NCBI GenBank assembly: GCA_963762115.1
Contig: CAVXJH010000006.1
Location: 96,001 to 160,000, forward strand
Direction: 5' to 3'
DNA length: 64,000 bases
Source: Candidatus Babeliales bacterium
Lineage (GTDB): Bacteria; Babelota; Babeliae; Babelales; JANWKD01
Shown here: positions 1 through 64,000 of the stretch, one piece after another
Layout of the letters: each line of letters opens with the position of its first letter
Numbering within the stretch: position 1 is the first letter of the stretch
Translations under genes and position numbers: made by a program
The notes under the pieces: model-generated
Database searches by the model: none
What the model was told of the DNA's origin: nothing
The model's input: the letters and a program-made list of their open reading frames with translations, nothing else

Positions 1-220
1 TGTATGCGCTCTCTCTTTTTTAATTTTTTAATCTATCAAAACTATCTTTTTTATTGTACGTACATGATCAATACTCCTTTCTCACTTTCACGACCATTAA
101 CAATTGTATAAAATACATGAATTTTTTATATAATTGCAAGAAAAATAATAAAAAAAACGGGTAGGAGGGAGCATTTTACTGATCCCGTCCTCCCATAAAT
201 ATTATTTCTTAAACAAGCCC

Positions 221-2821
221 TTAATTACTCAAATTAGAACCTACAGCAACCGTTGCGCCTACAATTTGAACATTTCCAATACCACCATTATAATTTCCGC
301 CTGCATTTCTTACTGCATAATTATAAAGGATTGCAGCAGCACTATTCAGATCAAAGCCAACACCGCCATTATATTCTGCAATACAATATGCTGCATTAAC
401 AACTTCTGTACCAACGCTACACAAAAATCCTTGATCTGTATTTCTATTTGCTTTGCAATAGTTTAAATCAGCTGTTGTACTAGCCCCTCCTGAGAAATTA
501 AATCCTATATCATTATTAAAAGAATTACATCTATCTAATGATAGTTCTGAACTTAAAGAACTAAAACCAGCACTTCCAGCAGCCCCTGTTGTACAAATAA
601 CACTACAATTGGTGCATGAATTATTTGTCGCTACAATTTCAAAGCCAGCACTAATGCCACCAGATGAATTTACATTATTTACGTGACAATCAAAATATTC
701 TGCGCAAGTAGAGTCAATAAACGAAAGAAAAGCGATTGCTTGTGAAGGTCCCGTTATATTATTAACAAAACAACCTCTGCAGACACTATTAGCTGAAGAA
801 ATATTGAACCCATCTACTATCGTGGTACCGGATAAATTTACTGCTGAACAATTAGTTAAAATAGTATCGCCACCAGCTATAAGGAAGCCAACTAATGATG
901 TCGATGCTCCTGCTTTTGTTAATCCATTCACCACACAATTATAAAATTCATTATTTGCCGCGTTCGCTTGGAACCCAACAGTATTCAACGTTGATCCAGC
1001 ACCAGAAAGATTCATTACAACACAATCTGAGAATATATTGCTGCCAGGAGTTGTTCCGTCACTGAATATTCCTGTAACACCACTCGTAGCGGTGATATTT
1101 TTTATAACGCATGATTTAAACGTGTTATAAAAACCAGCAAGGTGATTTATGCCTATAGAAGCGAATCCTGTTGCGTTATTAACCACACATGAATCAAGGA
1201 GAGAATTTTGTAAATTAGCAAATCTAAAACCTGAATTTAACAAACTCATATTGGTGCATGCTACATGATCAAAGACACATTCAAGAGCTGTTCCCACAAC
1301 ATCAACGCCCACTCCTACACATTGATTAATAGTTGACGCTGATACTTTAGTCGCAACAGGGCTTGTTAACGATATACCATATGATGAGCCATTGTTAATG
1401 ATAACATCACTTAATATTCCTTGATTACAACTGGTTAAGGTAATACCAACATGAAGTGAATTTTCAATGGTCAAATTGTTAATTAAAAGGCTAATATCAT
1501 TAGTGTTTGAAACACCACGCAAACAATTTTGTACATACACATTAAGTATTGCAGTACCAATACTTGACGTTGCCGTAATAGCGCTTACTGCAGGACAATT
1601 AGTAAATGAAATGTTATTAATTTCAGTATTAGTATTTGAGGTTAACACAATACCATTATTAGAGTTGTTGATATTACCATTTTTAATAGTACGATTCGTA
1701 CCTGTTAACACAAAAATACCACCGGTTGAAACGGCATGAGAATTAAGATCTAAAACAACATTATTTGCTGTTATGGTAAATGATCCAACAATATCATTAC
1801 TAAGACAATAATAACCCGGTTGAGTAATATTCGTACCAGCAGTTAACGGTGTTACAACGCATGCTGAAGCAAGTGCATTAATTGCAGTAAATGTTCCATT
1901 AAAACCAGCAAGAATCGTCCATGTTTGTTGAAATTCATTCGTTATATTGGTACAACATGCATTAAGTGCAGTAAATGTTCCATTAAAACCATTCGTTATA
2001 ATCGTTGTGGTACTATTATTACTAATTGCCGTGGTAATGGTTGTGCTTAAACTAGCAAGAATTGTCCATGTCGCTTGAAAATCATTTGAAATATTAGTAC
2101 AGCATGCATTGAGTGCAGTAAATGTTCCTTGCTGGCTTATTACTATTTCACTTACAAGAGCCGTCAACGTTGATACGGTTGACTCTAATAATGAAACAGT
2201 TGCTACAATTGAAGTTGCACTTTGAACTAAAGCATTCACAACCACTGTCAATGTATTGGTTGCTTCTTCAATTAAAATAGCAGCTGTATTAATCGTTGAG
2301 AGACTTTGATTAATATCAAAAAGTATTGAAAATGTTTGCGCAAAATCAGCTTGTATTTGTGCACAGCAAGTAGTTAATTGCGTACTTAAAGCATTTAATA
2401 AAGCTCTAATGCCTGATAAATCACAGGTTGCAGGACCCGCTACACCATTGTGTGGATTGCCTTGACGAGGTGCCTTAGTTGATTCTCCTAAAAGCTCATT
2501 ATATCCTTCCACCAATAAAGGATATGCTTCCAATAAATCATTGACACATAATAAATCTTTTTTTTCTTCCAATCGATCGCAACAACGGATTAATGCCTGC
2601 AATGAAATGTCATCTGGATTTACTGTTACTTCATTTTTAATTTTTTTCTCAACAAGACCGACAATAAATGCTTGTACTACTTCATCAACCACAATCTCTT
2701 CTTGCCCATCAACAAGAATAATAGCGGGACATTCATTTACTTCTTTATAATCCGTACACGCTGATTGATTAAAAAAACCAACAACAAAAAATAACAACAA
2801 AATTTTTGATACTTGCTTCAT
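221..2821 (-). CDS. Secreted fibre-like protein: signal peptide, Cys-Cys coiled-coil repeats, long right-handed parallel beta-helix
   Basis: N-terminal MKQVSKILLLFFVVGFF; repeats 'GTFTALNACCTNITNEF'; 'ITQPGYYCLSNDI..ITANNVVLDLN' typical of a beta-helix start, followed by ~500 aa of N/S/T/G/C-rich beta-rung repeats. Confidence 0.75.
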   Translation of the reverse strand: MKQVSKILLLFFVVGFFNQSACTDYKEVNECPAIILVDGQEEIVVDEVVQAFIVGLVEKKIKNEVTVNPDDISLQALIRCCDRLEEKKDLLCVNDLLEAYPLLVEGYNELLGESTKAPRQGNPHNGVAGPATCDLSGIRALLNALSTQLTTCCAQIQADFAQTFSILFDINQSLSTINTAAILIEEATNTLTVVVNALVQSATSIVATVSLLESTVSTLTALVSEIVISQQGTFTALNACCTNISNDFQATWTILASLSTTITTAISNNSTTTIITNGFNGTFTALNACCTNITNEFQQTWTILAGFNGTFTAINALASACVVTPLTAGTNITQPGYYCLSNDIVGSFTITANNVVLDLNSHAVSTGGIFVLTGTNRTIKNGNINNSNNGIVLTSNTNTEINNISFTNCPAVSAITATSSIGTAILNVYVQNCLRGVSNTNDISLLINNLTIENSLHVGITLTSCNQGILSDVIINNGSSYGISLTSPVATKVSASTINQCVGVGVDVVGTALECVFDHVACTNMSLLNSGFRFANLQNSLLDSCVVNNATGFASIGINHLAGFYNTFKSCVIKNITATSGVTGIFSDGTTPGSNIFSDCVVMNLSGAGSTLNTVGFQANAANNEFYNCVVNGLTKAGASTSLVGFLIAGGDTILTNCSAVNLSGTTIVDGFNISSANSVCRGCFVNNITGPSQAIAFLSFIDSTCAEYFDCHVNNVNSSGGISAGFEIVATNNSCTNCSVICTTGAAGSAGFSSLSSELSLDRCNSFNNDIGFNFSGGASTTADLNYCKANRNTDQGFLCSVGTEVVNAAYCIAEYNGGVGFDLNSAAAILYNYAVRNAGGNYNGGIGNVQIVGATVAVGSNLSN
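1880..2130 (-). repeat. Imperfect intragenic direct repeats encoding (N/Q)GTFTALNACC / WTILA units
   Basis: tgcagtaaatgttccattaaaacca occurs at ~1883 and ~1967; agcaagaatYgtccatgt occurs at ~1907 and ~2054. Confidence 0.75.
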
Positions 2822-2960
2822 TCTTCTTTCTTTCTTTTTTTAATTTTTTTACATTACTCTAAACTCTTTTTTTTAAATTTTTTCCTCTTTCTTGTTTTAA
2901 AGATATAAACAACTCTACAAAAAATACATCAACTATCCCTACCTTTTCAAGAAAAATAAT

Positions 2961-3004
2961 AAAAAAAAAGGTGAGAACAATTCGAAAATCGTTCTCACCT
3001 TTTT
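2961..3004 (-). terminator. Rho-independent terminator (possibly bidirectional) after the RRM gene
   Basis: aaaaaggtgagaac...gttctcaccttttt inverted repeat with A/T tails. Confidence 0.8.
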
Positions 3005-3025
3005 AATTCTAAAAAATGATCTTAA

Positions 3026-3379
3026 TTAAAATCTATTTCTTGGAGGTCTTGGAGAGCCCCAACCACTACCGCCACCGGTACGGTTGCCGCCTCTATCGCC
3101 ACCAAAACGATCGCCTCCAGTTCTAGGACCACGAGCTTCAGGTGCGCGTGCTTCATTAACTCTGAGGGCTTGTCTTTCTAATTCGTAACCATTTAATTCG
3201 GCTATTGCTTGCTGAGCTTCAGCTGTAATAGGCATATCAACAAATGCAAATCCACGGGTATCACCGGTAAATTTGTCTTTGATGATCTTAACTGACGAAA
3301 CTTCGCCTTTTCCAGCAAATAATTGTCTTAACATGTCTTCTGTCACAGAACGTGCAACATTGCCAACGTATATGTTCAT
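3026..3379 (-). CDS. RRM-domain RNA-binding protein with Gly/Arg-rich tail
   Basis: RNP2 'IYVGNV', RNP1 'RGFAFVDM', 'LRVNEA', RGG-like C-terminus. Confidence 0.92.
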   Translation of the reverse strand: MNIYVGNVARSVTEDMLRQLFAGKGEVSSVKIIKDKFTGDTRGFAFVDMPITAEAQQAIAELNGYELERQALRVNEARAPEARGPRTGGDRFGGDRGGNRTGGGSGWGSPRPPRNRF

Positions 3380-3772
3380 AGGTATATAAACTCACAAAAA
3401 AAAATTAAAAAATGAAACTCAACAAATAATATTAACCTTACTGAAAAACCAGCCTTTCGTCAAGAATTAATATGATATACTATATTAATAACACTAATCC
3501 TAGCTAATAAATGATAAAAAGTCCAATTTAAAACTCATAAATGATTTTCAAAACACCTAATATTGCATATTGTGAAATATTTTTTTTAATTTAGTCAATA
3601 AAAGAAGTTTTGACCTGCAAATTGAGTAACTTTTTAATTTTGATATACTTTAAAAAAATCTCTTGTCTAGTCTCTTGCCAAAGGAATACTATACCTGCTT
3701 TACTAGATAATGTACCTTTTAAAAAATTTAATATATTCAAGCAATATACCTAATAGCCTTGGAGATTACCAA

Positions 3773-6307
3773 ATGATTGCACAAATTTTAGCAAAAATTA
3801 TGGGTACAGCAAATGTACGCCAATTAAAAAAGCTAAGGCCTATAGTCGAAAAAATAAACAATTTAGAAAAAACTATAAGCAGCCTCACCAATGAACAATT
3901 AACAGCCAAAACTAATGAATTTCGAGAAAAATTAAGTCAGGGCAAAACACTTGATGATATTTTGCCAGAAGCATTTGCTGTTGTTCGTGAAACAGCCAAG
4001 CGTGAATTAGGGCAACGCCATTTCGATGTTCAGCTTATTGGCGGCATCGTACTCCATCAAGGTAAAATTGCCGAAATGAAAACAGGTGAAGGCAAAACAT
4101 TAACAGCCACACTACCCCTCTATTTGAACGCATTAACCGGTAAGGGTGCTCATTTAATCACGGTGAATGATTATCTGGCACGCCGAGATGGCACATGGAT
4201 GACTCCTATTTTTAATCGTTTAGGCCTTACGGTTGGCATTTTACAAAATCAAATGAGCGATCAAGAGCGTAAAGCTGTTTATAACGCTGATATTGTCTAC
4301 GCCACCAACAATGAACTTGGCTTCGATTACCTGCGCGATAACATGAAATTCAGATTAGAAGATTATGTACAACGAGAGTTACACTATGGCATTGTCGATG
4401 AAGTTGACTCAATTTTAATCGATGAAGCACGAACACCCCTTATTATTTCAGGTTCATCAGATAAAAGCAGTCAATTATATGCACAAGCAAATTCAGTGAT
4501 ACCACGCCTCAAACAAGGTGAAGATTTTGAAGTTGACGAAAAAGCCCGCTCGGTACAATTAACAGAGTCAGGTGTTGATAAGGTTGAAGCAGCATTTCAT
4601 ATCGATAATCTCTATGCCATTGAACATTTGACGCTTTTACATCATATTAACCAGGCATTACGCGCGCACATACTCTTCAAAAAAGACGTTGACTATGTGG
4701 TAAAAGATGACGAAGTACTTATTGTTGATGAATTCACCGGCCGCATCTTACAGGGACGCCGCTATAGTGACGGTTTACACCAGGCAATTGAAGCAAAAGA
4801 AGGCGTTACCATTGAACGCGAAAGTCAAACATTAGCATCAATAACCCTACAAAACTTTTTCAGACTCTATAGTCGATTAGGTGGTATGACAGGAACTGCT
4901 TTAACAGAGGCCGAAGAATTTCATAAAATCTATAAACTCGATGTTGTTTCAATTCCCACCAATCAACCAATGATTCGTCTTGATAAACCTGATCTCATTT
5001 TTTTAACAAAAGATGCAAAATACAATATTATTGCCCAAGATGTTAAAGAACGTTATGAAAAAGGCCAACCTGTCTTAATTGGTACTATTGCCATTGAAAC
5101 ATCTGAATATTTAAGCAATATTCTTAAAGCTCATGGCATTCCCCATGAAGTTCTTAATGCAAAACAGCATCAAAGAGAAGCTGAAATCATTGCAAATGCC
5201 GGAAAATCTGGTCATGTTACTATTGCAACCAATATGGCTGGACGGGGAACCGATATAAAATTAACCCCTGATTCAATCAATGCTGGCGGATTATATATTT
5301 TAGGCACCGAACGACATGAAAGTCGTCGTATTGACAATCAATTACGCGGTCGCTCTGGACGCCAAGGCGATCCTGGAGAATCACGTTTCTATATTGCTTT
5401 GAACGATGAATTAATCAGAGTTTTTTCTGGCGATCTTATTGAAAAGAATATGCGCCGCGTCGGCATGAAAGAAGATGAAACAATCGAATCACGATTTATT
5501 TCAAAAACAATTGAAAATTCACAAGAAAAGGTTGAAAAACGCAATTTTGATATTCGTAAGCATTTACTTGAATATGATGATGTCTTAAATCAACAGCGCA
5601 TTGTCGTGTATGGGTATCGTCGATCAATTTTAGAAGGCAACCAAGAAATTTATGATCTTGTACGTGACTTAATAAGCCAATCAGTACATGACATGATCAT
5701 TGAATTTTGTTCTGCAAAAAATGTTTCAGTTGAATGCTTCAACAACATGCTTAAACCTTTGAGCGTGATGACAGGATTCTCAATTGAAGATCTACAAAAA
5801 GAAGGCTTTAATACTAAAAATTCAGAAACTCTTGAGACTGATATCACCAATTTCTTACTCATGAAATATGAACTTTACCGCAATCAGCAAAAAGGCGAAA
5901 TGATCCAAGAAGCTGAACGTTGGCTTATGCTTGAAACATTGGATAATGCTTGGAAACAACACATGCTCAATTTAGGCCACCTCAAAGAAGGTATTGAACT
6001 GCGCAGTTGGGGTCAAAAGAATCCTTTAATTGAATATAAGCGCGAAGCATTTGCCATGTTCCAAGAAACAATGCAACAAGTAAGATGGGATATTGTGCAT
6101 CACATTTTCCATTTGAATCTTGAACGCTTTAATCAAACTGAACTCGAAACCAAACGCCGACGTGAACTTGATGAACTTAATTTGATCTCTTCAAATATGG
6201 GTGATAATGAAAGCCCAAAAACGGTGGAACGTAAAGAAGATAAAGTTGGCAGAAATGATCCATGCTCATGTGGGTCTGGTAAAAAGTATAAAAAATGTCA
6301 CGGATAA
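3773..6307 (+). CDS. secA: Preprotein translocase ATPase SecA
   Basis: 'AEMKTGEGKT', 'DEVDSILIDEARTPLIISG', 'ATNMAGRGTDI', 'QLRGRSGRQGDPG', C-terminal SEC-C 'GRNDPCSCGSGKKYKKCHG'; start moved to ATG 3773 after GGAG RBS. Confidence 0.98.
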   Translation: MIAQILAKIMGTANVRQLKKLRPIVEKINNLEKTISSLTNEQLTAKTNEFREKLSQGKTLDDILPEAFAVVRETAKRELGQRHFDVQLIGGIVLHQGKIAEMKTGEGKTLTATLPLYLNALTGKGAHLITVNDYLARRDGTWMTPIFNRLGLTVGILQNQMSDQERKAVYNADIVYATNNELGFDYLRDNMKFRLEDYVQRELHYGIVDEVDSILIDEARTPLIISGSSDKSSQLYAQANSVIPRLKQGEDFEVDEKARSVQLTESGVDKVEAAFHIDNLYAIEHLTLLHHINQALRAHILFKKDVDYVVKDDEVLIVDEFTGRILQGRRYSDGLHQAIEAKEGVTIERESQTLASITLQNFFRLYSRLGGMTGTALTEAEEFHKIYKLDVVSIPTNQPMIRLDKPDLIFLTKDAKYNIIAQDVKERYEKGQPVLIGTIAIETSEYLSNILKAHGIPHEVLNAKQHQREAEIIANAGKSGHVTIATNMAGRGTDIKLTPDSINAGGLYILGTERHESRRIDNQLRGRSGRQGDPGESRFYIALNDELIRVFSGDLIEKNMRRVGMKEDETIESRFISKTIENSQEKVEKRNFDIRKHLLEYDDVLNQQRIVVYGYRRSILEGNQEIYDLVRDLISQSVHDMIIEFCSAKNVSVECFNNMLKPLSVMTGFSIEDLQKEGFNTKNSETLETDITNFLLMKYELYRNQQKGEMIQEAERWLMLETLDNAWKQHMLNLGHLKEGIELRSWGQKNPLIEYKREAFAMFQETMQQVRWDIVHHIFHLNLERFNQTELETKRRRELDELNLISSNMGDNESPKTVERKEDKVGRNDPCSCGSGKKYKKCHG

Positions 6308-6711
6308 AAAATAGTTTTCTTTTTTTACTGTTTTTTTGTTTTTATACATCTTTAGAAAGTATGGAGCGATTTAAAAAGTCGCTCCCTTTGATCTCTAAAA
6401 AAGCCACTTCAAATAATTCAACCAACGATCTTGATCATACTCTAGCTTTAGCGCGCAAAAATCATGATTTCAGCATCATTGCACAATTACCTTGTATCAT
6501 TAAAAACGGTTCACCACAAAAGATAAAAAAAACAAATAAAGCAATTCGACGCCATTTTCTAAAAAGAATCGACAAAGCTACATCACAAGAAAAATTAATG
6601 GCTTTGCATAGAGAAATCTTAGAAAAAATAGATTTTATTGAAAATACCCATGAATATGAATTACTTGGCCAAAGCCTTTATAACAAATGGCATGAGATTT
6701 ATAAAAGATAG
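6295..6711 (+). CDS. Hypothetical secreted protein (signal + ME motif)
   Basis: Overlaps the secA stop; hydrophobic N-terminus ending SLES-MERF. Confidence 0.6.
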   Translation: MSRIKNSFLFLLFFCFYTSLESMERFKKSLPLISKKATSNNSTNDLDHTLALARKNHDFSIIAQLPCIIKNGSPQKIKKTNKAIRRHFLKRIDKATSQEKLMALHREILEKIDFIENTHEYELLGQSLYNKWHEIYKR

Positions 6712-6829
6712 TTATCATTTATTTTTTTATAAATCTCATAAAATGAAGTATCAGATTTACATAGCGCTTAGTAGTTGATTTACATAAAAAACAGATAAAA
6801 ATCCTGAAAAAATGAAGGGATAATCTTAA

Positions 6830-7360
6830 CTAAACTTTAATGCATTGTTCATCAATAGCTATTTTATAACTAGCGAGCCATAGTTGTTTACAAGTATCAA
6901 TTTTATCCAACTGACTTATCAGTTTTTCATAAAAAACAAAATCTTCATTATTCGTTGTTCTATTGAGAACCTGATTATAACATTGAACATAGTTGCGCAA
7001 TTGCCATTCAAATTCATCTAATAATTGAATATCACGAACAAGTGTTTGATCTTCTAGGGCACAATTCAACTCACCGTCATATTGCGCAAAATAATGTTGT
7101 ACAAAATTATGAATACGCCGTTTCTTTTCTGACAACGGTTCCATTTCTGACAACAATACCGGCGTTTCAGAACAATACCTTTGTTGTATATTTTTCATAA
7201 AATTGTCACTTTGTTCAATACTGTTTTCAGCTTCTTTTCGCCATCCTTCTGCTGTTTTCATTCTGCATTCATCATTATTGTAATAATTTGCCGTCTCGGT
7301 AATCTGAAAAACTAAACATAACACCAGGCAAAGTGTTGTTTTAATATTATTTTCTGTCAT
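6830..7360 (-). CDS. Hypothetical protein, probable N-terminal signal
   Basis: 176 aa ORF with a hydrophobic N-terminal segment; no recognised motif. Confidence 0.55.
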   Translation of the reverse strand: MTENNIKTTLCLVLCLVFQITETANYYNNDECRMKTAEGWRKEAENSIEQSDNFMKNIQQRYCSETPVLLSEMEPLSEKKRRIHNFVQHYFAQYDGELNCALEDQTLVRDIQLLDEFEWQLRNYVQCYNQVLNRTTNNEDFVFYEKLISQLDKIDTCKQLWLASYKIAIDEQCIKV

Positions 7361-7449
7361 TTTTATTTACTTTCAATAATTTGATAATAAAAATATATAT
7401 CATATTTTACATAAAAAAATAAAATTTATATATAAAAATTATGCTATAA

Positions 7450-7734
7450 TTATTGTTTTAAAGGCTTTATTAAAGAAGGGTTATTATAATTAATTTTGTT
7501 TCTAAGCCACATTTGATTATTTTTTGCTTTTTCAGAAGCTCTTTGATCTTCACTTTTTAACTTCTTTGAAAGATTTTTATTTTGATGATGTTTAGCTTTT
7601 TCCAAAACACGTAACAAAATAGTATTTTCTGCACTATTTTTACTTCTAATATATTCTAAATCTTTAGATTGTTGCATACAAAAACTTGAAACAACAAATA
7701 ATCCTGCAAAAAAACTTAGTGCCGTCTTTTTCAT
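7450..7734 (-). CDS. Small basic secreted hypothetical protein (signal + MQ motif)
   Basis: MKKTALSFFAGLFVVSSFC-MQQ; Lys-rich mature part. Confidence 0.55.
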   Translation of the reverse strand: MKKTALSFFAGLFVVSSFCMQQSKDLEYIRSKNSAENTILLRVLEKAKHHQNKNLSKKLKSEDQRASEKAKNNQMWLRNKINYNNPSLIKPLKQ

Positions 7735-7823
7735 AAATTTCTCATATAATTTTTGTGATTGTTTAACTAAACAATGAAATGATATATTTTTTTAAAAATC
7801 TTGTAAAACATAAAGAAGGAGAA

Positions 7824-8276
7824 TTATAAAGATTTTTGATAGGTTTCTAGCGCTAATTTTTGTATGTCACGCACGTGTATTGATGGCCTTTTTAAGGCAA
7901 TAAATTCTAAGGCTTCCTCTATCGATTTTCCTTGTTTGATAAAATATGCTGCAACAAGTGTTGGCGCCCGACTATGACCATTTTGACAATGTACATAAAT
8001 TTTTTTCTTCATTTTTACAAATTTTTCAAGAGAATAAACCCCAAAATTCAACTGTTCTTGGGTAGGCGCTAAATCATTTTTTACAGGAAGCCAAACATAA
8101 AAATTAACACCAAAGGGTTCATCTACGCTCTCACCTTCGACGGATATATCAACTTCGATATTTTGAGATAGTAACAATGCAGCAAAATGTTCTTTGCAAC
8201 ATTTATTTGTACCAATATATATTCCATCAGAGATGTAATTATATTCTAATATTTTAATTGGGCTATGTTGATCCAT
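7824..8276 (-). CDS. Dual-specificity/PTP-family phosphatase
   Basis: CX5R active-site loop '[10 protein letters not shown]'; overlaps the fcl 3' end. Confidence 0.88.
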
Positions 8277-9237
8277 ATTTAATTCCTTTATCTGCAGGCA
8301 TTACTTCATAATTTTTTATTGTTGTATACCATTCTAAAGTTCTTCGTATGCCATCTTGCAAAGAAATTTTTGCTTGCCAACCTAAAGCATGAAGTTTATC
8401 AACATTAAGTAATTTTTGTGGTGTTCCATCAGGTTTTGTTGTATCAAAAACAAGCTTTCCCTTAAAACCAACAATTTCTTTAATCAGATAAGCAAGATCA
8501 GCGATTGAAATATCTTGACCAACACCAATATTAATTGGTTCAGAGGATGAATACTGTTGCATAAGAAATACAGCAGCGTCAGCCAAATCATCAACAAACA
8601 GAAATTCACGTAATGCTTTGCCCGTTCCCCAAATAGTTACTTGCTCGGCATCCGTACTCCATGCATGATGCATTTTTGCCAGTAAAGCAGGAAGAACGTG
8701 TGAAGTTTCCAAATCAAAATTATCACCAGGTCCATATAAATTTGTTGGCATGCAAGAAATAAAATCGGTGCCATATTGCTTGTTATATGACTGACATAAA
8801 TTAATACCGGCAATCTTTGCAATTGCATAGGGTTCATTTGTTTTTTCCAAAGAACCGGTTAATAAATACTCTTCACAAATCGGTTGTAAACAATTACGAG
8901 GGTAAATGCACGAAGAACCTAAAAAAAGTAATTTTTTTACACCAAAACGATAAGCCGCGTGAATGATATTAGCGCTAATCATAAGATTTTCATAAATAAA
9001 TTGTGCAGGAAAATCACTATTTGCTTTTATACCACCAACTTTTGCCGCTGCCAAAAAAACATATTCAGGACGATGCTCAGAAAAAAAAGTTTGTACTGCA
9101 TTTTGATCGCACAAATTAAGTTCATCAACAGTTTTATAGAGTAAATTATGATACCCATCTGTTTGCAACTTTCTCATTAATGCTGAACCAACAAGCCCAG
9201 TATGCCCAGCGATATATATTCTCGCATTTTTATTCAT
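8263..9237 (-). CDS. fcl: GDP-L-fucose synthase
   Basis: '[13 protein letters not shown]', 'AAAKVGGI', 'LGSSCIYP', 'YAIAK', 'PTNLYGP'; ATGA overlap with gmd gives start 9237. Confidence 0.95.
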
Positions 9238-10346
9238 AAATATTCCCATTGATATTGGTGAGATTGATGTAAAGGTGCATTTGATACTTTTCCCGATGCT
9301 CGTAATTCTGCTGCAACAAGCTCACAATCATGATCAACCATTAAAGCAACCAATCCATCAAAATCCATTTTAGGTTGCCAACCTAATTGTTGAAAAGCTT
9401 TGCTTGCATCACCAATTAAAAGATCAACTTCTGTCGGTCTAAAATAATGTTCATCAATCACCACAATTTCTTTTTTTGTTGCACTATCAATGCCACGTTC
9501 ATGAACACCGGTACCTTGCCAGATCACCTTAATACCAACACGCGCAAAAGCTTTTTGAACAAACTCTCGAACCGTATACGTTTTACCCGTTGCAATAACA
9601 AAATCTTCCGCCTTATCTTGTTGCAACATCAGCCACATCGCTTCAACATAATCTTTTGCATAACCCCAATCACGTTTTGCATCTAAATTACCCAAATATA
9701 CAGTATCTTGAATCCCATATTTTATACGAGCAACAGCACGAGTAACTTTTCTGGTGACAAATGTTTCACCGCGCATTGGTGATTCATGATTAAAAAGAAT
9801 CCCATTGCAAGCATACATATCATATGCTTCACGATAATTTACGGTGATCCAATAGGCATATAATTTTGCAACGCCGTAGGGCGAACGAGGATAAAAGGGG
9901 GTTTTTTCAGTTTGAGGAATTTCATTACTATTGCCATAAAGTTCACTCGTGGAAGCTTGATAGAATCGTGTTTTTACCGTTAATCCGAGTAATCGAATTG
10001 CTTCTAAAATACGCAAAGTTCCTAAAGCATCAGCATTTGCTGTGTATTCTGGCGTTTCAAATGAAACACGAACATGACTTTGTGCCGCTAGATTATAAAT
10101 TTCATCAGGTTGAATTTCTTGAATGATTCTGATCAAGTTGGTTGAATCGGTTACATCACCATAATGTAAAATAAAATTATGATTATCATACTCATGTGAA
10201 TCTTGGTAAATATGATCAATACGTGAAGTATTAAACGAAGAAGATCGTCGCTTTAAACCATGAACTTGATAACCCTTATGCAATAAAAATTCAGATAAAT
10301 AAGCGCCATCTTGACCGGTAACACCGGTTATTAATGCTTTCTTCAT
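9234..10346 (-). CDS. gmd: GDP-mannose 4,6-dehydratase
   Basis: '[14 protein letters not shown]', 'NLAAQSHV', 'QASTSELYG', 'SPYGVAK', '[15 protein letters not shown]'. Confidence 0.97.
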
Positions 10347-10363
10347 AACTCTCTTTCCAATTT

Positions 10364-11401
10364 TTAAAGATACTGATCAAGATTTTTTTTCTTTAGCTCT
10401 TGTACTATTAATTTAACTTTTTCTGCTTCAGATCGTTTCACAATTAAGAGTGCATCAGGTGTTTCAACAACACATACATCATCAACACCAAGTAATGCAA
10501 CCATTTTTCCCGATGAAGATGAAATCAAATTGTTGTGTGCATCAATCTCAATAACATTTCCCCGTGCATTTTTTGATTGTGCTTCTTGTTGTAATGCCAA
10601 AAATATTTCTAAATTACCAACGTCAGACCATTCAAAATCAACAGGAACAACATAAATTTTATCGCTTTTTTCCATAAGAGCATGATCAATCGAAATTGAT
10701 GGCAATGACAGGTAATCATTTTTATCGCCCGAAAGAATATAGTTTTGCATGCCGGCATAAAGCTCTGGTGCATATTTTTGGTACTCACGCAAAAAAACAG
10801 AAACACGGCCACAAAAAATGCCGATATTCCAAAGCATTGATTGCATCGAACAATAGATTTGTGCAACTTCAAGAGATGGTTTTTCATGAAATTTTAAAAC
10901 TGCTCCAACATGAGCATCTTGAATATCTTTTTTATATTCAATATAACCATAACCTGTTGCAGGATAACGCGGCTTAACGCCCAATAACGTAATTACATCA
11001 TGCTTTGCGTTATATTCTAATGCAGCTGAAATACCTGCAACAAATTTTTTTGTTTCAGGTATATAAGGATCGGCAGGAAGAAATACAACAACAGCATTGG
11101 GGTTTTTTTGTGCAAGCAACAGGCAACTCAAAAGAATTGCCGGTGCTGTGTTGCGAGAAGCAGGCTCAATAAATAAAGAATGTATATGATTGCCAACAAG
11201 AGCTATAATTGCTTTCTCTTGCTGCTTGTTAGTAACTATAAAACGATTATGCCGCTCAATCAAACCATCAAGACGATCAAGCGAATTTTCCAACAAAGAA
11301 CGATTATTCACAAAAGGTAACAATTGCTTTGGTTTGCTTTCGCGACTCAGCGGCCAAAGACGTTCACCCTTACCTCCTGCCAAAATAACTGCATAGGTCA
11401 T
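10364..11401 (-). CDS. manC: Mannose-1-phosphate guanylyltransferase (no PMI domain)
   Basis: '[21 protein letters not shown]', '[10 protein letters not shown]', 'TGYGYI', 'FHEKP', 'WSDVG'. Confidence 0.93.
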
Positions 11402-12132
11402 GATTTTTTTAACTTTTTATTTTGTTCGCAAAATAAACGATCATACAATAAAATAAAATACATTTTTGCTGTTTCACGCATTATTTTTGTCGATAATTTT
11501 GATTCACCTCTATCACGATTACGCGCTTCAATGGGTACTTCGTATACTGTTGCACCACGTTGTAAAAAACGATACAAAGATTCTAAATTAAAACAAAAAC
11601 CTTGTGACTTGAGATTTTTTATAGATGATTCACTAAGAATGGCAACATTATAAAGCCGGAAAGCACCCATACAATCGTAAGGCATACCAAGGCCATTTTT
11701 AATCATATTATGCCAAAAATTAGTAAAAAATAATCTAAATTTTCCCCAACCATGCATAACACCTTTTCCTGCCCAGCGCGAACCGATAATGATGTCATAT
11801 TTATCCTTCTTTTCAAGCATTAAAGGTATATATTTCGGATCATGCGTGCCATCAGCATCCATGGTTATAAGATAATTATAATGATTTTTATGCGCATATT
11901 TAAATGCTTCTAAGTGGGCAGTACCCAACCCAAGTTTGCCAGGACGATGCATAACCTTGACTGTTTGATCATGACGAGCTAATTCATCAAGAATTTTCCC
12001 GGTATCATCGGGTGAATTATCATCACAAAACAATATATCAAACGGAATCCCAAGGTTTTTCAGTTGAATATACAAACGATCTACATTTGCACGTTCATTA
12101 TAGGTTGGAACAAAAACTAAAATCTTATTCAT
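11398..12132 (-). CDS. GT2 polyprenol-phosphate mannosyltransferase-like (Dpm1-like)
   Basis: 'VPTYNE', 'DDNSPDDT', 'KLGLGTA', 'MDADGTH', 'IGSR', 'GESKL'. Confidence 0.88.
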   Translation of the reverse strand: MNKILVFVPTYNERANVDRLYIQLKNLGIPFDILFCDDNSPDDTGKILDELARHDQTVKVMHRPGKLGLGTAHLEAFKYAHKNHYNYLITMDADGTHDPKYIPLMLEKKDKYDIIIGSRWAGKGVMHGWGKFRLFFTNFWHNMIKNGLGMPYDCMGAFRLYNVAILSESSIKNLKSQGFCFNLESLYRFLQRGATVYEVPIEARNRDRGESKLSTKIMRETAKMYFILLYDRLFCEQNKKLKKS

Positions 12133-12232
12133 AGTACATTTCTTTCAGCTTAATGCATTATTGAATCTACGGTGATTTGTACAATAAAATAGACTAACAG
12201 TTCTTGCTTTTTTTCCTAGCCCATCATGAATA

Positions 12233-14407
12233 TTAAAGTTCCTGAACGCCACCACCTTTGCATGCTAACTGATCAATGATTAACGTTAGTTCAGCAACTG
12301 TTGCTAATCGTTCTCTTGTTATTGGCATTAACATTGAAGAATCTTTTAAGGAGCCAAAAAATTGATTCAATAAATATTCATGACCTTTATCAGCCGTTGT
12401 TACTTTTTCATTAAATGATGCTGGTAATCCATGCCCTTGCAACGTCAAATAATCATCCATCACAATTGCTTTGCTATCAAAATAAAGTTCCATTCGCTCT
12501 TTACCAAGACCGGCATGACCAAGCGATGTATATAATAACGTACACACAGAACCATCTGAGAAACTAATTTGAGCACTTATATTATCACTTGAAAGTATAT
12601 TTTCACTGTTTGGATTTAATGATTCAACAGAAACTGAAACCGGTGTTGCATCAGTTAAAAAACAAAACAGATCAAAAATATGGCATGCTTCACCAATAAT
12701 TCGGCCTGCACCAACATCAGTTTGAACCCAATGTTCTTTTGAAATATAACCAGCATTCATGCGATAATGCACCATCAAAGGAGAATTCCTTGGGATAATT
12801 GCGTCTTTTATTTTTCGCATAAATGGTGCAAATGAACGGTTGTAATCAACGCATAAAGGCATTGATGGATTTAAAGTTAAAAAATTATTCAATTTTTCCA
12901 ATTGCGCAAAATCAGTAACCATCGGCTTTTCAACAAAAACAGCTTTGCCATGAGTAAGAGCGGTTAAAATCTGATCACAATGATATTTATGCGGTGAAGC
13001 AATCACCACAACATCCACAAGATCCTTATCAAATAATTCAGTGTCATTCACTAATGATGTTGCACAACCATATAATCGTGAAACATTAATTGAATTTGAA
13101 ACATCTGAATCAACGATTGCATGAATTTTAGCGTTTTTTATTTTTGCAACGATAGGCATTAATTTTACTTTTGCAAAACCACCCGCACCAACAAAACCAA
13201 CGCGCAATTGAGCTGCTGTTGCTGGTTTAAAAGCAAGATTCTTTTGTTCTGATTTTTTTTGCGCATCTTCTTGTGCTGCCACAACGACCAGATCATCTTT
13301 TGGCACATATGCCAAAATAATTCCCAATCCTTGTCTATTTTTGAGTTGCTCATAAGCATCTGCTGCTTGTTCAACAGGAAGAGCTTGTGAAACAAGTGAA
13401 TTAATATCAATTTGATTTTTTTCAATCAACTCAAGAAATGCTTGCATATTTCTATTTTCTGTCCAACGCACATACGCAAATGGATAATCATGACCTTGTT
13501 GCTCATAAGAGCTATCATAACGACCAGGACCATATGAACATGAAATCAGAAAATCAATTTCTTTTTGATAAAAAGGGGCACGTTCAAGACCTAATCCAAC
13601 ATCACCGACAAGGACAACTTTACCTTTTTTACGCGTGATTTCCATAGCTTGTTGCACGAGTGAATCACTCTTTGATGCAGCAGTAATAAGCGTGCAATCA
13701 ACGCCATAATGCTTGGTAAAAAAGGCACAATCTTTTATAAGAGTTGGTGATGTTGCATTGAATACAGCATCAGCACCTAATTTTTGTGCTTGTGCAAGAC
13801 GCTCATCAACAACATCAATACCAATAACTTTGCAACCTGCTCGTTTTGCTAATTGCACGGTAATTTGTCCAAGCAATCCCAGACCCTGAACGCAAACTGT
13901 TTCACCAAGTTGCAGTTGTGCACGGCGTATTCCTTGCAAGGCAATTGCACCAATGGTGGTGATACTTGCCTGTTTTAAGTAGGCTGCATCTGAAACTTTC
14001 ACTATTAAATTTTCTGGCACGCACACATAATCAGCATGGCTTGCATAACCTGCGCCAGCACAGGCAACAAAATCTCCCGCTCGAAAATTTTTCACCTTTT
14101 TACCAACGGCAATAACTTGCCCGGAACAAGAATAACCCAGCGCTTGCACAGTACCACTCAAGCGACCTTTTATCAGTGCTTTGGTTCCTTCAATGCCATT
14201 CATAGCAATTGATTCTAAAACTTTTGTTATTTTTTGAGGAATATTGGTCAAAAAAACATTTTTTGATGCATTTGATAACGTTGCAGATTCTGTACCAGAA
14301 CTTATAAAAGAATAATGTACAGAAACTAATACTAAATCATCATCCAAAAGAGGTTCACAAACATCTTTAATTGCAACGGTATTTTTTTCTAAAAAAAGTT
14401 GACGCAT
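12233..14407 (-). CDS. Bi-domain oxidoreductase (MDR/Zn-ADH-like + Gfo/Idh/MocA)
   Basis: 'ISSGTE', 'LGYS', 'GLGLLG', 'SYGPGRYD', 'RWTENRNM' N-domain; 'GFVGAGGF', 'VFVEKP', 'GEACH' C-domain. Confidence 0.9.
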   Translation of the reverse strand: MRQLFLEKNTVAIKDVCEPLLDDDLVLVSVHYSFISSGTESATLSNASKNVFLTNIPQKITKVLESIAMNGIEGTKALIKGRLSGTVQALGYSCSGQVIAVGKKVKNFRAGDFVACAGAGYASHADYVCVPENLIVKVSDAAYLKQASITTIGAIALQGIRRAQLQLGETVCVQGLGLLGQITVQLAKRAGCKVIGIDVVDERLAQAQKLGADAVFNATSPTLIKDCAFFTKHYGVDCTLITAASKSDSLVQQAMEITRKKGKVVLVGDVGLGLERAPFYQKEIDFLISCSYGPGRYDSSYEQQGHDYPFAYVRWTENRNMQAFLELIEKNQIDINSLVSQALPVEQAADAYEQLKNRQGLGIILAYVPKDDLVVVAAQEDAQKKSEQKNLAFKPATAAQLRVGFVGAGGFAKVKLMPIVAKIKNAKIHAIVDSDVSNSINVSRLYGCATSLVNDTELFDKDLVDVVVIASPHKYHCDQILTALTHGKAVFVEKPMVTDFAQLEKLNNFLTLNPSMPLCVDYNRSFAPFMRKIKDAIIPRNSPLMVHYRMNAGYISKEHWVQTDVGAGRIIGEACHIFDLFCFLTDATPVSVSVESLNPNSENILSSDNISAQISFSDGSVCTLLYTSLGHAGLGKERMELYFDSKAIVMDDYLTLQGHGLPASFNEKVTTADKGHEYLLNQFFGSLKDSSMLMPITRERLATVAELTLIIDQLACKGGGVQEL

Positions 14408-15762
14408 TAAAAGAACTCCTTATCAAAAATTGTTTTATGAACTGATCCTGCTTTATATGGCTCAAATGGTGTCATACTTTGCAAACTATTTGCAGGCCAG
14501 AATAATGCTTCTTGTTCAGTTGTTTCTGCATGTGGTTTATACGTCAATCCACAAAAATCAAGAATTTTTTTGCTTCGTGTTGCACTATGATCAATATCTT
14601 TAAATTGCTTATGGGGAACAAGACAAATAATAATATCAGCACAATCAATTCCCTCTTGCAAAGAAACTACCGCATCATTAAATAACGATTCAAGCGTTGT
14701 TTGTGCAACATTCGGTTCAGTCACCAACAAATTAATATCAGAATATTTTTGTAATTTTTGTGCAATCGCTAAAGCAGGTGATTCGCGCATATCATCAACA
14801 TCAGCCTTGTAGGTTAACCCTAACACTAACACGGTAGGAATACCTTCATTACGCTCTTGCCACTCATGAATCCATGAACGAGTCAACGAAACAACTTGTA
14901 ATGGCTTGGCATCGTTTACCGCACGTGCTGTTTGTAATAATGATGATTGCTCAGGAAATGTTTCAACAAGGAACCAAGGGTCAACGGCAATACAATGACC
15001 ACCAACACCGCATGAGGGATTGAGAATATTCACACGAGGATGTTTATTTGCTAATGCAATCACTTCAAATGGATCTAAGCGAGTCGCATATGCCATTGCA
15101 GCAACTTGATTTGCAAAAGCAATAGCAACATCTCGTGAACTATTTTCGACAAGTTTAACCATTTCAGCAGTAGTTGCATTGGTTAAATACAATTGTCCTT
15201 TTACGAATTGCTTATAAAATAACTTTGCACGGCTTACCGATTCAGGATTTATGCCACCAATAATGCGCGGATTATGCACCAATTCGTAGAAAATTTTTCC
15301 TGGCAAAACACGCTCTGGACAATGGGCAACAAAAAAATCTTCTCCAGCTTTCAAGCCCGTTCTTGCCTCAAGAATTACTGCACACTCATTGGTTAACCCA
15401 ACAGGAACGGTAGATTCAACAATTACGACATCATCTTTTTTTAATACGTGCGCAATCGCCTCTGTTGCTGCCATCACATAAGAAATATCTGCTTTTTTTT
15501 CTTCTTTAAACGGTGTTGGAACCGCAATCAAAAAACAATCTGCTTGCTCAAGAAGCGTTGTTGCACGAAAAGCACCTGAAGCAATTAATGGTTGAAGGCG
15601 TTCAATACTTTCAGGCTCCTGAATCACCGGATCATAATTATTAATACGTTCAACACGTTGTGTATCAATATCATAACCAACAACCTCAAATCCATTTTCA
15701 GCAGCTACAATTGCCGTTGGAAGACCTATATAGCCAAGTCCCATTATGCATATTTTTTGCAT
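14407..15762 (-). CDS. wecC: UDP-N-acetyl-D-mannosamine dehydrogenase (nucleotide-sugar dehydrogenase)
   Basis: 'GLGYIGLP', 'AVPTP', 'ESTVP', 'CPERVLPG', 'GVGGHCIAVDP', 'DMRESP'; adjacent to wecB. Confidence 0.9.
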   Translation of the reverse strand: MQKICIMGLGYIGLPTAIVAAENGFEVVGYDIDTQRVERINNYDPVIQEPESIERLQPLIASGAFRATTLLEQADCFLIAVPTPFKEEKKADISYVMAATEAIAHVLKKDDVVIVESTVPVGLTNECAVILEARTGLKAGEDFFVAHCPERVLPGKIFYELVHNPRIIGGINPESVSRAKLFYKQFVKGQLYLTNATTAEMVKLVENSSRDVAIAFANQVAAMAYATRLDPFEVIALANKHPRVNILNPSCGVGGHCIAVDPWFLVETFPEQSSLLQTARAVNDAKPLQVVSLTRSWIHEWQERNEGIPTVLVLGLTYKADVDDMRESPALAIAQKLQKYSDINLLVTEPNVAQTTLESLFNDAVVSLQEGIDCADIIICLVPHKQFKDIDHSATRSKKILDFCGLTYKPHAETTEQEALFWPANSLQSMTPFEPYKAGSVHKTIFDKEFF

Positions 15763-15791
15763 CGTACATTTCCTTTTTTAAAAAAATAAGC

Positions 15792-16970
15792 TCATCTATT
15801 TGCTGTATAAAATTTCTGAACAGCATCATAGTGAGGAGCATAATTGCGCTTTGTTTGAACAATGTGGGCAATCATATCGGCAGCATAACCAGTGCCATAA
15901 ATTGAAGAAGCTTTAGCTTGGATAAGCGGAACATCATTCATTAATTTGTACATTTCTTTTTGAATTGCTTCTTGATTGGTGCCAACTAAGGTGGCCAAAC
16001 CAGTCCATAAACCTTCAACACGCTCTGTTTTATCACGTAATACCAAAACGGGTTTACCCAAACTGATTGCTTCTTCTTGAATGCCCCCTGAATCAGTTGC
16101 AATCCAATCAGCATTCAATAAAAGATAAACAAGTTCTTTATAAAGTAACGGTCTTGATAGAAATAAATTAGGAATTTTAGCGACACCAACTTTATCAACA
16201 GCTTCAAGAACGTGAGGATTTGGATGATAAGGATAAAAGAAAAAAATGTCAGGATTAGCAAGTGCAAATTCTTTAATCGCCGTTAAGATGCGCACAATGC
16301 CGCCATTAAATGATTCACGACGATGCACCGTTAAGAGCACTATTTTTTTACCCTGCATCTTACATTCTTGCACTTTTTGAGTAATTTCTTCATCAATTAT
16401 TACTTCTTTTAAGGCAATTTTTTCTTTAATGATGCGTAAAGTATCAACGACCGTATTACCCGTACAATAAATAGATTCTCTATCAACACCTTCAGCAAGC
16501 AAATTGCCAACATTAAGAGGAGTTGGTGCAAAATGATAATTGGCTACCATTGAAATAAATCGACGATTCATCTCTTCCGGGAATGGACTTTTGATATCAT
16601 TTGTTCGGAGGCCCGCTTCAACGTGACCGATGGGAATATCCAAATAAAAAGCAGCCATTGCAGCCGCCATACTTGAGGTTGTATCACCTTGAACTAATAC
16701 CAAACAGGGATTAACTTTATTATAAAATGCTTTTAATTTTTGCAAGGCACTTTCAGTAATATGAAAAAGATCCTGATTAGGTTGCATAATATCAAGTTGA
16801 TAATCAGGAATAATACCAAATAAATCATACACTTCTTGTAACAAATATGAGTGTTGATCAGTTGAACAAAGTACAATCGAAATCTGCATTTTTTTGAATG
16901 CAAGATACAGAGGAATCATCTTGATCCCTTCTGGTCGTGTACCAACAATGAGAACAATAGGACTTGTCAT
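15792..16970 (-). CDS. wecB: UDP-N-acetylglucosamine 2-epimerase (non-hydrolysing)
   Basis: 'GTRPEGIKM', 'QGDTT', 'HVEAGLR', 'PFPEEMNR', 'HRRES', 'TDSGGIQEEA'. Confidence 0.96.
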   Translation of the reverse strand: MTSPIVLIVGTRPEGIKMIPLYLAFKKMQISIVLCSTDQHSYLLQEVYDLFGIIPDYQLDIMQPNQDLFHITESALQKLKAFYNKVNPCLVLVQGDTTSSMAAAMAAFYLDIPIGHVEAGLRTNDIKSPFPEEMNRRFISMVANYHFAPTPLNVGNLLAEGVDRESIYCTGNTVVDTLRIIKEKIALKEVIIDEEITQKVQECKMQGKKIVLLTVHRRESFNGGIVRILTAIKEFALANPDIFFFYPYHPNPHVLEAVDKVGVAKIPNLFLSRPLLYKELVYLLLNADWIATDSGGIQEEAISLGKPVLVLRDKTERVEGLWTGLATLVGTNQEAIQKEMYKLMNDVPLIQAKASSIYGTGYAADMIAHIVQTKRNYAPHYDAVQKFYTANR

Positions 16971-17105
16971 AACACTCTCTCCGTATCATAGGAACAAATT
17001 TTCTATCCTGGTGCACAAGATAGCACAGTGAGCATAATTGACAAGAGGGAAAATGGTAATAAATTACAACTATCATCTTTAATGATTCGATTAAATCTAA
17101 TAAAA

Positions 17106-17954
17106 CTACTTTTTTTCTTTTCGTGCAGCTTCAAGACGATTTTTCAGGTATTTTCGCAGCTTTACTTGTGTTTCATGCAGAGTATCCAGAATTTCTTTGC
17201 TATATTTTTTTATCCAAGCTTTTCTTCCCGTTTTTTTTGCAAGATCTTGCAACGCTTTATTGGGATAATAAAAAGCATTTTCAATATCTTTAACTAATTG
17301 ATTAAAATTGATAAAGATTTGAGATATAACACCCGGTTGATCAACAACATCAAGAAATTGTATATTAAATTTTAAAGCATTAGCAAGGCGCGATAGAGTT
17401 AACACCGTCGGTTCATTTTGAAATTTTATAAATTGATTGCGAGCATTGGTCACTGATTGATCAAATAACGTCTGTTGAAATTCACGATTTTTTTGATTAA
17501 TATAGGGCTCTATAAGTTCTTTTTGGTCTTTAAATGTCATATAAACTGTTTCATGAAATTCTTCTTGTATTGATGAATTAACACCACGATTTTTCATATT
17601 TTGATTAATACGAACTATTTTTTCATCAATATCAGAAAGCATATTTCTGAGCTTTCGTAATTTTTGTAAATCTAAATCTTCTAAATTTTCAAAAAGCAAT
17701 TCATGAAAAATCATTTCTATAAGTTGATCTAACCTATCTTCCGAAGGAATTTTGGAAAAATCATCAAGCAATCTTGAAAAAGATGCCAACTGTTGAAAAA
17801 TATCAAAACTAGGAATTTGTTTAGTTTTTTTTAAAGCATTTTCAAGATCTTGTAACTGTTGATCAAGTTGCATCAAAGTTGATGAAAGTTCTTGCTGTTT
17901 TTGCATCCCAAAAGCAGTAGATACAAAAAAAGTAACGATAAGTATTCTCTTCAT
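17106..17954 (-). CDS. Secreted helical/coiled-coil hypothetical protein (signal + MQ motif)
   Basis: MKRILIVTFFVSTAFG-MQKQ; heptad-like LxxLDQQLQDLE; AGGG RBS. Confidence 0.65.
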   Translation of the reverse strand: MKRILIVTFFVSTAFGMQKQQELSSTLMQLDQQLQDLENALKKTKQIPSFDIFQQLASFSRLLDDFSKIPSEDRLDQLIEMIFHELLFENLEDLDLQKLRKLRNMLSDIDEKIVRINQNMKNRGVNSSIQEEFHETVYMTFKDQKELIEPYINQKNREFQQTLFDQSVTNARNQFIKFQNEPTVLTLSRLANALKFNIQFLDVVDQPGVISQIFINFNQLVKDIENAFYYPNKALQDLAKKTGRKAWIKKYSKEILDTLHETQVKLRKYLKNRLEAARKEKK

Positions 17955-18010
17955 TTTTCCCTTTCGTAGTAGGTATGATACTACTCAAATGAGAAGAAAT
18001 TCTGCAAGAG

Positions 18011-19624
18011 CTAAAATAATTCTTTGATTGCAACATCAACTTGTTGCGCAGTAAGCGTCGTTGACATTGCGCGATAAAAGTTTTCATCATATTCACGCGT
18101 CTGCACAACAACAGGCATAGCAACTGCATGACCAAGCAATAATGCTTGTTTTTTGGTATCAAGTGATGCAAGAATAGTACGTAAATTAGCAGCGTTATTA
18201 ACGCCAGTCAACACCGCTGCAATATCTTTTTCATCATTTAATTGCGCAACAATTTTGGTGCCAATTTGAGAAATGATTTCTTGATCAATGCCTGAAGGTC
18301 GTTGATCAACAACGAGTAATGAAACATAATATTTACGCATTTCACGCGCAATAATACCAAATATTGTTTGCCGAGCGGCAGTTGGATTCAAAAATTTATG
18401 TGCCTCTTCAATACAAATCATCAACTTTATTGGTTCATCTTCAGATCGTTGCGAACCCAAAAATTTTTCAGTTTTATCAACATATTCCTGATGAATGCGT
18501 CGCGTGATAATATTAGCAACTAACAAATAACAAAAGGTGGAAGTAAAATTACCAAATTCAACAATAACAGAAGTGCCTTTGCTGATATATTCCATCATCT
18601 GATCGATAACTGAATAATCTTTATAAGCACCTTGAGCAATTGGCTTGAAAAAGGGTAATCGTTCAATGCGTTTGAGTTTGCGATATAATGCTGCAATTGA
18701 TTCAGGGTGCGCACCCAATTCTTGTGCAAACTCTTTCAGTGAATCGCCTTGAGAAAGTAACACCTGCAACCAATCTTTTTTATATTTAGCCGCAATAAGA
18801 TACGCACATTCAAGCGCTGTTGAATGAAGATTAAGCTCATCTTGCAATGAAAGAATATCATCAACTTGTACTGCTTGATAGGGCAAAGTGATTTCAACAT
18901 CGGGCATACCGCCACGTCGTCTGGTTGAATCTGGATCTAATGAAAAAATTGCAACTTTACCAGGAAAAAGTGTTTTAAGTCCTTTTACAAATGCTTGTGA
19001 TTTTCCTTCAGTGCGTGATTGCAAACCATATTCACTGTGCATATCAAAAATAATATTCACCGCTTTTTCATTTTTAATTAATCCAGCAAGAACCAATCTC
19101 GTTAAAAAAGTCTTTCCCGTACCCGTTTTACCAAATATGCCATTACTGCGTTCTGTTAATTTATCAAGATCTAAGCACACAGGTGTGTTCATATCAAGTG
19201 GGCAACCAATATTAAAATATCTGAGCGAAACATCATCTTCATTGCCAAAAATTGCTGCAACATCTTTACTATCAGCTTCATAGACAGTTGAAAAATGGGC
19301 AGGAATTGTTTTTACCGGCATTTTTTGATTTTGCTTATTCAACATCAACATTGGCTTTAATTGCGCCGTTGCATAAATATCTTTTTTGCGCAACATGGCA
19401 TTAAGAAATGTTTCTTGCGGTGTTGGTGGAAATAATAAAATATCCGGATGACTCACGGCTAACGTTAAATCAGTAATAAGTGAAAAAAAGGCGTAATCAG
19501 CACCCACAATTGATACAAACTTACCCGTTTTTATTTCTTCCAAATTTGTATCATAATGAATGCGCATTAACAATCCTTCAGTTAATGATCCTGAAAGAAT
19601 GTGCCCCAGTACTTTTTTCATCAC
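18011..19624 (-). CDS. HerA/FtsK-family (DUF87) ATPase with N-terminal HAS-barrel-like region
   Basis: Walker A 'GKTGTGKT', 'IFDMHSEY', 'IEEAHKF', 'REMRKY', 'DQRPS'. Confidence 0.88.
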   Translation of the reverse strand: MMKKVLGHILSGSLTEGLLMRIHYDTNLEEIKTGKFVSIVGADYAFFSLITDLTLAVSHPDILLFPPTPQETFLNAMLRKKDIYATAQLKPMLMLNKQNQKMPVKTIPAHFSTVYEADSKDVAAIFGNEDDVSLRYFNIGCPLDMNTPVCLDLDKLTERSNGIFGKTGTGKTFLTRLVLAGLIKNEKAVNIIFDMHSEYGLQSRTEGKSQAFVKGLKTLFPGKVAIFSLDPDSTRRRGGMPDVEITLPYQAVQVDDILSLQDELNLHSTALECAYLIAAKYKKDWLQVLLSQGDSLKEFAQELGAHPESIAALYRKLKRIERLPFFKPIAQGAYKDYSVIDQMMEYISKGTSVIVEFGNFTSTFCYLLVANIITRRIHQEYVDKTEKFLGSQRSEDEPIKLMICIEEAHKFLNPTAARQTIFGIIAREMRKYYVSLLVVDQRPSGIDQEIISQIGTKIVAQLNDEKDIAAVLTGVNNAANLRTILASLDTKKQALLLGHAVAMPVVVQTREYDENFYRAMSTTLTAQQVDVAIKELF

Positions 19625-19625
19625 A

Positions 19626-22229
19626 TTACTGCTGTTGCGTCAAAAGCCATTTTTTTAAATCTGCTTCAAAATGAGAGCCAACAACAGGGCCGCCACCTTG
19701 CAACGTTTGTCCTTTACCACCACAACGCAATCCTGCATGACTTTTCAGCCATTGCGATAAATTTTGCATTGAAACAGTTGACACAAATTCTGGCGAAAGA
19801 TGTGCATATAAAGAGCTTGTTTGTGCATCACTGTTTATTAAAAAATAAAAACCGGGTTTTTTTTGTGATAATGATGTTGCCAACTCTTTGAGTTCTTCAT
19901 TGGTTTGATCATGAAAACTATCAAAAAGAAAGGGAATTTTGCCAACGAGCTCGACTTTGTTTAACAAAGATGGCATTTCAGTTTTCATAAGCGCAGATTT
20001 CAATTTTTTAATTTCTGATTGTGCACTTTTGAGGTGCTCTCGTTGCTTTGTCAACGATTCAACAAGTTCATCTGAGCGTACCTTATATTCTTGCGTCAAA
20101 TTCTTAACAAGAGAAAAACTTTGTTGAAATACTTCAACTGCCTTTGGTCCTGTCACGGCAACTAAACGTCGCTGACCAGCCGAAAGTGCAGTAACTTCAG
20201 TAATTTTAAAACAACCAATGTCACCGGTAGCAACAACATGCGTTCCCCCACATAATTCAGCAGAAAATCCTGGAATCGCGACAACACGCACATTGTCTGG
20301 ATTATATTTATCACCAAAAAAAGCGATAACGCCTTCGTTTACGGCATCTTTATAGGTAGTAGTTTTAATGTTAAGGGGAATATTTTCTTGAATTTTTTTA
20401 TTCACGACATCTTCAACATGCTTAATTTGTTCTGCTGTTAAATTTTCGTGATAGGTAAAATCAAAGCGCAAATAATCGGGAACCACCAATGAACCAGCTT
20501 GTTTAACTTGCTTGCCAAGCAAGCTAATAAGAGCTGCTTGCAAAAGATGTGTTGCTGTATGATTTTTCATGGTATTCAAACGCGCTTCTTTATTCACCAC
20601 TTGTTTTATTTCATCACCAACAGAAATTGAAATAGGAGTTTCAATTTCTATGGCAATTGCATGATCAATTTTCTTTAATCCATCAATTGATACTGAATGC
20701 TGTTTGCCAAAAATAACTTTTCCCTGATCGCTTATTTGTCCGCCACATTCAACATAAAAAGGTGATTCAGAAGCAATAATCAAACATTTTTGCCCCGCTG
20801 GTGCTGATTTCACGAGTTGATCATTATGAATTATTGCTAAAATATGTGAAGCATTTTCTAATTCTTGGTACCCAGTAAACGTTGTTTTAACTGATAAAGG
20901 TAACGAAATTTTTTGTTCTTCATGAACAACTTTTTTACCCGATTGTTCACGTTGTTTTGTCATATGTTTTTCAAATGAAATAGTATCAACAGCAAATCCT
21001 TTTTCTTGTGCAATCAATTGCGTTAATTCAAGAGGAAAACCATACGTGTCATATAATTTAAATGCTTGCTCACCGGAAACAATTTTTTTTGTATCTTGTG
21101 CAAAATAATCTTCAAGAATCTGTTGACCATGCACGAGATTGATCGCAAATTTTTCCATTTCACTTTTGAGCAGACTGATGATTGCTGCTCGATTCACTTT
21201 TAGTTCAGGATATATTTCTGCCATTTCATCAACCACAACATTGGCAAGCTCGGGAAAAATAGTTTCTGAGGTTAATTTTTTTGAAAATAAAGCAGCGCGA
21301 CGAATAATTTTGCGCAACACATACCCACGACCTTCATTAGAAGGTGAACAACCATCAGCAATCAAAAAACATGAAGCGCGAATATGATCAGCAAGCACAT
21401 GAAATGCTGCTTTTAGCTCATTAGATTGATCTTTATACGATAAACCCGTTAATCGTTCAATTCCTGCCAAAATTGGCGCAAAAAGATCAATTTCAAAAAC
21501 GGAATCTTTATCTTGTTTAATCACACACAGTCGCTCAAGCCCCATGCCGGTGTCAACACCAACACGTTTTAGTGGCTTATCAGTGCCATCATTCTGACGA
21601 TCAAACTGCATAAAAACTAAATTCCATACTTCAAGAAATCTGTCGCAAGAACAACCTGGTGCGCAAGATGCTTCTTGGCATCCTTTATCAGCACCACGAT
21701 CAACTAATAATTCTGAACAAGGGCCACAAGGGCCTGTATCACCCATTTGCCAAAAGTTATCAGCTTCGCCTAAACGATGGATTTGTAATTCTGGCAATCC
21801 AATATGTTTGTGCCATAAGTCATAAGCTTCATCATCTTTTTTATAGACTGTTGCATGTAACGTTTCTTTGTTAAAACCCATTTCTCCAATGAGAAAATCC
21901 CAAGCAAATTGAATTGCTTCTTTCTTGAAATAATCACCAAAAGAGAAATTTCCCATCATTTCAAAAAAGGTTAAATGACGTTTGGTGAAACCAACATTAT
22001 CAAGATCATTATGTTTCCCACCCGCTCGCATACATTTTTGAATACTCACCGCACGATTATAACTGCGTGCTTCTTTGCCCAAAAAAAGATCCTTAAATTG
22101 GTTCATGCCGGCATTGGTGAATAAAATTGTTGGGTCTTGTGCAGGAATAAGTGAAGAACTTGGCACACGAGAATGACCATGTTTTTCAAAGAATTCAAAA
22201 AACTTTTTGCGAATTTGAGTGGAATTCAT
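19626..22229 (-). CDS. alaS: Alanine--tRNA ligase
   Basis: 'FTNAGMNQFK', 'TFFEMMGNFSFGDYFK', 'GPCGPCSE', 'DTGMGLER', editing motifs 'HTATH' and 'ELCGGTH'. Confidence 0.98.
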   Translation of the reverse strand: MNSTQIRKKFFEFFEKHGHSRVPSSSLIPAQDPTILFTNAGMNQFKDLFLGKEARSYNRAVSIQKCMRAGGKHNDLDNVGFTKRHLTFFEMMGNFSFGDYFKKEAIQFAWDFLIGEMGFNKETLHATVYKKDDEAYDLWHKHIGLPELQIHRLGEADNFWQMGDTGPCGPCSELLVDRGADKGCQEASCAPGCSCDRFLEVWNLVFMQFDRQNDGTDKPLKRVGVDTGMGLERLCVIKQDKDSVFEIDLFAPILAGIERLTGLSYKDQSNELKAAFHVLADHIRASCFLIADGCSPSNEGRGYVLRKIIRRAALFSKKLTSETIFPELANVVVDEMAEIYPELKVNRAAIISLLKSEMEKFAINLVHGQQILEDYFAQDTKKIVSGEQAFKLYDTYGFPLELTQLIAQEKGFAVDTISFEKHMTKQREQSGKKVVHEEQKISLPLSVKTTFTGYQELENASHILAIIHNDQLVKSAPAGQKCLIIASESPFYVECGGQISDQGKVIFGKQHSVSIDGLKKIDHAIAIEIETPISISVGDEIKQVVNKEARLNTMKNHTATHLLQAALISLLGKQVKQAGSLVVPDYLRFDFTYHENLTAEQIKHVEDVVNKKIQENIPLNIKTTTYKDAVNEGVIAFFGDKYNPDNVRVVAIPGFSAELCGGTHVVATGDIGCFKITEVTALSAGQRRLVAVTGPKAVEVFQQSFSLVKNLTQEYKVRSDELVESLTKQREHLKSAQSEIKKLKSALMKTEMPSLLNKVELVGKIPFLFDSFHDQTNEELKELATSLSQKKPGFYFLINSDAQTSSLYAHLSPEFVSTVSMQNLSQWLKSHAGLRCGGKGQTLQGGGPVVGSHFEADLKKWLLTQQQ

Positions 22230-22637
22230 ATAATCTTTCTAACGTTTTATTATTGCAATATATATTCAAATTATATTTTTATTTATAAATTAATTTTTGC
22301 TTATCCAATATTCTTACCTGCTAAGATTATTATATCTTACATCAAATTTACGTCACAATTAATCTTGTCACTTATACTAACTTTGAAAGAGTATATCAAA
22401 GGAATTATTGATAACAAATTTTCTTTAAATATTTAAAACAACATATCAAACAATACTTATTAATAGTTATTTTTTAATTTTTTTTACTCTTTGGCCCGTT
22501 AATTATTTTCATCTTCTATTTTTAAGTCTGTTTTTCTTCTGTTCTTTTCTTAGAAAAAAATTCCTAAGTTGTTTTCCAGAAGGAATAAATATGGGTAAAG
22601 ACTGCTCGTTATCATTTTCTCGTTCTCCATTTCTTTA

Positions 22638-24998
22638 CTACGAATTCTCTTTAATATTGGGCTCTGCAATACTTTTCTCAGAATCATTAGTTTCATCATC
22701 AACTTCAAACTTCATCATCTCTTTAAGCTTAACATGAATAGATCCCATAATACTGCTCCTCGGCTCATTCGATTCCTCAACCATTCTATGCTCCTCCCTA
22801 ACTCCATTTCTCTCTTGAATTTTTATAATCTCATTCGTTTCATTATCAACTCTATAACCTATTTCCTCTATACCAAGCCAATCACGCTGTATCGACTCTC
22901 TAATCCTCTCAGTAAAAGGTGCATAGCCAACTCTATGATCTATCTTTACACCAGTCATCTTTGCCCTACGCTCATCTATCGCTTCATCCAAAGATCGAAA
23001 AATACAAACACTATCATTCATTTCATCATCAATATCATTTTGCTCTTTTTTTTCTCCCTGCAAATCGTCTGTACCTTCAAAATCATATCCCTTATTTACA
23101 ATTTCATCCTCGAAATAAGATTTTCTTTTTACAATATTTTTTTCAGATAAACTTTGCTCAACAACTAAATCAATATCTGTTTCATCTATCGACGCATGAC
23201 TTTCTTGAGAATCGCTCAAAGCATCAAATTCAGCAGCTAAACTATGTTCATCATGCTTTTGAACTCTATTTTTTCTTTGTAGCATTCTTTTTAAATAATT
23301 TATTTTTTCTTTAGTTTTTGTTTTGATCTTTTTAAAACTGGAATCGGTTTCTTTTCCTTCAATCGGTGCATTACTATGATGCATTTTTGCTTTAGGATTG
23401 GTTGTATCTTTTGGAGTACTATCTTTTTCTGCCTCTTTTTCACCATCACTTTCATCATCTGACGAATATTTTAAATCAGGCATTGCATCAAAAGTTTCTT
23501 GAACTATATTTTCAAAAAGTTCTTCATTGGCTACTTCATTAGGCATATTTTCTTCATTAGAATCAGATTTTTTATTCTTTTGATCCATAGCTTTTCTTTT
23601 CAAAAATTTTATAACTTCATGATGGCCTTTTGAAATTGCTTGCAATAAAGGTGAATCTTTTCCCAATTTGCTATCAATTTGAGCGCCACTTTTTACCAAT
23701 TTTTTAACAAGTGATAAATATCCTTTTCCTGCAGCATAAAAAAGAGCGTCGTAATCTTGCTTATCTTTTATGGTAATATCAGCTCCAAGATCAATAAGAA
23801 GTGCGGCTATTTTAGGGTTTCTGAAGTTAATGGCTTTAATCAGCGGCGTTGAACCTTGGTCATCTTGCTCATCAATATTAGCACCATGTTCAATTAATAG
23901 TCTCACAATCTTAAAGCATGTCTTTAAAATTTGATTGTGAGCAGCACTTTGTTCAATCGCATAAGCTTGATTCCTTTGAAGGATAATGCGCGATTCATCG
24001 TCTAAGGGAATATTATTGTCGATATTCTTTTCAATATTATAAGCCGCAATCATTAACTGCATTTTGTTCTGTGGAATAATATATTCAATACTTGAAGTAG
24101 CAATCATTAAGGGTGTTGTGCCATTTGTAAGAGGTAGATCAATAAAAATTTCTTTATGATTTGCCAATTTTTCTACGATTCCAAAATTACGATTTTGACA
24201 AGCTGTTGCAAGCGCCGTCCAACCATCCACCTCTTGTGCATTAACGTCAATAGTTTCATTCTCTAACAATCGTGTTACTTCTGCTAAATCATTCTCGCAA
24301 ACGGCGAGTATTAATGGAGGACAACTTGAAATAATTTGTGGTTTTTTTGTTGAAAACCCAAGATCGGCTTCTTTTTTTCGGTAAATTGCCTGAATTTTTC
24401 TTTGAATTTCTACAGAAATTTTACGTTTATCAAGAAGATATTTTACCGTATTTATACTTGCTTGAACTTTTTTCTTAAATTTCCCCTCTTTCTTTGTCTT
24501 CTTAGCTTTTTTAGGTTTTTTTGTATGAGCGGTTGCTTTTTTTGTGGGGTTATTAATAGGCTTTTGAGTTTTACTCATTTTTTCAGAAGCTAATAATCGA
24601 TCAACAATATAATCAAAATGATATGTGCGAGCACAAGAAAGAGCCGTTTCTCCTTTTTCATCTGAAATATCACCACGAGCTCCATGATCAATGAGATCTT
24701 CAGTGATTTTAAAATTACCTAATCTAATAGCTTCCAATAATGCCGTTGAGCCATCAAAAGCTTGTGCATTAATGTCAGCCCCGAATGCAATAAGTTTATG
24801 AACAAGTTCAGCATCTTTTGTTTGAACAGCAAAAATTAATGGCGTAATATCACCAATATTTTCATTGAGATTACCACCTTCATGCATCAATCTTTCAATT
24901 TTTTCTCGTAGATCCTGATTATCCATTTCCATGCCGAAAATGGGTAATGAAGTAGCAATAGATAGAAAAATGGTTAAGAAAATAATATGTTTCTTCAC
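22638..24998 (-). CDS. Secreted ankyrin-repeat protein with basic patches and acidic low-complexity tail
   Basis: GTG start with AGGAG RBS; signal ending IFG-MEM; multiple ANK repeats (GSTALLEA, GWTALATA, GTTPLMIA, GSTPLIKA..GADI). Confidence 0.88.
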   Translation of the reverse strand: MKKHIIFLTIFLSIATSLPIFGMEMDNQDLREKIERLMHEGGNLNENIGDITPLIFAVQTKDAELVHKLIAFGADINAQAFDGSTALLEAIRLGNFKITEDLIDHGARGDISDEKGETALSCARTYHFDYIVDRLLASEKMSKTQKPINNPTKKATAHTKKPKKAKKTKKEGKFKKKVQASINTVKYLLDKRKISVEIQRKIQAIYRKKEADLGFSTKKPQIISSCPPLILAVCENDLAEVTRLLENETIDVNAQEVDGWTALATACQNRNFGIVEKLANHKEIFIDLPLTNGTTPLMIATSSIEYIIPQNKMQLMIAAYNIEKNIDNNIPLDDESRIILQRNQAYAIEQSAAHNQILKTCFKIVRLLIEHGANIDEQDDQGSTPLIKAINFRNPKIAALLIDLGADITIKDKQDYDALFYAAGKGYLSLVKKLVKSGAQIDSKLGKDSPLLQAISKGHHEVIKFLKRKAMDQKNKKSDSNEENMPNEVANEELFENIVQETFDAMPDLKYSSDDESDGEKEAEKDSTPKDTTNPKAKMHHSNAPIEGKETDSSFKKIKTKTKEKINYLKRMLQRKNRVQKHDEHSLAAEFDALSDSQESHASIDETDIDLVVEQSLSEKNIVKRKSYFEDEIVNKGYDFEGTDDLQGEKKEQNDIDDEMNDSVCIFRSLDEAIDERRAKMTGVKIDHRVGYAPFTERIRESIQRDWLGIEEIGYRVDNETNEIIKIQERNGVREEHRMVEESNEPRSSIMGSIHVKLKEMMKFEVDDETNDSEKSIAEPNIKENS

Positions 24999-25204
24999 GT
25001 GGGTTCTCCTTTATTTTGAACCTGTAAAATAGTAAAAAATATCAATTTGAATATAATTTAATAGTAGCATATATAAAACAATTAGCAAGTGGCTAATTTT
25101 CCAATTGAAATAAAATCAATTTTAATAAAAACAGGCAAAACAAAAAACTTAATCTTTTTGTTTTGCCTAAAATGCCAAAAATTACATCATATCATAAATA
25201 ATTT

Positions 25205-25702
25205 TTACCATTTCTCCATTTTTTTTAAAAATATTGTTCGCGCATCATTAAATATTTCTGCTGTTTCTTTTTTCATTGATTCTATTCTATCTATATTTTT
25301 TATACACTCTAGTAGAAGATTTTCTGGGGTTGTATCTGCTTTTTTAAAAATTAATTGTGTAAATTTTTTTAAATATTTTTCAGTGGTTTCATTCTTAAAC
25401 GTAGGAGTGTTGTTTTCTATAGAAGAAGACCAAGCTTGAAATATTTTTTTCTCTACCGCTGTTAATGGGAGAGTCTCATTACGTAACATATAAGGGTAGA
25501 CTTTTTTAAAAAATTCTTTGTTAGCCTGTGCAAGATCAAAAAAAATATAGAAAAAATTTACACCAGACAAAATACTCATCTGCTCTTCTACTTCTTGCTT
25601 TTCAAATTTTTTTAACCATTCTTCTTTTGTTAAAAAAGATTCATTGGCACAAACAAACGCAAAATTTAAAGAAAAAAGAAAAAGTGATATTTTTTTTAAC
25701 AT
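25205..25702 (-). CDS. Hypothetical secreted protein
   Basis: MLKKISLFLFSLNFAFVCA signal-like N-terminus; lies just downstream of trxA. Confidence 0.6.
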   Translation of the reverse strand: MLKKISLFLFSLNFAFVCANESFLTKEEWLKKFEKQEVEEQMSILSGVNFFYIFFDLAQANKEFFKKVYPYMLRNETLPLTAVEKKIFQAWSSSIENNTPTFKNETTEKYLKKFTQLIFKKADTTPENLLLECIKNIDRIESMKKETAEIFNDARTIFLKKMEKW

Positions 25703-25708
25703 GTTATT

Positions 25709-26029
25709 TTATCCCAATAATTCTTTAATTTTGCCAAGCAAATCTTCTTTGCTCATATACCCTGTTTCTTTACCAAGCACATTCCCATTTTTTATAAAAA
25801 CAAAAGTAGGAATTGAAGTAACGCCGTATTGAATGGCCAATTCACGTGATTCATCAACATTCAACTTTAAGAATTTATACTTATTACCTTGTTCTTTTGC
25901 TAATTCTTCAACAATAGGCATCATTTGCAAACAAGGTCCACACCATGTTGCATAAACATCCAAAACAATTGGCAACGTTGATTTAACTACTTCTTGTTCA
26001 TAATTTTCTTTAGTCAATGGAATAGGCAT
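25709..26029 (-). CDS. trxA: Thioredoxin (cytoplasmic)
   Basis: WCGPC active site, 'SIPT' cis-Pro loop, 106 aa. Confidence 0.95.
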   Translation of the reverse strand: MPIPLTKENYEQEVVKSTLPIVLDVYATWCGPCLQMMPIVEELAKEQGNKYKFLKLNVDESRELAIQYGVTSIPTFVFIKNGNVLGKETGYMSKEDLLGKIKELLG

Positions 26030-26091
26030 AGTGTTTCCCTTATATAAAACTAATGTAATGGTATTTCATAATTTTATCGCACTTTACTCTG

Positions 26092-26796
26092 CTATGCAAA
26101 CCAACTTTTTAAGGTATTTTTTAATTCCTCAATAACATGCATTAACTGTGTTTGTATAGCTGCTTCTTTTGGATCTTCTTTTGAAATTTGTTTGGTGGTA
26201 TCTTCCAATTGATTAATAAGCGCTTTTGTCTTTGTTATAACCACATCGGTCACCACATGCTTATCTGATTCAAGGTATCTTTTACCTTCACACATAACTT
26301 CTTCTCGAGGACGTGCTTTTTTTATTTCTAAGCTTTTTACCGCTAAAAAAGACAACTCTTTTTCAATGGGGCCAGCTTCATTTATTTCATCGCATTGAAC
26401 TCTTTTAGTGCGATCAACAATATAATTATTTTTTGTTTTTTTTGAATCATTCGAAATAACTTCGATTTCAATGTAATCTCTATTATTAAATTTCAACACG
26501 GTTGGCGAAACTAAGCGAATTTCACTCACTTCACGCAAATCAATTTTTGTTGTATTAATATCAGGGTTTATTTCAGGACTTTTTGGTTTTTGATACACCG
26601 GAATATCTGCATAACGGCCAGAAATAGTAATGTTTTCAACAGAATAGGATTGATCGCTACTATCAGTTAATGTCCCCGAAACATTAATTGCTGGCTTTTC
26701 TGATGCCGATGTCGATGAATTCTGCCCACTAAACTGTGCAAAAAGCACAAAGGCTACGCTACAAAAAAAAATATTTACCAACATAGTACGCTTCAT
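26092..26796 (-). CDS. Hypothetical exported protein
   Basis: Signal peptide ending VLFA; AGGAG RBS; beta-rich then helical region. Confidence 0.65.
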   Translation of the reverse strand: MKRTMLVNIFFCSVAFVLFAQFSGQNSSTSASEKPAINVSGTLTDSSDQSYSVENITISGRYADIPVYQKPKSPEINPDINTTKIDLREVSEIRLVSPTVLKFNNRDYIEIEVISNDSKKTKNNYIVDRTKRVQCDEINEAGPIEKELSFLAVKSLEIKKARPREEVMCEGKRYLESDKHVVTDVVITKTKALINQLEDTTKQISKEDPKEAAIQTQLMHVIEELKNTLKSWFA

Positions 26797-26976
26797 CAGA
26801 GCTCCTTTTTTTAAATACCAACTATTTTATTCTGTTTGTTTAGATTTACTACAAGAGCTCTCGTGAGTGCAAGTGGTTAAAAAATTTACTCATATAAATC
26901 ATTGCTATTAATCACAAAAAAAACTTATTATTGAAATAGATAAAATATATAATTGCATTATAGGAGGGAAATAAAC

Positions 26977-27672
26977 ATGCAAGAAACAACACGCTCTTAC
27001 TCTTTTGAATCAGTTAATTCAATGCTCTATAAAGTTTTTGGTTGGATGATGGTAGCATTATTCTTGAGTGCAGGAACAGCATATTATATCGCTTCTCAAC
27101 CAGCAATCTTTGAAACACTCTTTAAAAGTCCATTTCTTTTGTTTTTTATTTTTTTGGCACAGTTAGTGCTTGTTGTTGTTTTATCAGCTTTTATTATGAA
27201 AATAAATTTTGCTACTGCATTGATTTGTTTTATTGCCTATGCATTATTAACAGGATTAACCTTATCAGCAGTGCTCATGGTATACACTCAACAATCGATT
27301 TTTACCACTTTTTTAGTGACGGCAGGGATGTTTGGCACCATGGCTCTATATGGCTATTTTACCAGAGCTGATCTCAGCGCATTTGGCAGTATCGCTATAA
27401 TGGGTTTATTTGGGATCATTATAGGCTTTATTGTGAACTATTTCTTAAAAAGTGGCACCTTTGATTATATTCTTTCTTTAATTGGCATCGCTGTATTTGT
27501 TGTCTTAACAGCCTATGACATGCAAAAAATCAAACAAATGATAGGCGCAATGGCAAATCAAGGGGAATTAATAAATAAGATCGCCATCGTTGGAGCACTT
27601 ACTTTATATCTTGATTTTATTAACTTATTTTTAATGCTTTTGCGTGTTTTTGGCAGAAGGAATAACGACTAG
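26977..27672 (+). CDS. Bax inhibitor-1/YccA-family membrane protein
   Basis: 7 hydrophobic segments, 'AYDMQKIK', 'GALTLYLDFINLF'; start at ATG 26977 after GGAGG. Confidence 0.93.
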   Translation: MQETTRSYSFESVNSMLYKVFGWMMVALFLSAGTAYYIASQPAIFETLFKSPFLLFFIFLAQLVLVVVLSAFIMKINFATALICFIAYALLTGLTLSAVLMVYTQQSIFTTFLVTAGMFGTMALYGYFTRADLSAFGSIAIMGLFGIIIGFIVNYFLKSGTFDYILSLIGIAVFVVLTAYDMQKIKQMIGAMANQGELINKIAIVGALTLYLDFINLFLMLLRVFGRRNND

Positions 27673-28371
27673 AGATTTTAAGTGAGCAACTTCTCGTGAT
27701 ATCAAGTGTCGCCACAAGCCAACAGGTAATCCTTTTTTTGATAATCCTGCATAAACAATACGATCAAGTTTTAAAACATGATAACCAATATGCATGAACA
27801 AACGGCGCACCACGCGATTTTGCCCACTATGCAATTCAATTTTTATGCGTGTTCTACCCTTATTAAGAACAACTAATGAATCAACAGTAACTTTGCCATC
27901 CTTCAACGTGATGCCTGCTCTTAACTGCTGTTCACGATCAATATTCAGGGGGGCATCCAAAGTAACTTGATAGATTTTGCTTACTTCATAGCTTGGATGG
28001 GATAAATGTTGCGCTGTCATGCCATCATTAGTTAATAAAATAAGGCCCGTTGTATCTTGATCAAGACGACCAACAGGATACAAGCGTTCCTTAATTTTTG
28101 GCTTTAAAAGATCCATCACCGTATTTCTGTTCTGATCATCTTCGGTGGTGGTGATAAAACCTTTGGGTTTATTTAACAAAATATAGGTATTTCTTTGCAA
28201 AGTAATTATCTTGCTATGAACACGTACAATGTCATCTTCTTGTAAGACATGCCCGGGTTCTTTGATAACAGTGTTATTTACCGATACTTTACCCTCTTTA
28301 ATAAAAAGCACGGCATTTCGGCGAGAGCAAACTCCTGCATGAGCAAGATATTTATTAAGCTGCATTGACAT
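27631..28371 (-). CDS. RsuA/RluB-family rRNA pseudouridine synthase (S4 + catalytic domain)
   Basis: 'LNKYLAHAGVCSRR', 'LNKPKG', 'PVGRLDQDTTGL'; convergent 42-nt overlap with the BI-1 gene. Confidence 0.93.
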   Translation of the reverse strand: MSMQLNKYLAHAGVCSRRNAVLFIKEGKVSVNNTVIKEPGHVLQEDDIVRVHSKIITLQRNTYILLNKPKGFITTTEDDQNRNTVMDLLKPKIKERLYPVGRLDQDTTGLILLTNDGMTAQHLSHPSYEVSKIYQVTLDAPLNIDREQQLRAGITLKDGKVTVDSLVVLNKGRTRIKIELHSGQNRVVRRLFMHIGYHVLKLDRIVYAGLSKKGLPVGLWRHLISREVAHLKSLVVIPSAKNTQKH

Positions 28372-28401
28372 AAAAAAGGTCCCTAAGAAAAGAGTAAAAA
28401 T

Positions 28402-28980
28402 TTATTGCAAATCTGATTCAGAAATAAAAAAGTGTTTTCGATAGTATTTTAACTCTTCAATTGACTCCCGAATATCGGTAAGCGCTCGATGAGTATCCTG
28501 TTTTTTAAACTCAATTAAAGGATTTTTGGGGTACCATCGCAAAACAACCTCTTTTATTGAGCTTACATCAATGATTTTATAATGCAAAAGGTGATCTAAT
28601 TTTGGCATATATTTCTGAATAAAAGCCTTGTCCTGCCACACTGAATTGCCACAAATGACCCCTTGCCCTTCAGAAATATACGGTTTTAAAAAATCTATGA
28701 GCCGCTGCTCAGCATCTTCGAGGGTAATAGTTGAATCCTTAACCCTTTGAGTCAATCCTGATAAACCGTGTTGTTTTATACACCATTCATTCATTTTTTC
28801 CAAAACTTCATCAGGTTGATGAATCACCAAGGCAGGACCTTCGGCAAGAATGTGCAATTGATTATTAGTAATAATTACCGCAACCTCTAAAATAACATCT
28901 TTTGGCAGATCTAATCCGCTCATTTCTAAGTCAATCCAAATAAGATAATCTCTATGCCGTGTTATTTTATTTTTTGTCAT
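28402..28980 (-). CDS. orn: Oligoribonuclease
   Basis: 'IWIDLEMSGL', 'HGLSGL', 'CGNSV', 'IDVSSIKE', 'HRALTDIRESIEEL'. Confidence 0.96.
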   Translation of the reverse strand: MTKNKITRHRDYLIWIDLEMSGLDLPKDVILEVAVIITNNQLHILAEGPALVIHQPDEVLEKMNEWCIKQHGLSGLTQRVKDSTITLEDAEQRLIDFLKPYISEGQGVICGNSVWQDKAFIQKYMPKLDHLLHYKIIDVSSIKEVVLRWYPKNPLIEFKKQDTHRALTDIRESIEELKYYRKHFFISESDLQ

Positions 28981-28983
28981 TAT

Positions 28984-29472
28984 TTATAATTCCATATCAA
29001 ATATATCATCAGAATCTCCATCATCACTATCAGGGATCATGTGCATTATAGCATCACTGCTCTGACTCATTCTACTTCTTATCCTTGATTTCTTTTGATT
29101 GTTATCAGTATTTTTAGAAGATACTATAGGATTATTTCTAACAGGGCTGCTACTTTCAGGCGAATTTTTCTTTACGGTAAATAAACCTGTTGTACCTTTA
29201 ATTAAAAGAATTATTTCATCCTCGGGTAATGATGATATCAAAGTATGTCCATATTCATTAATTCCAGGTATGTTCTTTAGCCTCTCACGAAGATCGTTCA
29301 TTACTTCAAAATGTGGAAAAAATGGGCAGTCTTCTAAATCACCTTTTTCAAATGATTGTTTTGCAATTTTCATTACATCAATTGCTTTGCCTTTTTCTTC
29401 CATACAATTAAGCAAAGTCATTGAATTTATTACTACCAAAAACATTAAAACAGATCTTTTTTGTGCCATCAT
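28984..29472 (-). CDS. Hypothetical secreted protein (signal + ME motif), Ser-rich and acidic C-terminus
   Basis: MMAQKRSVLMFLVVINSMTLLNC-MEEK; ends DIFDMEL; exact start uncertain. Confidence 0.55.
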   Translation of the reverse strand: MMAQKRSVLMFLVVINSMTLLNCMEEKGKAIDVMKIAKQSFEKGDLEDCPFFPHFEVMNDLRERLKNIPGINEYGHTLISSLPEDEIILLIKGTTGLFTVKKNSPESSSPVRNNPIVSSKNTDNNQKKSRIRSRMSQSSDAIMHMIPDSDDGDSDDIFDMEL

Positions 29473-29788
29473 TAAAATCTTTCCCAAAAATTGTTACGGT
29501 ATTATACAACAAACTTGTGAATAGTATTACTACTTTCATAATAAGTATCACTAGAATACTAAAATTTTATAGCACACACGAGTTTTTTATCAAATCCATT
29601 CTATAAAACTCCTATTTTAAGGTTAAAATACCCTTTATTCGACAATTTTTACTCAAAATCACCCGAAAACACATTTTTTAAGCAAATTATCGCCTAACTT
29701 TATTTATATTAGAAATATTTACAAATTTAAATATTAATATATAATTAATAGTATGAATACTAAAAACACCTTAAAAAAGAGGATTCCA

Positions 29789-31627
29789 ATGAAGAAATCA
29801 ATCAAAAAAACTGCCTTTTTGGCAGTAATTTCACTTTTTACCCTGAATTTCTTTGCTTTAGGGCTCTATGCCATGGAGCAAAAAACTTCACAACCTGCAA
29901 TAAGACAACCCTTATCATTGACTCAATTAGCTGCGAATGCCTATATCAAAAATGTGCAAAAAGACAGCAAAAACAGTAAGGAATCTGCTCTTGCTATAAA
30001 AGAAGAATTAGAAACAAAATGTCCTCTTATTACCCAAGAAATTGAACAAATTCTTAATCAACGACTCAGTCAAAATAATGATATGTTTATTGAACAAGAA
30101 TTATCAGGGAAAGTTATTGCCATATTACCCGAATCAAATCAAATAGTAACAGAAGAAAATCTAGGCGATGATAACAACAGCATTAGCTTTTGGAAACTCT
30201 ATTCACATGACAGCAACAATTCAAACGGATTACTTTCAGGAGTTGCTGCTTCTATGCCAGGGGCAACACAAGCTTTAGCTGCAAAATCTGTTATTGATGA
30301 TGGTAAATGGGTCAGAGCATATACTCTAGAATTACCAGAATATTTCAAAACAATGTTTGTAAATGAGAATATGGTGGTTTGTGGTATTGCAACTGAATCT
30401 GAAAATGATGATCAACTTTTTGAGCAAAGAAAAGTTGCCTTGTTTATCAGAAGCAAAAATGCATTTGAACTGAAAGAAATTATAGAAATGGAACATTCTA
30501 TTGTTGATTGTGCATTTTCAGCGCAAGATAATTCTCTTGCTTTCGCTTTAGATAATAATACTGTTGTATTCTGGCGTTATAATAAACAAGCTGAAGAATG
30601 GCAAGCAGGTGAGATAATTGTTAATGCAGCACCAACACAACATATAATAACAAATATTGCTTTTTTGCATCAATCCTATGAAGAAACGCCACTGTTTTTA
30701 ATTCATTATATGCCATATATACCATTCGATGAAATTATTGATGAAAATACAAATATTAAACCTTCAGCAGTGACAATATGGCAAGCTAAAGATGCAAAGT
30801 GGTGTTTATTAAAAGAACTACTAAAAGCAAATTATATTGCAATGCATAAATCTGCCAACTCAAAATCTATTACACTTCATGCAACACACTATAATGAACA
30901 AAATCAGACAAGCCATAAAACAATTTTCTTGCAAGAAAATACAGATCGAACATCATCATATACAAGCAAAGAATTCGCAGACCACAGACAATTTTCACCC
31001 GATGGAACACTTTCTATTTATAAAAAAGAAGATGCAACTATAATACCATTCAAAACATCATTTAAAATAGTCGATGTTGCTACAGAAGATATTCTTAAAA
31101 CCATTGGAAAAAACTATTTTTATTCACCGATTTTTATCAATAATGACAATCTTGCAATACAATGGAGCAATTGCACCAAAATAGTATCATTAAACTGTTC
31201 AACAAATTTTGCTTTGTGTAATCAACTATTACAAAAAGCAAAAGAACAAGAAAACGTAAATCTCGATGATTTACTACAATCATCACTTGTTACACAACTT
31301 CAACCAGATGAAAAAAAATCTGTTATTGATAAAGCACAAAAACTAAAATCTGAACAATCATTAAAGGGAAAAATACAACAATTTAGAACTAAGTGTAGAT
31401 CATGGTCTTATAGAAATCCGGACACATACGGTATAATGATGCTTGGTACTTGGCTTGGCATAAGCTTAACTACGGTTTGCATTCATAATAAAATTGATCC
31501 AAAATTTTCTTATTTTCCAAATATATTAAATGACCCCATAAACAAAGGAATTTTGATTGGAACAGTTCATAGTGCTTTTGGTTTCGCGCTAACAAGGCGA
31601 ATTAGTAAATTTTTCTTTGGATCATAA
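29789..31627 (+). CDS. Secreted WD40/beta-propeller-like protein with two C-terminal hydrophobic segments
   Basis: Signal ending LYA-MEQ; WD-like 'CAFSAQDNSLAFALDNNTVVFW', 'AVTIW', 'FSPDG'; start at ATG 29789 after GAGGA. Confidence 0.6.
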   Translation: MKKSIKKTAFLAVISLFTLNFFALGLYAMEQKTSQPAIRQPLSLTQLAANAYIKNVQKDSKNSKESALAIKEELETKCPLITQEIEQILNQRLSQNNDMFIEQELSGKVIAILPESNQIVTEENLGDDNNSISFWKLYSHDSNNSNGLLSGVAASMPGATQALAAKSVIDDGKWVRAYTLELPEYFKTMFVNENMVVCGIATESENDDQLFEQRKVALFIRSKNAFELKEIIEMEHSIVDCAFSAQDNSLAFALDNNTVVFWRYNKQAEEWQAGEIIVNAAPTQHIITNIAFLHQSYEETPLFLIHYMPYIPFDEIIDENTNIKPSAVTIWQAKDAKWCLLKELLKANYIAMHKSANSKSITLHATHYNEQNQTSHKTIFLQENTDRTSSYTSKEFADHRQFSPDGTLSIYKKEDATIIPFKTSFKIVDVATEDILKTIGKNYFYSPIFINNDNLAIQWSNCTKIVSLNCSTNFALCNQLLQKAKEQENVNLDDLLQSSLVTQLQPDEKKSVIDKAQKLKSEQSLKGKIQQFRTKCRSWSYRNPDTYGIMMLGTWLGISLTTVCIHNKIDPKFSYFPNILNDPINKGILIGTVHSAFGFALTRRISKFFFGS

Positions 31628-31655
31628 ACACTAAGAAACACATTCAAAACAATTT

Positions 31656-31700
31656 AAAAAAATAACCTGAGTTTTTCAGAAATAAAACTCAGGTTATTTT
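31656..31700. terminator. Bidirectional intrinsic terminator between convergent genes
   Basis: aaaataacctgagtttt...aaaactcaggttatttt. Confidence 0.8.
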
Positions 31701-31705
31701 AACTA

Positions 31706-31975
31706 TTACTCTTCAGACTGACATGATCGTTCAAACATAAGATCTTCACTTGATGAAATATACACATGATCATCTTTTTTATAAGACTTTACTGTTGTAT
31801 CAATTTGTTTTTTGTCTTTAAACATTCGTTTTACTGATAAAAATGTATGGATGTTATCAATAATGTTATGCAAGAATGTATCATATTCTATTTCTGTCAC
31901 TAATTCCATCGACAAACTAGAACAAAAACATAAAAATGCGCATATCGTAACAGGCAAAAAAAACCTTTTATTCAT
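31706..31975 (-). CDS. Small secreted hypothetical protein (signal + ME motif)
   Basis: MNKRFFLPVTICAFLCFCSSLS-MELV. Confidence 0.5.
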   Translation of the reverse strand: MNKRFFLPVTICAFLCFCSSLSMELVTEIEYDTFLHNIIDNIHTFLSVKRMFKDKKQIDTTVKSYKKDDHVYISSSEDLMFERSCQSEE

Positions 31976-32129
31976 ACACAATTCCTGAAATTTTTAATAG
32001 TAGTATAATTTTATTATATAATTATTATCATCTACATTTCTATAAATTTATTTTTATTTTTTATACGATGCATTAATACAACAGTACGATATACTAAGAA
32101 AAAAATTAAATTACCGCAGGGAAATAATT

Positions 32130-33203
32130 ATGCAAAAACTTAAAATTGGTGTTTTGATGGGGGGAAAATCAATTGAACGTGAAGTATCATTCAATTCTGG
32201 CCGCACAGTATGCGATCATCTTGATACAGAGCGTTATGAAATTATTCCTCTCTTCCAAACTATTGTTGGAAAACTTTTTATATTGCCATGGCGTTTTCTT
32301 CATCGCGGTAAAATTAGTGATTTTGAACATCGCTTATCAACAGAAGCTGAATCCCTATCATGGGATTCATTAAAAAATAAAATAGATTTTATCTTTAATG
32401 CTATGAATGGTCGCTATGGCGAAGATGGATCATTACAAGGCCTTCTTGAAATCCTTGGCATCCCTTATCTTGGCTCAAAGGTATTCACCAGTGCTTTGGG
32501 CATGGATAAATTCCTACAAAAAGATTTTTTACAACTTCAAGGCATTATAACGCCCAAAGATGTTCGCGTATATAAAGAAGATATTATAACAATTGAGCGA
32601 GATCTTTCTGCTTTATTAACGCAATTAGAAAAAGCTCATATCACATTTCCCTGCATAGTAAAACCTAGAAAAGAGGGTTCAAGCTTGGGAATTTCAGTCG
32701 TTCATCATCAAACAGATTTATTTCAAGCTATAAAAAAAGCATCTGAAATCGATATTCATCAAAAACAAGATGTTTTAATCGAAGAAAGAATAGATGGCAT
32801 GGAATTCACCTGCATTATCATTATAGATCAAACAGGATTACCTCTAGCATTGCCACCAACTGAAATCGTTAAAGAAGAGACAAGTGATCTTTTTGACTAT
32901 GCACAAAAATATATGCCAGGACGATCAATAAAATTTACTCCTGCCCGTTGTACCACAGAACAACAAGAACTCATTCAGAATACCTGTATTAAAGTAATGA
33001 AGGTGCTTGGTATGCAAACTATAGGAAGAATCGATGGATTTTTAACCACCAATAATGAAGTGATTATTATTGATCCAAATACACTTTCTGGTATGGCCCC
33101 ATCTTCATTTATTTTTTGCCAAGCAGCACAATTAAACATGAATCATGCAACAATAATTAATCATTTAATTGAGACAGAAATTAAGAATTATCATATTTTT
33201 TAA
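32130..33203 (+). CDS. ddl: D-alanine--D-alanine ligase family protein (paralogue 1)
   Basis: 'GGKSIEREVS', 'GRYGEDG', 'MDK', 'KP..EGSSLG', 'DYAQKY', 'RIDGF'. Confidence 0.85.
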   Translation: MQKLKIGVLMGGKSIEREVSFNSGRTVCDHLDTERYEIIPLFQTIVGKLFILPWRFLHRGKISDFEHRLSTEAESLSWDSLKNKIDFIFNAMNGRYGEDGSLQGLLEILGIPYLGSKVFTSALGMDKFLQKDFLQLQGIITPKDVRVYKEDIITIERDLSALLTQLEKAHITFPCIVKPRKEGSSLGISVVHHQTDLFQAIKKASEIDIHQKQDVLIEERIDGMEFTCIIIIDQTGLPLALPPTEIVKEETSDLFDYAQKYMPGRSIKFTPARCTTEQQELIQNTCIKVMKVLGMQTIGRIDGFLTTNNEVIIIDPNTLSGMAPSSFIFCQAAQLNMNHATIINHLIETEIKNYHIF

Positions 33204-33214
33204 GGAGCAATAGA

Positions 33215-34336
33215 ATGCAATCAATAAAAAAAATTCGTGTTGCCGTATTGTTAGGCGGTCGTTCAAATGAAAAAGAAATTTCCTTAGAATCAGGGAGAAA
33301 TGTTGTCTATAAACTTTCTCCACAAAAATATGAAACGCTGCCCCTCTTTGTTAATAAAGATATGCATCTTTTTCATATCACACAACAACAACTAGTTTTA
33401 AATTCAACAAAAGAAATAGAAAAATCTCTTTGCCCCGAACAACAAGTAACGTGGAATAATTTGTCAGACTTTGCTGATTTTGTTTTTATCGGGTTACACG
33501 GCGGTGAGGGTGAAAATGGCTGTGTGCAAGGGGCTTTGGAAATGCTCAATATTCCTTATAATGGCTCATCAGTGTTAAGTAGTGCTTTGTGTATGAACAA
33601 GCATAAAACAAATCAATTATTAGCCGCTAAAGGATTTCACGTACCACAATCACTCTTTCTTGCAAACAATGAATGGACAGATGATCAAGAAACTATACTT
33701 ACAAAAATAAAACAAACATTTGCACTACCATTCATCATAAAGCCATTTGATGATGGATGCAGCGTTTTTGTCTCGAAAATCACCCACTATGATGAAATTC
33801 CTACAGCATTAAATGCATTTTTTCAAACAGGAAAATCGCATGCATTATTGGAAGAATATATTGTTGGCATGGAATTGACTGTCGGTGTTATTGGCAATGC
33901 ACAACCAAAAGCATTAACGCCTAGCCAAGCAATTGCTGCTCAAGGAATTTTATCAATTGAAGAAAAATTCTTACCCGGCGCTGGAGAAAATCAAACTCCT
34001 GCACCATTACCAGAAGCAACGTTAACGTTAGTTAAAAAAGTTATGGAAGAAGTATATAAAACGGTTGATTGTAAAGGTTATGCACGTATTGATTGTTTTT
34101 ATCAAACTGCCCAACAAAGTCCCACAGCTCAAGAAAGAGTCATCATTTTGGAAATCAACACGTTGCCTGGATTAACGCCTGCCACCTGCATTTTTCATCA
34201 AGCTGCTGAGGAAAATATTCGGCCTATGGATTTTCTTGATATGATCATCACCTTAGGATTTGAAGAGCATAAAAAAATTGCTGTTGCTCATGAAACGTTA
34301 CCAGAAAAAAATATAACCACAAACATATCGCTCTAA
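33215..34336 (+). CDS. ddl: D-alanine--D-alanine ligase family protein (paralogue 2)
   Basis: 'GGRSNEKEIS', 'LHGGEGENG', 'KPFDDGCS', 'ARIDCF', 'EINTLPG'. Confidence 0.85.
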   Translation: MQSIKKIRVAVLLGGRSNEKEISLESGRNVVYKLSPQKYETLPLFVNKDMHLFHITQQQLVLNSTKEIEKSLCPEQQVTWNNLSDFADFVFIGLHGGEGENGCVQGALEMLNIPYNGSSVLSSALCMNKHKTNQLLAAKGFHVPQSLFLANNEWTDDQETILTKIKQTFALPFIIKPFDDGCSVFVSKITHYDEIPTALNAFFQTGKSHALLEEYIVGMELTVGVIGNAQPKALTPSQAIAAQGILSIEEKFLPGAGENQTPAPLPEATLTLVKKVMEEVYKTVDCKGYARIDCFYQTAQQSPTAQERVIILEINTLPGLTPATCIFHQAAEENIRPMDFLDMIITLGFEEHKKIAVAHETLPEKNITTNISL

Positions 34337-34337
34337 T

Positions 34338-34378
34338 AAAAAAAGAGCGCTTTCATTTTTTAGAAAGCGCTCTTTTTT
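34338..34378. terminator. Bidirectional intrinsic terminator
   Basis: aaaaaagagcgctttc...gaaagcgctctttttt between convergent genes. Confidence 0.85.
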
Positions 34379-34384
34379 ATTTTT

Positions 34385-35182
34385 TTAGTTAATTTTAAAA
34401 CCAGCATCAGTTAATATTTTTTCAACATGAGTAGCATCACTATCACTCAAAGATTTTTTATATATAATATTATTTTTAAACAAAAGATTTGAATCCCATT
34501 TCTTTGGGTCAGTTTTATTATTTCTATCTATAAGAGTATAAAGCCATTGTGCTGATGAAAAGGTATAATTTTTCCACTGCAATTCAATATCAAACATATT
34601 AATACCTTGAGCCATCAAGAAACTTGGTGATGATTTTGATTCAAAATCAACTTCAGCAGTATAAAATTCAAAGCCAATATCCCAACTCGATGAAGAATTT
34701 TTTGAAACTTGATTATACCACCAGGTATTTCTCATAAATTGCTCAAATGCTATAACATTAAAAACAAGCTTATTGCCATATCCTTGGCTATAAAGGTAAA
34801 TTGATATAAAATCATTTTCCCGTTCAATAACCACATAAGGATTCACATCTACTATTTGTTTTTTTGCATTATCACTATAACCACGAGTATTAATCTCAGG
34901 AGACAAAATTAATTTTGTTCCATTCTCTATACGAACTGATTGCCAACGAGTATCACCTATTAAAGGTTGCAAACGAATCAGTTTGTTTGGTTCAAGATCA
35001 AAATCGGCAATAGTATTAATTTTATAATATAAATCTTTAAATGGTGTGTGAAAGCCAAATTGTCCCTGAAATGTATAAAGTTGCGGAGCATAATCTGGAT
35101 TAAAACGATTAGCTTCTAAAGTAGTAATTGCACACATACTACCCAAAAACATAGATACAAATATTTTTTTTATAAGTTTCAT
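34385..35182 (-). CDS. Exported hypothetical protein, paralogue of 35274-36134
   Basis: Signal ending LEA; shares YKINT, NKLIRLQPLI, NGTKLILSP, GNKLVFN..AFEQFMRNT, THVEKILTDAGFKI with its neighbour. Confidence 0.75.
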   Translation of the reverse strand: MKLIKKIFVSMFLGSMCAITTLEANRFNPDYAPQLYTFQGQFGFHTPFKDLYYKINTIADFDLEPNKLIRLQPLIGDTRWQSVRIENGTKLILSPEINTRGYSDNAKKQIVDVNPYVVIERENDFISIYLYSQGYGNKLVFNVIAFEQFMRNTWWYNQVSKNSSSSWDIGFEFYTAEVDFESKSSPSFLMAQGINMFDIELQWKNYTFSSAQWLYTLIDRNNKTDPKKWDSNLLFKNNIIYKKSLSDSDATHVEKILTDAGFKIN

Positions 35183-35215
35183 TGTATCTCCCATTCGAAG
35201 CTTTTTCTTACCATC

Positions 35216-35358
35216 TTAATTAATTTTAAATCCTGTATCAGTTAATATTTTCTCAACATGAGTAGCTTTGCAATCATTCTGAACTCTTTAGCCCTTCAGT
35301 CGACGTGGGAGTCGTAATTTTAAATCCTGCATCAGTTAATATTTTCTCAACATGAGTA
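35216..35358 (-). repeat. 44-bp direct repeat (35221-35264 / 35315-35358) of the paralogue 3' end; a third copy lies at 34385-34435
   Basis: taattttaaatcctgYatcagttaatattttctcaacatgagta, one mismatch; the intergenic copy encodes ATHVEKILTDTGFKIN*. Confidence 0.85.
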
Positions 35359-36134
35359 ACATCGTAATCCGTCAAACCACTTTTTGATATAATATTATTA
35401 TCAAATAAAAGATTTTGATTTACTTTGCTTTTATCCACATTGATTAATTGTTTACCTTGTTTAAATTCGCCTAATAATGCCAAAATTTCAAAAGCATTTG
35501 AAGGCCATGAAAATAATGGCAATTCTTGAGCCGGGGTAAAGGTATTATTCTTCCAATGCAAATCAATATTAAATATACTTTTCCCATAAGATGCTACAAA
35601 ATCATTTTCAATCGTATCAAATTCAAACCCAAATTCCCATCCAAGGGCCATATTTTTATTTTTATTCAATCCCTGATATAAGTTAGTGTTTCGCATAAAT
35701 TGCTCGAAAGCTAATATGTTAAAAACAAGCTTATTGCCCACTCCTAAGCAATATAAATAAATTGTTATAAAATCATCTGCGCCTTCGATAACCACATAAG
35801 GCAGACTATACAATAATTTTGATTTAATAGTTCCAATAGAACTTATTTGTGGTGACAAAATTAATTTTGTACCGTTTATCACAAGAACTGATTTCCATCG
35901 GTCTGAAATAAGTGGCTGTAAACGAATAAGTTTATTCATAGGAATATCCATTTCAGGAAGCGTATTTATTTTGTATGATATAGGATCACTGTATGGCGCT
36001 GGTTTAAAACCGAATAGTCCCTCAAAAACATACGTTTGAGGAAGATAGTCAGTATTAAACCGATCGGCTTTTACTATACCCATTACCGACAAAATACTTA
36101 AAAAAATAAAAATAAAATTTTTCATTAACTTCAT
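35274..36134 (-). CDS. Exported hypothetical protein, paralogue of 34385-35182
   Basis: Signal ending VKA-DRF; extensive identity blocks with the downstream gene. Confidence 0.75.
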   Translation of the reverse strand: MKLMKNFIFIFLSILSVMGIVKADRFNTDYLPQTYVFEGLFGFKPAPYSDPISYKINTLPEMDIPMNKLIRLQPLISDRWKSVLVINGTKLILSPQISSIGTIKSKLLYSLPYVVIEGADDFITIYLYCLGVGNKLVFNILAFEQFMRNTNLYQGLNKNKNMALGWEFGFEFDTIENDFVASYGKSIFNIDLHWKNNTFTPAQELPLFSWPSNAFEILALLGEFKQGKQLINVDKSKVNQNLLFDNNIISKSGLTDYDVTHVEKILTDAGFKITTPTSTEGLKSSE

Positions 36135-36142
36135 AACAAACC

Positions 36143-36391
36143 CTATGCCCTTCCTGCTAATTTTTTCTCATTAAGACGTAATTCTGTTATTTTTTTTGCA
36201 AGTTCCACTTGTTCATTAATACTTAAATTTTTTTTGGCTATGATTTGATTAATTTCCTTATTCAACTTAGCTTTTTCTGCTGATAAGGACGTCTGTTCTG
36301 ATGAAGTTAATGTTTTTGCATCAATTACCATAACATTAGCAACCATAATAAACGCCACATTTAAAATGATATTAATTTTTCTACTCTTCAT
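36143..36391 (-). CDS. Small exported coiled-coil protein
   Basis: AGGAG RBS; signal ending IDA; helical K/E/L-rich mature part. Confidence 0.6.
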   Translation of the reverse strand: MKSRKINIILNVAFIMVANVMVIDAKTLTSSEQTSLSAEKAKLNKEINQIIAKKNLSINEQVELAKKITELRLNEKKLAGRA

Positions 36392-36517
36392 TACTTCTCC
36401 TTTTTATCATCATCTTTATTATATTTTATCATGCATTATTATCAATTTGCAATAATTTTTAAAAATAAATATAACCAAACTCAAATAGGTACATTTCCAA
36501 AAAAAACAATTGCTATA

Positions 36518-38503
36518 TTATTTGGCGTTACCAAATTCCTTATTTAAAAAAGCTTTAACCGTATCTGCGTTAGCTTTTATGTTAAATTCAGCAATACCTG
36601 CCAATTGCTTAAATTGAGGAAGTGTATAATCAAAATTAAGAAAGCCACAAAAACCATTGGTATTACTTATGCAATTAGCGTCAAAAGTGGATAAATTGTT
36701 TTCATCAATAAACTTTTTTAAGATTGGATTAGCTTGTGCTTTTTTAATAAGCGCATCATCTCTTACAAAATTAAAATAAATAATGCGCGGCGCCTGAGCA
36801 TGCTGCATATCTTTATATAATCGTAATGTTGGTGTTGATTTGTCATCAACCCGTTTATACGTATACCCATAAAGCCGCTGTGCATCTTTAAAGAACTTAC
36901 TCAGCTCTCCAGATTCTTCATTTTTTTGAAAATTATCACCCGAAGTATCACCAATAATAATTGCATTTACGTTGCGTGATGGACGTAATAAGGGCAAAAC
37001 AGGAATATTATAAGAAATACCAGCATCAACATACATCAATTGATCACTTGTTTTTAATGATTTTGGCACATTAGAAAAAGAAGCATTTTTATAAGGATTA
37101 AATGTTAATGAAGGAAATACACGCATAGTGTTAACTGACGTTGGTAAAACACTGATAAGATTAACCAATGTTGCCGCAATTAAATACTGAGTTGCTTCAG
37201 TACTCATTTTTTGCGCTGCTTGAGCTTTTAATCCATCTATTATTTTTTGAATATCAATCAAATTTACCAAATAAGCTGAACCAAAAGTCCCCATTAAATA
37301 ACCTAATGACTGTTGCGGAGAAATTTCTTTTGCTTTTCCTTGGTCAAATAAGCTCCCAAAAGAATATGTCGGCATAGCTGTTTTATATTCAAGATTTCTT
37401 ACTTCTAAGGGAGTAAATTCATTCCAATTATAATCTTGTTGGCCAGCACTATTAGTATAAACATTGACTGAAGTAAAAAGAGGGAACGGCTTATTACCAT
37501 CTTTAACATGATCCCATACATCAGTTAAATGGTACTTTCTAATAGTAGGATCTAATAAAGCTTTCGATAATAATGAACCATATATATCAACAGAACTTAT
37601 TGATTGATTAAAAAGAAATTTCGGCCAAAGGTCAGCAACTAATGCTTCTAAGTATTCAGGTTTTAGATAACCAGAATTATCAAAAGCAATTGTTTGAATA
37701 TTAAATTTTTTATCTTTTATTTTTTTTTCAAGTGATTGTTGAAAAGAATGTATAGAATTATTTGAAAATAACCAAGGCATCAAAAACCATGTTGAACCGG
37801 AAAGAGCACTTATATAACTTGTTGCATCTAACAGCCCAAGATCTTCAAGTGCGGCAAGATACCCTGATGTTAATATCATTGCACGATAACCACCACCAGG
37901 AGCAACATAGCCTAAAGTAATTGGCTTATTTGGCTGCTTATTAAAAAACTTTCCCCATCCTTTTTGTATAGTTTTTTGACGATTTTTCAAAAAAATATTC
38001 TTTTCATCACTCAATAATTGATCATTTTGTATAAGATTAGCAGCTTTATTTTTAAAGGGATTATCACGATTAGCATCTAATTTTAATTGTGGTATTTCAT
38101 TTTTTTCCCAAAAATCATATAAATAGTCCCACCCATCTATAAGTTGACCGGTAACCGTTTGATTTTTAGTGGCAATTTCTTGTAAAACGGTCATATCAAA
38201 TGAATCCAAATCATTACTTGCTTTAACAAGCAAAGCATTTTGTTGTTGTTGCAAAGAATCAATGGCGTTTTTTGTTGAATCATTTACCATGCCAGCAGTT
38301 TTTGATTGTTTTAAAGAAGTATTAATTTGATCTTGCAATGCATATAATTGTTTTTTATAAGAATGAAATAATGCATCATTATGAGGTTTAGCAAAAGCAA
38401 GAACATATTCAGCGTTCTGATAGGCAAAATCAAACCAATCTCTGCCAAAAGCATTATCAGAAATAAACATAATGCATACAAAAAAAATAATTTTTTTTAT
38501 CAT
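36518..38503 (-). CDS. Secreted cPLA2/lysophospholipase (PLA2_B-like) catalytic-domain protein
   Basis: Oxyanion/Arg motif 'GGGYRAM', nucleophile 'ALSGSTW', 'PFPL', 'EFTP', 'MGTFGSA', catalytic Asp 'VDAG'; signal peptide. Confidence 0.85.
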   Translation of the reverse strand: MIKKIIFFVCIMFISDNAFGRDWFDFAYQNAEYVLAFAKPHNDALFHSYKKQLYALQDQINTSLKQSKTAGMVNDSTKNAIDSLQQQQNALLVKASNDLDSFDMTVLQEIATKNQTVTGQLIDGWDYLYDFWEKNEIPQLKLDANRDNPFKNKAANLIQNDQLLSDEKNIFLKNRQKTIQKGWGKFFNKQPNKPITLGYVAPGGGYRAMILTSGYLAALEDLGLLDATSYISALSGSTWFLMPWLFSNNSIHSFQQSLEKKIKDKKFNIQTIAFDNSGYLKPEYLEALVADLWPKFLFNQSISSVDIYGSLLSKALLDPTIRKYHLTDVWDHVKDGNKPFPLFTSVNVYTNSAGQQDYNWNEFTPLEVRNLEYKTAMPTYSFGSLFDQGKAKEISPQQSLGYLMGTFGSAYLVNLIDIQKIIDGLKAQAAQKMSTEATQYLIAATLVNLISVLPTSVNTMRVFPSLTFNPYKNASFSNVPKSLKTSDQLMYVDAGISYNIPVLPLLRPSRNVNAIIIGDTSGDNFQKNEESGELSKFFKDAQRLYGYTYKRVDDKSTPTLRLYKDMQHAQAPRIIYFNFVRDDALIKKAQANPILKKFIDENNLSTFDANCISNTNGFCGFLNFDYTLPQFKQLAGIAEFNIKANADTVKAFLNKEFGNAK

Positions 38504-38690
38504 CCTATCCCCAATAACATAAAATGCTTGTAATTTTCCTTTCTTTTACAACCTCTTAATTATTATAGTTTGAAAATAACACAATATTCAACAATTTTTA
38601 TTATTGCAAAATGAAATATCAAAAAAAATATTTCTTATTTAGAAATTGAATACTTGCTTAACGCGAATTTGATAAGAAAAGATAATTCTG

Positions 38691-38791
38691 ATGTCATTCT
38701 GAGCACTCCTTGAGTGCGTAAGAATCCAGGTATAAGGTTTTTTCATTTTATTGACTGGATCACTACGGAACTTCGTTCCTCATGATGACAT
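38691..38791. repeat. Short palindromic REP/RPE-like element (family A)
   Basis: atgtcattctgag..agaatccag...ctggatc..ctcatgatgacat; terminal atgtcat/atgacat with an internal hairpin in each arm. Confidence 0.7.
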
Positions 38792-38874
38792 TCTGTTAAA
38801 ATGGTGAATTTTGCTTGTAGAAATCTATATTACTTCGTCAAGTTCATAAAATTTTGAACGTATCAAATTCATGT

Positions 38875-38912
38875 AAAAGCCCATGGATTTAATCAAAAAT
38901 CCATGGGCTTTT
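38875..38912 (-). terminator. Intrinsic terminator after the beta-helix gene pair
   Basis: aaaagcccatggattt...aaatccatgggctttt. Confidence 0.85.
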
Positions 38913-38933
38913 AAGAACTTTAATGAGTAATTA

Positions 38934-40844
38934 CTATGCTTGAATATCAAGGTTTGAAATCATAGAAGACTGTACCGTTGTAGCATTTGGTGGAACACCA
39001 CCAGAATAACTAAATGAAACAGCAGTTACAGAAAAAGGACCTGAATAAGCAACGGTATAATTTTTATAAATAAGATTACCTCCAGAAAATGGCGGTCCTG
39101 ATGATCCGTTGCTAATTGCAGTATTACCCGCAACTAATGTATTACTACTGCCTGATAATACCGATCCTCCACTCGTAAAGACGATATTACTATCAAAAAT
39201 ACCTGATTGATTATTTTTCAAGATAGAATTATTGCTAATTTCATTAAAATTAGCACCATTTGCACCATCAATAAAAATTCCAGCACCAAAAACAACATTT
39301 GTTGCTGGTGTTCTTGGATTGTTACCTTCAGCAACACAATCAACAATTACTGATGAAGATTCGCTTGGTCCAAGCCCAAACCCATAAGCTGTCGGTCCAA
39401 CATTAAATGATCCAGTACAATTGGAAAATACATTTCCTTGTCCATTATCCGCTAGAAACCCATATGAACAAATCGAGATACCATTATTAGCATTTGCGAC
39501 ACATGATTCTATAAGATTGCCTATACCACTAACGCTATGTAATCCATAAACACAAATACCAACATTAAGATTCATAGAAGAGCGAGCTACTCGACAATAA
39601 TTACAACCTATAAGCGATATTCCTGCCGAATTTACTGCTCCCGATCCGTTTCTATCAACCAAACAGCTTTCAATTATCACATTTTCACAATTTACCAAAG
39701 AAATACCGCCGAGAGCAAGACCCGCTGTTGCACATAATGAAATGTTACATTGTTTAATTATACTTTCAGCAATGGGGGAACCACCAAAAGCAAAGAAATT
39801 AATACCCGATTCTGCTGCCTGAGTTATCGTTAAATTCATAATTTTTAGATTGGAAGCACCACCAAAAACTCTAATACCATCAAAAGCTACATTATTAATT
39901 TCACCATTTTTAATAGTAATATTTTCAAGGCCGGAATTAATTTGAATTCCTACATTAGCAACTCCCGAACCTAAAATTGATCTTCCACATAAATTAAAGG
40001 TGACATCACTTGAATTAATTATGAAAATGGAAGCTGCATTGGAAGTTATATTTTCAGTTAATACATAATTTCCCGGTGAACTTATCGTAAATGATCCACC
40101 CAATGCATCAATCAATCCTTGTGTTATAGAAATATTATGACAACCTGTTGCAAGACTGTTGAGCACAGAAAAGGTTCCATTAAATTCATTGGTGATATTA
40201 GCACAACACTCTGTTAACGTATTTTTAACATCAAAAATTGCCGTAAACGTGCCATTAAATTCATTGGTGATATTAGCGCAACATTCCGTTATTGTATTTT
40301 TAATATCTATAATTACCGTAAATTCATTTATAATAGAACCAATTCTTACTTGTATTTGACGCAATAACGCCTCAATTATTGAAAGATTACATGATGAACC
40401 AGGTCCAACAATATTTGATGATACACCTTGACGGGGCGCTCTTGTTTGCATTTGTTGAAATTCGGCAATCAAATCAGGAAAAGCTTTTTTAAGATCTTCA
40501 ACAGAAAAATCATTACTATTTTTACATACCTGTTCATAACATCTTAATAATCCATTAGAAAGACGATTTTCAATGCCTTTTTCTAATGCATTGTTAACCA
40601 AAGAAATAAGAAACGGCTTAAAATGAGGATTATCTATCGTTATATAACCAAGATCAGTATTATTTTCTTCTAAGGCAGACTCTATCATGTTGTAATATAA
40701 TTGAGCACTTTGAAGTTTAGATTTTTCTTTCATATTTTTTGCTATTGAATTTTTTTTAAGCCCTTTTTCTCTGGATTTAGCATCAAGCAAAAAATAAACC
40801 GATTGCAAACTTATTAGTATGAACAAAAAACGAAATAGCTTCAT
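38934..40844 (-). CDS. Secreted Cys-Cys coiled-coil / beta-helix protein (paralogue of 221-2821)
   Basis: Signal peptide; 'APRQG..GP..CNLS', 2x 'ECCANITNEFNGTF', 'ISSPGNYVLTENI', beta-helix rungs; start at ATG 40844 after AAGGA. Confidence 0.75.
   Translation of the reverse strand: MKLFRFLFILISLQSVYFLLDAKSREKGLKKNSIAKNMKEKSKLQSAQLYYNMIESALEENNTDLGYITIDNPHFKPFLISLVNNALEKGIENRLSNGLLRCYEQVCKNSNDFSVEDLKKAFPDLIAEFQQMQTRAPRQGVSSNIVGPGSSCNLSIIEALLRQIQVRIGSIINEFTVIIDIKNTITECCANITNEFNGTFTAIFDVKNTLTECCANITNEFNGTFSVLNSLATGCHNISITQGLIDALGGSFTISSPGNYVLTENITSNAASIFIINSSDVTFNLCGRSILGSGVANVGIQINSGLENITIKNGEINNVAFDGIRVFGGASNLKIMNLTITQAAESGINFFAFGGSPIAESIIKQCNISLCATAGLALGGISLVNCENVIIESCLVDRNGSGAVNSAGISLIGCNYCRVARSSMNLNVGICVYGLHSVSGIGNLIESCVANANNGISICSYGFLADNGQGNVFSNCTGSFNVGPTAYGFGLGPSESSSVIVDCVAEGNNPRTPATNVVFGAGIFIDGANGANFNEISNNSILKNNQSGIFDSNIVFTSGGSVLSGSSNTLVAGNTAISNGSSGPPFSGGNLIYKNYTVAYSGPFSVTAVSFSYSGGVPPNATTVQSSMISNLDIQA
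40177..40283 (-). repeat. 75-bp (25-codon) tandem repeat in the beta-helix gene
   Basis: ccattaaattcattggtgatattagcRcaaca at 40177 and 40252. Confidence 0.8.
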
Positions 40845-40876
40845 TATCCTTTTACCTCTCAAAAAAATTTTATTTT

Positions 40877-42625
40877 TTAATAACTCTTATCAAAAATTAT
40901 ATTTCCCATTACTATTGTTTTGCTTTTATCCAAAATCTCTTCAGATGAAAATTTAATCAAACTCGTGTCATAAATTCCTGCATGAGAATTATAAATAATA
41001 CTATTGTTTTTAATAATATTGGCATAAGCACCTGAAATACCATCGATAAAAATACCAACACCGGCACAGGTAGCATTATTTGATTCTGCACGAGAATCTA
41101 TTATCGATGATATTATTTCTGTTTTTGCAAAATTAAAACCATAGGCATTTTGTCCATTATTATTAGATGCAGAACAGTTGATAAATAAATTTTGTTTTCC
41201 ACATTCTGTTGAAAAACCTAAAGCAAGTCCTTCAGAATTATTATTATTTGCCTGACATGCTTGTACAATAATATTGCTACTCTCAAACATTTGTAATCCA
41301 AATACCGTAATAGCTGCTGTATTAAAATTCATAAAAGAATTATTAATAGAACAATTAGTACATCGATTGAGTAATACACCTCCAGAAAAGGATGCTTTGA
41401 TAAAACCATTGCGATTAAAAAAACAATTTTTTATAACAATCGAATCACAATGCGTAAGCGTTAACCCACCCATTGCACCGTTTATATCAGTAGCACATGA
41501 ACTAATATGACAATTTTTCAATAAACATTCTCGAACACAACCATCATCACCATCAAAACCATTCAATATAATTCCTGATTTTTGACAATTATTAACAGAA
41601 ATATCTTTGATAGTTATATGAGAACTATTGGGTAAAATTTTTATGCCACAATCACTAAAATTATCAATATGACCATTCTTTATGGTAATATTCATATGCC
41701 CTGGATTTATTTGAATCCCTCTAGATGACCCATTTTCGCCGGATATTTTTCGCCCATTAAGATCAAAACAAATATCATTTGCCTCGATAATAAAAGAAGT
41801 GTTTTCTTTTATTACAATATTTTCAGCTAATAAAAAATTACCTGAATGATTAAAAACTAAACTATCAGCATAATTATCAACCAAACTTTGTGTTATAACT
41901 CTATAAGGCGATGATTCAGGAGACTCTATAATTGCTCTCGGCACTGCACAACAAGCAGTAACCTCTGCCAATATTGATGATAAAGAACTTTCTATCGAAG
42001 TACAACAGGTAGCAATTTGCTGTCCCAAAGATGAACAACAAATGGTCAATTGTGTTGAAAGATCAGAAATAGCACTAAGAATGGCACTTTCTGCGGCAGC
42101 AATCTGCGCCATAATTTTATATAACAATGAAAAAGTACTATTAAAATCCATTTGCATAATAACACAACATTCAATTACTTCAGCCTCTATCCTGCTCAAC
42201 AGTTGCCCAACAAGGACAAGATTGCAAGGAGTTGAACAACTTTTATGTTCAAGCAATTGATTTTGATGTTTCTGTAATCTTCCCGCTAAATAGGCAAACA
42301 AATCTGGCATTGCTTCTTTAAGATCCTTAACACAAACTTCATTTTTTCCTGCTATACATTGCGCATAACAATTTAACAAGCCTTGCGATATAACAAGTGA
42401 CAATCCTTCTTTCTGTGCATCCTCAACTGCATCAATCATAAATTTGATAAGAAGTTCATTATCGAGAATAACATATAAAGGCGCATCAGATTTTTCAACA
42501 AACGGCACCGATTGCGTCTGAGTTAATGATAAAAAATCAGATGTTTGTGCGGCATATAAAAAAGATACTTTGCTCTGTAAAATAAAAATTATCAAAAAAA
42601 ATTTAAAAATGGCTATAATTCTCAT
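40877..42625 (-). CDS. Secreted Cys-Cys coiled-coil / beta-helix protein (third paralogue)
   Basis: Signal ending LYA; 'IECC','TICC','ATCC','TACC'; 'SGNFLLAENI..ICFDLNG', 'NITIKNG'. Confidence 0.75.
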   Translation of the reverse strand: MRIIAIFKFFLIIFILQSKVSFLYAAQTSDFLSLTQTQSVPFVEKSDAPLYVILDNELLIKFMIDAVEDAQKEGLSLVISQGLLNCYAQCIAGKNEVCVKDLKEAMPDLFAYLAGRLQKHQNQLLEHKSCSTPCNLVLVGQLLSRIEAEVIECCVIMQMDFNSTFSLLYKIMAQIAAAESAILSAISDLSTQLTICCSSLGQQIATCCTSIESSLSSILAEVTACCAVPRAIIESPESSPYRVITQSLVDNYADSLVFNHSGNFLLAENIVIKENTSFIIEANDICFDLNGRKISGENGSSRGIQINPGHMNITIKNGHIDNFSDCGIKILPNSSHITIKDISVNNCQKSGIILNGFDGDDGCVRECLLKNCHISSCATDINGAMGGLTLTHCDSIVIKNCFFNRNGFIKASFSGGVLLNRCTNCSINNSFMNFNTAAITVFGLQMFESSNIIVQACQANNNNSEGLALGFSTECGKQNLFINCSASNNNGQNAYGFNFAKTEIISSIIDSRAESNNATCAGVGIFIDGISGAYANIIKNNSIIYNSHAGIYDTSLIKFSSEEILDKSKTIVMGNIIFDKSY

Positions 42626-42737
42626 TGCTTCTTACTACTCCCTATCATGCCCATAACTATAAAAAATCATTCAAATGATTTAATCATTAGGCACACTATA
42701 AGAAGCAATAAAAAAAAACAAGGCTTTAAAAAAAATA

Positions 42738-44006
42738 TTAAAATTTATGCTCTGCAGATGTATTAAAGTATTTAATCAAATCAATCTGTTTAATCCGCTC
42801 TTCATGCCCTGTCACCATATTCTTCACCGTAACTTCACGAGCTTGTTGCTCATCAGAACCAATAAGCAAGCAATACTGAGCACCCATTTTATTTGCTTTA
42901 CGCATCATACTCTTAACCGATTCTTCATCAACTAAAATATCAACACATACATCATGCGCATGCAACGTATCAGCAAGCAAAAGCGCCAAACTATGTTGTT
43001 CTTTACTGAAGGGTAAAATAAGATGCAACGGAAGCGGTTGTGGCATAATTAATCTATCTTTAATCGGTTCAACTAATAATAATAACCGCTCTATGCCAAT
43101 TGCAACACCAATTGAGGGAACATCTTGTTTTGCGCCAAGTTCTGTTGCCAAACGATTATAGCGTCCGCCACTACAAAAGGCATTTTGTGATCCCAAATTA
43201 TTGCTCACAAATTCAAACACGGTCTTATCATAATAATCAAGGCCACGAACGAGAGTTGGATTATAGGAATAGGAAATTGAAAGAAGTTGCAAATGAGTTT
43301 GTAACGTTTGCCATTCATGCTGGCAATCTGGACACAAATTATCCACAATATGTGGTGCATTTTTATAGAGTTCTTTGCACGTTTCAACTTTACAATCAAA
43401 AACACGCATAATATTATGCTCTTTACGCACTTTGCAATTATCACAAATTTGATCTTGAACGCCATTAAGAAATGTTTCTAAAACTTCTTTAAATCGTTGA
43501 CGATCGTCAAAACAACCCAAAAAATTAAGTTGTAAGGCAAACGTATCAAGGGTTAATTTTTCTTGAAACAAACGGTCAAGCATGGTAATCAATTGAACAT
43601 CTTGATCAATCGAATTTGATCCAATAACTTCAATATTTATTTGATGAAACTGCCGAAATCTTCCCTTCTGAGGACGTTCATGCCGAAACATTGGCCCATA
43701 TGAATACACCTTCCAAGGTAATGCCAATGAACCATGCTCCAAAAAAGCTCGCATTGTTGATGCAGTCGCTTCAGGCCGCAAACAAATCGATTCATCGCCC
43801 TTACTACTTTGAACAACAAACATTTCTTTGGTGACCACATCGGTTTGTAATCCCAGTGACCGTTTAAAAAGTTCAGTTTGTTCAAGAATTGGCGTTGAAA
43901 TTTCAGTGAAATTATATAATGCACAGTGTTTTTGAACAAGCCGTACAAGAAAATTAAAGAGTGTCAGATCAAGAAAATCATGAGTCCCTTTTATACGAGA
44001 AATCAT
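42738..44006 (-). CDS. hisS: Histidine--tRNA ligase
   Basis: 'LRPEATA', 'MFRHERPQKGRFRQFHQ', 'LVRGLDYY', 'GGRY', 'GIERL'. Confidence 0.98.
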   Translation of the reverse strand: MISRIKGTHDFLDLTLFNFLVRLVQKHCALYNFTEISTPILEQTELFKRSLGLQTDVVTKEMFVVQSSKGDESICLRPEATASTMRAFLEHGSLALPWKVYSYGPMFRHERPQKGRFRQFHQINIEVIGSNSIDQDVQLITMLDRLFQEKLTLDTFALQLNFLGCFDDRQRFKEVLETFLNGVQDQICDNCKVRKEHNIMRVFDCKVETCKELYKNAPHIVDNLCPDCQHEWQTLQTHLQLLSISYSYNPTLVRGLDYYDKTVFEFVSNNLGSQNAFCSGGRYNRLATELGAKQDVPSIGVAIGIERLLLLVEPIKDRLIMPQPLPLHLILPFSKEQHSLALLLADTLHAHDVCVDILVDEESVKSMMRKANKMGAQYCLLIGSDEQQAREVTVKNMVTGHEERIKQIDLIKYFNTSAEHKF

Positions 44007-44252
44007 ACATAAAACCTTTTAACAAAAGCACACTGATGGCCTACTAATTTTCTTTTAGTGTATCATACAAAAAAAAATTTTATCTATTTTTTTTAAAAAA
44101 GATTGACTTCATATTTCTCAAACTGTTACAACACAAGCTGTAAGAGAAAATACTGGCTAGTAAAAAGGAGCTGCCTATGAAATAGATCACTAAGCTCTTT
44201 GACAAAAACAACAGACTAGATGAACAAAAAAATAATAAATTTTAGTAAACAA

Positions 44253-44282
44253 TTGACATTCGCGTAAGCATCTTGGTAAAAC
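44253..44282 (+). promoter_or_regulatory. Candidate sigma70 promoter of the outer-membrane protein gene
   Basis: TTGACA-18nt-TAAAAC with TGn extension; a similar TTGACT-18nt-TACAAC lies at 44103-44132. Confidence 0.4.
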
Positions 44283-44349
44283 ACAAGTGAAGTATAAAAA
44301 ATGTGTAGTAGATGTACTGTTCTAACACTTCTAAAAAAGGAGTTATTTT

Positions 44350-45957
44350 ATGAAAAAACTACTTAATCTATCCCTACTTGTGGTAGGAATGTCGCTTGCG
44401 GCAAATATCATTGCTGCTGACAGCGATGATAGTTCAAACAACTCAACAAGAAAAGGTGGCGATGCAACCGGCCATACATTCTTCTGGGTTCGTCCTCAAT
44501 TTCAAGATCCTATGCCAGAAAAAATTTCTTTATGGCGTAATGATCGCGCAATGGCTCGTGATTGTGGTTGGAATGGAGCATTCCAAGTAGTACCTTTCGG
44601 TGGTCGCACTACAAAAAAATCGGCAAACGGCTTAGCTCGTTATTTTATGTTTGGTAATAAAACAGAATTAATTGTTGCTGGTGCTACTGCTACCGACGTA
44701 AACACTGATCAAGGTGTTGGTGTCGATGTTGGTGCTTTTAATTTTAATATTGAAACTCTCAATCCTACAGTTTTCAGTCAACCATTCAAAAGCACTCTAT
44801 CATTCAGTCCACGTCAATCAACTGTTGGTGCTGGTTTTGATTATATTCAATATTTTGGTTGGAATGATTGTTGTGAGCGCAAATGGTGGGGAGAAATTTC
44901 TTTCCCTGTTGTGCGTGTGCGCAATGATATGCGCTTAACAGAAACAGTAATAACACCTGCAGGAACTTTAGTTACCGGAGCTGCTGCAAACATGACCCAA
45001 GCATTCACTGGTCAATTTCCTTTTGTGAACACGATTAATGGAGCTTCTGTTGCCAGTCCTGTATGGCAATATGGCAAAATTGATGGACGCAGAAGTAAAA
45101 CAGGCGTTGCCGATGTTGAAATTAAAATAGGTTATGATTATGTTCGTAATGATTGCTCATATCTTTATACTTATGTTGGAGTTTTAGCACCTACAGGAAC
45201 AAAACCAAAAGCTGAATATGTATTTGAACCAATAATTGGTGAAAATAGACATGTTGGTGTTTTAACTGGTGGTTCTGGTGGATTCCAAATTTGGTCTGGC
45301 TGTGAAAAAACTTTGATGCTTGATGTTGATATGGCTTTCCGTTATTTAATTAGAAATACACAATTGCGCTCATTTGATCTTTATAACAGACCTTGGAGCC
45401 GCTATATGCCAGTATTTGCTAATCCCGCAGCTGCAGCTCTAATTGAACTTAGTGCCGGCATCAATCAATTTACTCAAAAACTAAGAGTTCATCCAGGATT
45501 CCAATTCAGCGTTAATTCAGCTTTAGTTTACAACAGCGAATGTGGCTTAGAAGCTGAAGTTGGTTATGGTGCTTGGGGTCGCCAAGGTGAAAGAGTTAGA
45601 TTAGCATCTCCATGGGTAGTTGGTCCTGCAATTGCCAATACAAGTCCTTTTGCTGTAGCAGATACAATAAATAGAGCTTCACTAATTGGTGCTAGTTTTG
45701 GTGGTGCAGCAGTTGATATTTTAACTCCTCCAGCAGGCACGACAACTAATTCACTTTTAATTCAAGAAACAGATTTGAATTTAGGTTCAGCGGCTTGTCC
45801 AGCGGCCTTAACTCAAACTATTTATGGCACCGTTGGTTATAATTGGAACTGGTGTTGGCCAATATTTGTAGGCGTGGGTGGCTCTTATGAATTCAGCAGA
45901 ATTAATACTGCCGTTAATCGTTGGACTGTTTGGGGCAAATTTGGTGTCTCAATATAA
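44350..45957 (+). CDS. Cys-rich putative outer-membrane beta-barrel protein
   Basis: AAGGAG RBS; signal peptide; alternating aromatic/Gly strands (GAGFDYIQYF, KIGYDY, EAEVGYGAW, YGTVGYNW); terminal strand 'WTVWGKFGVSI'. Confidence 0.7.
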   Translation: MKKLLNLSLLVVGMSLAANIIAADSDDSSNNSTRKGGDATGHTFFWVRPQFQDPMPEKISLWRNDRAMARDCGWNGAFQVVPFGGRTTKKSANGLARYFMFGNKTELIVAGATATDVNTDQGVGVDVGAFNFNIETLNPTVFSQPFKSTLSFSPRQSTVGAGFDYIQYFGWNDCCERKWWGEISFPVVRVRNDMRLTETVITPAGTLVTGAAANMTQAFTGQFPFVNTINGASVASPVWQYGKIDGRRSKTGVADVEIKIGYDYVRNDCSYLYTYVGVLAPTGTKPKAEYVFEPIIGENRHVGVLTGGSGGFQIWSGCEKTLMLDVDMAFRYLIRNTQLRSFDLYNRPWSRYMPVFANPAAAALIELSAGINQFTQKLRVHPGFQFSVNSALVYNSECGLEAEVGYGAWGRQGERVRLASPWVVGPAIANTSPFAVADTINRASLIGASFGGAAVDILTPPAGTTTNSLLIQETDLNLGSAACPAALTQTIYGTVGYNWNWCWPIFVGVGGSYEFSRINTAVNRWTVWGKFGVSI

Positions 45958-45987
45958 TAATTAAAGATATAATCAAGGATATAGATT

Positions 45988-46677
45988 ATGATAAAAAAAC
46001 TATTATTATTAAAGCTTTTGAGTTTAGCATTCATAATGAACTCGCATTGTATGGAACAATCGTTAACAGAATTACAAAGCCAATTAAGATATTATCAAGA
46101 GGAAGCACGTAAAGGAAATACTTCAGCTCAGGAAGAGGTACAATATCTTTTAGGAGAAATCAGACGTTTATACCCACAAGCACAACGCGGAGGAGCACAA
46201 CCTCAACGAGGAATTCAGCAATTACCTCCTGTTAGCGCTGAATGGATCGACTATTTAAAAGCTACTGAAAGTTCTAATGATCCTAATGCACTCAAAGAAG
46301 GTTTACAGGTATTTGATAATGCAGTTAGAGATCAAGCAGGAAAATTAAAGGCTACAGTACAAAAAGAAGCTCTGGATCTCATTAATCGCATCAAGGCCAA
46401 GTTAGCACGATTACAACAACCACAAAGAAGAGTGCAACCAGGCCCACAACCAACTCCAGGAAGACCCGCAAGACCAGTAAGCACCGGGCCAAGACCAACA
46501 GTAAAACCTAGGCCAGTAAGCACAGGACCTGGTCAGGTACGCCCAGGACAAGTAAATCAAGCAGAGATTGATCGTTTACATGATGCTGCTTTAGATGCTG
46601 TTGAAAAGGTTGTTACTGCAGCTCGCGCAGCCGGTCAAAATGAGATAGCAAATATATGGATGAAACTAGCACAATAA
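45988..46677 (+). CDS. Secreted hypothetical protein with Pro/Arg/Gln-rich repeats (signal + ME motif)
   Basis: Signal ending SHC-MEQ; 'RPVSTGP' twice. Confidence 0.65.
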   Translation: MIKKLLLLKLLSLAFIMNSHCMEQSLTELQSQLRYYQEEARKGNTSAQEEVQYLLGEIRRLYPQAQRGGAQPQRGIQQLPPVSAEWIDYLKATESSNDPNALKEGLQVFDNAVRDQAGKLKATVQKEALDLINRIKAKLARLQQPQRRVQPGPQPTPGRPARPVSTGPRPTVKPRPVSTGPGQVRPGQVNQAEIDRLHDAALDAVEKVVTAARAAGQNEIANIWMKLAQ

Positions 46678-46696
46678 AAATATAGTTAGATAAGAA

Positions 46697-46730
46697 AAGG
46701 GCTCGGTAATTTTACCGGGCCTCTTTTTTT
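46697..46730 (+). terminator. Intrinsic terminator
   Basis: ggctcggtaa-tt-ttaccgggcc stem followed by a T-run. Confidence 0.75.
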
Positions 46731-46765
46731 GTTATAGTGTAACTAAAAAAAATTAGGAGTTACAC

Positions 46766-47782
46766 ATGAAATCAATTCTTATTACCGGCGGCGCAGGTTA
46801 TATCGGCTCGCATATTGCTTACACATTAGAACAACAAGGCTACCATCTTATTATTCTCGATACCTTTGTTCATCAGCAAACCTTTAATCAAACAAAAGCA
46901 ACAATTATTAAAGCAGATTTTTCTGATCAAACCATTTTGGAAAAAATTTTTAAGACCTATGATATTGAAGCAATTGTTCATTGTGCTGCTTGCATTGAAG
47001 TTGGCTTATCGGTCAAAAATCCAACACTTTTTTATGAAACAAATGTGGCAAAAACAATCACTCTTTTGCGAACAATGCTTGCACATAACATAAAAAAAAT
47101 TATTTTCTCTTCTTCTTGTGCAGTATATGGCAACCCACAGTTTTTGCCTCTTACTGAAGATCACCCAAAAAACCCTTTGAGTCCTTATGGCAGAACAAAA
47201 TTAATGGTAGAAATGATTTTGGAAGATTTTTGCACCGCTTATAATTTGCAGTATGTTGCCTTGCGCTACTTTAATGCCGCTGGCGCATTACCTGAATTGA
47301 ATTTAGGTGAGCAGCACAAACCTGAAACACATATTATTCCTTTATTATTACGCGCTGCATTAAACAACAAAGTATTTACGGTTTTTGGCAATGATTATGA
47401 AACACAAGATGGTACGGCAATTCGTGATTATTTGCATGTTCTTGATATTGCACAAGCGCACAGCAAAGCTTTGGAATATTTATTAAATAGTGGCATGCCA
47501 GACTGTTTTAATTTGGGAACAGGTAAGGGCGTTTCTATTGCACAGATGATAGAAACAGTTGAAAAAATAGTAAATAAAAAAATTAAAGTTAACTATGTTA
47601 ATCGGCGCTCCGGCGATGCGGCAATCTTGGTTGCAAATGCAAATAAGGCACAAAAAAAATTGCAGTGGCAATCACAATATTCTGAAATCAATTTTATTAT
47701 TAAAAGTGTTTATGATTTTGAATGTCATTATAACAAAATGATAACAAATTCTAAATCTTCACATATAAAAAAAGAGGGGTGA
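46766..47782 (+). CDS. galE: UDP-glucose 4-epimerase
   Basis: 'ITGGAGYIGSH', 'FSSSCAVYG', 'PYGRTK', 'LRYFNAAG', 'DGTAIRDYLHV'. Confidence 0.95.
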   Translation: MKSILITGGAGYIGSHIAYTLEQQGYHLIILDTFVHQQTFNQTKATIIKADFSDQTILEKIFKTYDIEAIVHCAACIEVGLSVKNPTLFYETNVAKTITLLRTMLAHNIKKIIFSSSCAVYGNPQFLPLTEDHPKNPLSPYGRTKLMVEMILEDFCTAYNLQYVALRYFNAAGALPELNLGEQHKPETHIIPLLLRAALNNKVFTVFGNDYETQDGTAIRDYLHVLDIAQAHSKALEYLLNSGMPDCFNLGTGKGVSIAQMIETVEKIVNKKIKVNYVNRRSGDAAILVANANKAQKKLQWQSQYSEINFIIKSVYDFECHYNKMITNSKSSHIKKEG

Positions 47783-47801
47783 TTTAAAAAATCACCCCTC
47801 T
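47767..47801 (-). terminator. Hairpin terminator overlapping the galE stop
   Basis: agaggggtgattt-aaa-aaatcacccctct preceded by an A-run (U-tail on the minus strand). Confidence 0.7.
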
Positions 47802-47835
47802 GAATTTGGCTAATCAAATATTAAGATAAAAATTA

Positions 47836-49275
47836 TTATAAGTTTGCTAATCCAAAAGAACCAACACCACACTTAGCAGCAATTTTATCCATTAGTGCTT
47901 TTTCTTGTGCATATACTTTATTTAAAACACATTGCGCACAAGGAACCCCACGTTTTTGAGCTCTAATTAATTTAACAAGTTGACCATTAACAAAGTTTGT
48001 AATTAATGCTTTTAATTCCTGATCATTACCTGCTAAGGTATTCGCTTTATCTAAAGCTGCTTGATCATAAGTAGAAGCAATTTGTATTAATAAGGTTACA
48101 ATTTCAGCCTTAGGATTTGCATGTACAACATTAACAACTCTATTAACAATACCTTGATTAACTTGTCTATCAAGAACAATAGGAGCTGCAACATAACCAG
48201 CGCCAGCTTGTGGTCTTTGCTGATGATTCATGTTATTATTTTGACCAGCAGGAACACCGTTTGGTTGTTGAGGAGCTTGGTGATTATTTACAGGAGCTTT
48301 AACTTTTTTTGCTTTAGGAGCAACAACAGGCTTTTTCCAAGCTTTATATGCTTTAAAAGCACCATAACCAACAACAGGAGCAGCAGCAACAACACCAAGA
48401 CCGATTGCAGTTTTGGGGTATTCTAAAGCTTTAGCAACAACAGGAGCAACAACATATTTGTTAGCTAATTTTGCAGTACCAACAACAAAGTCTTTTGATT
48501 TACCAGCAATATTTGATACCATCTTAGGTGTATCAGCATAACCAAAATAGTTTGCCGCACCAACAGCAAGACCAGTTACAGCAACACCAGCAGCAGAACA
48601 TCCTGCAGCTATTTTATTGCTAAATCTTGAACCAACATTGTAAGCTGCAACAGCAGCGCCAGCGCCAAGAGCTACATAAGGGTTAGCAACAGATTTAACT
48701 ACATTTAAAGCAGTTTCAGGATACATATAAGCAAGTGTACCTAAAGTAGTTGCTGTTGCAACAACAGCAGGAACACTAAACTTCCAATGTTTCTTCATTA
48801 GAACTAATGCGCCTGATTTGTGTAATAAATAAGAAACTGAACCTACGGTTACCATGCCACAGAAGCCTTGAGCAAGAAATTCTCTATCAGTTGCTTTTTC
48901 AACAACAAAATCCTTGCATGAAGTATAACCTTCAACAACAGCTGTTTTGCCTTTAGCTAATTTTGCTGCTGCTTTTGCTGCAATGCCTTTTGCTTCATTT
49001 GGTGTAAGAACTTCAACTAATTCATTAGTGAATTCTTGATTTGAAGCGTCAGAAACTGCTTCAACAACAGGAGCTTGATTAGCGGCAAGTTTATTTAAAC
49101 CGTAACCAGCAGCTCCGGCAGAAGTTACTCCAGCCATTAAAGTACCCGCTCTTTTAACAAGATCAGGTCCAACATGCTGTACTACCTTAGAACCGAAGTT
49201 AACCATAGGGTAAGTTTGAGAGATTGCTGAGAGCATAACCAGCCCCAGCATAGATTTATTAAAATTAGAGTTCAT
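47836..49275 (-). CDS. Ala/Val/Gly-rich multi-hydrophobic-segment hypothetical protein
   Basis: GGAGG RBS before ATG 49275; several hydrophobic stretches; strong GCT/GTT/GGT codon bias; Q/N-rich linker. Confidence 0.75.
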   Translation of the reverse strand: MNSNFNKSMLGLVMLSAISQTYPMVNFGSKVVQHVGPDLVKRAGTLMAGVTSAGAAGYGLNKLAANQAPVVEAVSDASNQEFTNELVEVLTPNEAKGIAAKAAAKLAKGKTAVVEGYTSCKDFVVEKATDREFLAQGFCGMVTVGSVSYLLHKSGALVLMKKHWKFSVPAVVATATTLGTLAYMYPETALNVVKSVANPYVALGAGAAVAAYNVGSRFSNKIAAGCSAAGVAVTGLAVGAANYFGYADTPKMVSNIAGKSKDFVVGTAKLANKYVVAPVVAKALEYPKTAIGLGVVAAAPVVGYGAFKAYKAWKKPVVAPKAKKVKAPVNNHQAPQQPNGVPAGQNNNMNHQQRPQAGAGYVAAPIVLDRQVNQGIVNRVVNVVHANPKAEIVTLLIQIASTYDQAALDKANTLAGNDQELKALITNFVNGQLVKLIRAQKRGVPCAQCVLNKVYAQEKALMDKIAAKCGVGSFGLANL

Positions 49276-49335
49276 ATGAACTTCCTCCATTTAGTTAGAT
49301 ATGATTGAAACATTCAACTAGCCATTCACTTACCT

Positions 49336-49363
49336 ATTCTAAAGTAAATAAAGAGTTTGTCAA
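49336..49363 (-). promoter_or_regulatory. Near-consensus sigma70 promoter for 47836-49275
   Basis: Minus strand TTGACA-16nt-TAGAAT. Confidence 0.55.
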
Positions 49364-49387
49364 TGGAGGTATATTTTATTTCATTAA

Positions 49388-49840
49388 TTATTTCAGTTTC
49401 TTGATTTCTCTCAAGGTTTCGCGCTTAATATCACGTTCCTTGATAGTTTCTTTTTTACTGACAGCTTTCTTGTGCTTACCGATACCAAGTTCAACTTTCA
49501 CCAAACTTCGTTCATTCAGATAGATTTTTAGGGGGATTACGGTGATTCCTTTACGCGAGATATCACCAACAAGACGGTTCAATTCTCTTGCATGAACCAA
49601 TAATTTACGCGTTCGCGCTGCTGCGCCATCTTTTTTTTGATAGGCTTTATCATAAGGAGAAACGTTACAATTCACTAAAAAAAGCTCGCCATCTTTGATG
49701 TGGGCAAATGAACCAATCAAAGAAATATGCCCAGCTCTAATGGATTTAACCTCATCGCCCGTTAAAACAAGACCTGCCTCAAGGCGATCTAAAATTTCAT
49801 AATCAAAAAAGGCTTTTTTATTCTGAGTAATTATTTTCAT
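49388..49840 (-). CDS. smpB: SsrA-binding protein
   Basis: 'NKKAFFDYEI', 'EAGLVLTGDEVKSIR', 'RTRKLL', 'IPLKIY'. Confidence 0.96.
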   Translation of the reverse strand: MKIITQNKKAFFDYEILDRLEAGLVLTGDEVKSIRAGHISLIGSFAHIKDGELFLVNCNVSPYDKAYQKKDGAAARTRKLLVHARELNRLVGDISRKGITVIPLKIYLNERSLVKVELGIGKHKKAVSKKETIKERDIKRETLREIKKLK

Positions 49841-50322
49841 ACAGAAGTACCCGTTTCAGTAGATTTGCAATAGTTAAAAACTTGTTTTGTAATTGGGTAA
49901 AGTATAATCGCTAAGGCTATACCTAAAATATTGCCACCAATCAAAAATGACCATATACAAGGTAAGGCTAACCCTAATTTTTGCTCAAAAAAGGTACTGC
50001 AGCTTTGCATCCACCAAGGATTTATTATAGCAACATCAAGGGCTAACACCTTATGAAGCAACCAATACCCCAAACCATAATCTGCTGCATACACAGGAAT
50101 AAGGGTAATTGGGTTGTTAATACCATAAGCAGCAGCAAAGGTTACCGATAAATTTAAGCCAAAAAGCACTGAAAATGCAAAAATCATGATGGTGTGTAAT
50201 CCAGGAAATGGCGAAAAAGCTATATAAGCACCCATGCAAAAAGAAAGTGCCAGCTTATGCGGAGATTTTTCCTCATAAGCCAGTTTCTTGAAATATGCCA
50301 AACAACTATTTAAAATTTTCAT
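49837..50322 (-). CDS. DUF2062-like membrane protein
   Basis: 'SPHKLALSF..G.YIAFSPFPG', 'NNPIT..P.Y', 'FLIGG'. Confidence 0.8.
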   Translation of the reverse strand: MKILNSCLAYFKKLAYEEKSPHKLALSFCMGAYIAFSPFPGLHTIMIFAFSVLFGLNLSVTFAAAYGINNPITLIPVYAADYGLGYWLLHKVLALDVAIINPWWMQSCSTFFEQKLGLALPCIWSFLIGGNILGIALAIILYPITKQVFNYCKSTETGTSV

Positions 50323-50419
50323 ACTATCACCATATAATTTTTATTGTCTCTATAAGTCTTAGTATACTACAGTTATGATGCTTATACTAATGCTGTATTA
50401 CTAACAAAACAGGTTTACT

Positions 50420-50845
50420 ATGACAAAAAATCTATTATTTCCCCTCATATTTTTAACTTCTATTACTTCTATTTATTCTGCCGAATCAAAGAAAAACACC
50501 TTTTCCCTGAGTGACGGCATAGCAACAACGGTCAAAAATGAAACGATTTTGGTCGCTTTAGCTGGTTATACCCTTGCCTTTAGACCTGAATGGCTTAATC
50601 AATATCCCTATATTACCGCCTTTTGTGGTGCTTGTTTGCTAGGATCGGTTATCAGAAATACTTTTGCTAGAAGTCTTGAATTCAGTTCAAATAGCTTTAT
50701 TAGGACTGCAGTAAAATGTCCTTTTTCAACTGGCCTTGCTGCTTATGCACTTGCTTTCAATAGAGAACTTATTCGCCAACATCCTCTTGTTGCAACGCTA
50801 TTTGGCCTTTGGTTGGCAATACAATGGTCTGAGAATGTTGAATGA
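50420..50845 (+). CDS. Small membrane protein with internal duplication
   Basis: LAGYTLAFRPEWLNQYPYITAFCG vs LAAYALAFNRELIRQHPLVATLFG. Confidence 0.6.
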   Translation: MTKNLLFPLIFLTSITSIYSAESKKNTFSLSDGIATTVKNETILVALAGYTLAFRPEWLNQYPYITAFCGACLLGSVIRNTFARSLEFSSNSFIRTAVKCPFSTGLAAYALAFNRELIRQHPLVATLFGLWLAIQWSENVE

Positions 50846-50883
50846 TAATAAAATATTTTGCAAAAAAAAGAGACAATAAAGCA

Positions 50884-50997
50884 GAATTGTCATTGCAAGC
50901 CGTTTTACTTGGCTAAAAGTTTCGAAAAATTCGCCAATAATGCGGCCTGTCCGCCGAAGTTTCAACGAAGGCGGATGGCAACCCAGATAATAAAATT
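50884..50997 (+). repeat. Family A left arm with nested hairpin insertions
   Basis: gaattgtcattgcaag...tggcaacccagataataaaatt matches 53946-53998 but carries the extra hairpin tccgccgaagtttcaacgaaggcgga. Confidence 0.7.
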
Positions 50998-51025
50998 AGT
51001 TCCGTAAATTAAAAATCAAAATCTT

Positions 51026-51091
51026 ATTATAATTCGGCCCTATGCGGGCAGCACAAAGGTATTGCGTGCCCGCATAGGGCCGAATTATAAT
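51026..51091. repeat. Perfect 25-bp inverted repeat with 16-nt spacer (family B)
   Basis: attataattcggccctatgcgggca / tgcccgcatagggccgaattataat. Confidence 0.92.
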
Positions 51092-51222
51092 TAATAATTT
51101 ATAAACTAAAAATTAGAAACAAAAATGTAATTTAAAATAAACCATTTCGCCTTTCAATAAAAAAATTATAAACTGTAACATGAACAAAAAAAATAATTCT
51201 TTATTATCAAGACAAAAATAAA

Positions 51223-52038
51223 ATGCATTCAGAAAAACAATTAGCACAATTCAAAAAAGTAATTTGGGATTATTATGCAATACATAAAAGAGAATTTCCT
51301 TGGCGAAATATCGAAAATCCCTATTACATCATTGTTTCAGAAATTATGTTGCAACAAACACAAACACATCGTGTCATTACAAAATATGAACAATTCATTG
51401 AACAATTTCCAACCATTCATATTCTAGCACAAGCGCAACAAGCCGATGTAATCAAAGCTTGGCAGGGATTAGGATATAACAGACGTGCATTATCTTTGCA
51501 CAAAACTGCACAAAAAATTATACAAGAACACAAAAGCATTATTCCAAATTGTCCGACACTATTACAAACGTTTCCTGGTATTGGAAAAGCGACAGCATCG
51601 TCAATTGCAGCATTTGCCTATAACAAGCCGACAACATTCATCGAAACCAACATTCGTGCAGTTTTTATTTATTGTTTTTTTGTTAATCAAAGCAATATTA
51701 CTGATGAACAACTCATTCCTCTGGTTGCTGCAACCGTCGACCCAATCAATCCTCGCGAATGGTATTACGCGTTAATGGATTATGGTGTCATGCTCAAAAA
51801 AAATTACATAAATCCAAGTCGTTTAAGTAAACATCACACCAAGCAAAGCGCCTTTGAAGGATCAGATCGCCAAATTCGTGGCATGATACTAAAATTGCTC
51901 TCACAAGAAACTGCTCTTAATTTTGAACAATTTTGCGACCTTATTCCCCGTGAACAACAACGAATAGAATGTGCGTTAGACAATCTTTTAAAAGAAGGGT
52001 TTATAAAAAGTATTCAAACTACTTTTACTCTTGCTTAG
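51223..52038 (+). CDS. mutY: MutY-like HhH-GPD adenine glycosylase lacking the 4Fe-4S motif
   Basis: 'FPWR', 'VSEIMLQQT', 'WQGLGYNRRA', HhH 'FPGIGKATA'; no CX6CX2CX5C. Confidence 0.8.
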   Translation: MHSEKQLAQFKKVIWDYYAIHKREFPWRNIENPYYIIVSEIMLQQTQTHRVITKYEQFIEQFPTIHILAQAQQADVIKAWQGLGYNRRALSLHKTAQKIIQEHKSIIPNCPTLLQTFPGIGKATASSIAAFAYNKPTTFIETNIRAVFIYCFFVNQSNITDEQLIPLVAATVDPINPREWYYALMDYGVMLKKNYINPSRLSKHHTKQSAFEGSDRQIRGMILKLLSQETALNFEQFCDLIPREQQRIECALDNLLKEGFIKSIQTTFTLA

Positions 52039-52094
52039 TCATAAGGACTTTGTTTATACTGCTAAAAAATTATAAAAAGTAGTAAGGAGAAATA

Positions 52095-52907
52095 ATGAAG
52101 TTCAGATTAAACGTGCTGTTCATACTCATATGCTTAAGCAATTTCTCACCTAATAAAGCTGCACTCGACAAAAAAACAATGCCCGAAGAAAATAAACCTC
52201 AAATTGATCCTGCATTCTTGACGCTATCAAAAAGATTACCCCTACCAACTTATGAAATTGTACCATTTAGATTTGATAAAATTCCCTGGTTAACTTCTGA
52301 GCAATTATCGCAGCATATGGAACTTTATAAAGGATATGTTAATAAGCGAAATGAAATAGCAAAAACGTTAAAAAAAGTTGATCCTTCCAAAGCATCTGGC
52401 GTTACCTATTCAAAATACCGCTCACTCAAAACAGCGGAAACATTTGCCATGAATGGCGACATTTTACACAGGCTTTATTTTCAAAATATCAGTGAAAAAA
52501 AATCACAAAAACCTGGTGAGCAAATGATGAATTTAATTATTGAAGCATTCGGCTCCCTTGAATCATTCAAAAATGATTTGTTTGCTTGTGCAAGCTCATC
52601 ACGAGGCTGGGTACTTACTGGTTATTCCCTTGATGATAATATGATTCACAATTTCTTGCTTGATGCACATAATCAAACGGTTCCCGTTCTTGTCATGCCT
52701 TTATTAGTGCTTGATGTTTATGAGCATGCTTATTTCCTTGATTTTGGCACCAAACGCCCATCGTATGTTCAACTGTTCTGGAGCAATATTAATTGGGATG
52801 TTGTTGAAGAACGCATCAATAAATGGGTTAATCCGCTTATTAAGAAATGTGAAGTTCCTGAAGAAAAAAATGAGAAAATTGAAACTTTAACAGCTTCCAA
52901 AAAATAG
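52095..52907 (+). CDS. Fe/Mn superoxide dismutase family protein with signal peptide
   Basis: 'QHMELYKGYV', 'LHRLYF', 'FGSLE', 'GWV', 'LDVYEHAY..DFG', 'INW'; hydrophobic N-terminus. Confidence 0.88.
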   Translation: MKFRLNVLFILICLSNFSPNKAALDKKTMPEENKPQIDPAFLTLSKRLPLPTYEIVPFRFDKIPWLTSEQLSQHMELYKGYVNKRNEIAKTLKKVDPSKASGVTYSKYRSLKTAETFAMNGDILHRLYFQNISEKKSQKPGEQMMNLIIEAFGSLESFKNDLFACASSSRGWVLTGYSLDDNMIHNFLLDAHNQTVPVLVMPLLVLDVYEHAYFLDFGTKRPSYVQLFWSNINWDVVEERINKWVNPLIKKCEVPEEKNEKIETLTASKK

Positions 52908-52983
52908 CATAAGGTATTTCTGATTCTTCAAATACCTTATCTAAAATAAATTTTTGTTTTCACGTTTTAGTTTATAAATTATC

Positions 52984-53496
52984 AATATTATTCGGCCCTA
53001 TGCGGGCAGGCATGAATATATTGCGTGCCCAATATATTCAATACAAGGGCAACTAAGAGAAGAATCTCTTAGTAATCTCTCTTAACGCAAAAAAGTCGGA
53101 CTTGATCATTGCATGCTCAAAGTCCTCCACCAGTTTTGCTAATGAGGAAATTTTTGATTTTATCCGATGACTTGCGATTGATAATTATCTACTTCGTAGA
53201 ATCACAATTGTCATCTTAAAAAGCAAATCAACAAAGTTATAAATAATACTGGATTCTGAATCTACTTTGCTAAAAGCTTCGTAGGTTCAGAATGACATTT
53301 CTCATTTCGAAAGAAAATTTATAAATATATGTTAGTCCGGTAGTGCGTTGTGCACCCGAAAGAATGATGCGCAGCATCATGATGTGTGGTGCATATACGC
53401 GCGGAAAAAATGATCCAACGGAACGTTGGGGCCCTTGTATCAAAGGTATTGGGCAAACAATACCTTTGTGCTGCCCGCATAGGGCCAAATGATATT
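52984..53496. repeat. ~510-bp hairpin-rich element bounded by inverted family B units (52984-53050 and 53431-53496), containing a family A right arm (53249-53301)
   Basis: aatattattcggccctatgcgggca...atacaagggc on the + strand; the same unit is on the - strand at 53431-53496. Confidence 0.8.
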
Positions 53497-53548
53497 AAAA
53501 ATAAATATTACTTTTGTTTTAAGATATTAAGCAAACCATAAATAATTA

Positions 53549-53878
53549 TTAATCCACAATTTTATTTTGTGCATCAAGTATCGCCAATAAGCGCGCACTT
53601 AATTGTCGATGAGATGCTATATCACTCTTTTCCATTGCATGAATTTGGGAATTATTAATAAAATTATACCCTAACTTAACTTCAATATCAGCCAACTTCT
53701 TCTCTTTAGGAAAATATCTTACAAGACGATTATCATTCCTTTTAGCTGTACAACTTTGCATACCTACAGTTATCTGTGGAATGGTTGTACCAGGTACCGT
53801 AACAAGAACAAACTTTTCCATGCCACATGCAAAAGCAACAAATAAAATGCTACCTAAAAAAAGTATTATTTTTTTCAT
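53549..53878 (-). CDS. Small secreted hypothetical protein (signal + ME motif)
   Basis: MKKIILFLGSILFVAFACG-MEKF; start at ATG 53878. Confidence 0.6.
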   Translation of the reverse strand: MKKIILFLGSILFVAFACGMEKFVLVTVPGTTIPQITVGMQSCTAKRNDNRLVRYFPKEKKLADIEVKLGYNFINNSQIHAMEKSDIASHRQLSARLLAILDAQNKIVD

Positions 53879-53949
53879 GAGATTCTTTCTAAAATTGGAT
53901 GAGAAAATAAAAAACTGCATAACCAAATATAACCATCAATGCATCGAAT

Positions 53950-54145
53950 TGTCATTGCGAGGCAACATTGTTGCCGTGGCAACCCAGAATATAAAATTCT
54001 ATTTATTTCCCAACTCCTTTACATTGTAATATTTTTTGAAACAAATCAAAAATAGATCATATATAAACATCTGTTTTTCATATGAATTTATTTATGAGAA
54101 CATTATAATCTGGGTCACCACGGCACAATGTGCCTCGTGATGACA
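53950..54145. mobile_element. Non-autonomous MITE/REP-doublet-like element (family A)
   Basis: tgtcattgcgaggc..gccgtggcaacccag ... ctgggtcaccacggc..gcctcgtgatgaca; homologous to 63615-63835. Confidence 0.75.
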
Positions 54146-54196
54146 TTTTTGATTACTTGGTTTACGGTAAAATTATTGGCTATGTACAATAAAGGT

Positions 54197-54712
54197 TTAA
54201 ATTTCTGATAACACTGCGTGCGCAAATTTTTCAGCCTCTAAAGGCCCTCTAGCAGTAACAATGCGCTTATCTTTAACAACGCCAGCTTTTTCATAAATGG
54301 CAGCATGTTTATCAAAAATATCTTTTAATAAGCCATCCTCATCCCACCCTGTTGCTCGATGAGTAACCAAAGCGCCAGCTTTTGCCAAAATACGAGGCGC
54401 AATACAAATAGCAGCAACAACCTTATCAGCCATAACTGCTTTTTGAATAATGCGATAACTTATATCATTATCTAAGTGATCCAAAGCTCCGCCACCACCA
54501 ACAAACACTATTGCTTCATAATCATCAGAATTAAGCTTGCTTAACTCAACATCAACATCAGTTTTTGAACCATCAGTTGCTTGTGCTTTTCCACCTTTAT
54601 CACTTACCGTAACAACTTTATAACCGGCTTCTTGAAATATTTTCTTTGGTACACCATATTCTATTGGTTGATACCCAATATGAGCAATGATAATTGCTAT
54701 ACTTTTTATCAT
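54197..54712 (-). CDS. DJ-1/PfpI family protein
   Basis: 'YQPIEY', 'FVGGGG', nucleophile elbow 'AICIAP', 'IVTARGP'. Confidence 0.92.
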   Translation of the reverse strand: MIKSIAIIIAHIGYQPIEYGVPKKIFQEAGYKVVTVSDKGGKAQATDGSKTDVDVELSKLNSDDYEAIVFVGGGGALDHLDNDISYRIIQKAVMADKVVAAICIAPRILAKAGALVTHRATGWDEDGLLKDIFDKHAAIYEKAGVVKDKRIVTARGPLEAEKFAHAVLSEI

Positions 54713-54946
54713 AGACTATCCCTTCCTTAATTTTTTGATTTTTTATTTTTCAGTATAAACCAGTTGAACTATAACATTCTAGAAAAATAATATGAAGGGC
54801 TTATTTTAATAATTTCAATCTGAATAAAATCAAACATTTCATTTAAAAATATACTTTTTCATAAAATAATTGTTACTAATTAATATTTGCGTTAAAATAA
54901 CAAATATACAGCTTTTTAAGAAGAAAATTTTAGATGAAAGTTTTTT

Positions 54947-55483
54947 ATGATAAGACATCCCTGGCATGAGGTATCTTCAGGTGAACACACCCCCGTAAGC
55001 GTAAATACCATAATAGAAATCACAAAAGGTTCAAAAGCAAAATATGAACTTGATAAAGAAAGTGGTCTTTTGCGTCTCGATAGAGTTCTTTTGACTCACC
55101 TAACCTACCCAGTTCATTATGGTTTTATTCCTCAGACCTATTGCGCTGACAACGATCCTCTTGATGTCATTGTTATTTGTTCAGAGCATCTACTTCCTTT
55201 AAGTATTGTCGAAGCAACGATTATTGGTGCTATGCATATGATTGATGGCGGACAACGAGATGATAAAATTATTGCTGTTGCCACCCATGATCATGCGGTG
55301 AATACAATAACTAATTTAGATGAACTTCCCATCGATCTTCTTGAAACCATACGACAATTTTTCGAAAATTATAAAAAACTAGAAGAAAAAAAAGTTATTA
55401 TTGAAAAATTTTTCAATAAACAAGAAGCACAAAATTTAATTATTGAAGCGCTTGAATTGTATAAAAAAGAATTTAAACAGTAA
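54947..55483 (+). CDS. ppa: Soluble inorganic pyrophosphatase (family I)
   Basis: 'HPWH', 'KYELDK', 'YGFIPQT..DNDPLD', 'DDKIIAV', 'FFENYK'. Confidence 0.96.
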   Translation: MIRHPWHEVSSGEHTPVSVNTIIEITKGSKAKYELDKESGLLRLDRVLLTHLTYPVHYGFIPQTYCADNDPLDVIVICSEHLLPLSIVEATIIGAMHMIDGGQRDDKIIAVATHDHAVNTITNLDELPIDLLETIRQFFENYKKLEEKKVIIEKFFNKQEAQNLIIEALELYKKEFKQ

Positions 55484-55500
55484 TCTCACAAAATCACACA

Positions 55501-55534
55501 AAAAAAGGGTATACAAAAATTGTATACCCTTTTT
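55501..55534. terminator. Bidirectional intrinsic terminator between ppa and nrdB
   Basis: aaaaagggtatacaa-aaa-ttgtatacccttttt. Confidence 0.85.
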
Positions 55535-55557
55535 TATTTTCAATAAATAGTATCTCT

Positions 55558-56559
55558 CTACCACTCAAGTGATCCGGCTGTTTGATATTCCGTTACACGA
55601 GTTTCAAAAAAATTCTTTTCTTTGGACAAATCGGTTGATTGCGACATCCAAGGAAATGGATTTTCAGTAAAATATACTTTTGGCAAATCAATACGCTCTA
55701 AACGACGATCAGCAATATGTTCAACATAATCACTAAATTGTTGCGCATTAATGCCGAGTAATCCTTCAGGACAAGCATCCAATGCATATTGCTTTTCTAA
55801 TACAACAGCTTTTTTAATTAATTCAACAATTTCTTGTTGGAATTCTGCTGTCCAAATAGTTGGATTCTCAGCTTTAACGGCATTAATCAAATCACACCCA
55901 AAAGCCAAATGAATACTTTCATCACGCATGATATATTCAAATTGCTCACCAATACCAACCATTTTGTTTTGACGTTTGAGGGCAAGCATCATGGCAAAAC
56001 CAGCATAAAAGAAAATGCCTTCCATGATTACATAATACCCAATAAGGTCATGCACAAAACGCTTAATATCTTCTTGTGTTTCTGTTTTAAAGTTTGGATC
56101 AAAAATTGATTGCGTCAAATTAATAACAAAAGCATCTTTTTGTGCAATTGAAGGTATCGTATTATACATATTATAAATCACATCAGGATCCAATCCTAAT
56201 GTGTCACAACAATAAATGAAAGTATCAGTATGCACTGCTTCTTCAAAAGCCTGTCGCAATAAATACTGACGACATTCAGGATTAGTAACATGACGATAAA
56301 CAGCCAACACTAAATTATTTGCCGTTAACGATTCCGCTGTTGAAAAAAATCCTAAATTCCAAAGAATTAATCGTCGCTCTTTTTCAGACAAAAATGTTGC
56401 AGATTTCCATTGCTCAACATCTTGTTGCATCGAAATTTCTTCTGGAGTCCAATTGTTGGCAATACCATCTTTATAATGTTGGCGAGCCCACATATAGGTC
56501 ATCGGTAAAATTTTATTAGGATCAGTTGCGCTATTATTCAAAATAGTTTTTTGTATCAT
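55558..56559 (-). CDS. nrdB: Ribonucleotide reductase beta subunit, class Ic-type (R2c)
   Basis: 'FFSTAESL', 'EEAVHTDTF', 'EGIFFYAGF', 'RDESIH', 'NFFETRVTEY'; start at ATG 56559 after AAGGA. Confidence 0.93.
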   Translation of the reverse strand: MIQKTILNNSATDPNKILPMTYMWARQHYKDGIANNWTPEEISMQQDVEQWKSATFLSEKERRLILWNLGFFSTAESLTANNLVLAVYRHVTNPECRQYLLRQAFEEAVHTDTFIYCCDTLGLDPDVIYNMYNTIPSIAQKDAFVINLTQSIFDPNFKTETQEDIKRFVHDLIGYYVIMEGIFFYAGFAMMLALKRQNKMVGIGEQFEYIMRDESIHLAFGCDLINAVKAENPTIWTAEFQQEIVELIKKAVVLEKQYALDACPEGLLGINAQQFSDYVEHIADRRLERIDLPKVYFTENPFPWMSQSTDLSKEKNFFETRVTEYQTAGSLEW

Positions 56560-56591
56560 ATATATTCCTTTCATGGATTAAATTATGAGTA

Positions 56592-59111
56592 TCACTGACA
56601 CGATTCACAATCACTAGGATTATCAATACCACATGCATACGTGGTTGCAGGATTAAATGCCACTTTCTCAACTGATTCAGCGGGGGCAATTTCTTTGTAT
56701 TCACGCTTTTGAGTATACCCAAACTTTTTTGCATCTAACGTTGATTTTTCAATCTGACTCGCGCCAAGCGTTCGTAAATAATACATTGTTTTCATACCGG
56801 TACGCCATGCCGTTGTATAAATATCATGTAACTTCTGACCAGAAACGCCCTGCATAAAAACATTATGCGATTGACTTTGATCAATCCATTTTCCTCGTGC
56901 AGCGGTGATATTTATCATATGAATTGGATCAAGCTCAAAAGAACCTTTATACTTACGTTTTAGATGATCTGGAATCTCATCAATCATTTGTAAATTACCA
57001 TCATAATATTTAAGCTGGTCAAGCATAGATTGATTCCATAATCCTAATGCCTTTAAATCGTCCACTAAATACGTGTTAATGATAGTAAATTCACCCGCAA
57101 TATTTGCTTTAACATAAATGTTGCGATACATAGGTTCAATACATGGGTAACATCCAGCAATATTAGCAATGGTTGCTGTTGGTGCAATTGCTAATATATT
57201 TGAATTTCTCATACCCCATTCTTTAACCTGCTTTCTAACTGGTGTCCAATCAAGGGAGGAACTACGAGAAACTTCAATTGGCATGCCACGCTCTTGTTCT
57301 AATAAATCAATAGTATCAAGAGGAAAAATACCACGATGCCATTTTGAACCCTGATAACTTTGATACGTACCACGTTCATGTGCAAGTTCTGATGAACCAA
57401 GAACCGCAAAATATAAAATCTTTTCACCAGTATTATCAGCAAAAGTAACTGCTTCTTGCGAATCAAAAGGAATATTTAATTTAAATAATGCATCCTGGAA
57501 TCCCATACAACCAAGACCAATTGGCCGATGGCGCATATTTGAATTTTGCGCTTCAATCGTTGGATAAAAATTTAAATCAACAACATTATCAAGCATTCTG
57601 ATTGCTGTTTTAATTGTTGCCGCTAACATTTCCTCATCAAGTTTACCATCAACAATATGCCGCGATAAGTTCACTGATCCTAAATTACAAACAGCTGTTT
57701 CATCAGCAGAAGTATTAAGGGTAATTTCAGTACATAAATTTGAACTATGCACAACACCTGCATGATCCTGAGGTGAACGAATATTACAAGGATCCTTAAA
57801 GGTAATCCAAGGATGACCCGTTTCAAAAAGTCGGCTTAACATCTTACGCCATAATTTTTGTGCTGATACAATTTTAAATTGTATCATTTGGCCGTTGTTA
57901 GCTTTTTGTTCATACTCTTCATATCGTAGCTCAAATGCCTTACCATATAAATCATGCAAATCTGGTGTTTCATCAGGTGAAAACAAAGTCCAATCTTTAT
58001 CGGCAAGAACACGCTTCATAAAAAGATCAGGAATCCAATTTGCCGTATTCATATCATGCGTTCTACGACGTTCATCACCAGTATTGCGACGCAAATCAAG
58101 AAAATCTTCGATATCTAAATGCCACGTTTCTAAATAAGCACACGTACCACCGCGCCGAATACCACTACGCGTAATACCAGCAACAACATCATTAGCAATT
58201 TTCAAAAATGGCACAACGCCCTGACTTGTTGCATGAATACCTTTAATAATTGAACCCGTACCACGAATGCTCGTCCAATCATTACCAATACCACCTGCCC
58301 ATTTTGAAAGTTGCGCATTGTCGCCCATACATTTAAAAATATGCGCTAAATCATCATGAACCGTTGTTAAATAACATGAACTTAGTTGGGGAACAACATA
58401 TCCTGCATGAAATAATGTTGGCGTTGAAGAAATATACCGTAACGTAGAAAACAACTCATAAAACTCAACTGCTTTTTTATTTTTATCTTCTTCCTTAAGC
58501 GCAAGTCCCATTGCAATGCGCATCCAAAACGTTTGCGGAAGTTCAATCTTTTTTTTATTAATTTTAAGAAAATAACGATCATACAATGTTTGCAATCCTA
58601 GATATTCAAGCAAGTTATCACGTTCAATACGTAAATGTTGTGCAAGAAATTCTAAATCAAATTGCAATAATGCAGGATCCAATATTTTATTTTCAATACC
58701 TCGTTCAATGCTTGTGATAAAAGCACTTTGATACAAAGCATTCAATGAAGAATCAGTCGCAGAAACTTTAAAAACTTCTTTATAAATAGCTTGTAACAAA
58801 AGACGCGCTGCCACAACACCATAAGCAGGGTCTTGTTCCAAAAAAGCAATTGCTGATAAGACAAAAGCTTTTTCAAGATCTTGAGTTGTGACACCATCAT
58901 AAATATTCTTGATGACTTCTTTAACAATTAAATCAACAGAAACTAACGATGATAAATCACCCATAATACGATTAATTGTTCCATAGACTTTGTCATCATC
59001 AAACGCCATTTTAATACCATTACGCTTGGTAACCGTAAAATGAGTTAAGGCACTTTCATGCACATTTGGTGTCTCAAAACCCCCATTTACGAGACTGCTC
59101 TGAGAATTCAT
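56592..59111 (-). CDS. nrdA: Ribonucleotide reductase alpha subunit (class I) with ATP cone
   Basis: 'VTKRNG' cone, 'STPTL', 'QLSSC', 'SNLCTEI', 'VCNLGS', 'APTATI', 'KTMYYLR', C-terminal 'CESCQ'. Confidence 0.97.
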   Translation of the reverse strand: MNSQSSLVNGGFETPNVHESALTHFTVTKRNGIKMAFDDDKVYGTINRIMGDLSSLVSVDLIVKEVIKNIYDGVTTQDLEKAFVLSAIAFLEQDPAYGVVAARLLLQAIYKEVFKVSATDSSLNALYQSAFITSIERGIENKILDPALLQFDLEFLAQHLRIERDNLLEYLGLQTLYDRYFLKINKKKIELPQTFWMRIAMGLALKEEDKNKKAVEFYELFSTLRYISSTPTLFHAGYVVPQLSSCYLTTVHDDLAHIFKCMGDNAQLSKWAGGIGNDWTSIRGTGSIIKGIHATSQGVVPFLKIANDVVAGITRSGIRRGGTCAYLETWHLDIEDFLDLRRNTGDERRRTHDMNTANWIPDLFMKRVLADKDWTLFSPDETPDLHDLYGKAFELRYEEYEQKANNGQMIQFKIVSAQKLWRKMLSRLFETGHPWITFKDPCNIRSPQDHAGVVHSSNLCTEITLNTSADETAVCNLGSVNLSRHIVDGKLDEEMLAATIKTAIRMLDNVVDLNFYPTIEAQNSNMRHRPIGLGCMGFQDALFKLNIPFDSQEAVTFADNTGEKILYFAVLGSSELAHERGTYQSYQGSKWHRGIFPLDTIDLLEQERGMPIEVSRSSSLDWTPVRKQVKEWGMRNSNILAIAPTATIANIAGCYPCIEPMYRNIYVKANIAGEFTIINTYLVDDLKALGLWNQSMLDQLKYYDGNLQMIDEIPDHLKRKYKGSFELDPIHMINITAARGKWIDQSQSHNVFMQGVSGQKLHDIYTTAWRTGMKTMYYLRTLGASQIEKSTLDAKKFGYTQKREYKEIAPAESVEKVAFNPATTYACGIDNPSDCESCQ

Positions 59112-59548
59112 AGTTTTCCTTTTAAAGCTAGTGATATAAACTCATTATTCAATACAATAAAAAACCCCAACAAACATGCTTTTTCACCTACTCCTTTTTT
59201 AAAAAAGACGATTGTTTCCCCATAAAACAATCAATAATGACGCAAAACATCATCTACAACAGATGATCAAAAAGCGCTATAACACAATTTAAATTGTTTT
59301 TCTATTTGTAAAATTAATTATCGGCATTACCATCTACTGTATCACCTTAAACCCTTCTAAGCAAACAAAATTTTATAGCTAAATAATACAAAACATATTC
59401 TTAATTTTTTTGTGAAATTAGATTGCCAGACAATACAAATAGTAATCTTCCCATAAGATTTATTGTATAAATTAGTTCCCATCGCCGTGTAAACAATTAT
59501 AATTTTTTTTTATAAAAAGAGTGAAAGCCAAACAAGAATCAATGACTA

Positions 59549-59578
59549 TTGACAGCTCATATTGAAAACCCTTATCTT
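59549..59578 (+). promoter_or_regulatory. Candidate sigma70 promoter for the thioredoxin pair
   Basis: TTGACA-18nt-TATCTT, followed by an AAGGAG RBS. Confidence 0.4.
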
Positions 59579-59616
59579 GAATTCTAGAGACATCTTAAAA
59601 AAGGAGATTTTTTCAA

Positions 59617-60009
59617 ATGAATATCGCAAAAAATAAATTTTTGTTCTTATGTATAACGTTAATAACTCTAGCAAATACACTAGAATGTACCGTTAGAGAA
59701 TTTAAAGGCACCGATGCTCAATTTGATGCCATCCTCAAAGAAGGTAAGCCTGTTGTGGTTAAATGTTACCAAACCTGGTGCTCTGCATGCAAACATTATG
59801 AAGATAGTTTTAAGTCTATTTCAAATCAATTTCCACATGTTACTTTTTTAGCAGTCGATTGTGCAAAAAATCCATCAATTGAATCACGCTTTGGATTTCA
59901 TGGTTATCCAACAACTATTTTTTTTGATTCAACCGGCAATAAAAAAAACCAAAGAACAAATGTTTTAACGGCAGAAGAATTACGCAAAGAAGTTGAAAAA
60001 TTACAATAA
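59617..60009 (+). CDS. Exported thioredoxin-fold protein (WCSAC)
   Basis: Signal-like N-terminus; 'WCSAC', 'GYPT'. Confidence 0.85.
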   Translation: MNIAKNKFLFLCITLITLANTLECTVREFKGTDAQFDAILKEGKPVVVKCYQTWCSACKHYEDSFKSISNQFPHVTFLAVDCAKNPSIESRFGFHGYPTTIFFDSTGNKKNQRTNVLTAEELRKEVEKLQ

Positions 60010-60033
60010 CAATTACTAGATAAGGAGTTTTTT

Positions 60034-60702
60034 ATGTATACAATCAAACACTATGCTTTAGTTGCTTTATTACCAATTGTATTTCAGTTTACAAACTGTG
60101 AAGAAAATTGCCTAATGGGTGCTATAGATATTGTAAAAACTGCGCCAACCAGTCAAGTTATTGACATAACAACAAGTGAAGCACTCAACAAACACAAAAA
60201 GTCCGGCAAACCAATGGTTGTTAAATTTTATACAGACTGGTGTAACCCATGCAAGGATATGAAAGAACCTTTTGCAAACTTAGCAAAAGAATATACCAAT
60301 GTTACCTTTATTGCTGTTAATGGCGATCATGCACCATCTTTGACGCAAGAATTTAATGTTGAAGGCTATCCAACATTAGTATTTATTGACAAAAATGGTG
60401 ACCAATTATTTGTACGCGTTGGTGGCGCAACTAAGGGTGCTCTTTCTGATTTAGTAGAAAAATTAAGCAAGGGCACCATGCAAAAACAAGAAGTTAAATC
60501 AAAAATGGAAGAAGAAAAACCAAAAGTAGAAGCTGCTCCTGCACCAGCCAAAAAAGCTATCGCACAAAAAAAATCACAACCAAAGAAAACAATGCCAGTA
60601 AAAAAAGCTGTTGCACAAAAAACATCGCAACCAAAAGAAATAGTTCGTAAAGGGCCCGGCGGAAAACGCATTCGTTATGTTGCCGTTATGGATGAAGAAT
60701 AA
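60034..60702 (+). CDS. Exported thioredoxin-fold protein (WCNPC) with Lys/Ala/Pro-rich tail
   Basis: Signal-like N-terminus; 'WCNPC', 'GYPT'; repeated KKA(I/V)AQK(K/T)SQPK. Confidence 0.85.
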   Translation: MYTIKHYALVALLPIVFQFTNCEENCLMGAIDIVKTAPTSQVIDITTSEALNKHKKSGKPMVVKFYTDWCNPCKDMKEPFANLAKEYTNVTFIAVNGDHAPSLTQEFNVEGYPTLVFIDKNGDQLFVRVGGATKGALSDLVEKLSKGTMQKQEVKSKMEEEKPKVEAAPAPAKKAIAQKKSQPKKTMPVKKAVAQKTSQPKEIVRKGPGGKRIRYVAVMDEE

Positions 60703-60724
60703 TTTTTAAATTATTATTAAAACA

Positions 60725-60768
60725 AAAAAAAGAGCGGAAATAATTGAGAAAATTATTTCCGCTCTTTT
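60725..60768. terminator. Bidirectional intrinsic terminator
   Basis: aaaagagcggaaataatt-gaga-aattatttccgctctttt. Confidence 0.85.
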
Positions 60769-60783
60769 GTATTTAAATTTTAC

Positions 60784-62757
60784 TTACGAAACTAATAACA
60801 ACGCAACAATCGACATAAGCTTAATCAAAATGTTTAATGCTGGTCCGGAAGTATCCTTGAAAGGGTCTCCAACCGTATCACCAACAACAGCTGCTTTGTG
60901 CGCATCTGAGCCTTTGCCGCCAAGATGACCCGCTTCAATATACTTCTTTGCATTATCCCATGCACCACCACCATTTGCCATCATTAATGCTAATAGGACA
61001 CCAACAAGAGTTGCCCCAACAAGCAATCCCCCAAGTGCTTGCACACCAAGAGTGAACTTAATAACAACAGGCAATGAAACGGTAAGAACACCAGGTAAAA
61101 TCATTTCATGTAAAGCAGCTTGCGTACTAATTGCAACACATCGTTTATAATCAGGCTCGGCAGTGCCTTCCATCAACCCAGGAATTTCTTTAAATTGACG
61201 ACGAACTTCCATCACCATTTTCAACGCCGCTTGACTAACTGAACGCATGGTTAATGCTGAAACCAAAAATGGCATAGCACCACCAATAAACATTCCCACT
61301 AAAACTAACGGATTAAGTACATTTATTGCCACCAATTTTGCCAATTCTGAATAAGCAGCAAATAAAGCAAGCGCCGTTAATAATGCTGAACCGATTGCAA
61401 AACCTTTACCCATTGCAGCAGTTGTATTCCCAAGAGCGTCAAGCTTATCAGTAATGGCACGTATATTAGGGCCAAAATGTGCCATTTCAGCAATACCGCC
61501 AGCATTATCAGCAATAGGGCCATAAGCATCAACAGTCATAGTAATACCAACCGTTGCAAGCATTGCAACAGCTGATAAGGCAACACCAAAAAGACCGCCG
61601 CCATAATTAAAGGCAAATAAAACTGCTAAAGAAAGTAAAATCACCGGCAAAACGGTTGACTCCATACCAACAGATAAGCCATAAATTAAATTTGTTGCAG
61701 CACCTGAACGAGAACTATTAGCAATATTAATTACTGGTTGTCCGCCCGTATAATATTCCGTAATTAAACCAATAACAATACCCGCAAAACACCCTAATAC
61801 TATTGCAACAATAAGTTGCAAATCTAAGTGCATTGCATATAAATAAGCAGTGCTAAAACCTGCAAAAAATATAATTGCAATGAACGTTGCATAGCGCAAC
61901 ATCGCCGCAGGATGTAATCTTAAAAAGAAATTAGAACAAAGACCAATGATTGAACTTACTAACCCAAATGCAGAAAGCATCAAGGGTAACGATTGATACA
62001 TAAAATTATTATATTCAGGACTTGCAATAGCCAAGATTATGCAAGAAACCATTGCGCCAACATATGATTCAAAAATATCAGCACCCATGCCCGCTGTATC
62101 GCCAACGCAATCACCAACGTTATCAGCAATAACGGCAGGGTTGCGAGGATCATCTTCAGGAATTCCTGCTTCAAGTTTTCCTACCAAATCAGCACCGACA
62201 TCAGCAGATTTAGTAAAAATACCGCCGCCAACACGAGCAAAAAAGGCAACTAAACTGCCGCCCAAAGCAAAACTTGTTAAAATGGGAACAAAATTAAGAT
62301 GACCAGCAAAGAGATAAAAAACGGTTGCAATACCAAAAAGGCCAAATGTCGCTACGGCAAAACCCATAACGCCGCCGCCAAAAAATGCAACTGAGAATGC
62401 AGCATGTTCACCTTTATTTTTTGCAGCCATTGTTGTGCGTACATTGGCAAATGTTGCCGCACGCATACCGATAAATCCTGTTGCAGAAGATAAAAAAGCG
62501 CCGCATAAAAATGCTAATGAAGAAAGCATGCCAAGTCCATACCATAATAAACCAGCGACAATTAACGCAACAATAGAAATAATTTTATATTCTTCTTCCA
62601 AAAAGGTCATTGCACCTTTTGAAATTGCCAATGCAATCTTCGACGCCACTTCATTATCGACTTTTATTTTTACAATTTTGTAAAATAAAAAGGCGACTAC
62701 GGCCAAGCCACAAAGAGCGACTGCTATAAGAAATAAAAAACATTCGAGTTGATTCAT
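60784..62757 (-). CDS. hppA: Membrane-bound cation-translocating pyrophosphatase, K+-dependent type
   Basis: '[17 protein letters not shown]', 'EDDPRNP..IADNVGD', '[12 protein letters not shown]', 'GNTTAA', '[10 protein letters not shown]'. Confidence 0.96.
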
Positions 62758-62856
62758 AGGTAATCCTCATTTCTCTTTATAGAAATAGTGTAAAACAATT
62801 GAATTAATGACTACAAAACAGATTTCAGGGTACTTTTTCAAACAAAATTTGTAAAG

Positions 62857-63534
62857 TTAGTTTCTTATTACTTCATCTTTCAAGTTAGTTCCCTTATCTA
62901 AATGAAGTGTGTCGATTGAATAAATATTTTTTTTAATTTTTTCAATAACAATCTCTTTCAACTGCTGCTTAGTGAATATTTGCTCTAAATCAGATCCGCA
63001 CATTTTTATAATATACTGATATGCTGCTAAAATTTCTTGCGTTGAAATTAATAAAGATTTTTCTTGCCTGACTTTTTCAAATGCACTAATAATTGACTCT
63101 GCTATAACACGATGCATTTCTTTTAAACCACCATTATTATACATAACAAGAGCTAAATGTTTTATAATGATCGATCTGGGATACCCTGAAACCATTAAAT
63201 TCCAATCTTCACCACCTAAATAACCGCCATTCCTACAATCAGTTCTGAGAAGCACAACGGGAATATCAAGCATTTTTGCAATCATAAATTCTACAACAGT
63301 TCCTGAATCCAAATCAGGCCCATCAAAGTTAAAAAGAACTAAATCGGCATGAATAATTGCTTTAATATCATTATTACGCATTTCTATGCAACTTCCTGAT
63401 GCACCCTCCCATTCTTGAGGCAATATACATTGATATAATTGATTGGATAATGTTTCTATTTCTTGAGCAAGCAAAAAATTTCCTGTTAAATGTTTTTGAT
63501 CAAATAAATCTCCAGCGAAATAAACCTTAAACAT
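62857..63534 (-). CDS. Nucleoside 2-deoxyribosyltransferase-like protein
   Basis: 'VYFAGDLF', 'LPQ', 'DLDSGTVVEF', 'RTD', 'NLM'. Confidence 0.8.
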   Translation of the reverse strand: MFKVYFAGDLFDQKHLTGNFLLAQEIETLSNQLYQCILPQEWEGASGSCIEMRNNDIKAIIHADLVLFNFDGPDLDSGTVVEFMIAKMLDIPVVLLRTDCRNGGYLGGEDWNLMVSGYPRSIIIKHLALVMYNNGGLKEMHRVIAESIISAFEKVRQEKSLLISTQEILAAYQYIIKMCGSDLEQIFTKQQLKEIVIEKIKKNIYSIDTLHLDKGTNLKDEVIRN

Positions 63535-63614
63535 CTTTATTCCTTTACAATAATAATTTTATGAAATGTTTAAAACTAGTAAAATTACACCAAAAACAAA
63601 AAAACATTAACCTT

Positions 63615-63835
63615 GAAATGTCATTCCGAGGCACATTGTGCCGTGGGAACCCAGATTATAAAATTCTATTTATTTTTCACTATTATTTTTTAACAATAAA
63701 GTTGAAGTTATAAAATTTTTATTATTACAAGCAGGTGTTCTATTTATCTGTTATTGTTTTTTCAATAAGGATTTTATTTATTAAAACATTATAATCTGGA
63801 TTCCCACGGCATAATATGCCTCGGAATGACATTTC
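63615..63835. mobile_element. Non-autonomous MITE/REP-doublet-like element (family A), best-preserved copy
   Basis: ~45-bp terminal inverted repeats gaaatgtcattccgaggca..gccgtgggaacccagattata / tataatctggattcccacggc..tgcctcggaatgacatttc around an AT-rich spacer. Confidence 0.8.
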
Positions 63836-64000
63836 GATTTTTAACATCTTTTGGCTAAGTTAAATGCTGCATGCCTTAGATAACTTTTTTTATCAAATTC
63901 ACATTAGATCATATCGATACAAATTATAAAAAACTAAAGACCTGAACATCCTTTTTTTTTACATTCTCGCATGAGAGAATCATATTTTTCTTGTGTTGAA

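Follow-up and report, generated by a model that had tools for sequence, protein, structure and literature searches.

Three paralogous genes of a Candidatus Babeliales bacterium seem to encode surface fibers that are likely Sec-exported, likely trimeric, and equipped with swappable tips that would bind the host. They lie in the window, i.e., the entire stretch of 64,000 nucleotides analyzed here, which stems from a 1.53-Mb genome in 7 contigs that is 95% complete. All three are open reading frames on the minus strand: fiber gene A at 221..2821 (866 aa, comprising signal peptide, N-domain, KAPR linker, stalk, and head), fiber gene B at 38934..40844 (636 aa from the ATG at 40844), and fiber gene C at 40877..42625 (582 aa). 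A sequence-only reading of the window had claimed these three genes, and sequence comparison demonstrates that they are indeed present and mutually paralogous. In the mechanism we favor, the proteins would be exported via Sec, cleavage at [KR]|APR would remove a predicted helical N-domain, inter-chain disulfide rings would lock the helical stalk with its cysteine pairs, and the swappable tip, a beta-helix in genes A, B, and C, would bind the protist host. Cultured members of the phylum are described as intracellular parasites of protists (PMC4776705, PMC6561590), and the host range of the Dependentiae 'remains to be defined' according to a further report (PMC12172432).

All three proteins begin with a basic start followed by a hydrophobic stretch and are, as judged by hydropathy only, signal-peptide-like, which agrees with the earlier claim of signal peptides. 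Hydropathy revealed no membrane-length hydrophobic segment after this start in genes A, B, and C. Cys22 of gene A was considered as a lipoprotein cysteine and rejected, since the paralogues have no equivalent cysteine. The previously noted L..C motif turned out to be invariant in 11 of 11 paralogues (L33, C36). For gene B, an AlphaFold2 monomer model (96-row alignment, mean pLDDT 80.6) comprises a compact, confident N-domain (aa 67-133), a low-confidence linker (134-152), a long helix (155-232), and a right-handed beta-helix (238-577). The helical N-domain of gene B (40446..40646, minus strand) reaches pLDDT values above 90 for aa 71-130. Its counterpart in gene A, a candidate pro-domain, was placed by alignment at aa 42-108 (2498..2698, minus strand); its fold was assigned by homology to the gene B model and it contains one Cys-Cys pair (C80-C81). 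The N-domain has no Pfam, NCBIfam, or PDB-sequence match (best PDB-sequence E 0.57), and NCBIfam delivered nothing above cut-off among 12 proteins.

An N-domain profile matches 14 of 261 Dependentiae genomes, spread over three families with 1-13 matches per genome, and 101 clusters among 1.84 billion proteins. The genome studied here comprises 11 members, one of which adjoins gene A just outside the window. Seven of them carry beta-helix heads (582-2005 aa, 2-19 Cys-Cys pairs), and four are headless, Cys-tailed proteins of about 290 aa each that are encoded in tandem. An additional gene of 119 aa encodes the N-domain only and appears as a remnant, and three genes encode head-only beta-helix proteins, two of which come right after the 2005-aa member. 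The stalk or its opening motif is more widespread (21 of 261 genomes, several matches being weak) and is sometimes joined to another N-domain or to none. A search of viral contigs, which addressed close relatives only, gave nine pattern matches, none of them confirmed. We regard the family as real and apparently undescribed: we found no description in searches of the freely accessible literature or in the main text, as far as consulted, of three reports on the phylum (PMC4776705, PMC6561590, PMC12172432).

While the sequence-only reading suggested PRQG as a conserved motif and possible maturation site, this did not hold: PRQG occurs in only 2 of 105 family proteins versus 60 with [KR]APR, and the conserved motif is [KR]-A-P-R-P. 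This motif stands at the end of a variable-length linker and is present two or three times in some proteins; the exact [KR]APR is missing from 45 of the 105, some of which are fragments. Gene A carries KAPR (aa 116-119; 2465..2476, minus strand), which may be processed at [KR]|A or act as an N-terminal signal, gene B carries RAPR (aa 135-138; 40431..40442, minus strand) at the opening of the low-confidence linker, and gene C has HKS..PCNL in its place. RAPRP is retained in three of four family members without the N-domain. RAPRP is also found behind the signal peptide of unrelated giant fibers (2677-4435 aa) with tail-fiber-like repeats and a C1q end, whose profile similarity to the family is weak (probability 17%). 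Among the 388 signal-peptide-like open reading frames of the genome, 8 contain [KR]APR, compared to 0.7 in shuffles, and within this genome the enrichment is limited to these proteins. A general T-[RK]-[ASG] processing motif of secreted proteins was rejected (66 of 388 versus 70 shuffled).

Which protease might act at this motif was considered as well. Furin-like proteases disfavor a proline right behind the arginine at which they cut. A furin-like cut after the second arginine is disfavored because proline comes next in 71% of 98 aligned motifs (52 proteins without anchor were dropped). A C11 (clostripain-family) protease is encoded in 257 of 261 genomes, and that of the present genome has a signal-peptide-like start and R-A just before the catalytic domain. 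The C11 protease fragipain is reported to cut off pro-domains at Arg-Ala (PMC8406203). Since C11 is near-universal, its presence does not single out the fiber proteins as substrates. That the N-domain serves as a chaperone and is cleaved off by the C11 protease appears about as probable as not to us. Cleavage at [KR]|A would leave an A-P-R-P end; the motif could equally well act as an uncleaved export or docking signal.

The stalk is very probably a homo-oligomeric coiled coil, and quite probably a trimeric one. In gene A it spans about 186 aa from the CDL at aa 133 (1868..2425, minus strand), with Cys-Cys pairs at aa 152, 240, and 289. In gene B it is modeled as the helix aa 155-232 (40143..40391, minus strand), with pairs at 188 and 213 and a pLDDT of only 55-82 in the monomer model; gene C has pairs at 153, 196, 207, and 225. 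Compared to shuffles of their own composition, the pair counts of genes A, B, and C are marginal (P = 0.054, 0.12, and 0.039), whereas those of giant paralogues with 18 and 19 pairs were matched by none of 2000 shuffles. Thus, it is the counts of the giant paralogues together with the family-wide phase, and not the window proteins alone, that argue for a real pattern. The commonest spacings between pairs are 25, 11, 36, 18, 43, 72, 54, and 29 residues, and each of these is a sum of 7s and 11s. A 3.6-residue phase is kept by 83% of 885 spacings and by 75% of the 441 distinct-per-protein spacings, versus 45% expected; relatives are not independent in these counts. The spacings of gene B (25) and gene C (43, 11, 18) are in phase and those of the gene A stalk (88, 49) are out of phase. 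Over 1092 sites the consensus reads L(-10), T/I(-7), L(-3), C-C, I(+4), F(+8), T(+11), W/F(+12), L(+15).

In-phase spacing would place one cysteine of each pair in the core and its neighbor at the flank. Adjacent cysteine pairs at g/a positions of an engineered trimer are described to close inter-chain disulfide rings (PMC4476739), and by analogy the arrangement found here matches the ring-closing geometry of such engineered cysteine zippers, so that rings may form here as well. We consider it fairly probable that the pairs form inter-chain rings, oxidized by VKOR and exported thioredoxins. The genome encodes VKOR and two signal-peptide-bearing thioredoxins; a DsbA-type Thioredoxin_4 match was not found in it. 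Coiled-coil repeats with disulfides as such have precedents in tetrabrachion and in cartilage matrix proteins (PMC13580157).

Where the phase breaks, a T-x-T-[VC]-D-L-S motif is commoner (63 of 143 out-of-phase versus 92 of 605 in-phase distinct segments). Its fuller form is T-x-T-[VC]-D-L-S-[GP]-V-F, and the stalk-opening C-D-L is its first copy. Judged by its residues, the motif resembles a strand-to-helix transition like the necks or beta-layers of homotrimeric fibers; such motifs are described from homotrimers (PMC4786415). DNA repeats show how stalk length changes: gene B contains a tandem 75-nt (25-aa) repeat at 40170-40319 that is 85% identical, and gene A a pair of 95-nt repeats, 147 nt apart and 80% identical. 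No repeat-number variants were seen in two DNA sequencing runs, which yielded short contigs only; a look-up of sequencing runs containing this DNA listed no RNA run. Across homologues, the stalk ranges from under 100 to about 1370 aa, and a single protein has up to 19 pairs in the present genome and more than 40 in relatives. The helical model, the phase, and this range of lengths support the modular coiled-coil stalk of variable length that had been proposed before. Five of six proteins contain somewhat more N-glycosylation sequons than their shuffles. However, among 1381 F-x-x-T-[FWY] repeats the position is occupied by N in only 41%, so that the N-G-T repeats look structural and their reading as N-glycosylation sites was rejected. 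Baculo_PEP_C, tape-measure, and similar Pfam or PHROG matches of the stalk were set aside as mostly sub-cut-off or low-complexity.

C-terminal to the stalk, Pfam places a beta-helix above cut-off in genes A, B, and C, as anticipated. The head of gene A comprises 548 aa (224..1867, minus strand; Pfam Beta_helix E 1.6e-07) and that of gene B occupies 38937..40142 on the minus strand (pLDDT about 90-98 for aa 241-510); the head of gene C terminates about 50 aa before that of gene B. The fold is a right-handed beta-helix of the tailspike/lyase type (Z 31-36.5, rmsd 2.3-3.1, about 290-330 residues aligned). Its similarity to enzymes, NosD, tailspikes, and the adhesin PfbA is roughly the same (Z 29-36.5), with Z 36.5 for AlgE4 and Z 32.4 for NosD, both monomeric enzymes, and Z 31 for trimeric tailspikes. 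This equal match renders the fold uninformative on function. The best viral Foldseek matches are proteins of Klosneuvirus and Hyperionvirus (E 7e-14 and 1e-11), and a PHROG search gave no match for genes A, B, and C.

One might speculate that the heads are tailspike-like, glycan-degrading enzymes on stalks that cut polysaccharide of the host surface or vacuole. Their nearest solved folds, which are tailspike depolymerases, lyases, and epimerases, fit to this idea, and yet we consider it rather unlikely. The columns conserved in a 96-row alignment are Gly, Asn, Cys, and aliphatic ladders, and no conserved Asp, Glu, Lys, Arg, or His of catalytic type was found there beyond a structural cap Asp; the heads are divergent, however, and paralogue-specific sites could exist. 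In addition, the heads are poor in charge (about 5% D+E and 3% K+R+H, or 8-9% each in gene C, versus 11% and 13% genome-wide). Lacking a conserved catalytic column and being charge-poor, the heads are likelier to bind than to catalyze. Furthermore, the same stalk carries unrelated heads that are not enzyme-like. Among homologues, heads are mostly beta-helices, while others consist of a beta-helix with a WD40 propeller insert, of tandem beta-helices, or of one further unassigned domain, or are missing; in one homologue type the head is a PHROG1645 phage virion-protein domain (E 5.9e-44). Thus, heads are swapped among homologues. The sequence-only reading had named a monomeric lyase without a coiled coil as the outcome that would speak against it, and we found instead a helix in front of the head and no family-wide catalytic signature. 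For the fiber as a whole, host adhesion is a reasonably probable role.

A barrel acting in trans is a candidate for the export and anchoring of such fibers. As noted before, a C-terminal barrel is absent from genes A, B, and C by Pfam and from the gene B model. A lead comes from an outer-membrane barrel family found in 149 of 261 genomes (E <= 1e-40). Forty loci were chosen across families from about 184 barrel matches for synteny analysis. A giant-protein gene lies within 400 bp upstream of the barrel in 36 of the 40, and in 9 the next gene downstream is a RAPR or CC-rich one; this latter criterion applies to 12 of 149 other genes in the sampled loci, those 9 included. The loci sampled from families f4, f6, f13, f17, and f18 have no RAPR/CC gene directly behind the barrel. 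Hence, the giant protein is the steadier partner of the barrel than the fiber gene. This downstream gene usually encodes a headless protein that terminates with V-I-x-W-L-K-x-I. The profile built from this tail matches 46 of 261 genomes, and 44 of these belong to a single family. In that family, all 20 testable non-seed genomes have a tail match that lies on the strand of the barrel and no more than 6 kb behind it (8 seed genomes were left out, and the other 18 have no barrel at threshold and fell outside the test). The same tail ends five proteins with the motif and CC stalk of the window family, one of them directly behind the barrel, and thereby ties the headless, barrel-linked group to the window family.

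In the present genome, the gene behind the barrel is the N-domain remnant, whose neighborhood contains two barrel genes, the gene of a 1369-aa secreted protein, and metG. The core barrel lies no more than about 6.5 kb from a family member or remnant in 9 of the 14 genomes that encode the N-domain and far from all family members in 2; the other 3 were left unjudged. The proximity of fiber clusters to any barrel is modest: three of six lie within 5 kb (P = 0.015), or two of five (P = 0.08) if the remnant is excluded. The window itself contains a paralogue of the barrel by HMM at 44350..45957 on the plus strand, 1.7 kb from genes B and C, which is one of 10 paralogues of the fiber-locus barrel family in this genome; its functional tie to genes B and C is unproven.

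The headless form of the family is the ancestral, conserved, and barrel-linked one. This observation, together with the four headless Cys-tailed members and the lack of a Pfam export domain in genes A, B, and C, would also suit a periplasmic scaffold that is cross-linked by disulfides and toughens the infectious particle, with the headless member as a periplasmic barrel partner like the FapF coiled coil. Cysteine-rich envelope proteins cross-link the elementary bodies of chlamydiae. Dark periplasmic material is reported in Chromulinavorax particles (PMC6561590). However, the same report gives a cell size of 350-400 nm, and a stalk of about 1370 aa, which at 0.15 nm per residue would extend to about 200 nm, is too long for the periplasm of such cells. 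Moreover, the heads vary as adhesin tips do, and the family is distributed patchily, with expansions in certain lineages (14 of 261 genomes, 1-13 matches). We thus assign the scaffold a small probability and retain the surface fiber as the favored reading.

A model of the operon barrel (G000:C3:476297-478129; 9-row alignment, pLDDT 76.6) is 12-stranded with large inserted domains and lacks an N-terminal coiled coil. Its closest folds are COG4313 4rl8 (Z 24.4, rmsd 2.5, 260 aligned) and FapF 5o65 (Z 22.9, rmsd 2.6, 256 aligned), while autotransporter barrels reach Z 19-20. COG4313-type barrels may be small-molecule channels, and in trimeric autotransporters a 12-stranded barrel holds three helices. 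That the 12-stranded barrel exports or holds the fiber in trans is conceivable, if doubtful. A folded, disulfide-locked trimer could presumably not pass such a barrel, which would favor another scenario, namely release of the proteins via type II secretion or outer-membrane vesicles to coat or act on the host compartment, with RAPR cleavage setting them free. Two secretin genes offer type II secretion as an alternative route, two gspD copies have been reported (PMC4776705), vesicles are reported in Chromulinavorax (PMC6561590), and no anchor motif was found. On the other hand, variable stalk length fits a tethered tip best, and the synteny with the barrel operon is conserved. Release therefore seems very unlikely to us.

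If compared to known systems, the family works like the MAT fibers of Bdellovibrio and like trimeric autotransporter adhesins, although it lacks features that define either group. With MAT fibers it shares a large paralogue set, a signal peptide, a conserved N-terminal domain, a shaft that varies, phage-derived C-terminal tips that are swapped, and the absence of an attached barrel (as described in PMC10769870). However, the MAT N-domain is described as beta-rich and about 130 aa long (PMC10769870), whereas the Babeliales N-domain is helical, measures about 67 aa, and has [KR]APRP behind it; the shaft here consists of a Cys-Cys coiled coil, and Pfam scans of the fiber proteins found no S74 domain. 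With type Vc adhesins such as YadA, BadA, and SadA the family shares a modular coiled-coil stalk, non-heptad periods, neck-like motifs, and repeat-driven length. In contrast to these, its head is C-terminal, i.e., the polarity is reversed, Cys-Cys pairs are repeated, and the YadA anchor PF03895 is absent from genes A, B, and C and from the 95% complete genome, the E. coli control being positive. The beta-helix passenger, apparent from Pfam, model, and fold search, is a type Va feature; the C-terminal barrel of type Va is absent from the same chain, and the single PF03797 match of the genome is another gene. As to type Vb, no TPS-domain Pfam match was found, the N-domain is helical, the linked barrel is 12-stranded, and a search for an Omp85-type TpsB partner gave only a sub-cut-off ShlB match in an 822-aa frame.

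Pseudomonas Fap (PMC5557850) is similar in that here, too, a separate candidate barrel of the FapF/COG4313 fold and an exported cysteine protease would act on Sec-exported fiber subunits. It differs in that the fiber is a coiled coil here and amyloid there and that our barrel model has large inserted domains and no N-terminal coiled coil; furthermore, the FapD-type C39 protease PF03412 is absent from the genome (controls were positive in 7 of 14). Phage tailspikes and giant-virus beta-helix proteins likewise lead from a helical neck into a right-handed beta-helix, but genes A, B, and C possess signal-peptide-like starts, a chromosomal housekeeping context, and no family-wide catalytic signature. 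The engineered cysteine zipper also has adjacent cysteine pairs repeated in phase on a coiled coil (PMC4476739), while the present candidate is natural and has a mixed 7/11-residue repeat with putative rings.

Taken together, the Dependentiae, which are widespread obligate parasites of protists, gain a concrete, lineage-expanded family of candidate adhesins with swappable tips. Its stalk is a candidate for a natural multi-ring cysteine zipper, a device that we otherwise came across only in engineered form, and the operon and the C11 enzyme provide a candidate barrel and protease for barrel-less fibers, a class whose surface attachment puzzles even in Bdellovibrio. Beyond this, a so far undescribed export and display system of the Dependentiae could be envisioned, although we deem it unlikely: the operon of giant protein, FapF-fold barrel, and headless adaptor would show unrelated fiber types in trans, routed by a [KR]|APRP end that C11 exposes and locked by the zipper, and head-only proteins from genes of their own may attach to headless stalks. 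If true, this system would amount to a trimeric autotransporter of reversed polarity, split into a shared barrel and exchangeable passengers, and would provide a mix-and-match kit for host recognition.

Just left of the window lies a fourth local fibre paralogue of 770 aa (G000:C6:93687-95999, corresponding to L004:7687-9999), in tandem with fibre gene A (221..2821), with a head region identity of 56%. Stalk genes are repeatedly adjoined by head-only genes, in runs of as many as four, which encode a signal peptide followed by a beta-helix or a PHROG1645 domain (loci L003, L043, L049, L058, L099, and L103). In the window's own genome (G000), and likewise in a relative, the four headless paralogues are flanked by sulfotransferase genes with signal-peptide-like starts (L001:4184-5011; L037:9096-9914 and 14673-16424). 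Giant RAPRP-headed fibres (L067:678-8711; L068:3600-7859; L069:436-11652; L106:3234-16541), which reach 4435 aa, contain repeats like those of phage tail fibres as well as beta-helix-like blocks, and carry a C1q domain at the C-terminus. In two relatives their genes adjoin genes of the CC family, to which the window's fibres belong. The 3' end of a 2677-aa fibre gene on contig C7 is joined to a stretch with RNA polymerase fragments that resembles a high-GC contaminant (G000:C7:1-4900), and the start of this contig is likely a chimeric assembly.

Directly upstream of the FapF/COG4313-fold outer-membrane barrel gene, 36 of 40 loci carry a giant secreted protein of 1300-1650 aa (L005:8657-12766, i.e., G000:C3:480657-484766; also L099, L100, and L112-L151). 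It is without match in Pfam, NCBIfam or PHROG and may be the passenger of a split autotransporter. Other fibre-like proteins can take the position behind the barrel (L137:1-5800; L136:6821-8669), one with YadA-head-like repeats, another Gly/Ala-rich and with RAPR.

The clostripain-family (C11) protease (own copy at G000:C6:184850-186367) is present in 257 of the 261 Dependentiae genomes, a near-core gene among reduced genomes. Two thioredoxin-fold proteins with CxxC and signal-peptide-like starts are encoded in the window (59617-60009 and 60034-60702), and a VKOR gene lies 6 kb to its left.

The window further encodes a sugar-nucleotide cluster (8263-16970 and 46766-47782) with GDP-mannose dehydratase, fucose-synthase-like epimerase, mannose-1-phosphate transferase, glycosyltransferase, UDP-sugar dehydrogenase and epimerase, as well as an ankyrin-repeat protein (22638-24998), a dual-specificity phosphatase (7824-8276) and two tandem D-Ala-D-Ala ligase genes (32130-34336). 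A secreted-looking lysophospholipase of the eukaryote-type PLA2_B family (36518-38503), whose gene immediately follows fibre genes B and C downstream and shares their strand, is a candidate host-membrane effector.

The top viral structural matches of the gene B model (38934-40844) are beta-helix proteins of Klosneuvirus, Hyperionvirus and Barrevirus, giant viruses that infect protists. Such model-based resemblance hints that heads may have been exchanged between the fibres and giant viruses inside shared hosts.

Follow-up and report, generated by a model that had tools for sequence, protein, structure and literature searches.

Many unrelated proteins with predicted export signals, numbering well over 200, appear to begin their mature region with Met in the Babelota genome under study (G000; 1406 called genes), that of a bacterium of the protist-parasite type. 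A (-3,-1) cleavage score that takes no account of the +1 residue, a heuristic of our own referred to here as the blind score, was applied to confident signal-peptide proteins, and its cut fell on Met in 152 of 530 (29%). Flanking offsets gave 0-5.7%, the proteome background was 1.8%, and counting one protein per family left 107 of 417. In the relative G016, the same pipeline placed Met at +1 in 2 of 180 proteins (p = 1.5e-19 as compared to G000). The excess of Met at +1 is not due to chance. The explanation towards which we lean, termed the M-rule, is that this Met has been selected by the N-degron and MetAP chemistry of the host.

Signal peptides and cleavage sites

Under a relaxed rule, 239 proteins of G000 were tagged with the Met, and other tallies use 275; the candidate host-delivered proteins, about 230-275, make up roughly 17-20% of the called genes. 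The residue preceding Met is A, G, S or C for 63% of Mets at positions 15-34, as compared to about 20% for deep Mets. Tagged proteins have the basic n-region, hydrophobic h-region and small -1 and -3 residues of Sec and SPase I substrates, with L, S, A, I, V or T at -3 and signals mostly 17-24 residues long. Sec export, the cleavage site and delivery to the host are all predicted from these sequences. Among the 26 tagged proteins with Cys preceding Met, just 2 were lipobox-like in the test for SPase II. The blind +1 residue of 720 signal-like proteins was Met in 178 and Gln, which stands at +1 of most substrates under the Q-rule, in 25. Tabulated by position, the residues around the site form no Arg/Leu consensus of the PEXEL-type RxL kind, a motif that in PEXEL export lies downstream of the signal and is cut by its own aspartic protease.

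The window, a stretch of 64,000 nucleotides of this genome, holds nine proteins for which a signal peptide followed by Met-Glu or Met-Gln had been claimed (Table 1). Inspection of the sequence found signal peptide-[A/G/S/C]↓Met-[E/Q] in all nine. The blind cut fell exactly before Met in four of these and 2-7 residues earlier in the other five, and the individual cleavage sites are thus putative. The exported thioredoxins, superoxide dismutase (SOD), three beta-helix proteins and PLA2 protein lack a +1 Met, as the preliminary description had stated. Some of its labels found no support: family searches gave no meaningful match for the 'WD-like' protein at 29789 or the 'OM barrel' at 44350, the latter (VVG↓MSL) being a likely false positive of the relaxed rule, and the variant TYP↓MVN is unsupported, since Pro shows no enrichment before Met (2% vs 3%).

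Table 1. Features of the window. Putative cleavage sites are marked ↓; codons are those of the +1 and +2 residues.
Feature	Position	Strand	Signal and site	Codons	Remarks
secA, Sec translocase motor	3773..6307	+			NF009538 and TIGR00963 above cut-off
ORFan	6295..6711	+	22 aa, SLES↓MER	6361-6366	No Pfam match; start overlaps secA 3' end
ORFan	7450..7734	-	19 aa, SFC↓MQQ	7672-7677	
Helical-looking ORFan	17106..17954	-	16 aa, AFG↓MQK	17901-17906	No Pfam match
Ankyrin-repeat protein	22638..24998	-	22 aa, IFG↓MEM	24927-24932	Ank_2, E 7.7e-43
ORFan	28984..29472	-	LNC↓MEE	29398-29403	
612-aa ORFan	29789..31627	+	28 aa, LYA↓MEQ	29873-29878	No meaningful Pfam match
Small ORFan	31706..31975	-	22 aa, SLS↓MEL	31904-31909	
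Exported PLA2-domain protein and two beta-helix proteins	36518..42625	-	No +1 Met		Negative controls
Gln/Pro-rich ORFan	45988..46677	+	21 aa, SHC↓MEQ	46051-46056	
Doubtful variant	47836..49275	-	TYP↓MVN		Pro at -1
Exported SOD	52095..52907	+	No +1 Met		Negative control
Small ORFan	53549..53878	-	19 aa, ACG↓MEK	53816-53821	Alternative cut AFA↓C also possible
Two exported thioredoxins	59617..60702	+	No +1 Met		Negative controls

Start codons

The inner Met could itself be a true or alternative start codon, yielding cytoplasmic forms, as initiation is possible at any in-frame ATG and leaky dual starts are known. However, a Shine-Dalgarno motif precedes 46% of first Mets, 0.4% of inner Mets (1/239) and 3% of deep internal Mets. 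The synonymous codons preceding the ATG are at most weakly biased (GGC, p = 0.025; GCC, p = 0.79), and the upstream stretch retains the full n-h-c structure of a signal. We regard initiation at the inner Met as very improbable, and the positions of the Shine-Dalgarno motifs contradict the one outcome of this kind that the preliminary description had named against itself. The signal of the ankyrin gene in the window begins at a GTG start (24998) with a Shine-Dalgarno motif, and an ATG-only gene listing began at the inner Met, concealing the signal. Gene callers may likewise pick the inner Met as the start and so hide the signal. A Kozak-like DNA signal at the inner ATG was also considered and is accounted for by the amino acids, the synonymous bias being weak.

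The +2 residue and constancy of the Met

The residue after the Met is strongly skewed in G000. D, E, N or Q occupies +2 in 219 of 275 tagged proteins (80%) as compared to a local background of 27.5%, and in 160 of 209 after families are collapsed. Small residues (23/275 vs a background of 33%) and bulky residues (10/275 vs 24%) are depleted; E, Q, N, D and H together make up 85% of the spectrum, small residues 8% and bulky ones 4%. This skew varies among relatives. A NatB-type start (D, E, N or Q at +2) was found in 63 of 117 tagged proteins of G022 and in 12 of 28 of held-out relatives; D predominates at +2 in G022, other families have a mixture, and bulky hydrophobic residues in G022 (25/117) are not below background. 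The invariant is therefore the +1 Met rather than Met-Glu/Gln, which had been proposed as the motif. Within paralogue families, from which alone constraint on the Met codon was judged, the Met is retained while +2 changes and indels come after it. Homologue pairs below 40% identity comprise 58 with both members tagged, 16 mixed and 35 with neither tagged.

These patterns bear on the idea that the Met is a neutral leftover of signals grafted upstream of the start codons of once-cytoplasmic or host-derived genes. In one J-domain protein the Met does lie roughly where the spacing usual for DnaJ would place the start, but the spacing differs in other tagged J-domain proteins, and divergent families keep the Met while +2 and the next residues change. 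Furthermore, E stands at +2 in 52% of tagged proteins, unlike the cytoplasmic proteins of G000, in which K, I, L and N dominate and E accounts for about 3%, and no common DNA cassette was seen among the signal sequences. Such a historical origin appears improbable.

Proteins that carry the Met

The tag is largely restricted to effector-like proteins. In G000 it is present on 16 of 18 ankyrin or WD40 proteins and on 4 of the 52 exported proteins with other Pfam names (p = 2.6e-10), which agrees with the earlier claim that envelope proteins are spared. CaaX tails occur in 16 of 275 tagged proteins as compared to 2/285 untagged and 3/686 cytoplasmic ones (by family, 11/209 tagged vs 2/226 untagged, p = 0.009), and NLS-like motifs in 58 of 275 tagged vs 23 of 285 untagged proteins (p = 1e-5). 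The CaaX enrichment was not replicated in G022 (0/117 vs 2/229) or in held-out relatives (0/28 vs 3/45), and the NLS excess in G022 was not significant (22/117 vs 28/229, p = 0.11). In G000, eukaryote-only signals are thus commoner on tagged proteins, in support of a host-directed role.

Mitochondrial-presequence-like leaders, defined by a rule devised only after the sequences had been inspected, were found in 6 of 117 tagged and 0 of 229 untagged proteins of G022, and five of the six have a +2 residue outside D/E/N/Q/H. There was one clear held-out case, in G014, and the excess was not significant in G000 (4/275 vs 1/285) or in held-out relatives (1/28 vs 1/45). This minority may carry a two-part address, with the bacterial signal first and then a host mitochondrial-presequence-like signal. 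For a presequence-bearing protein of 930 aa, an atlas search returned just weak ankyrin-like feature matches and a PDB search none. Separately, an atlas search restricted to 45 N-terminal residues gave no usable match, and an ankyrin search among plasmids nothing relevant. A methyltransferase family was set aside as a bridge to other phyla, its few named matches all being Babeliales/Dependentiae, and the longer members inspected have no signal peptide.

Distribution and export machinery

The signature is patchy over 214 Babelota genomes, and within one family pattern matches range from 0 to 30. Several families export ankyrin proteins that apparently start with other residues, some of them destabilising (D, K, L), and exported proteins that bear CaaX tails or ankyrin repeats without a +1 Met occur. 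Among the matches listed, the all-genome pattern scan was dominated by background; in the flanks of these matches the blind score put Met at +1 in 5 of 94, a value above that of G016 from a control both small and noisy. An unrelated Holosporales-like group (the TLC+T6SS alphaproteobacterial order) shows the signature as well, with about 50 clean signal↓Met-Glu/Asp counted by eye among the 150 matches listed, as compared to at most 9, also by eye, among the 150 listed for a Phe control.

The Met could be a bacterial sorting tag, a periplasmic reader (a type II secretion component or chaperone) recognising the free Met and routing the protein outward, much as Plasmodium PTEX cargo is directed by its mature N-terminus. 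The sharp divide between effector-like and envelope proteins favours this, as does a Met much more constant across families than +2. G000 has secA and the type II secretion core (two secretins, ATPase, pseudopilins), on which secretion may depend; secretins are also found in the second, Holosporales-like lineage. In the one genome pair compared, tag-negative G016 lacks a type IV-like pilin and has a weak prepilin peptidase relative to G022. However, G016 retains both secretins, the ATPase and the pseudopilins, and a subtractive search (G000 together with 960 of the 1229 kb of G022, from which the 791-kb main G016 contig was subtracted) revealed no evident translocon. The exported CaaX and ankyrin proteins without Met and the range of 0 to 30 inside a single family also count against a sorting tag, which alone would leave unexplained why MetAP-cleavable and bulky residues are avoided at +2 in G000. 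As no machinery was found that follows the motif, the sorting-tag half of the earlier reading seems to us rather unlikely.

An effect on the envelope side is a further alternative: signal peptidase may favour Met at P1', or Met may block periplasmic aminopeptidases. G000 has two LepB copies, and the Q-rule, in the account available in part, is a lineage-wide +1 rule that can serve periplasmic stability (PMC10653852). Yet the LepB genes are similar tandem duplicates, G014 has one LepB and the rule whereas G049 has two and lacks it, and the predicted periplasm residents are the very proteins without Met. We give this alternative little credence. Among the Babelota genomes compared, the tag tracks neither the number of signal-peptidase copies nor the presence of a type II secretion core. 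Two candidates were rejected: a second signal peptidase dedicated to the tag, the LepB copies being similar and their number not tracking the motif, and an exported GNAT as the bacterium's own N-acetylase, which is present in 30 of 214 genomes and does not track the motif (no match to the query used in high-count G160, G164 and G183; present in zero-count G049 and G041).

Discussion

Under the M-rule, SecA would export the tagged precursors and LepB (signal peptidase I) would cut just before the Met. The mature protein would then pass over the outer and vacuole membranes, perhaps via type II secretion or vesicles, and the N-degron systems of the host would read its unacetylated N-terminus. Starting like a host-made protein, it would be shielded from N-degron degradation in the protist cytosol. 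By the N-degron and MetAP rules of yeast and mammals, assumed here to hold in the protist (PMC11441550, excerpts), a small +2 residue would let MetAP remove the Met and a bulky hydrophobic one would create a Met-hydrophobic degron. Tagged starts would avoid both, and Met with any other +2 would, by elimination from published lists, be among the very few starts left alone; such avoidance predicts the +2 spectrum of G000. Counting against the M-rule, the same excerpts state that any of the 20 residues can be destabilising, depending on the context, and that Met-Asn and Met-Gln can slowly lose Met (PMC11441550), and Val would escape too, yet is not enriched at +1. The unreplicated CaaX enrichment, the undepleted bulky +2 residues of G022 and the ankyrin proteins with apparently destabilising starts weigh against it as well. 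Acetylation of the effectors by NatB, as first proposed, is doubtful because NatB is described, in the text available, as ribosome-tethered and co-translational (PMC11735805), and effectors synthesised by the bacterium would escape it. Of the two-step code originally put forward, the effector-like placement stands, as does translation from the first Met by the Shine-Dalgarno evidence; Met-Glu/Gln gives way to Met alone, NatB acetylation is doubtful and the sorting tag has gained no support.

No description of a +1 Met rule was found in the literature searched. A close likeness is the Q-rule of Bacteroidetes, a lineage-specific +1 preference of SPase I substrates tied to stability of the mature protein (PMC5837995, PMC10653852), which is conferred there via pyroglutamate (PMC10653852), as far as the available portions of these papers go. 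The Q-rule concerns Gln on most substrates, whereas here Met occurs on effector-like proteins and envelope proteins are spared. Also unlike the Q-rule, no modifying enzyme was found to be co-distributed (GNAT, tried over 214 genomes as an analogue of the dedicated glutaminyl cyclase of the Q-rule), and we infer the host to be the selective agent. The PEXEL consensus for the mature start is xE/Q/D. Plasmodium PEXEL/PTEX export likewise proceeds in two steps: removal of a secretion signal lays bare the mature N-terminus, by which host-bound and resident proteins are told apart, and signal peptidase cleavage can also generate the exported N-terminus (PMC10653839, in part). The present case differs in being bacterial, with no RxL motif or dedicated protease, and with Met at +1; a translocon that reads it would be hypothetical.

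Within the phylum, Chromulinavorax destructans resembles G000 in its Sec-exported secretome of ankyrin proteins and ORFans. In the excerpts available on it and TM6, signal peptides are assigned to 44% of CDS and to 78% of ankyrin proteins, two gspD copies are among the type II secretion genes of TM6, and nothing is said of the residue following the cleavage site, of CaaX tails or of presequence-like leaders (PMC6561590, PMC4776705).

A further parallel to the tagged proteins is offered by bacterial effectors that, once delivered, exploit sorting signals of the eukaryotic host. CaaX prenylation is known for Legionella AnkB and Salmonella SifA, and a mitochondrial presequence for Anaplasma Ats-1; all three are type III or IV cargo and retain the Met at which their translation starts. 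In the tagged proteins, by contrast, a host-like start would be created anew behind a cleaved signal, at proteome scale. Convergence in the Holosporales-like group would reflect shared host-side pressure. More tentatively, it is possible that two unrelated protist-dwelling lineages independently evolved a two-part address for hundreds of effectors, a Sec signal plus a complete N-terminus of eukaryotic style (Met-acidic where the destination is the cytosol or nucleus, Met with a presequence where it is the mitochondrion), with the Met both read by a putative exporter and protective in the host.

Babelota and Holosporales-type bacteria are, to our knowledge, not genetically manipulable, and most of their effectors are ORFans. 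Separating candidate host-delivered from envelope proteins by a single residue yields a testable list of effectors. The phylum is known to remodel host mitochondria (PMC6561590, in part), and the presequence-like leaders point to mitochondrion-targeted cargo. If the reading as a two-part address is true, the effector set and its destinations would be readable from genome sequence alone. More broadly, these results suggest that host N-degron chemistry may shape bacterial secretomes wherever a cleaved signal exposes a new N-terminus.

Met directly follows predicted signal peptides genome-wide

The preliminary description listed nine window proteins in which a signal peptide is followed immediately by Met-Glu or Met-Gln, and all nine motifs read as it gave them; a crude heuristic placed the predicted cut exactly before Met in just 4/9. 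The source genome, G000 (1.53 Mb, 34% GC, 7 contigs), yielded 1406 genes called with a purpose-built codon model. Signal-like N-termini were found in 720, and a confidence filter retained 530, removing 190 for a weak h-region, a weak site or at least two downstream membrane spans. A blind cleavage score, computed from -1, -3 and distance only and ignoring +1, landed on Met in 152/530 signal-peptide proteins (29%). Met was present at neighbouring offsets in 0–5.7%, and the proteome background is 1.8%. With one protein per family, blind +1 Met was found in 107/417. A relaxed rule, accepting Met after A, G, S or C where the signal ends, gave 239/530. Identical code returned 2/180 (blind) and 5/180 (relaxed) from the main contig of the control relative G016, and 0/87 and 5/87 from samples of six other relatives, so that false positives of the relaxed rule amount to ~3–6%. 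The +1 Met pattern is real and genome-wide in G000. A variant with Pro before Met, also proposed, is unsupported by residue statistics at -1. Later tests in this genome used an extended class of 275 tagged proteins (+1 Met) and 285 untagged ones.

Some genes of contig C3 recur as second copies on contig C4, and the N-termini of genes at two contig ends are identical; this may reflect overlap in the assembly or minor contamination.

The +1 Met is constant and +2 is lineage-dependent

D, E, N or Q occupied +2 in 219/275 tagged proteins, compared to a local background of 27.5%, and His in 15/275. Small, MetAP-cleavable residues (23/275 vs 33% background), bulky hydrophobic residues (10/275 vs 24%) and K/R (8/275 vs 14%) were depleted. 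In the tag-positive relative G022, D/E/N/Q accounted for 63/117, small residues for 16 and bulky ones for 25; held-out relatives had D/E/N/Q in 12/28. The motif had been presented as Met-Glu/Gln. Its Met holds, whereas its Glu/Gln does not, given the difference between the two genomes: Met is the constant, and acidic +2 is a lineage-dependent preference. Within paralogue families of G000, Met is likewise constant while +2 varies and indels follow; a few pairs disagree (Met-Glu vs Ser-Asp). Homologue pairs below 40% identity were both tagged in 58 cases, mixed in 16 and neither in 35.

It had also been considered that the inner Met might be the true start codon. Shine-Dalgarno motifs speak against this: of 239 tagged genes, 46% have one ahead of the first Met and 0.4% ahead of the inner one, compared with 3% for deep internal Mets. 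Choice among the synonymous codons preceding the inner ATG is near background. The first tagged gene in the window is possibly translationally coupled to secA.

Tagged proteins are effector-like

A Pfam scan covered 203 of ~560 signal-peptide proteins, those in 20 sampled regions and the window. The proposal that the tag marks effector-like proteins and spares envelope-type ones is borne out: 16/18 ankyrin/WD40 proteins were tagged vs 4/52 from other families (a DNA ligase, a PvcA-like enzyme, a methyltransferase and a J-domain protein), a contrast somewhat inflated because some Rossmann enzymes and membrane anchors miscalled as signal-peptide proteins are among the 52. Proteins without a family were tagged in 69/133. 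Solute-binding proteins, amidase, FKBP, thioredoxins, SOD, fasciclin, beta-helix proteins and PLA2 were untagged. The two PvcA-like enzymes differ in the tag, hinting at different destinations.

Three further sequence features hint independently at a host destination. CaaX tails, frequently behind basic residues, were found on 16/275 tagged, 2/285 untagged and 3/686 cytoplasmic proteins of G000 (by family, 11/209 tagged vs 2/226, p 0.009); such boxes on exported proteins suggest host prenylation, as read from sequence. NLS-like motifs occurred in 58/275 tagged vs 23/285 untagged. CaaX enrichment was absent in G022 (0/117 tagged vs 2/229 untagged), and NLS enrichment was not replicated there (p 0.11). 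The held-out samples had their CaaX tails on proteins lacking the tag (0/28 tagged vs 3/45). Some tagged proteins run on into Arg-rich, acid-free leaders with motifs resembling the known forms of mitochondrial processing sites. By a rule formulated only after the sequences were inspected, presequence-like leaders were counted in 6/117 tagged vs 0/229 untagged (G022), 4/275 vs 1/285 (G000) and 1/28 vs 1/45 (held-out samples).

Features related to the tag
Feature	Genome	Location	Remark
Signal peptide + mitochondrial-presequence-like leader	G022	L170:1048-1707	Nuc/MitoPLD-family domain
Signal peptide + presequence-like leader		L078:9614-10765	
Signal peptide + presequence-like leader		L136:851-1714	
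Signal peptide + presequence-like leader		L138:12862-13635	
Signal peptide + presequence-like leader		L177:868-2361	
Signal peptide + presequence-like leader	G014	L065:12684-13325	
CaaX examples (G000, genome-wide feature)		L050:3987-6566; L048:1803-4668; L053:7538-7948	Unrelated exported proteins; basic residues + C-I-I-S or similar
Tandem ORFans	G000	C6:349268-359960	12 paralogues; near-identical signal peptides, +1 Met, indels immediately after
PvcA-like enzymes		L045:3096-5410	Signal peptide then Met-Glu in just one
Exported paralogue pair	G000	Window 34385-36134	No Pfam match, no +1 Met; upstream of PLA2-domain gene cassette
First tagged gene, start	G000	Window 6295-6307	Within last secA codons; no clear Shine-Dalgarno motif
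Signal peptidase I genes	G000	C3:457976-459744 (L003, L004)	Two, similar, tandem
Prepilin peptidase + type IV-like pilin	G000	C3:501149-502817	Good match in G022; one genome pair
GNAT	G022	L160:17021-17692	Signal peptide or short hydrophobic start
Further GNAT copies	G000	C6, near 224161, 224822, 240901, 415629	
Contig-end genes	G000	C3:585999-586382; C6:584669-585163	Identical N-termini

Distribution across genomes

In G022 (960 of 1229 kb), blind and relaxed counts were 62/346 and 117/346. A DNA pattern, MKK-hydrophobic...[AG]-Met-[EDQH], which detects MKK starts only, gave 845 matches over 214 Babelota genomes vs 233 for its Phe-substituted control, kin genomes not being independent. Phe never exceeded 5 per genome, and Met reached at least 6 in 50 genomes. 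Families f1, f3, f5, f7, f11, f12, f17 and f19 were Met-enriched, f4, f6, f8, f14, f16 and f18 were at background, and f13 was barely above it (22 vs 13). Ankyrin proteins of low-count families keep signals with an apparent +1 residue other than Met.

Among 401 genomes in the class of an alphaproteobacterial record the maximum was 4, with clean matches chiefly in small genomes; TLC and T6SS VipB occurred together in 4/5 such genomes tested. This profile is that of Holosporales, to which the group probably belongs; T6SS is described there in PMC11909080. A looser pattern over 41 genomes of the order of G241, an alphaproteobacterial genome, gave raw counts without Met excess (165 Met vs 201 Phe). 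Inspection by eye of the 150 matches listed for each residue found ~50 (Met) and at most 9 (Phe) in which a clean signal peptide runs in frame up to it; these counts on partial lists suggest convergence between the Babelota and alphaproteobacterial signatures.

Candidate machinery and meaning

LepB copy number was considered as the cause and does not track the motif across genomes; relatives have one to several signal peptidase I copies, in short (~290 aa) and long (~400 aa) forms. G000 encodes divergent ATP/ADP translocases and two secretins, and two secretins are reported for TM6 too (PMC4776705). Together with homologues of an order-mate's protein that bear Babeliales/Dependentiae names, these features suggest that G000 belongs to Babeliales (phylum Babelota/Dependentiae, TM6). 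Tag-negative G016 retains both secretins, the ATPase and the pseudopilins; one type IV-like pilin is unmatched, and its prepilin-peptidase match is weak. An exported GNAT family, considered as a partner, is not co-distributed with the motif (30/214 Babelota genomes); such an exported acetyl-CoA enzyme would depend on host cofactor.

Tagged precursors would be exported by Sec, cut directly before Met and delivered into the host. A review by Varshavsky (PMC11441550) gives as Arg/N targets, when unacetylated, R, K, H, L, F, Y, W, I, Met-bulky, N, Q, E and D, with oxidised C, and also describes GASTC and Pro pathways. According to this review, MetAP strips Met when the second residue does not exceed Val in size. 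NatB is co-translational (PMC11735805). By elimination, Met plus a polar non-small residue would be one of very few untargeted starts for a protein bypassing the host ribosome, a reading that fits the +2 counts of G000 without NatB.

Literature listings and the openings of abstracts gave no earlier account of +1 Met for this kind of bacterium, and signal-peptide tables in supplements or behind subscription could bear on novelty; this M-rule is apparently previously undescribed. It is akin to the Bacteroidetes Q-rule, but is confined to effector-like cargo. Host-side pressure would account for its recurrence in an unrelated lineage and its patchiness within families; Met could also be read by a bacterial reader, and both could hold.
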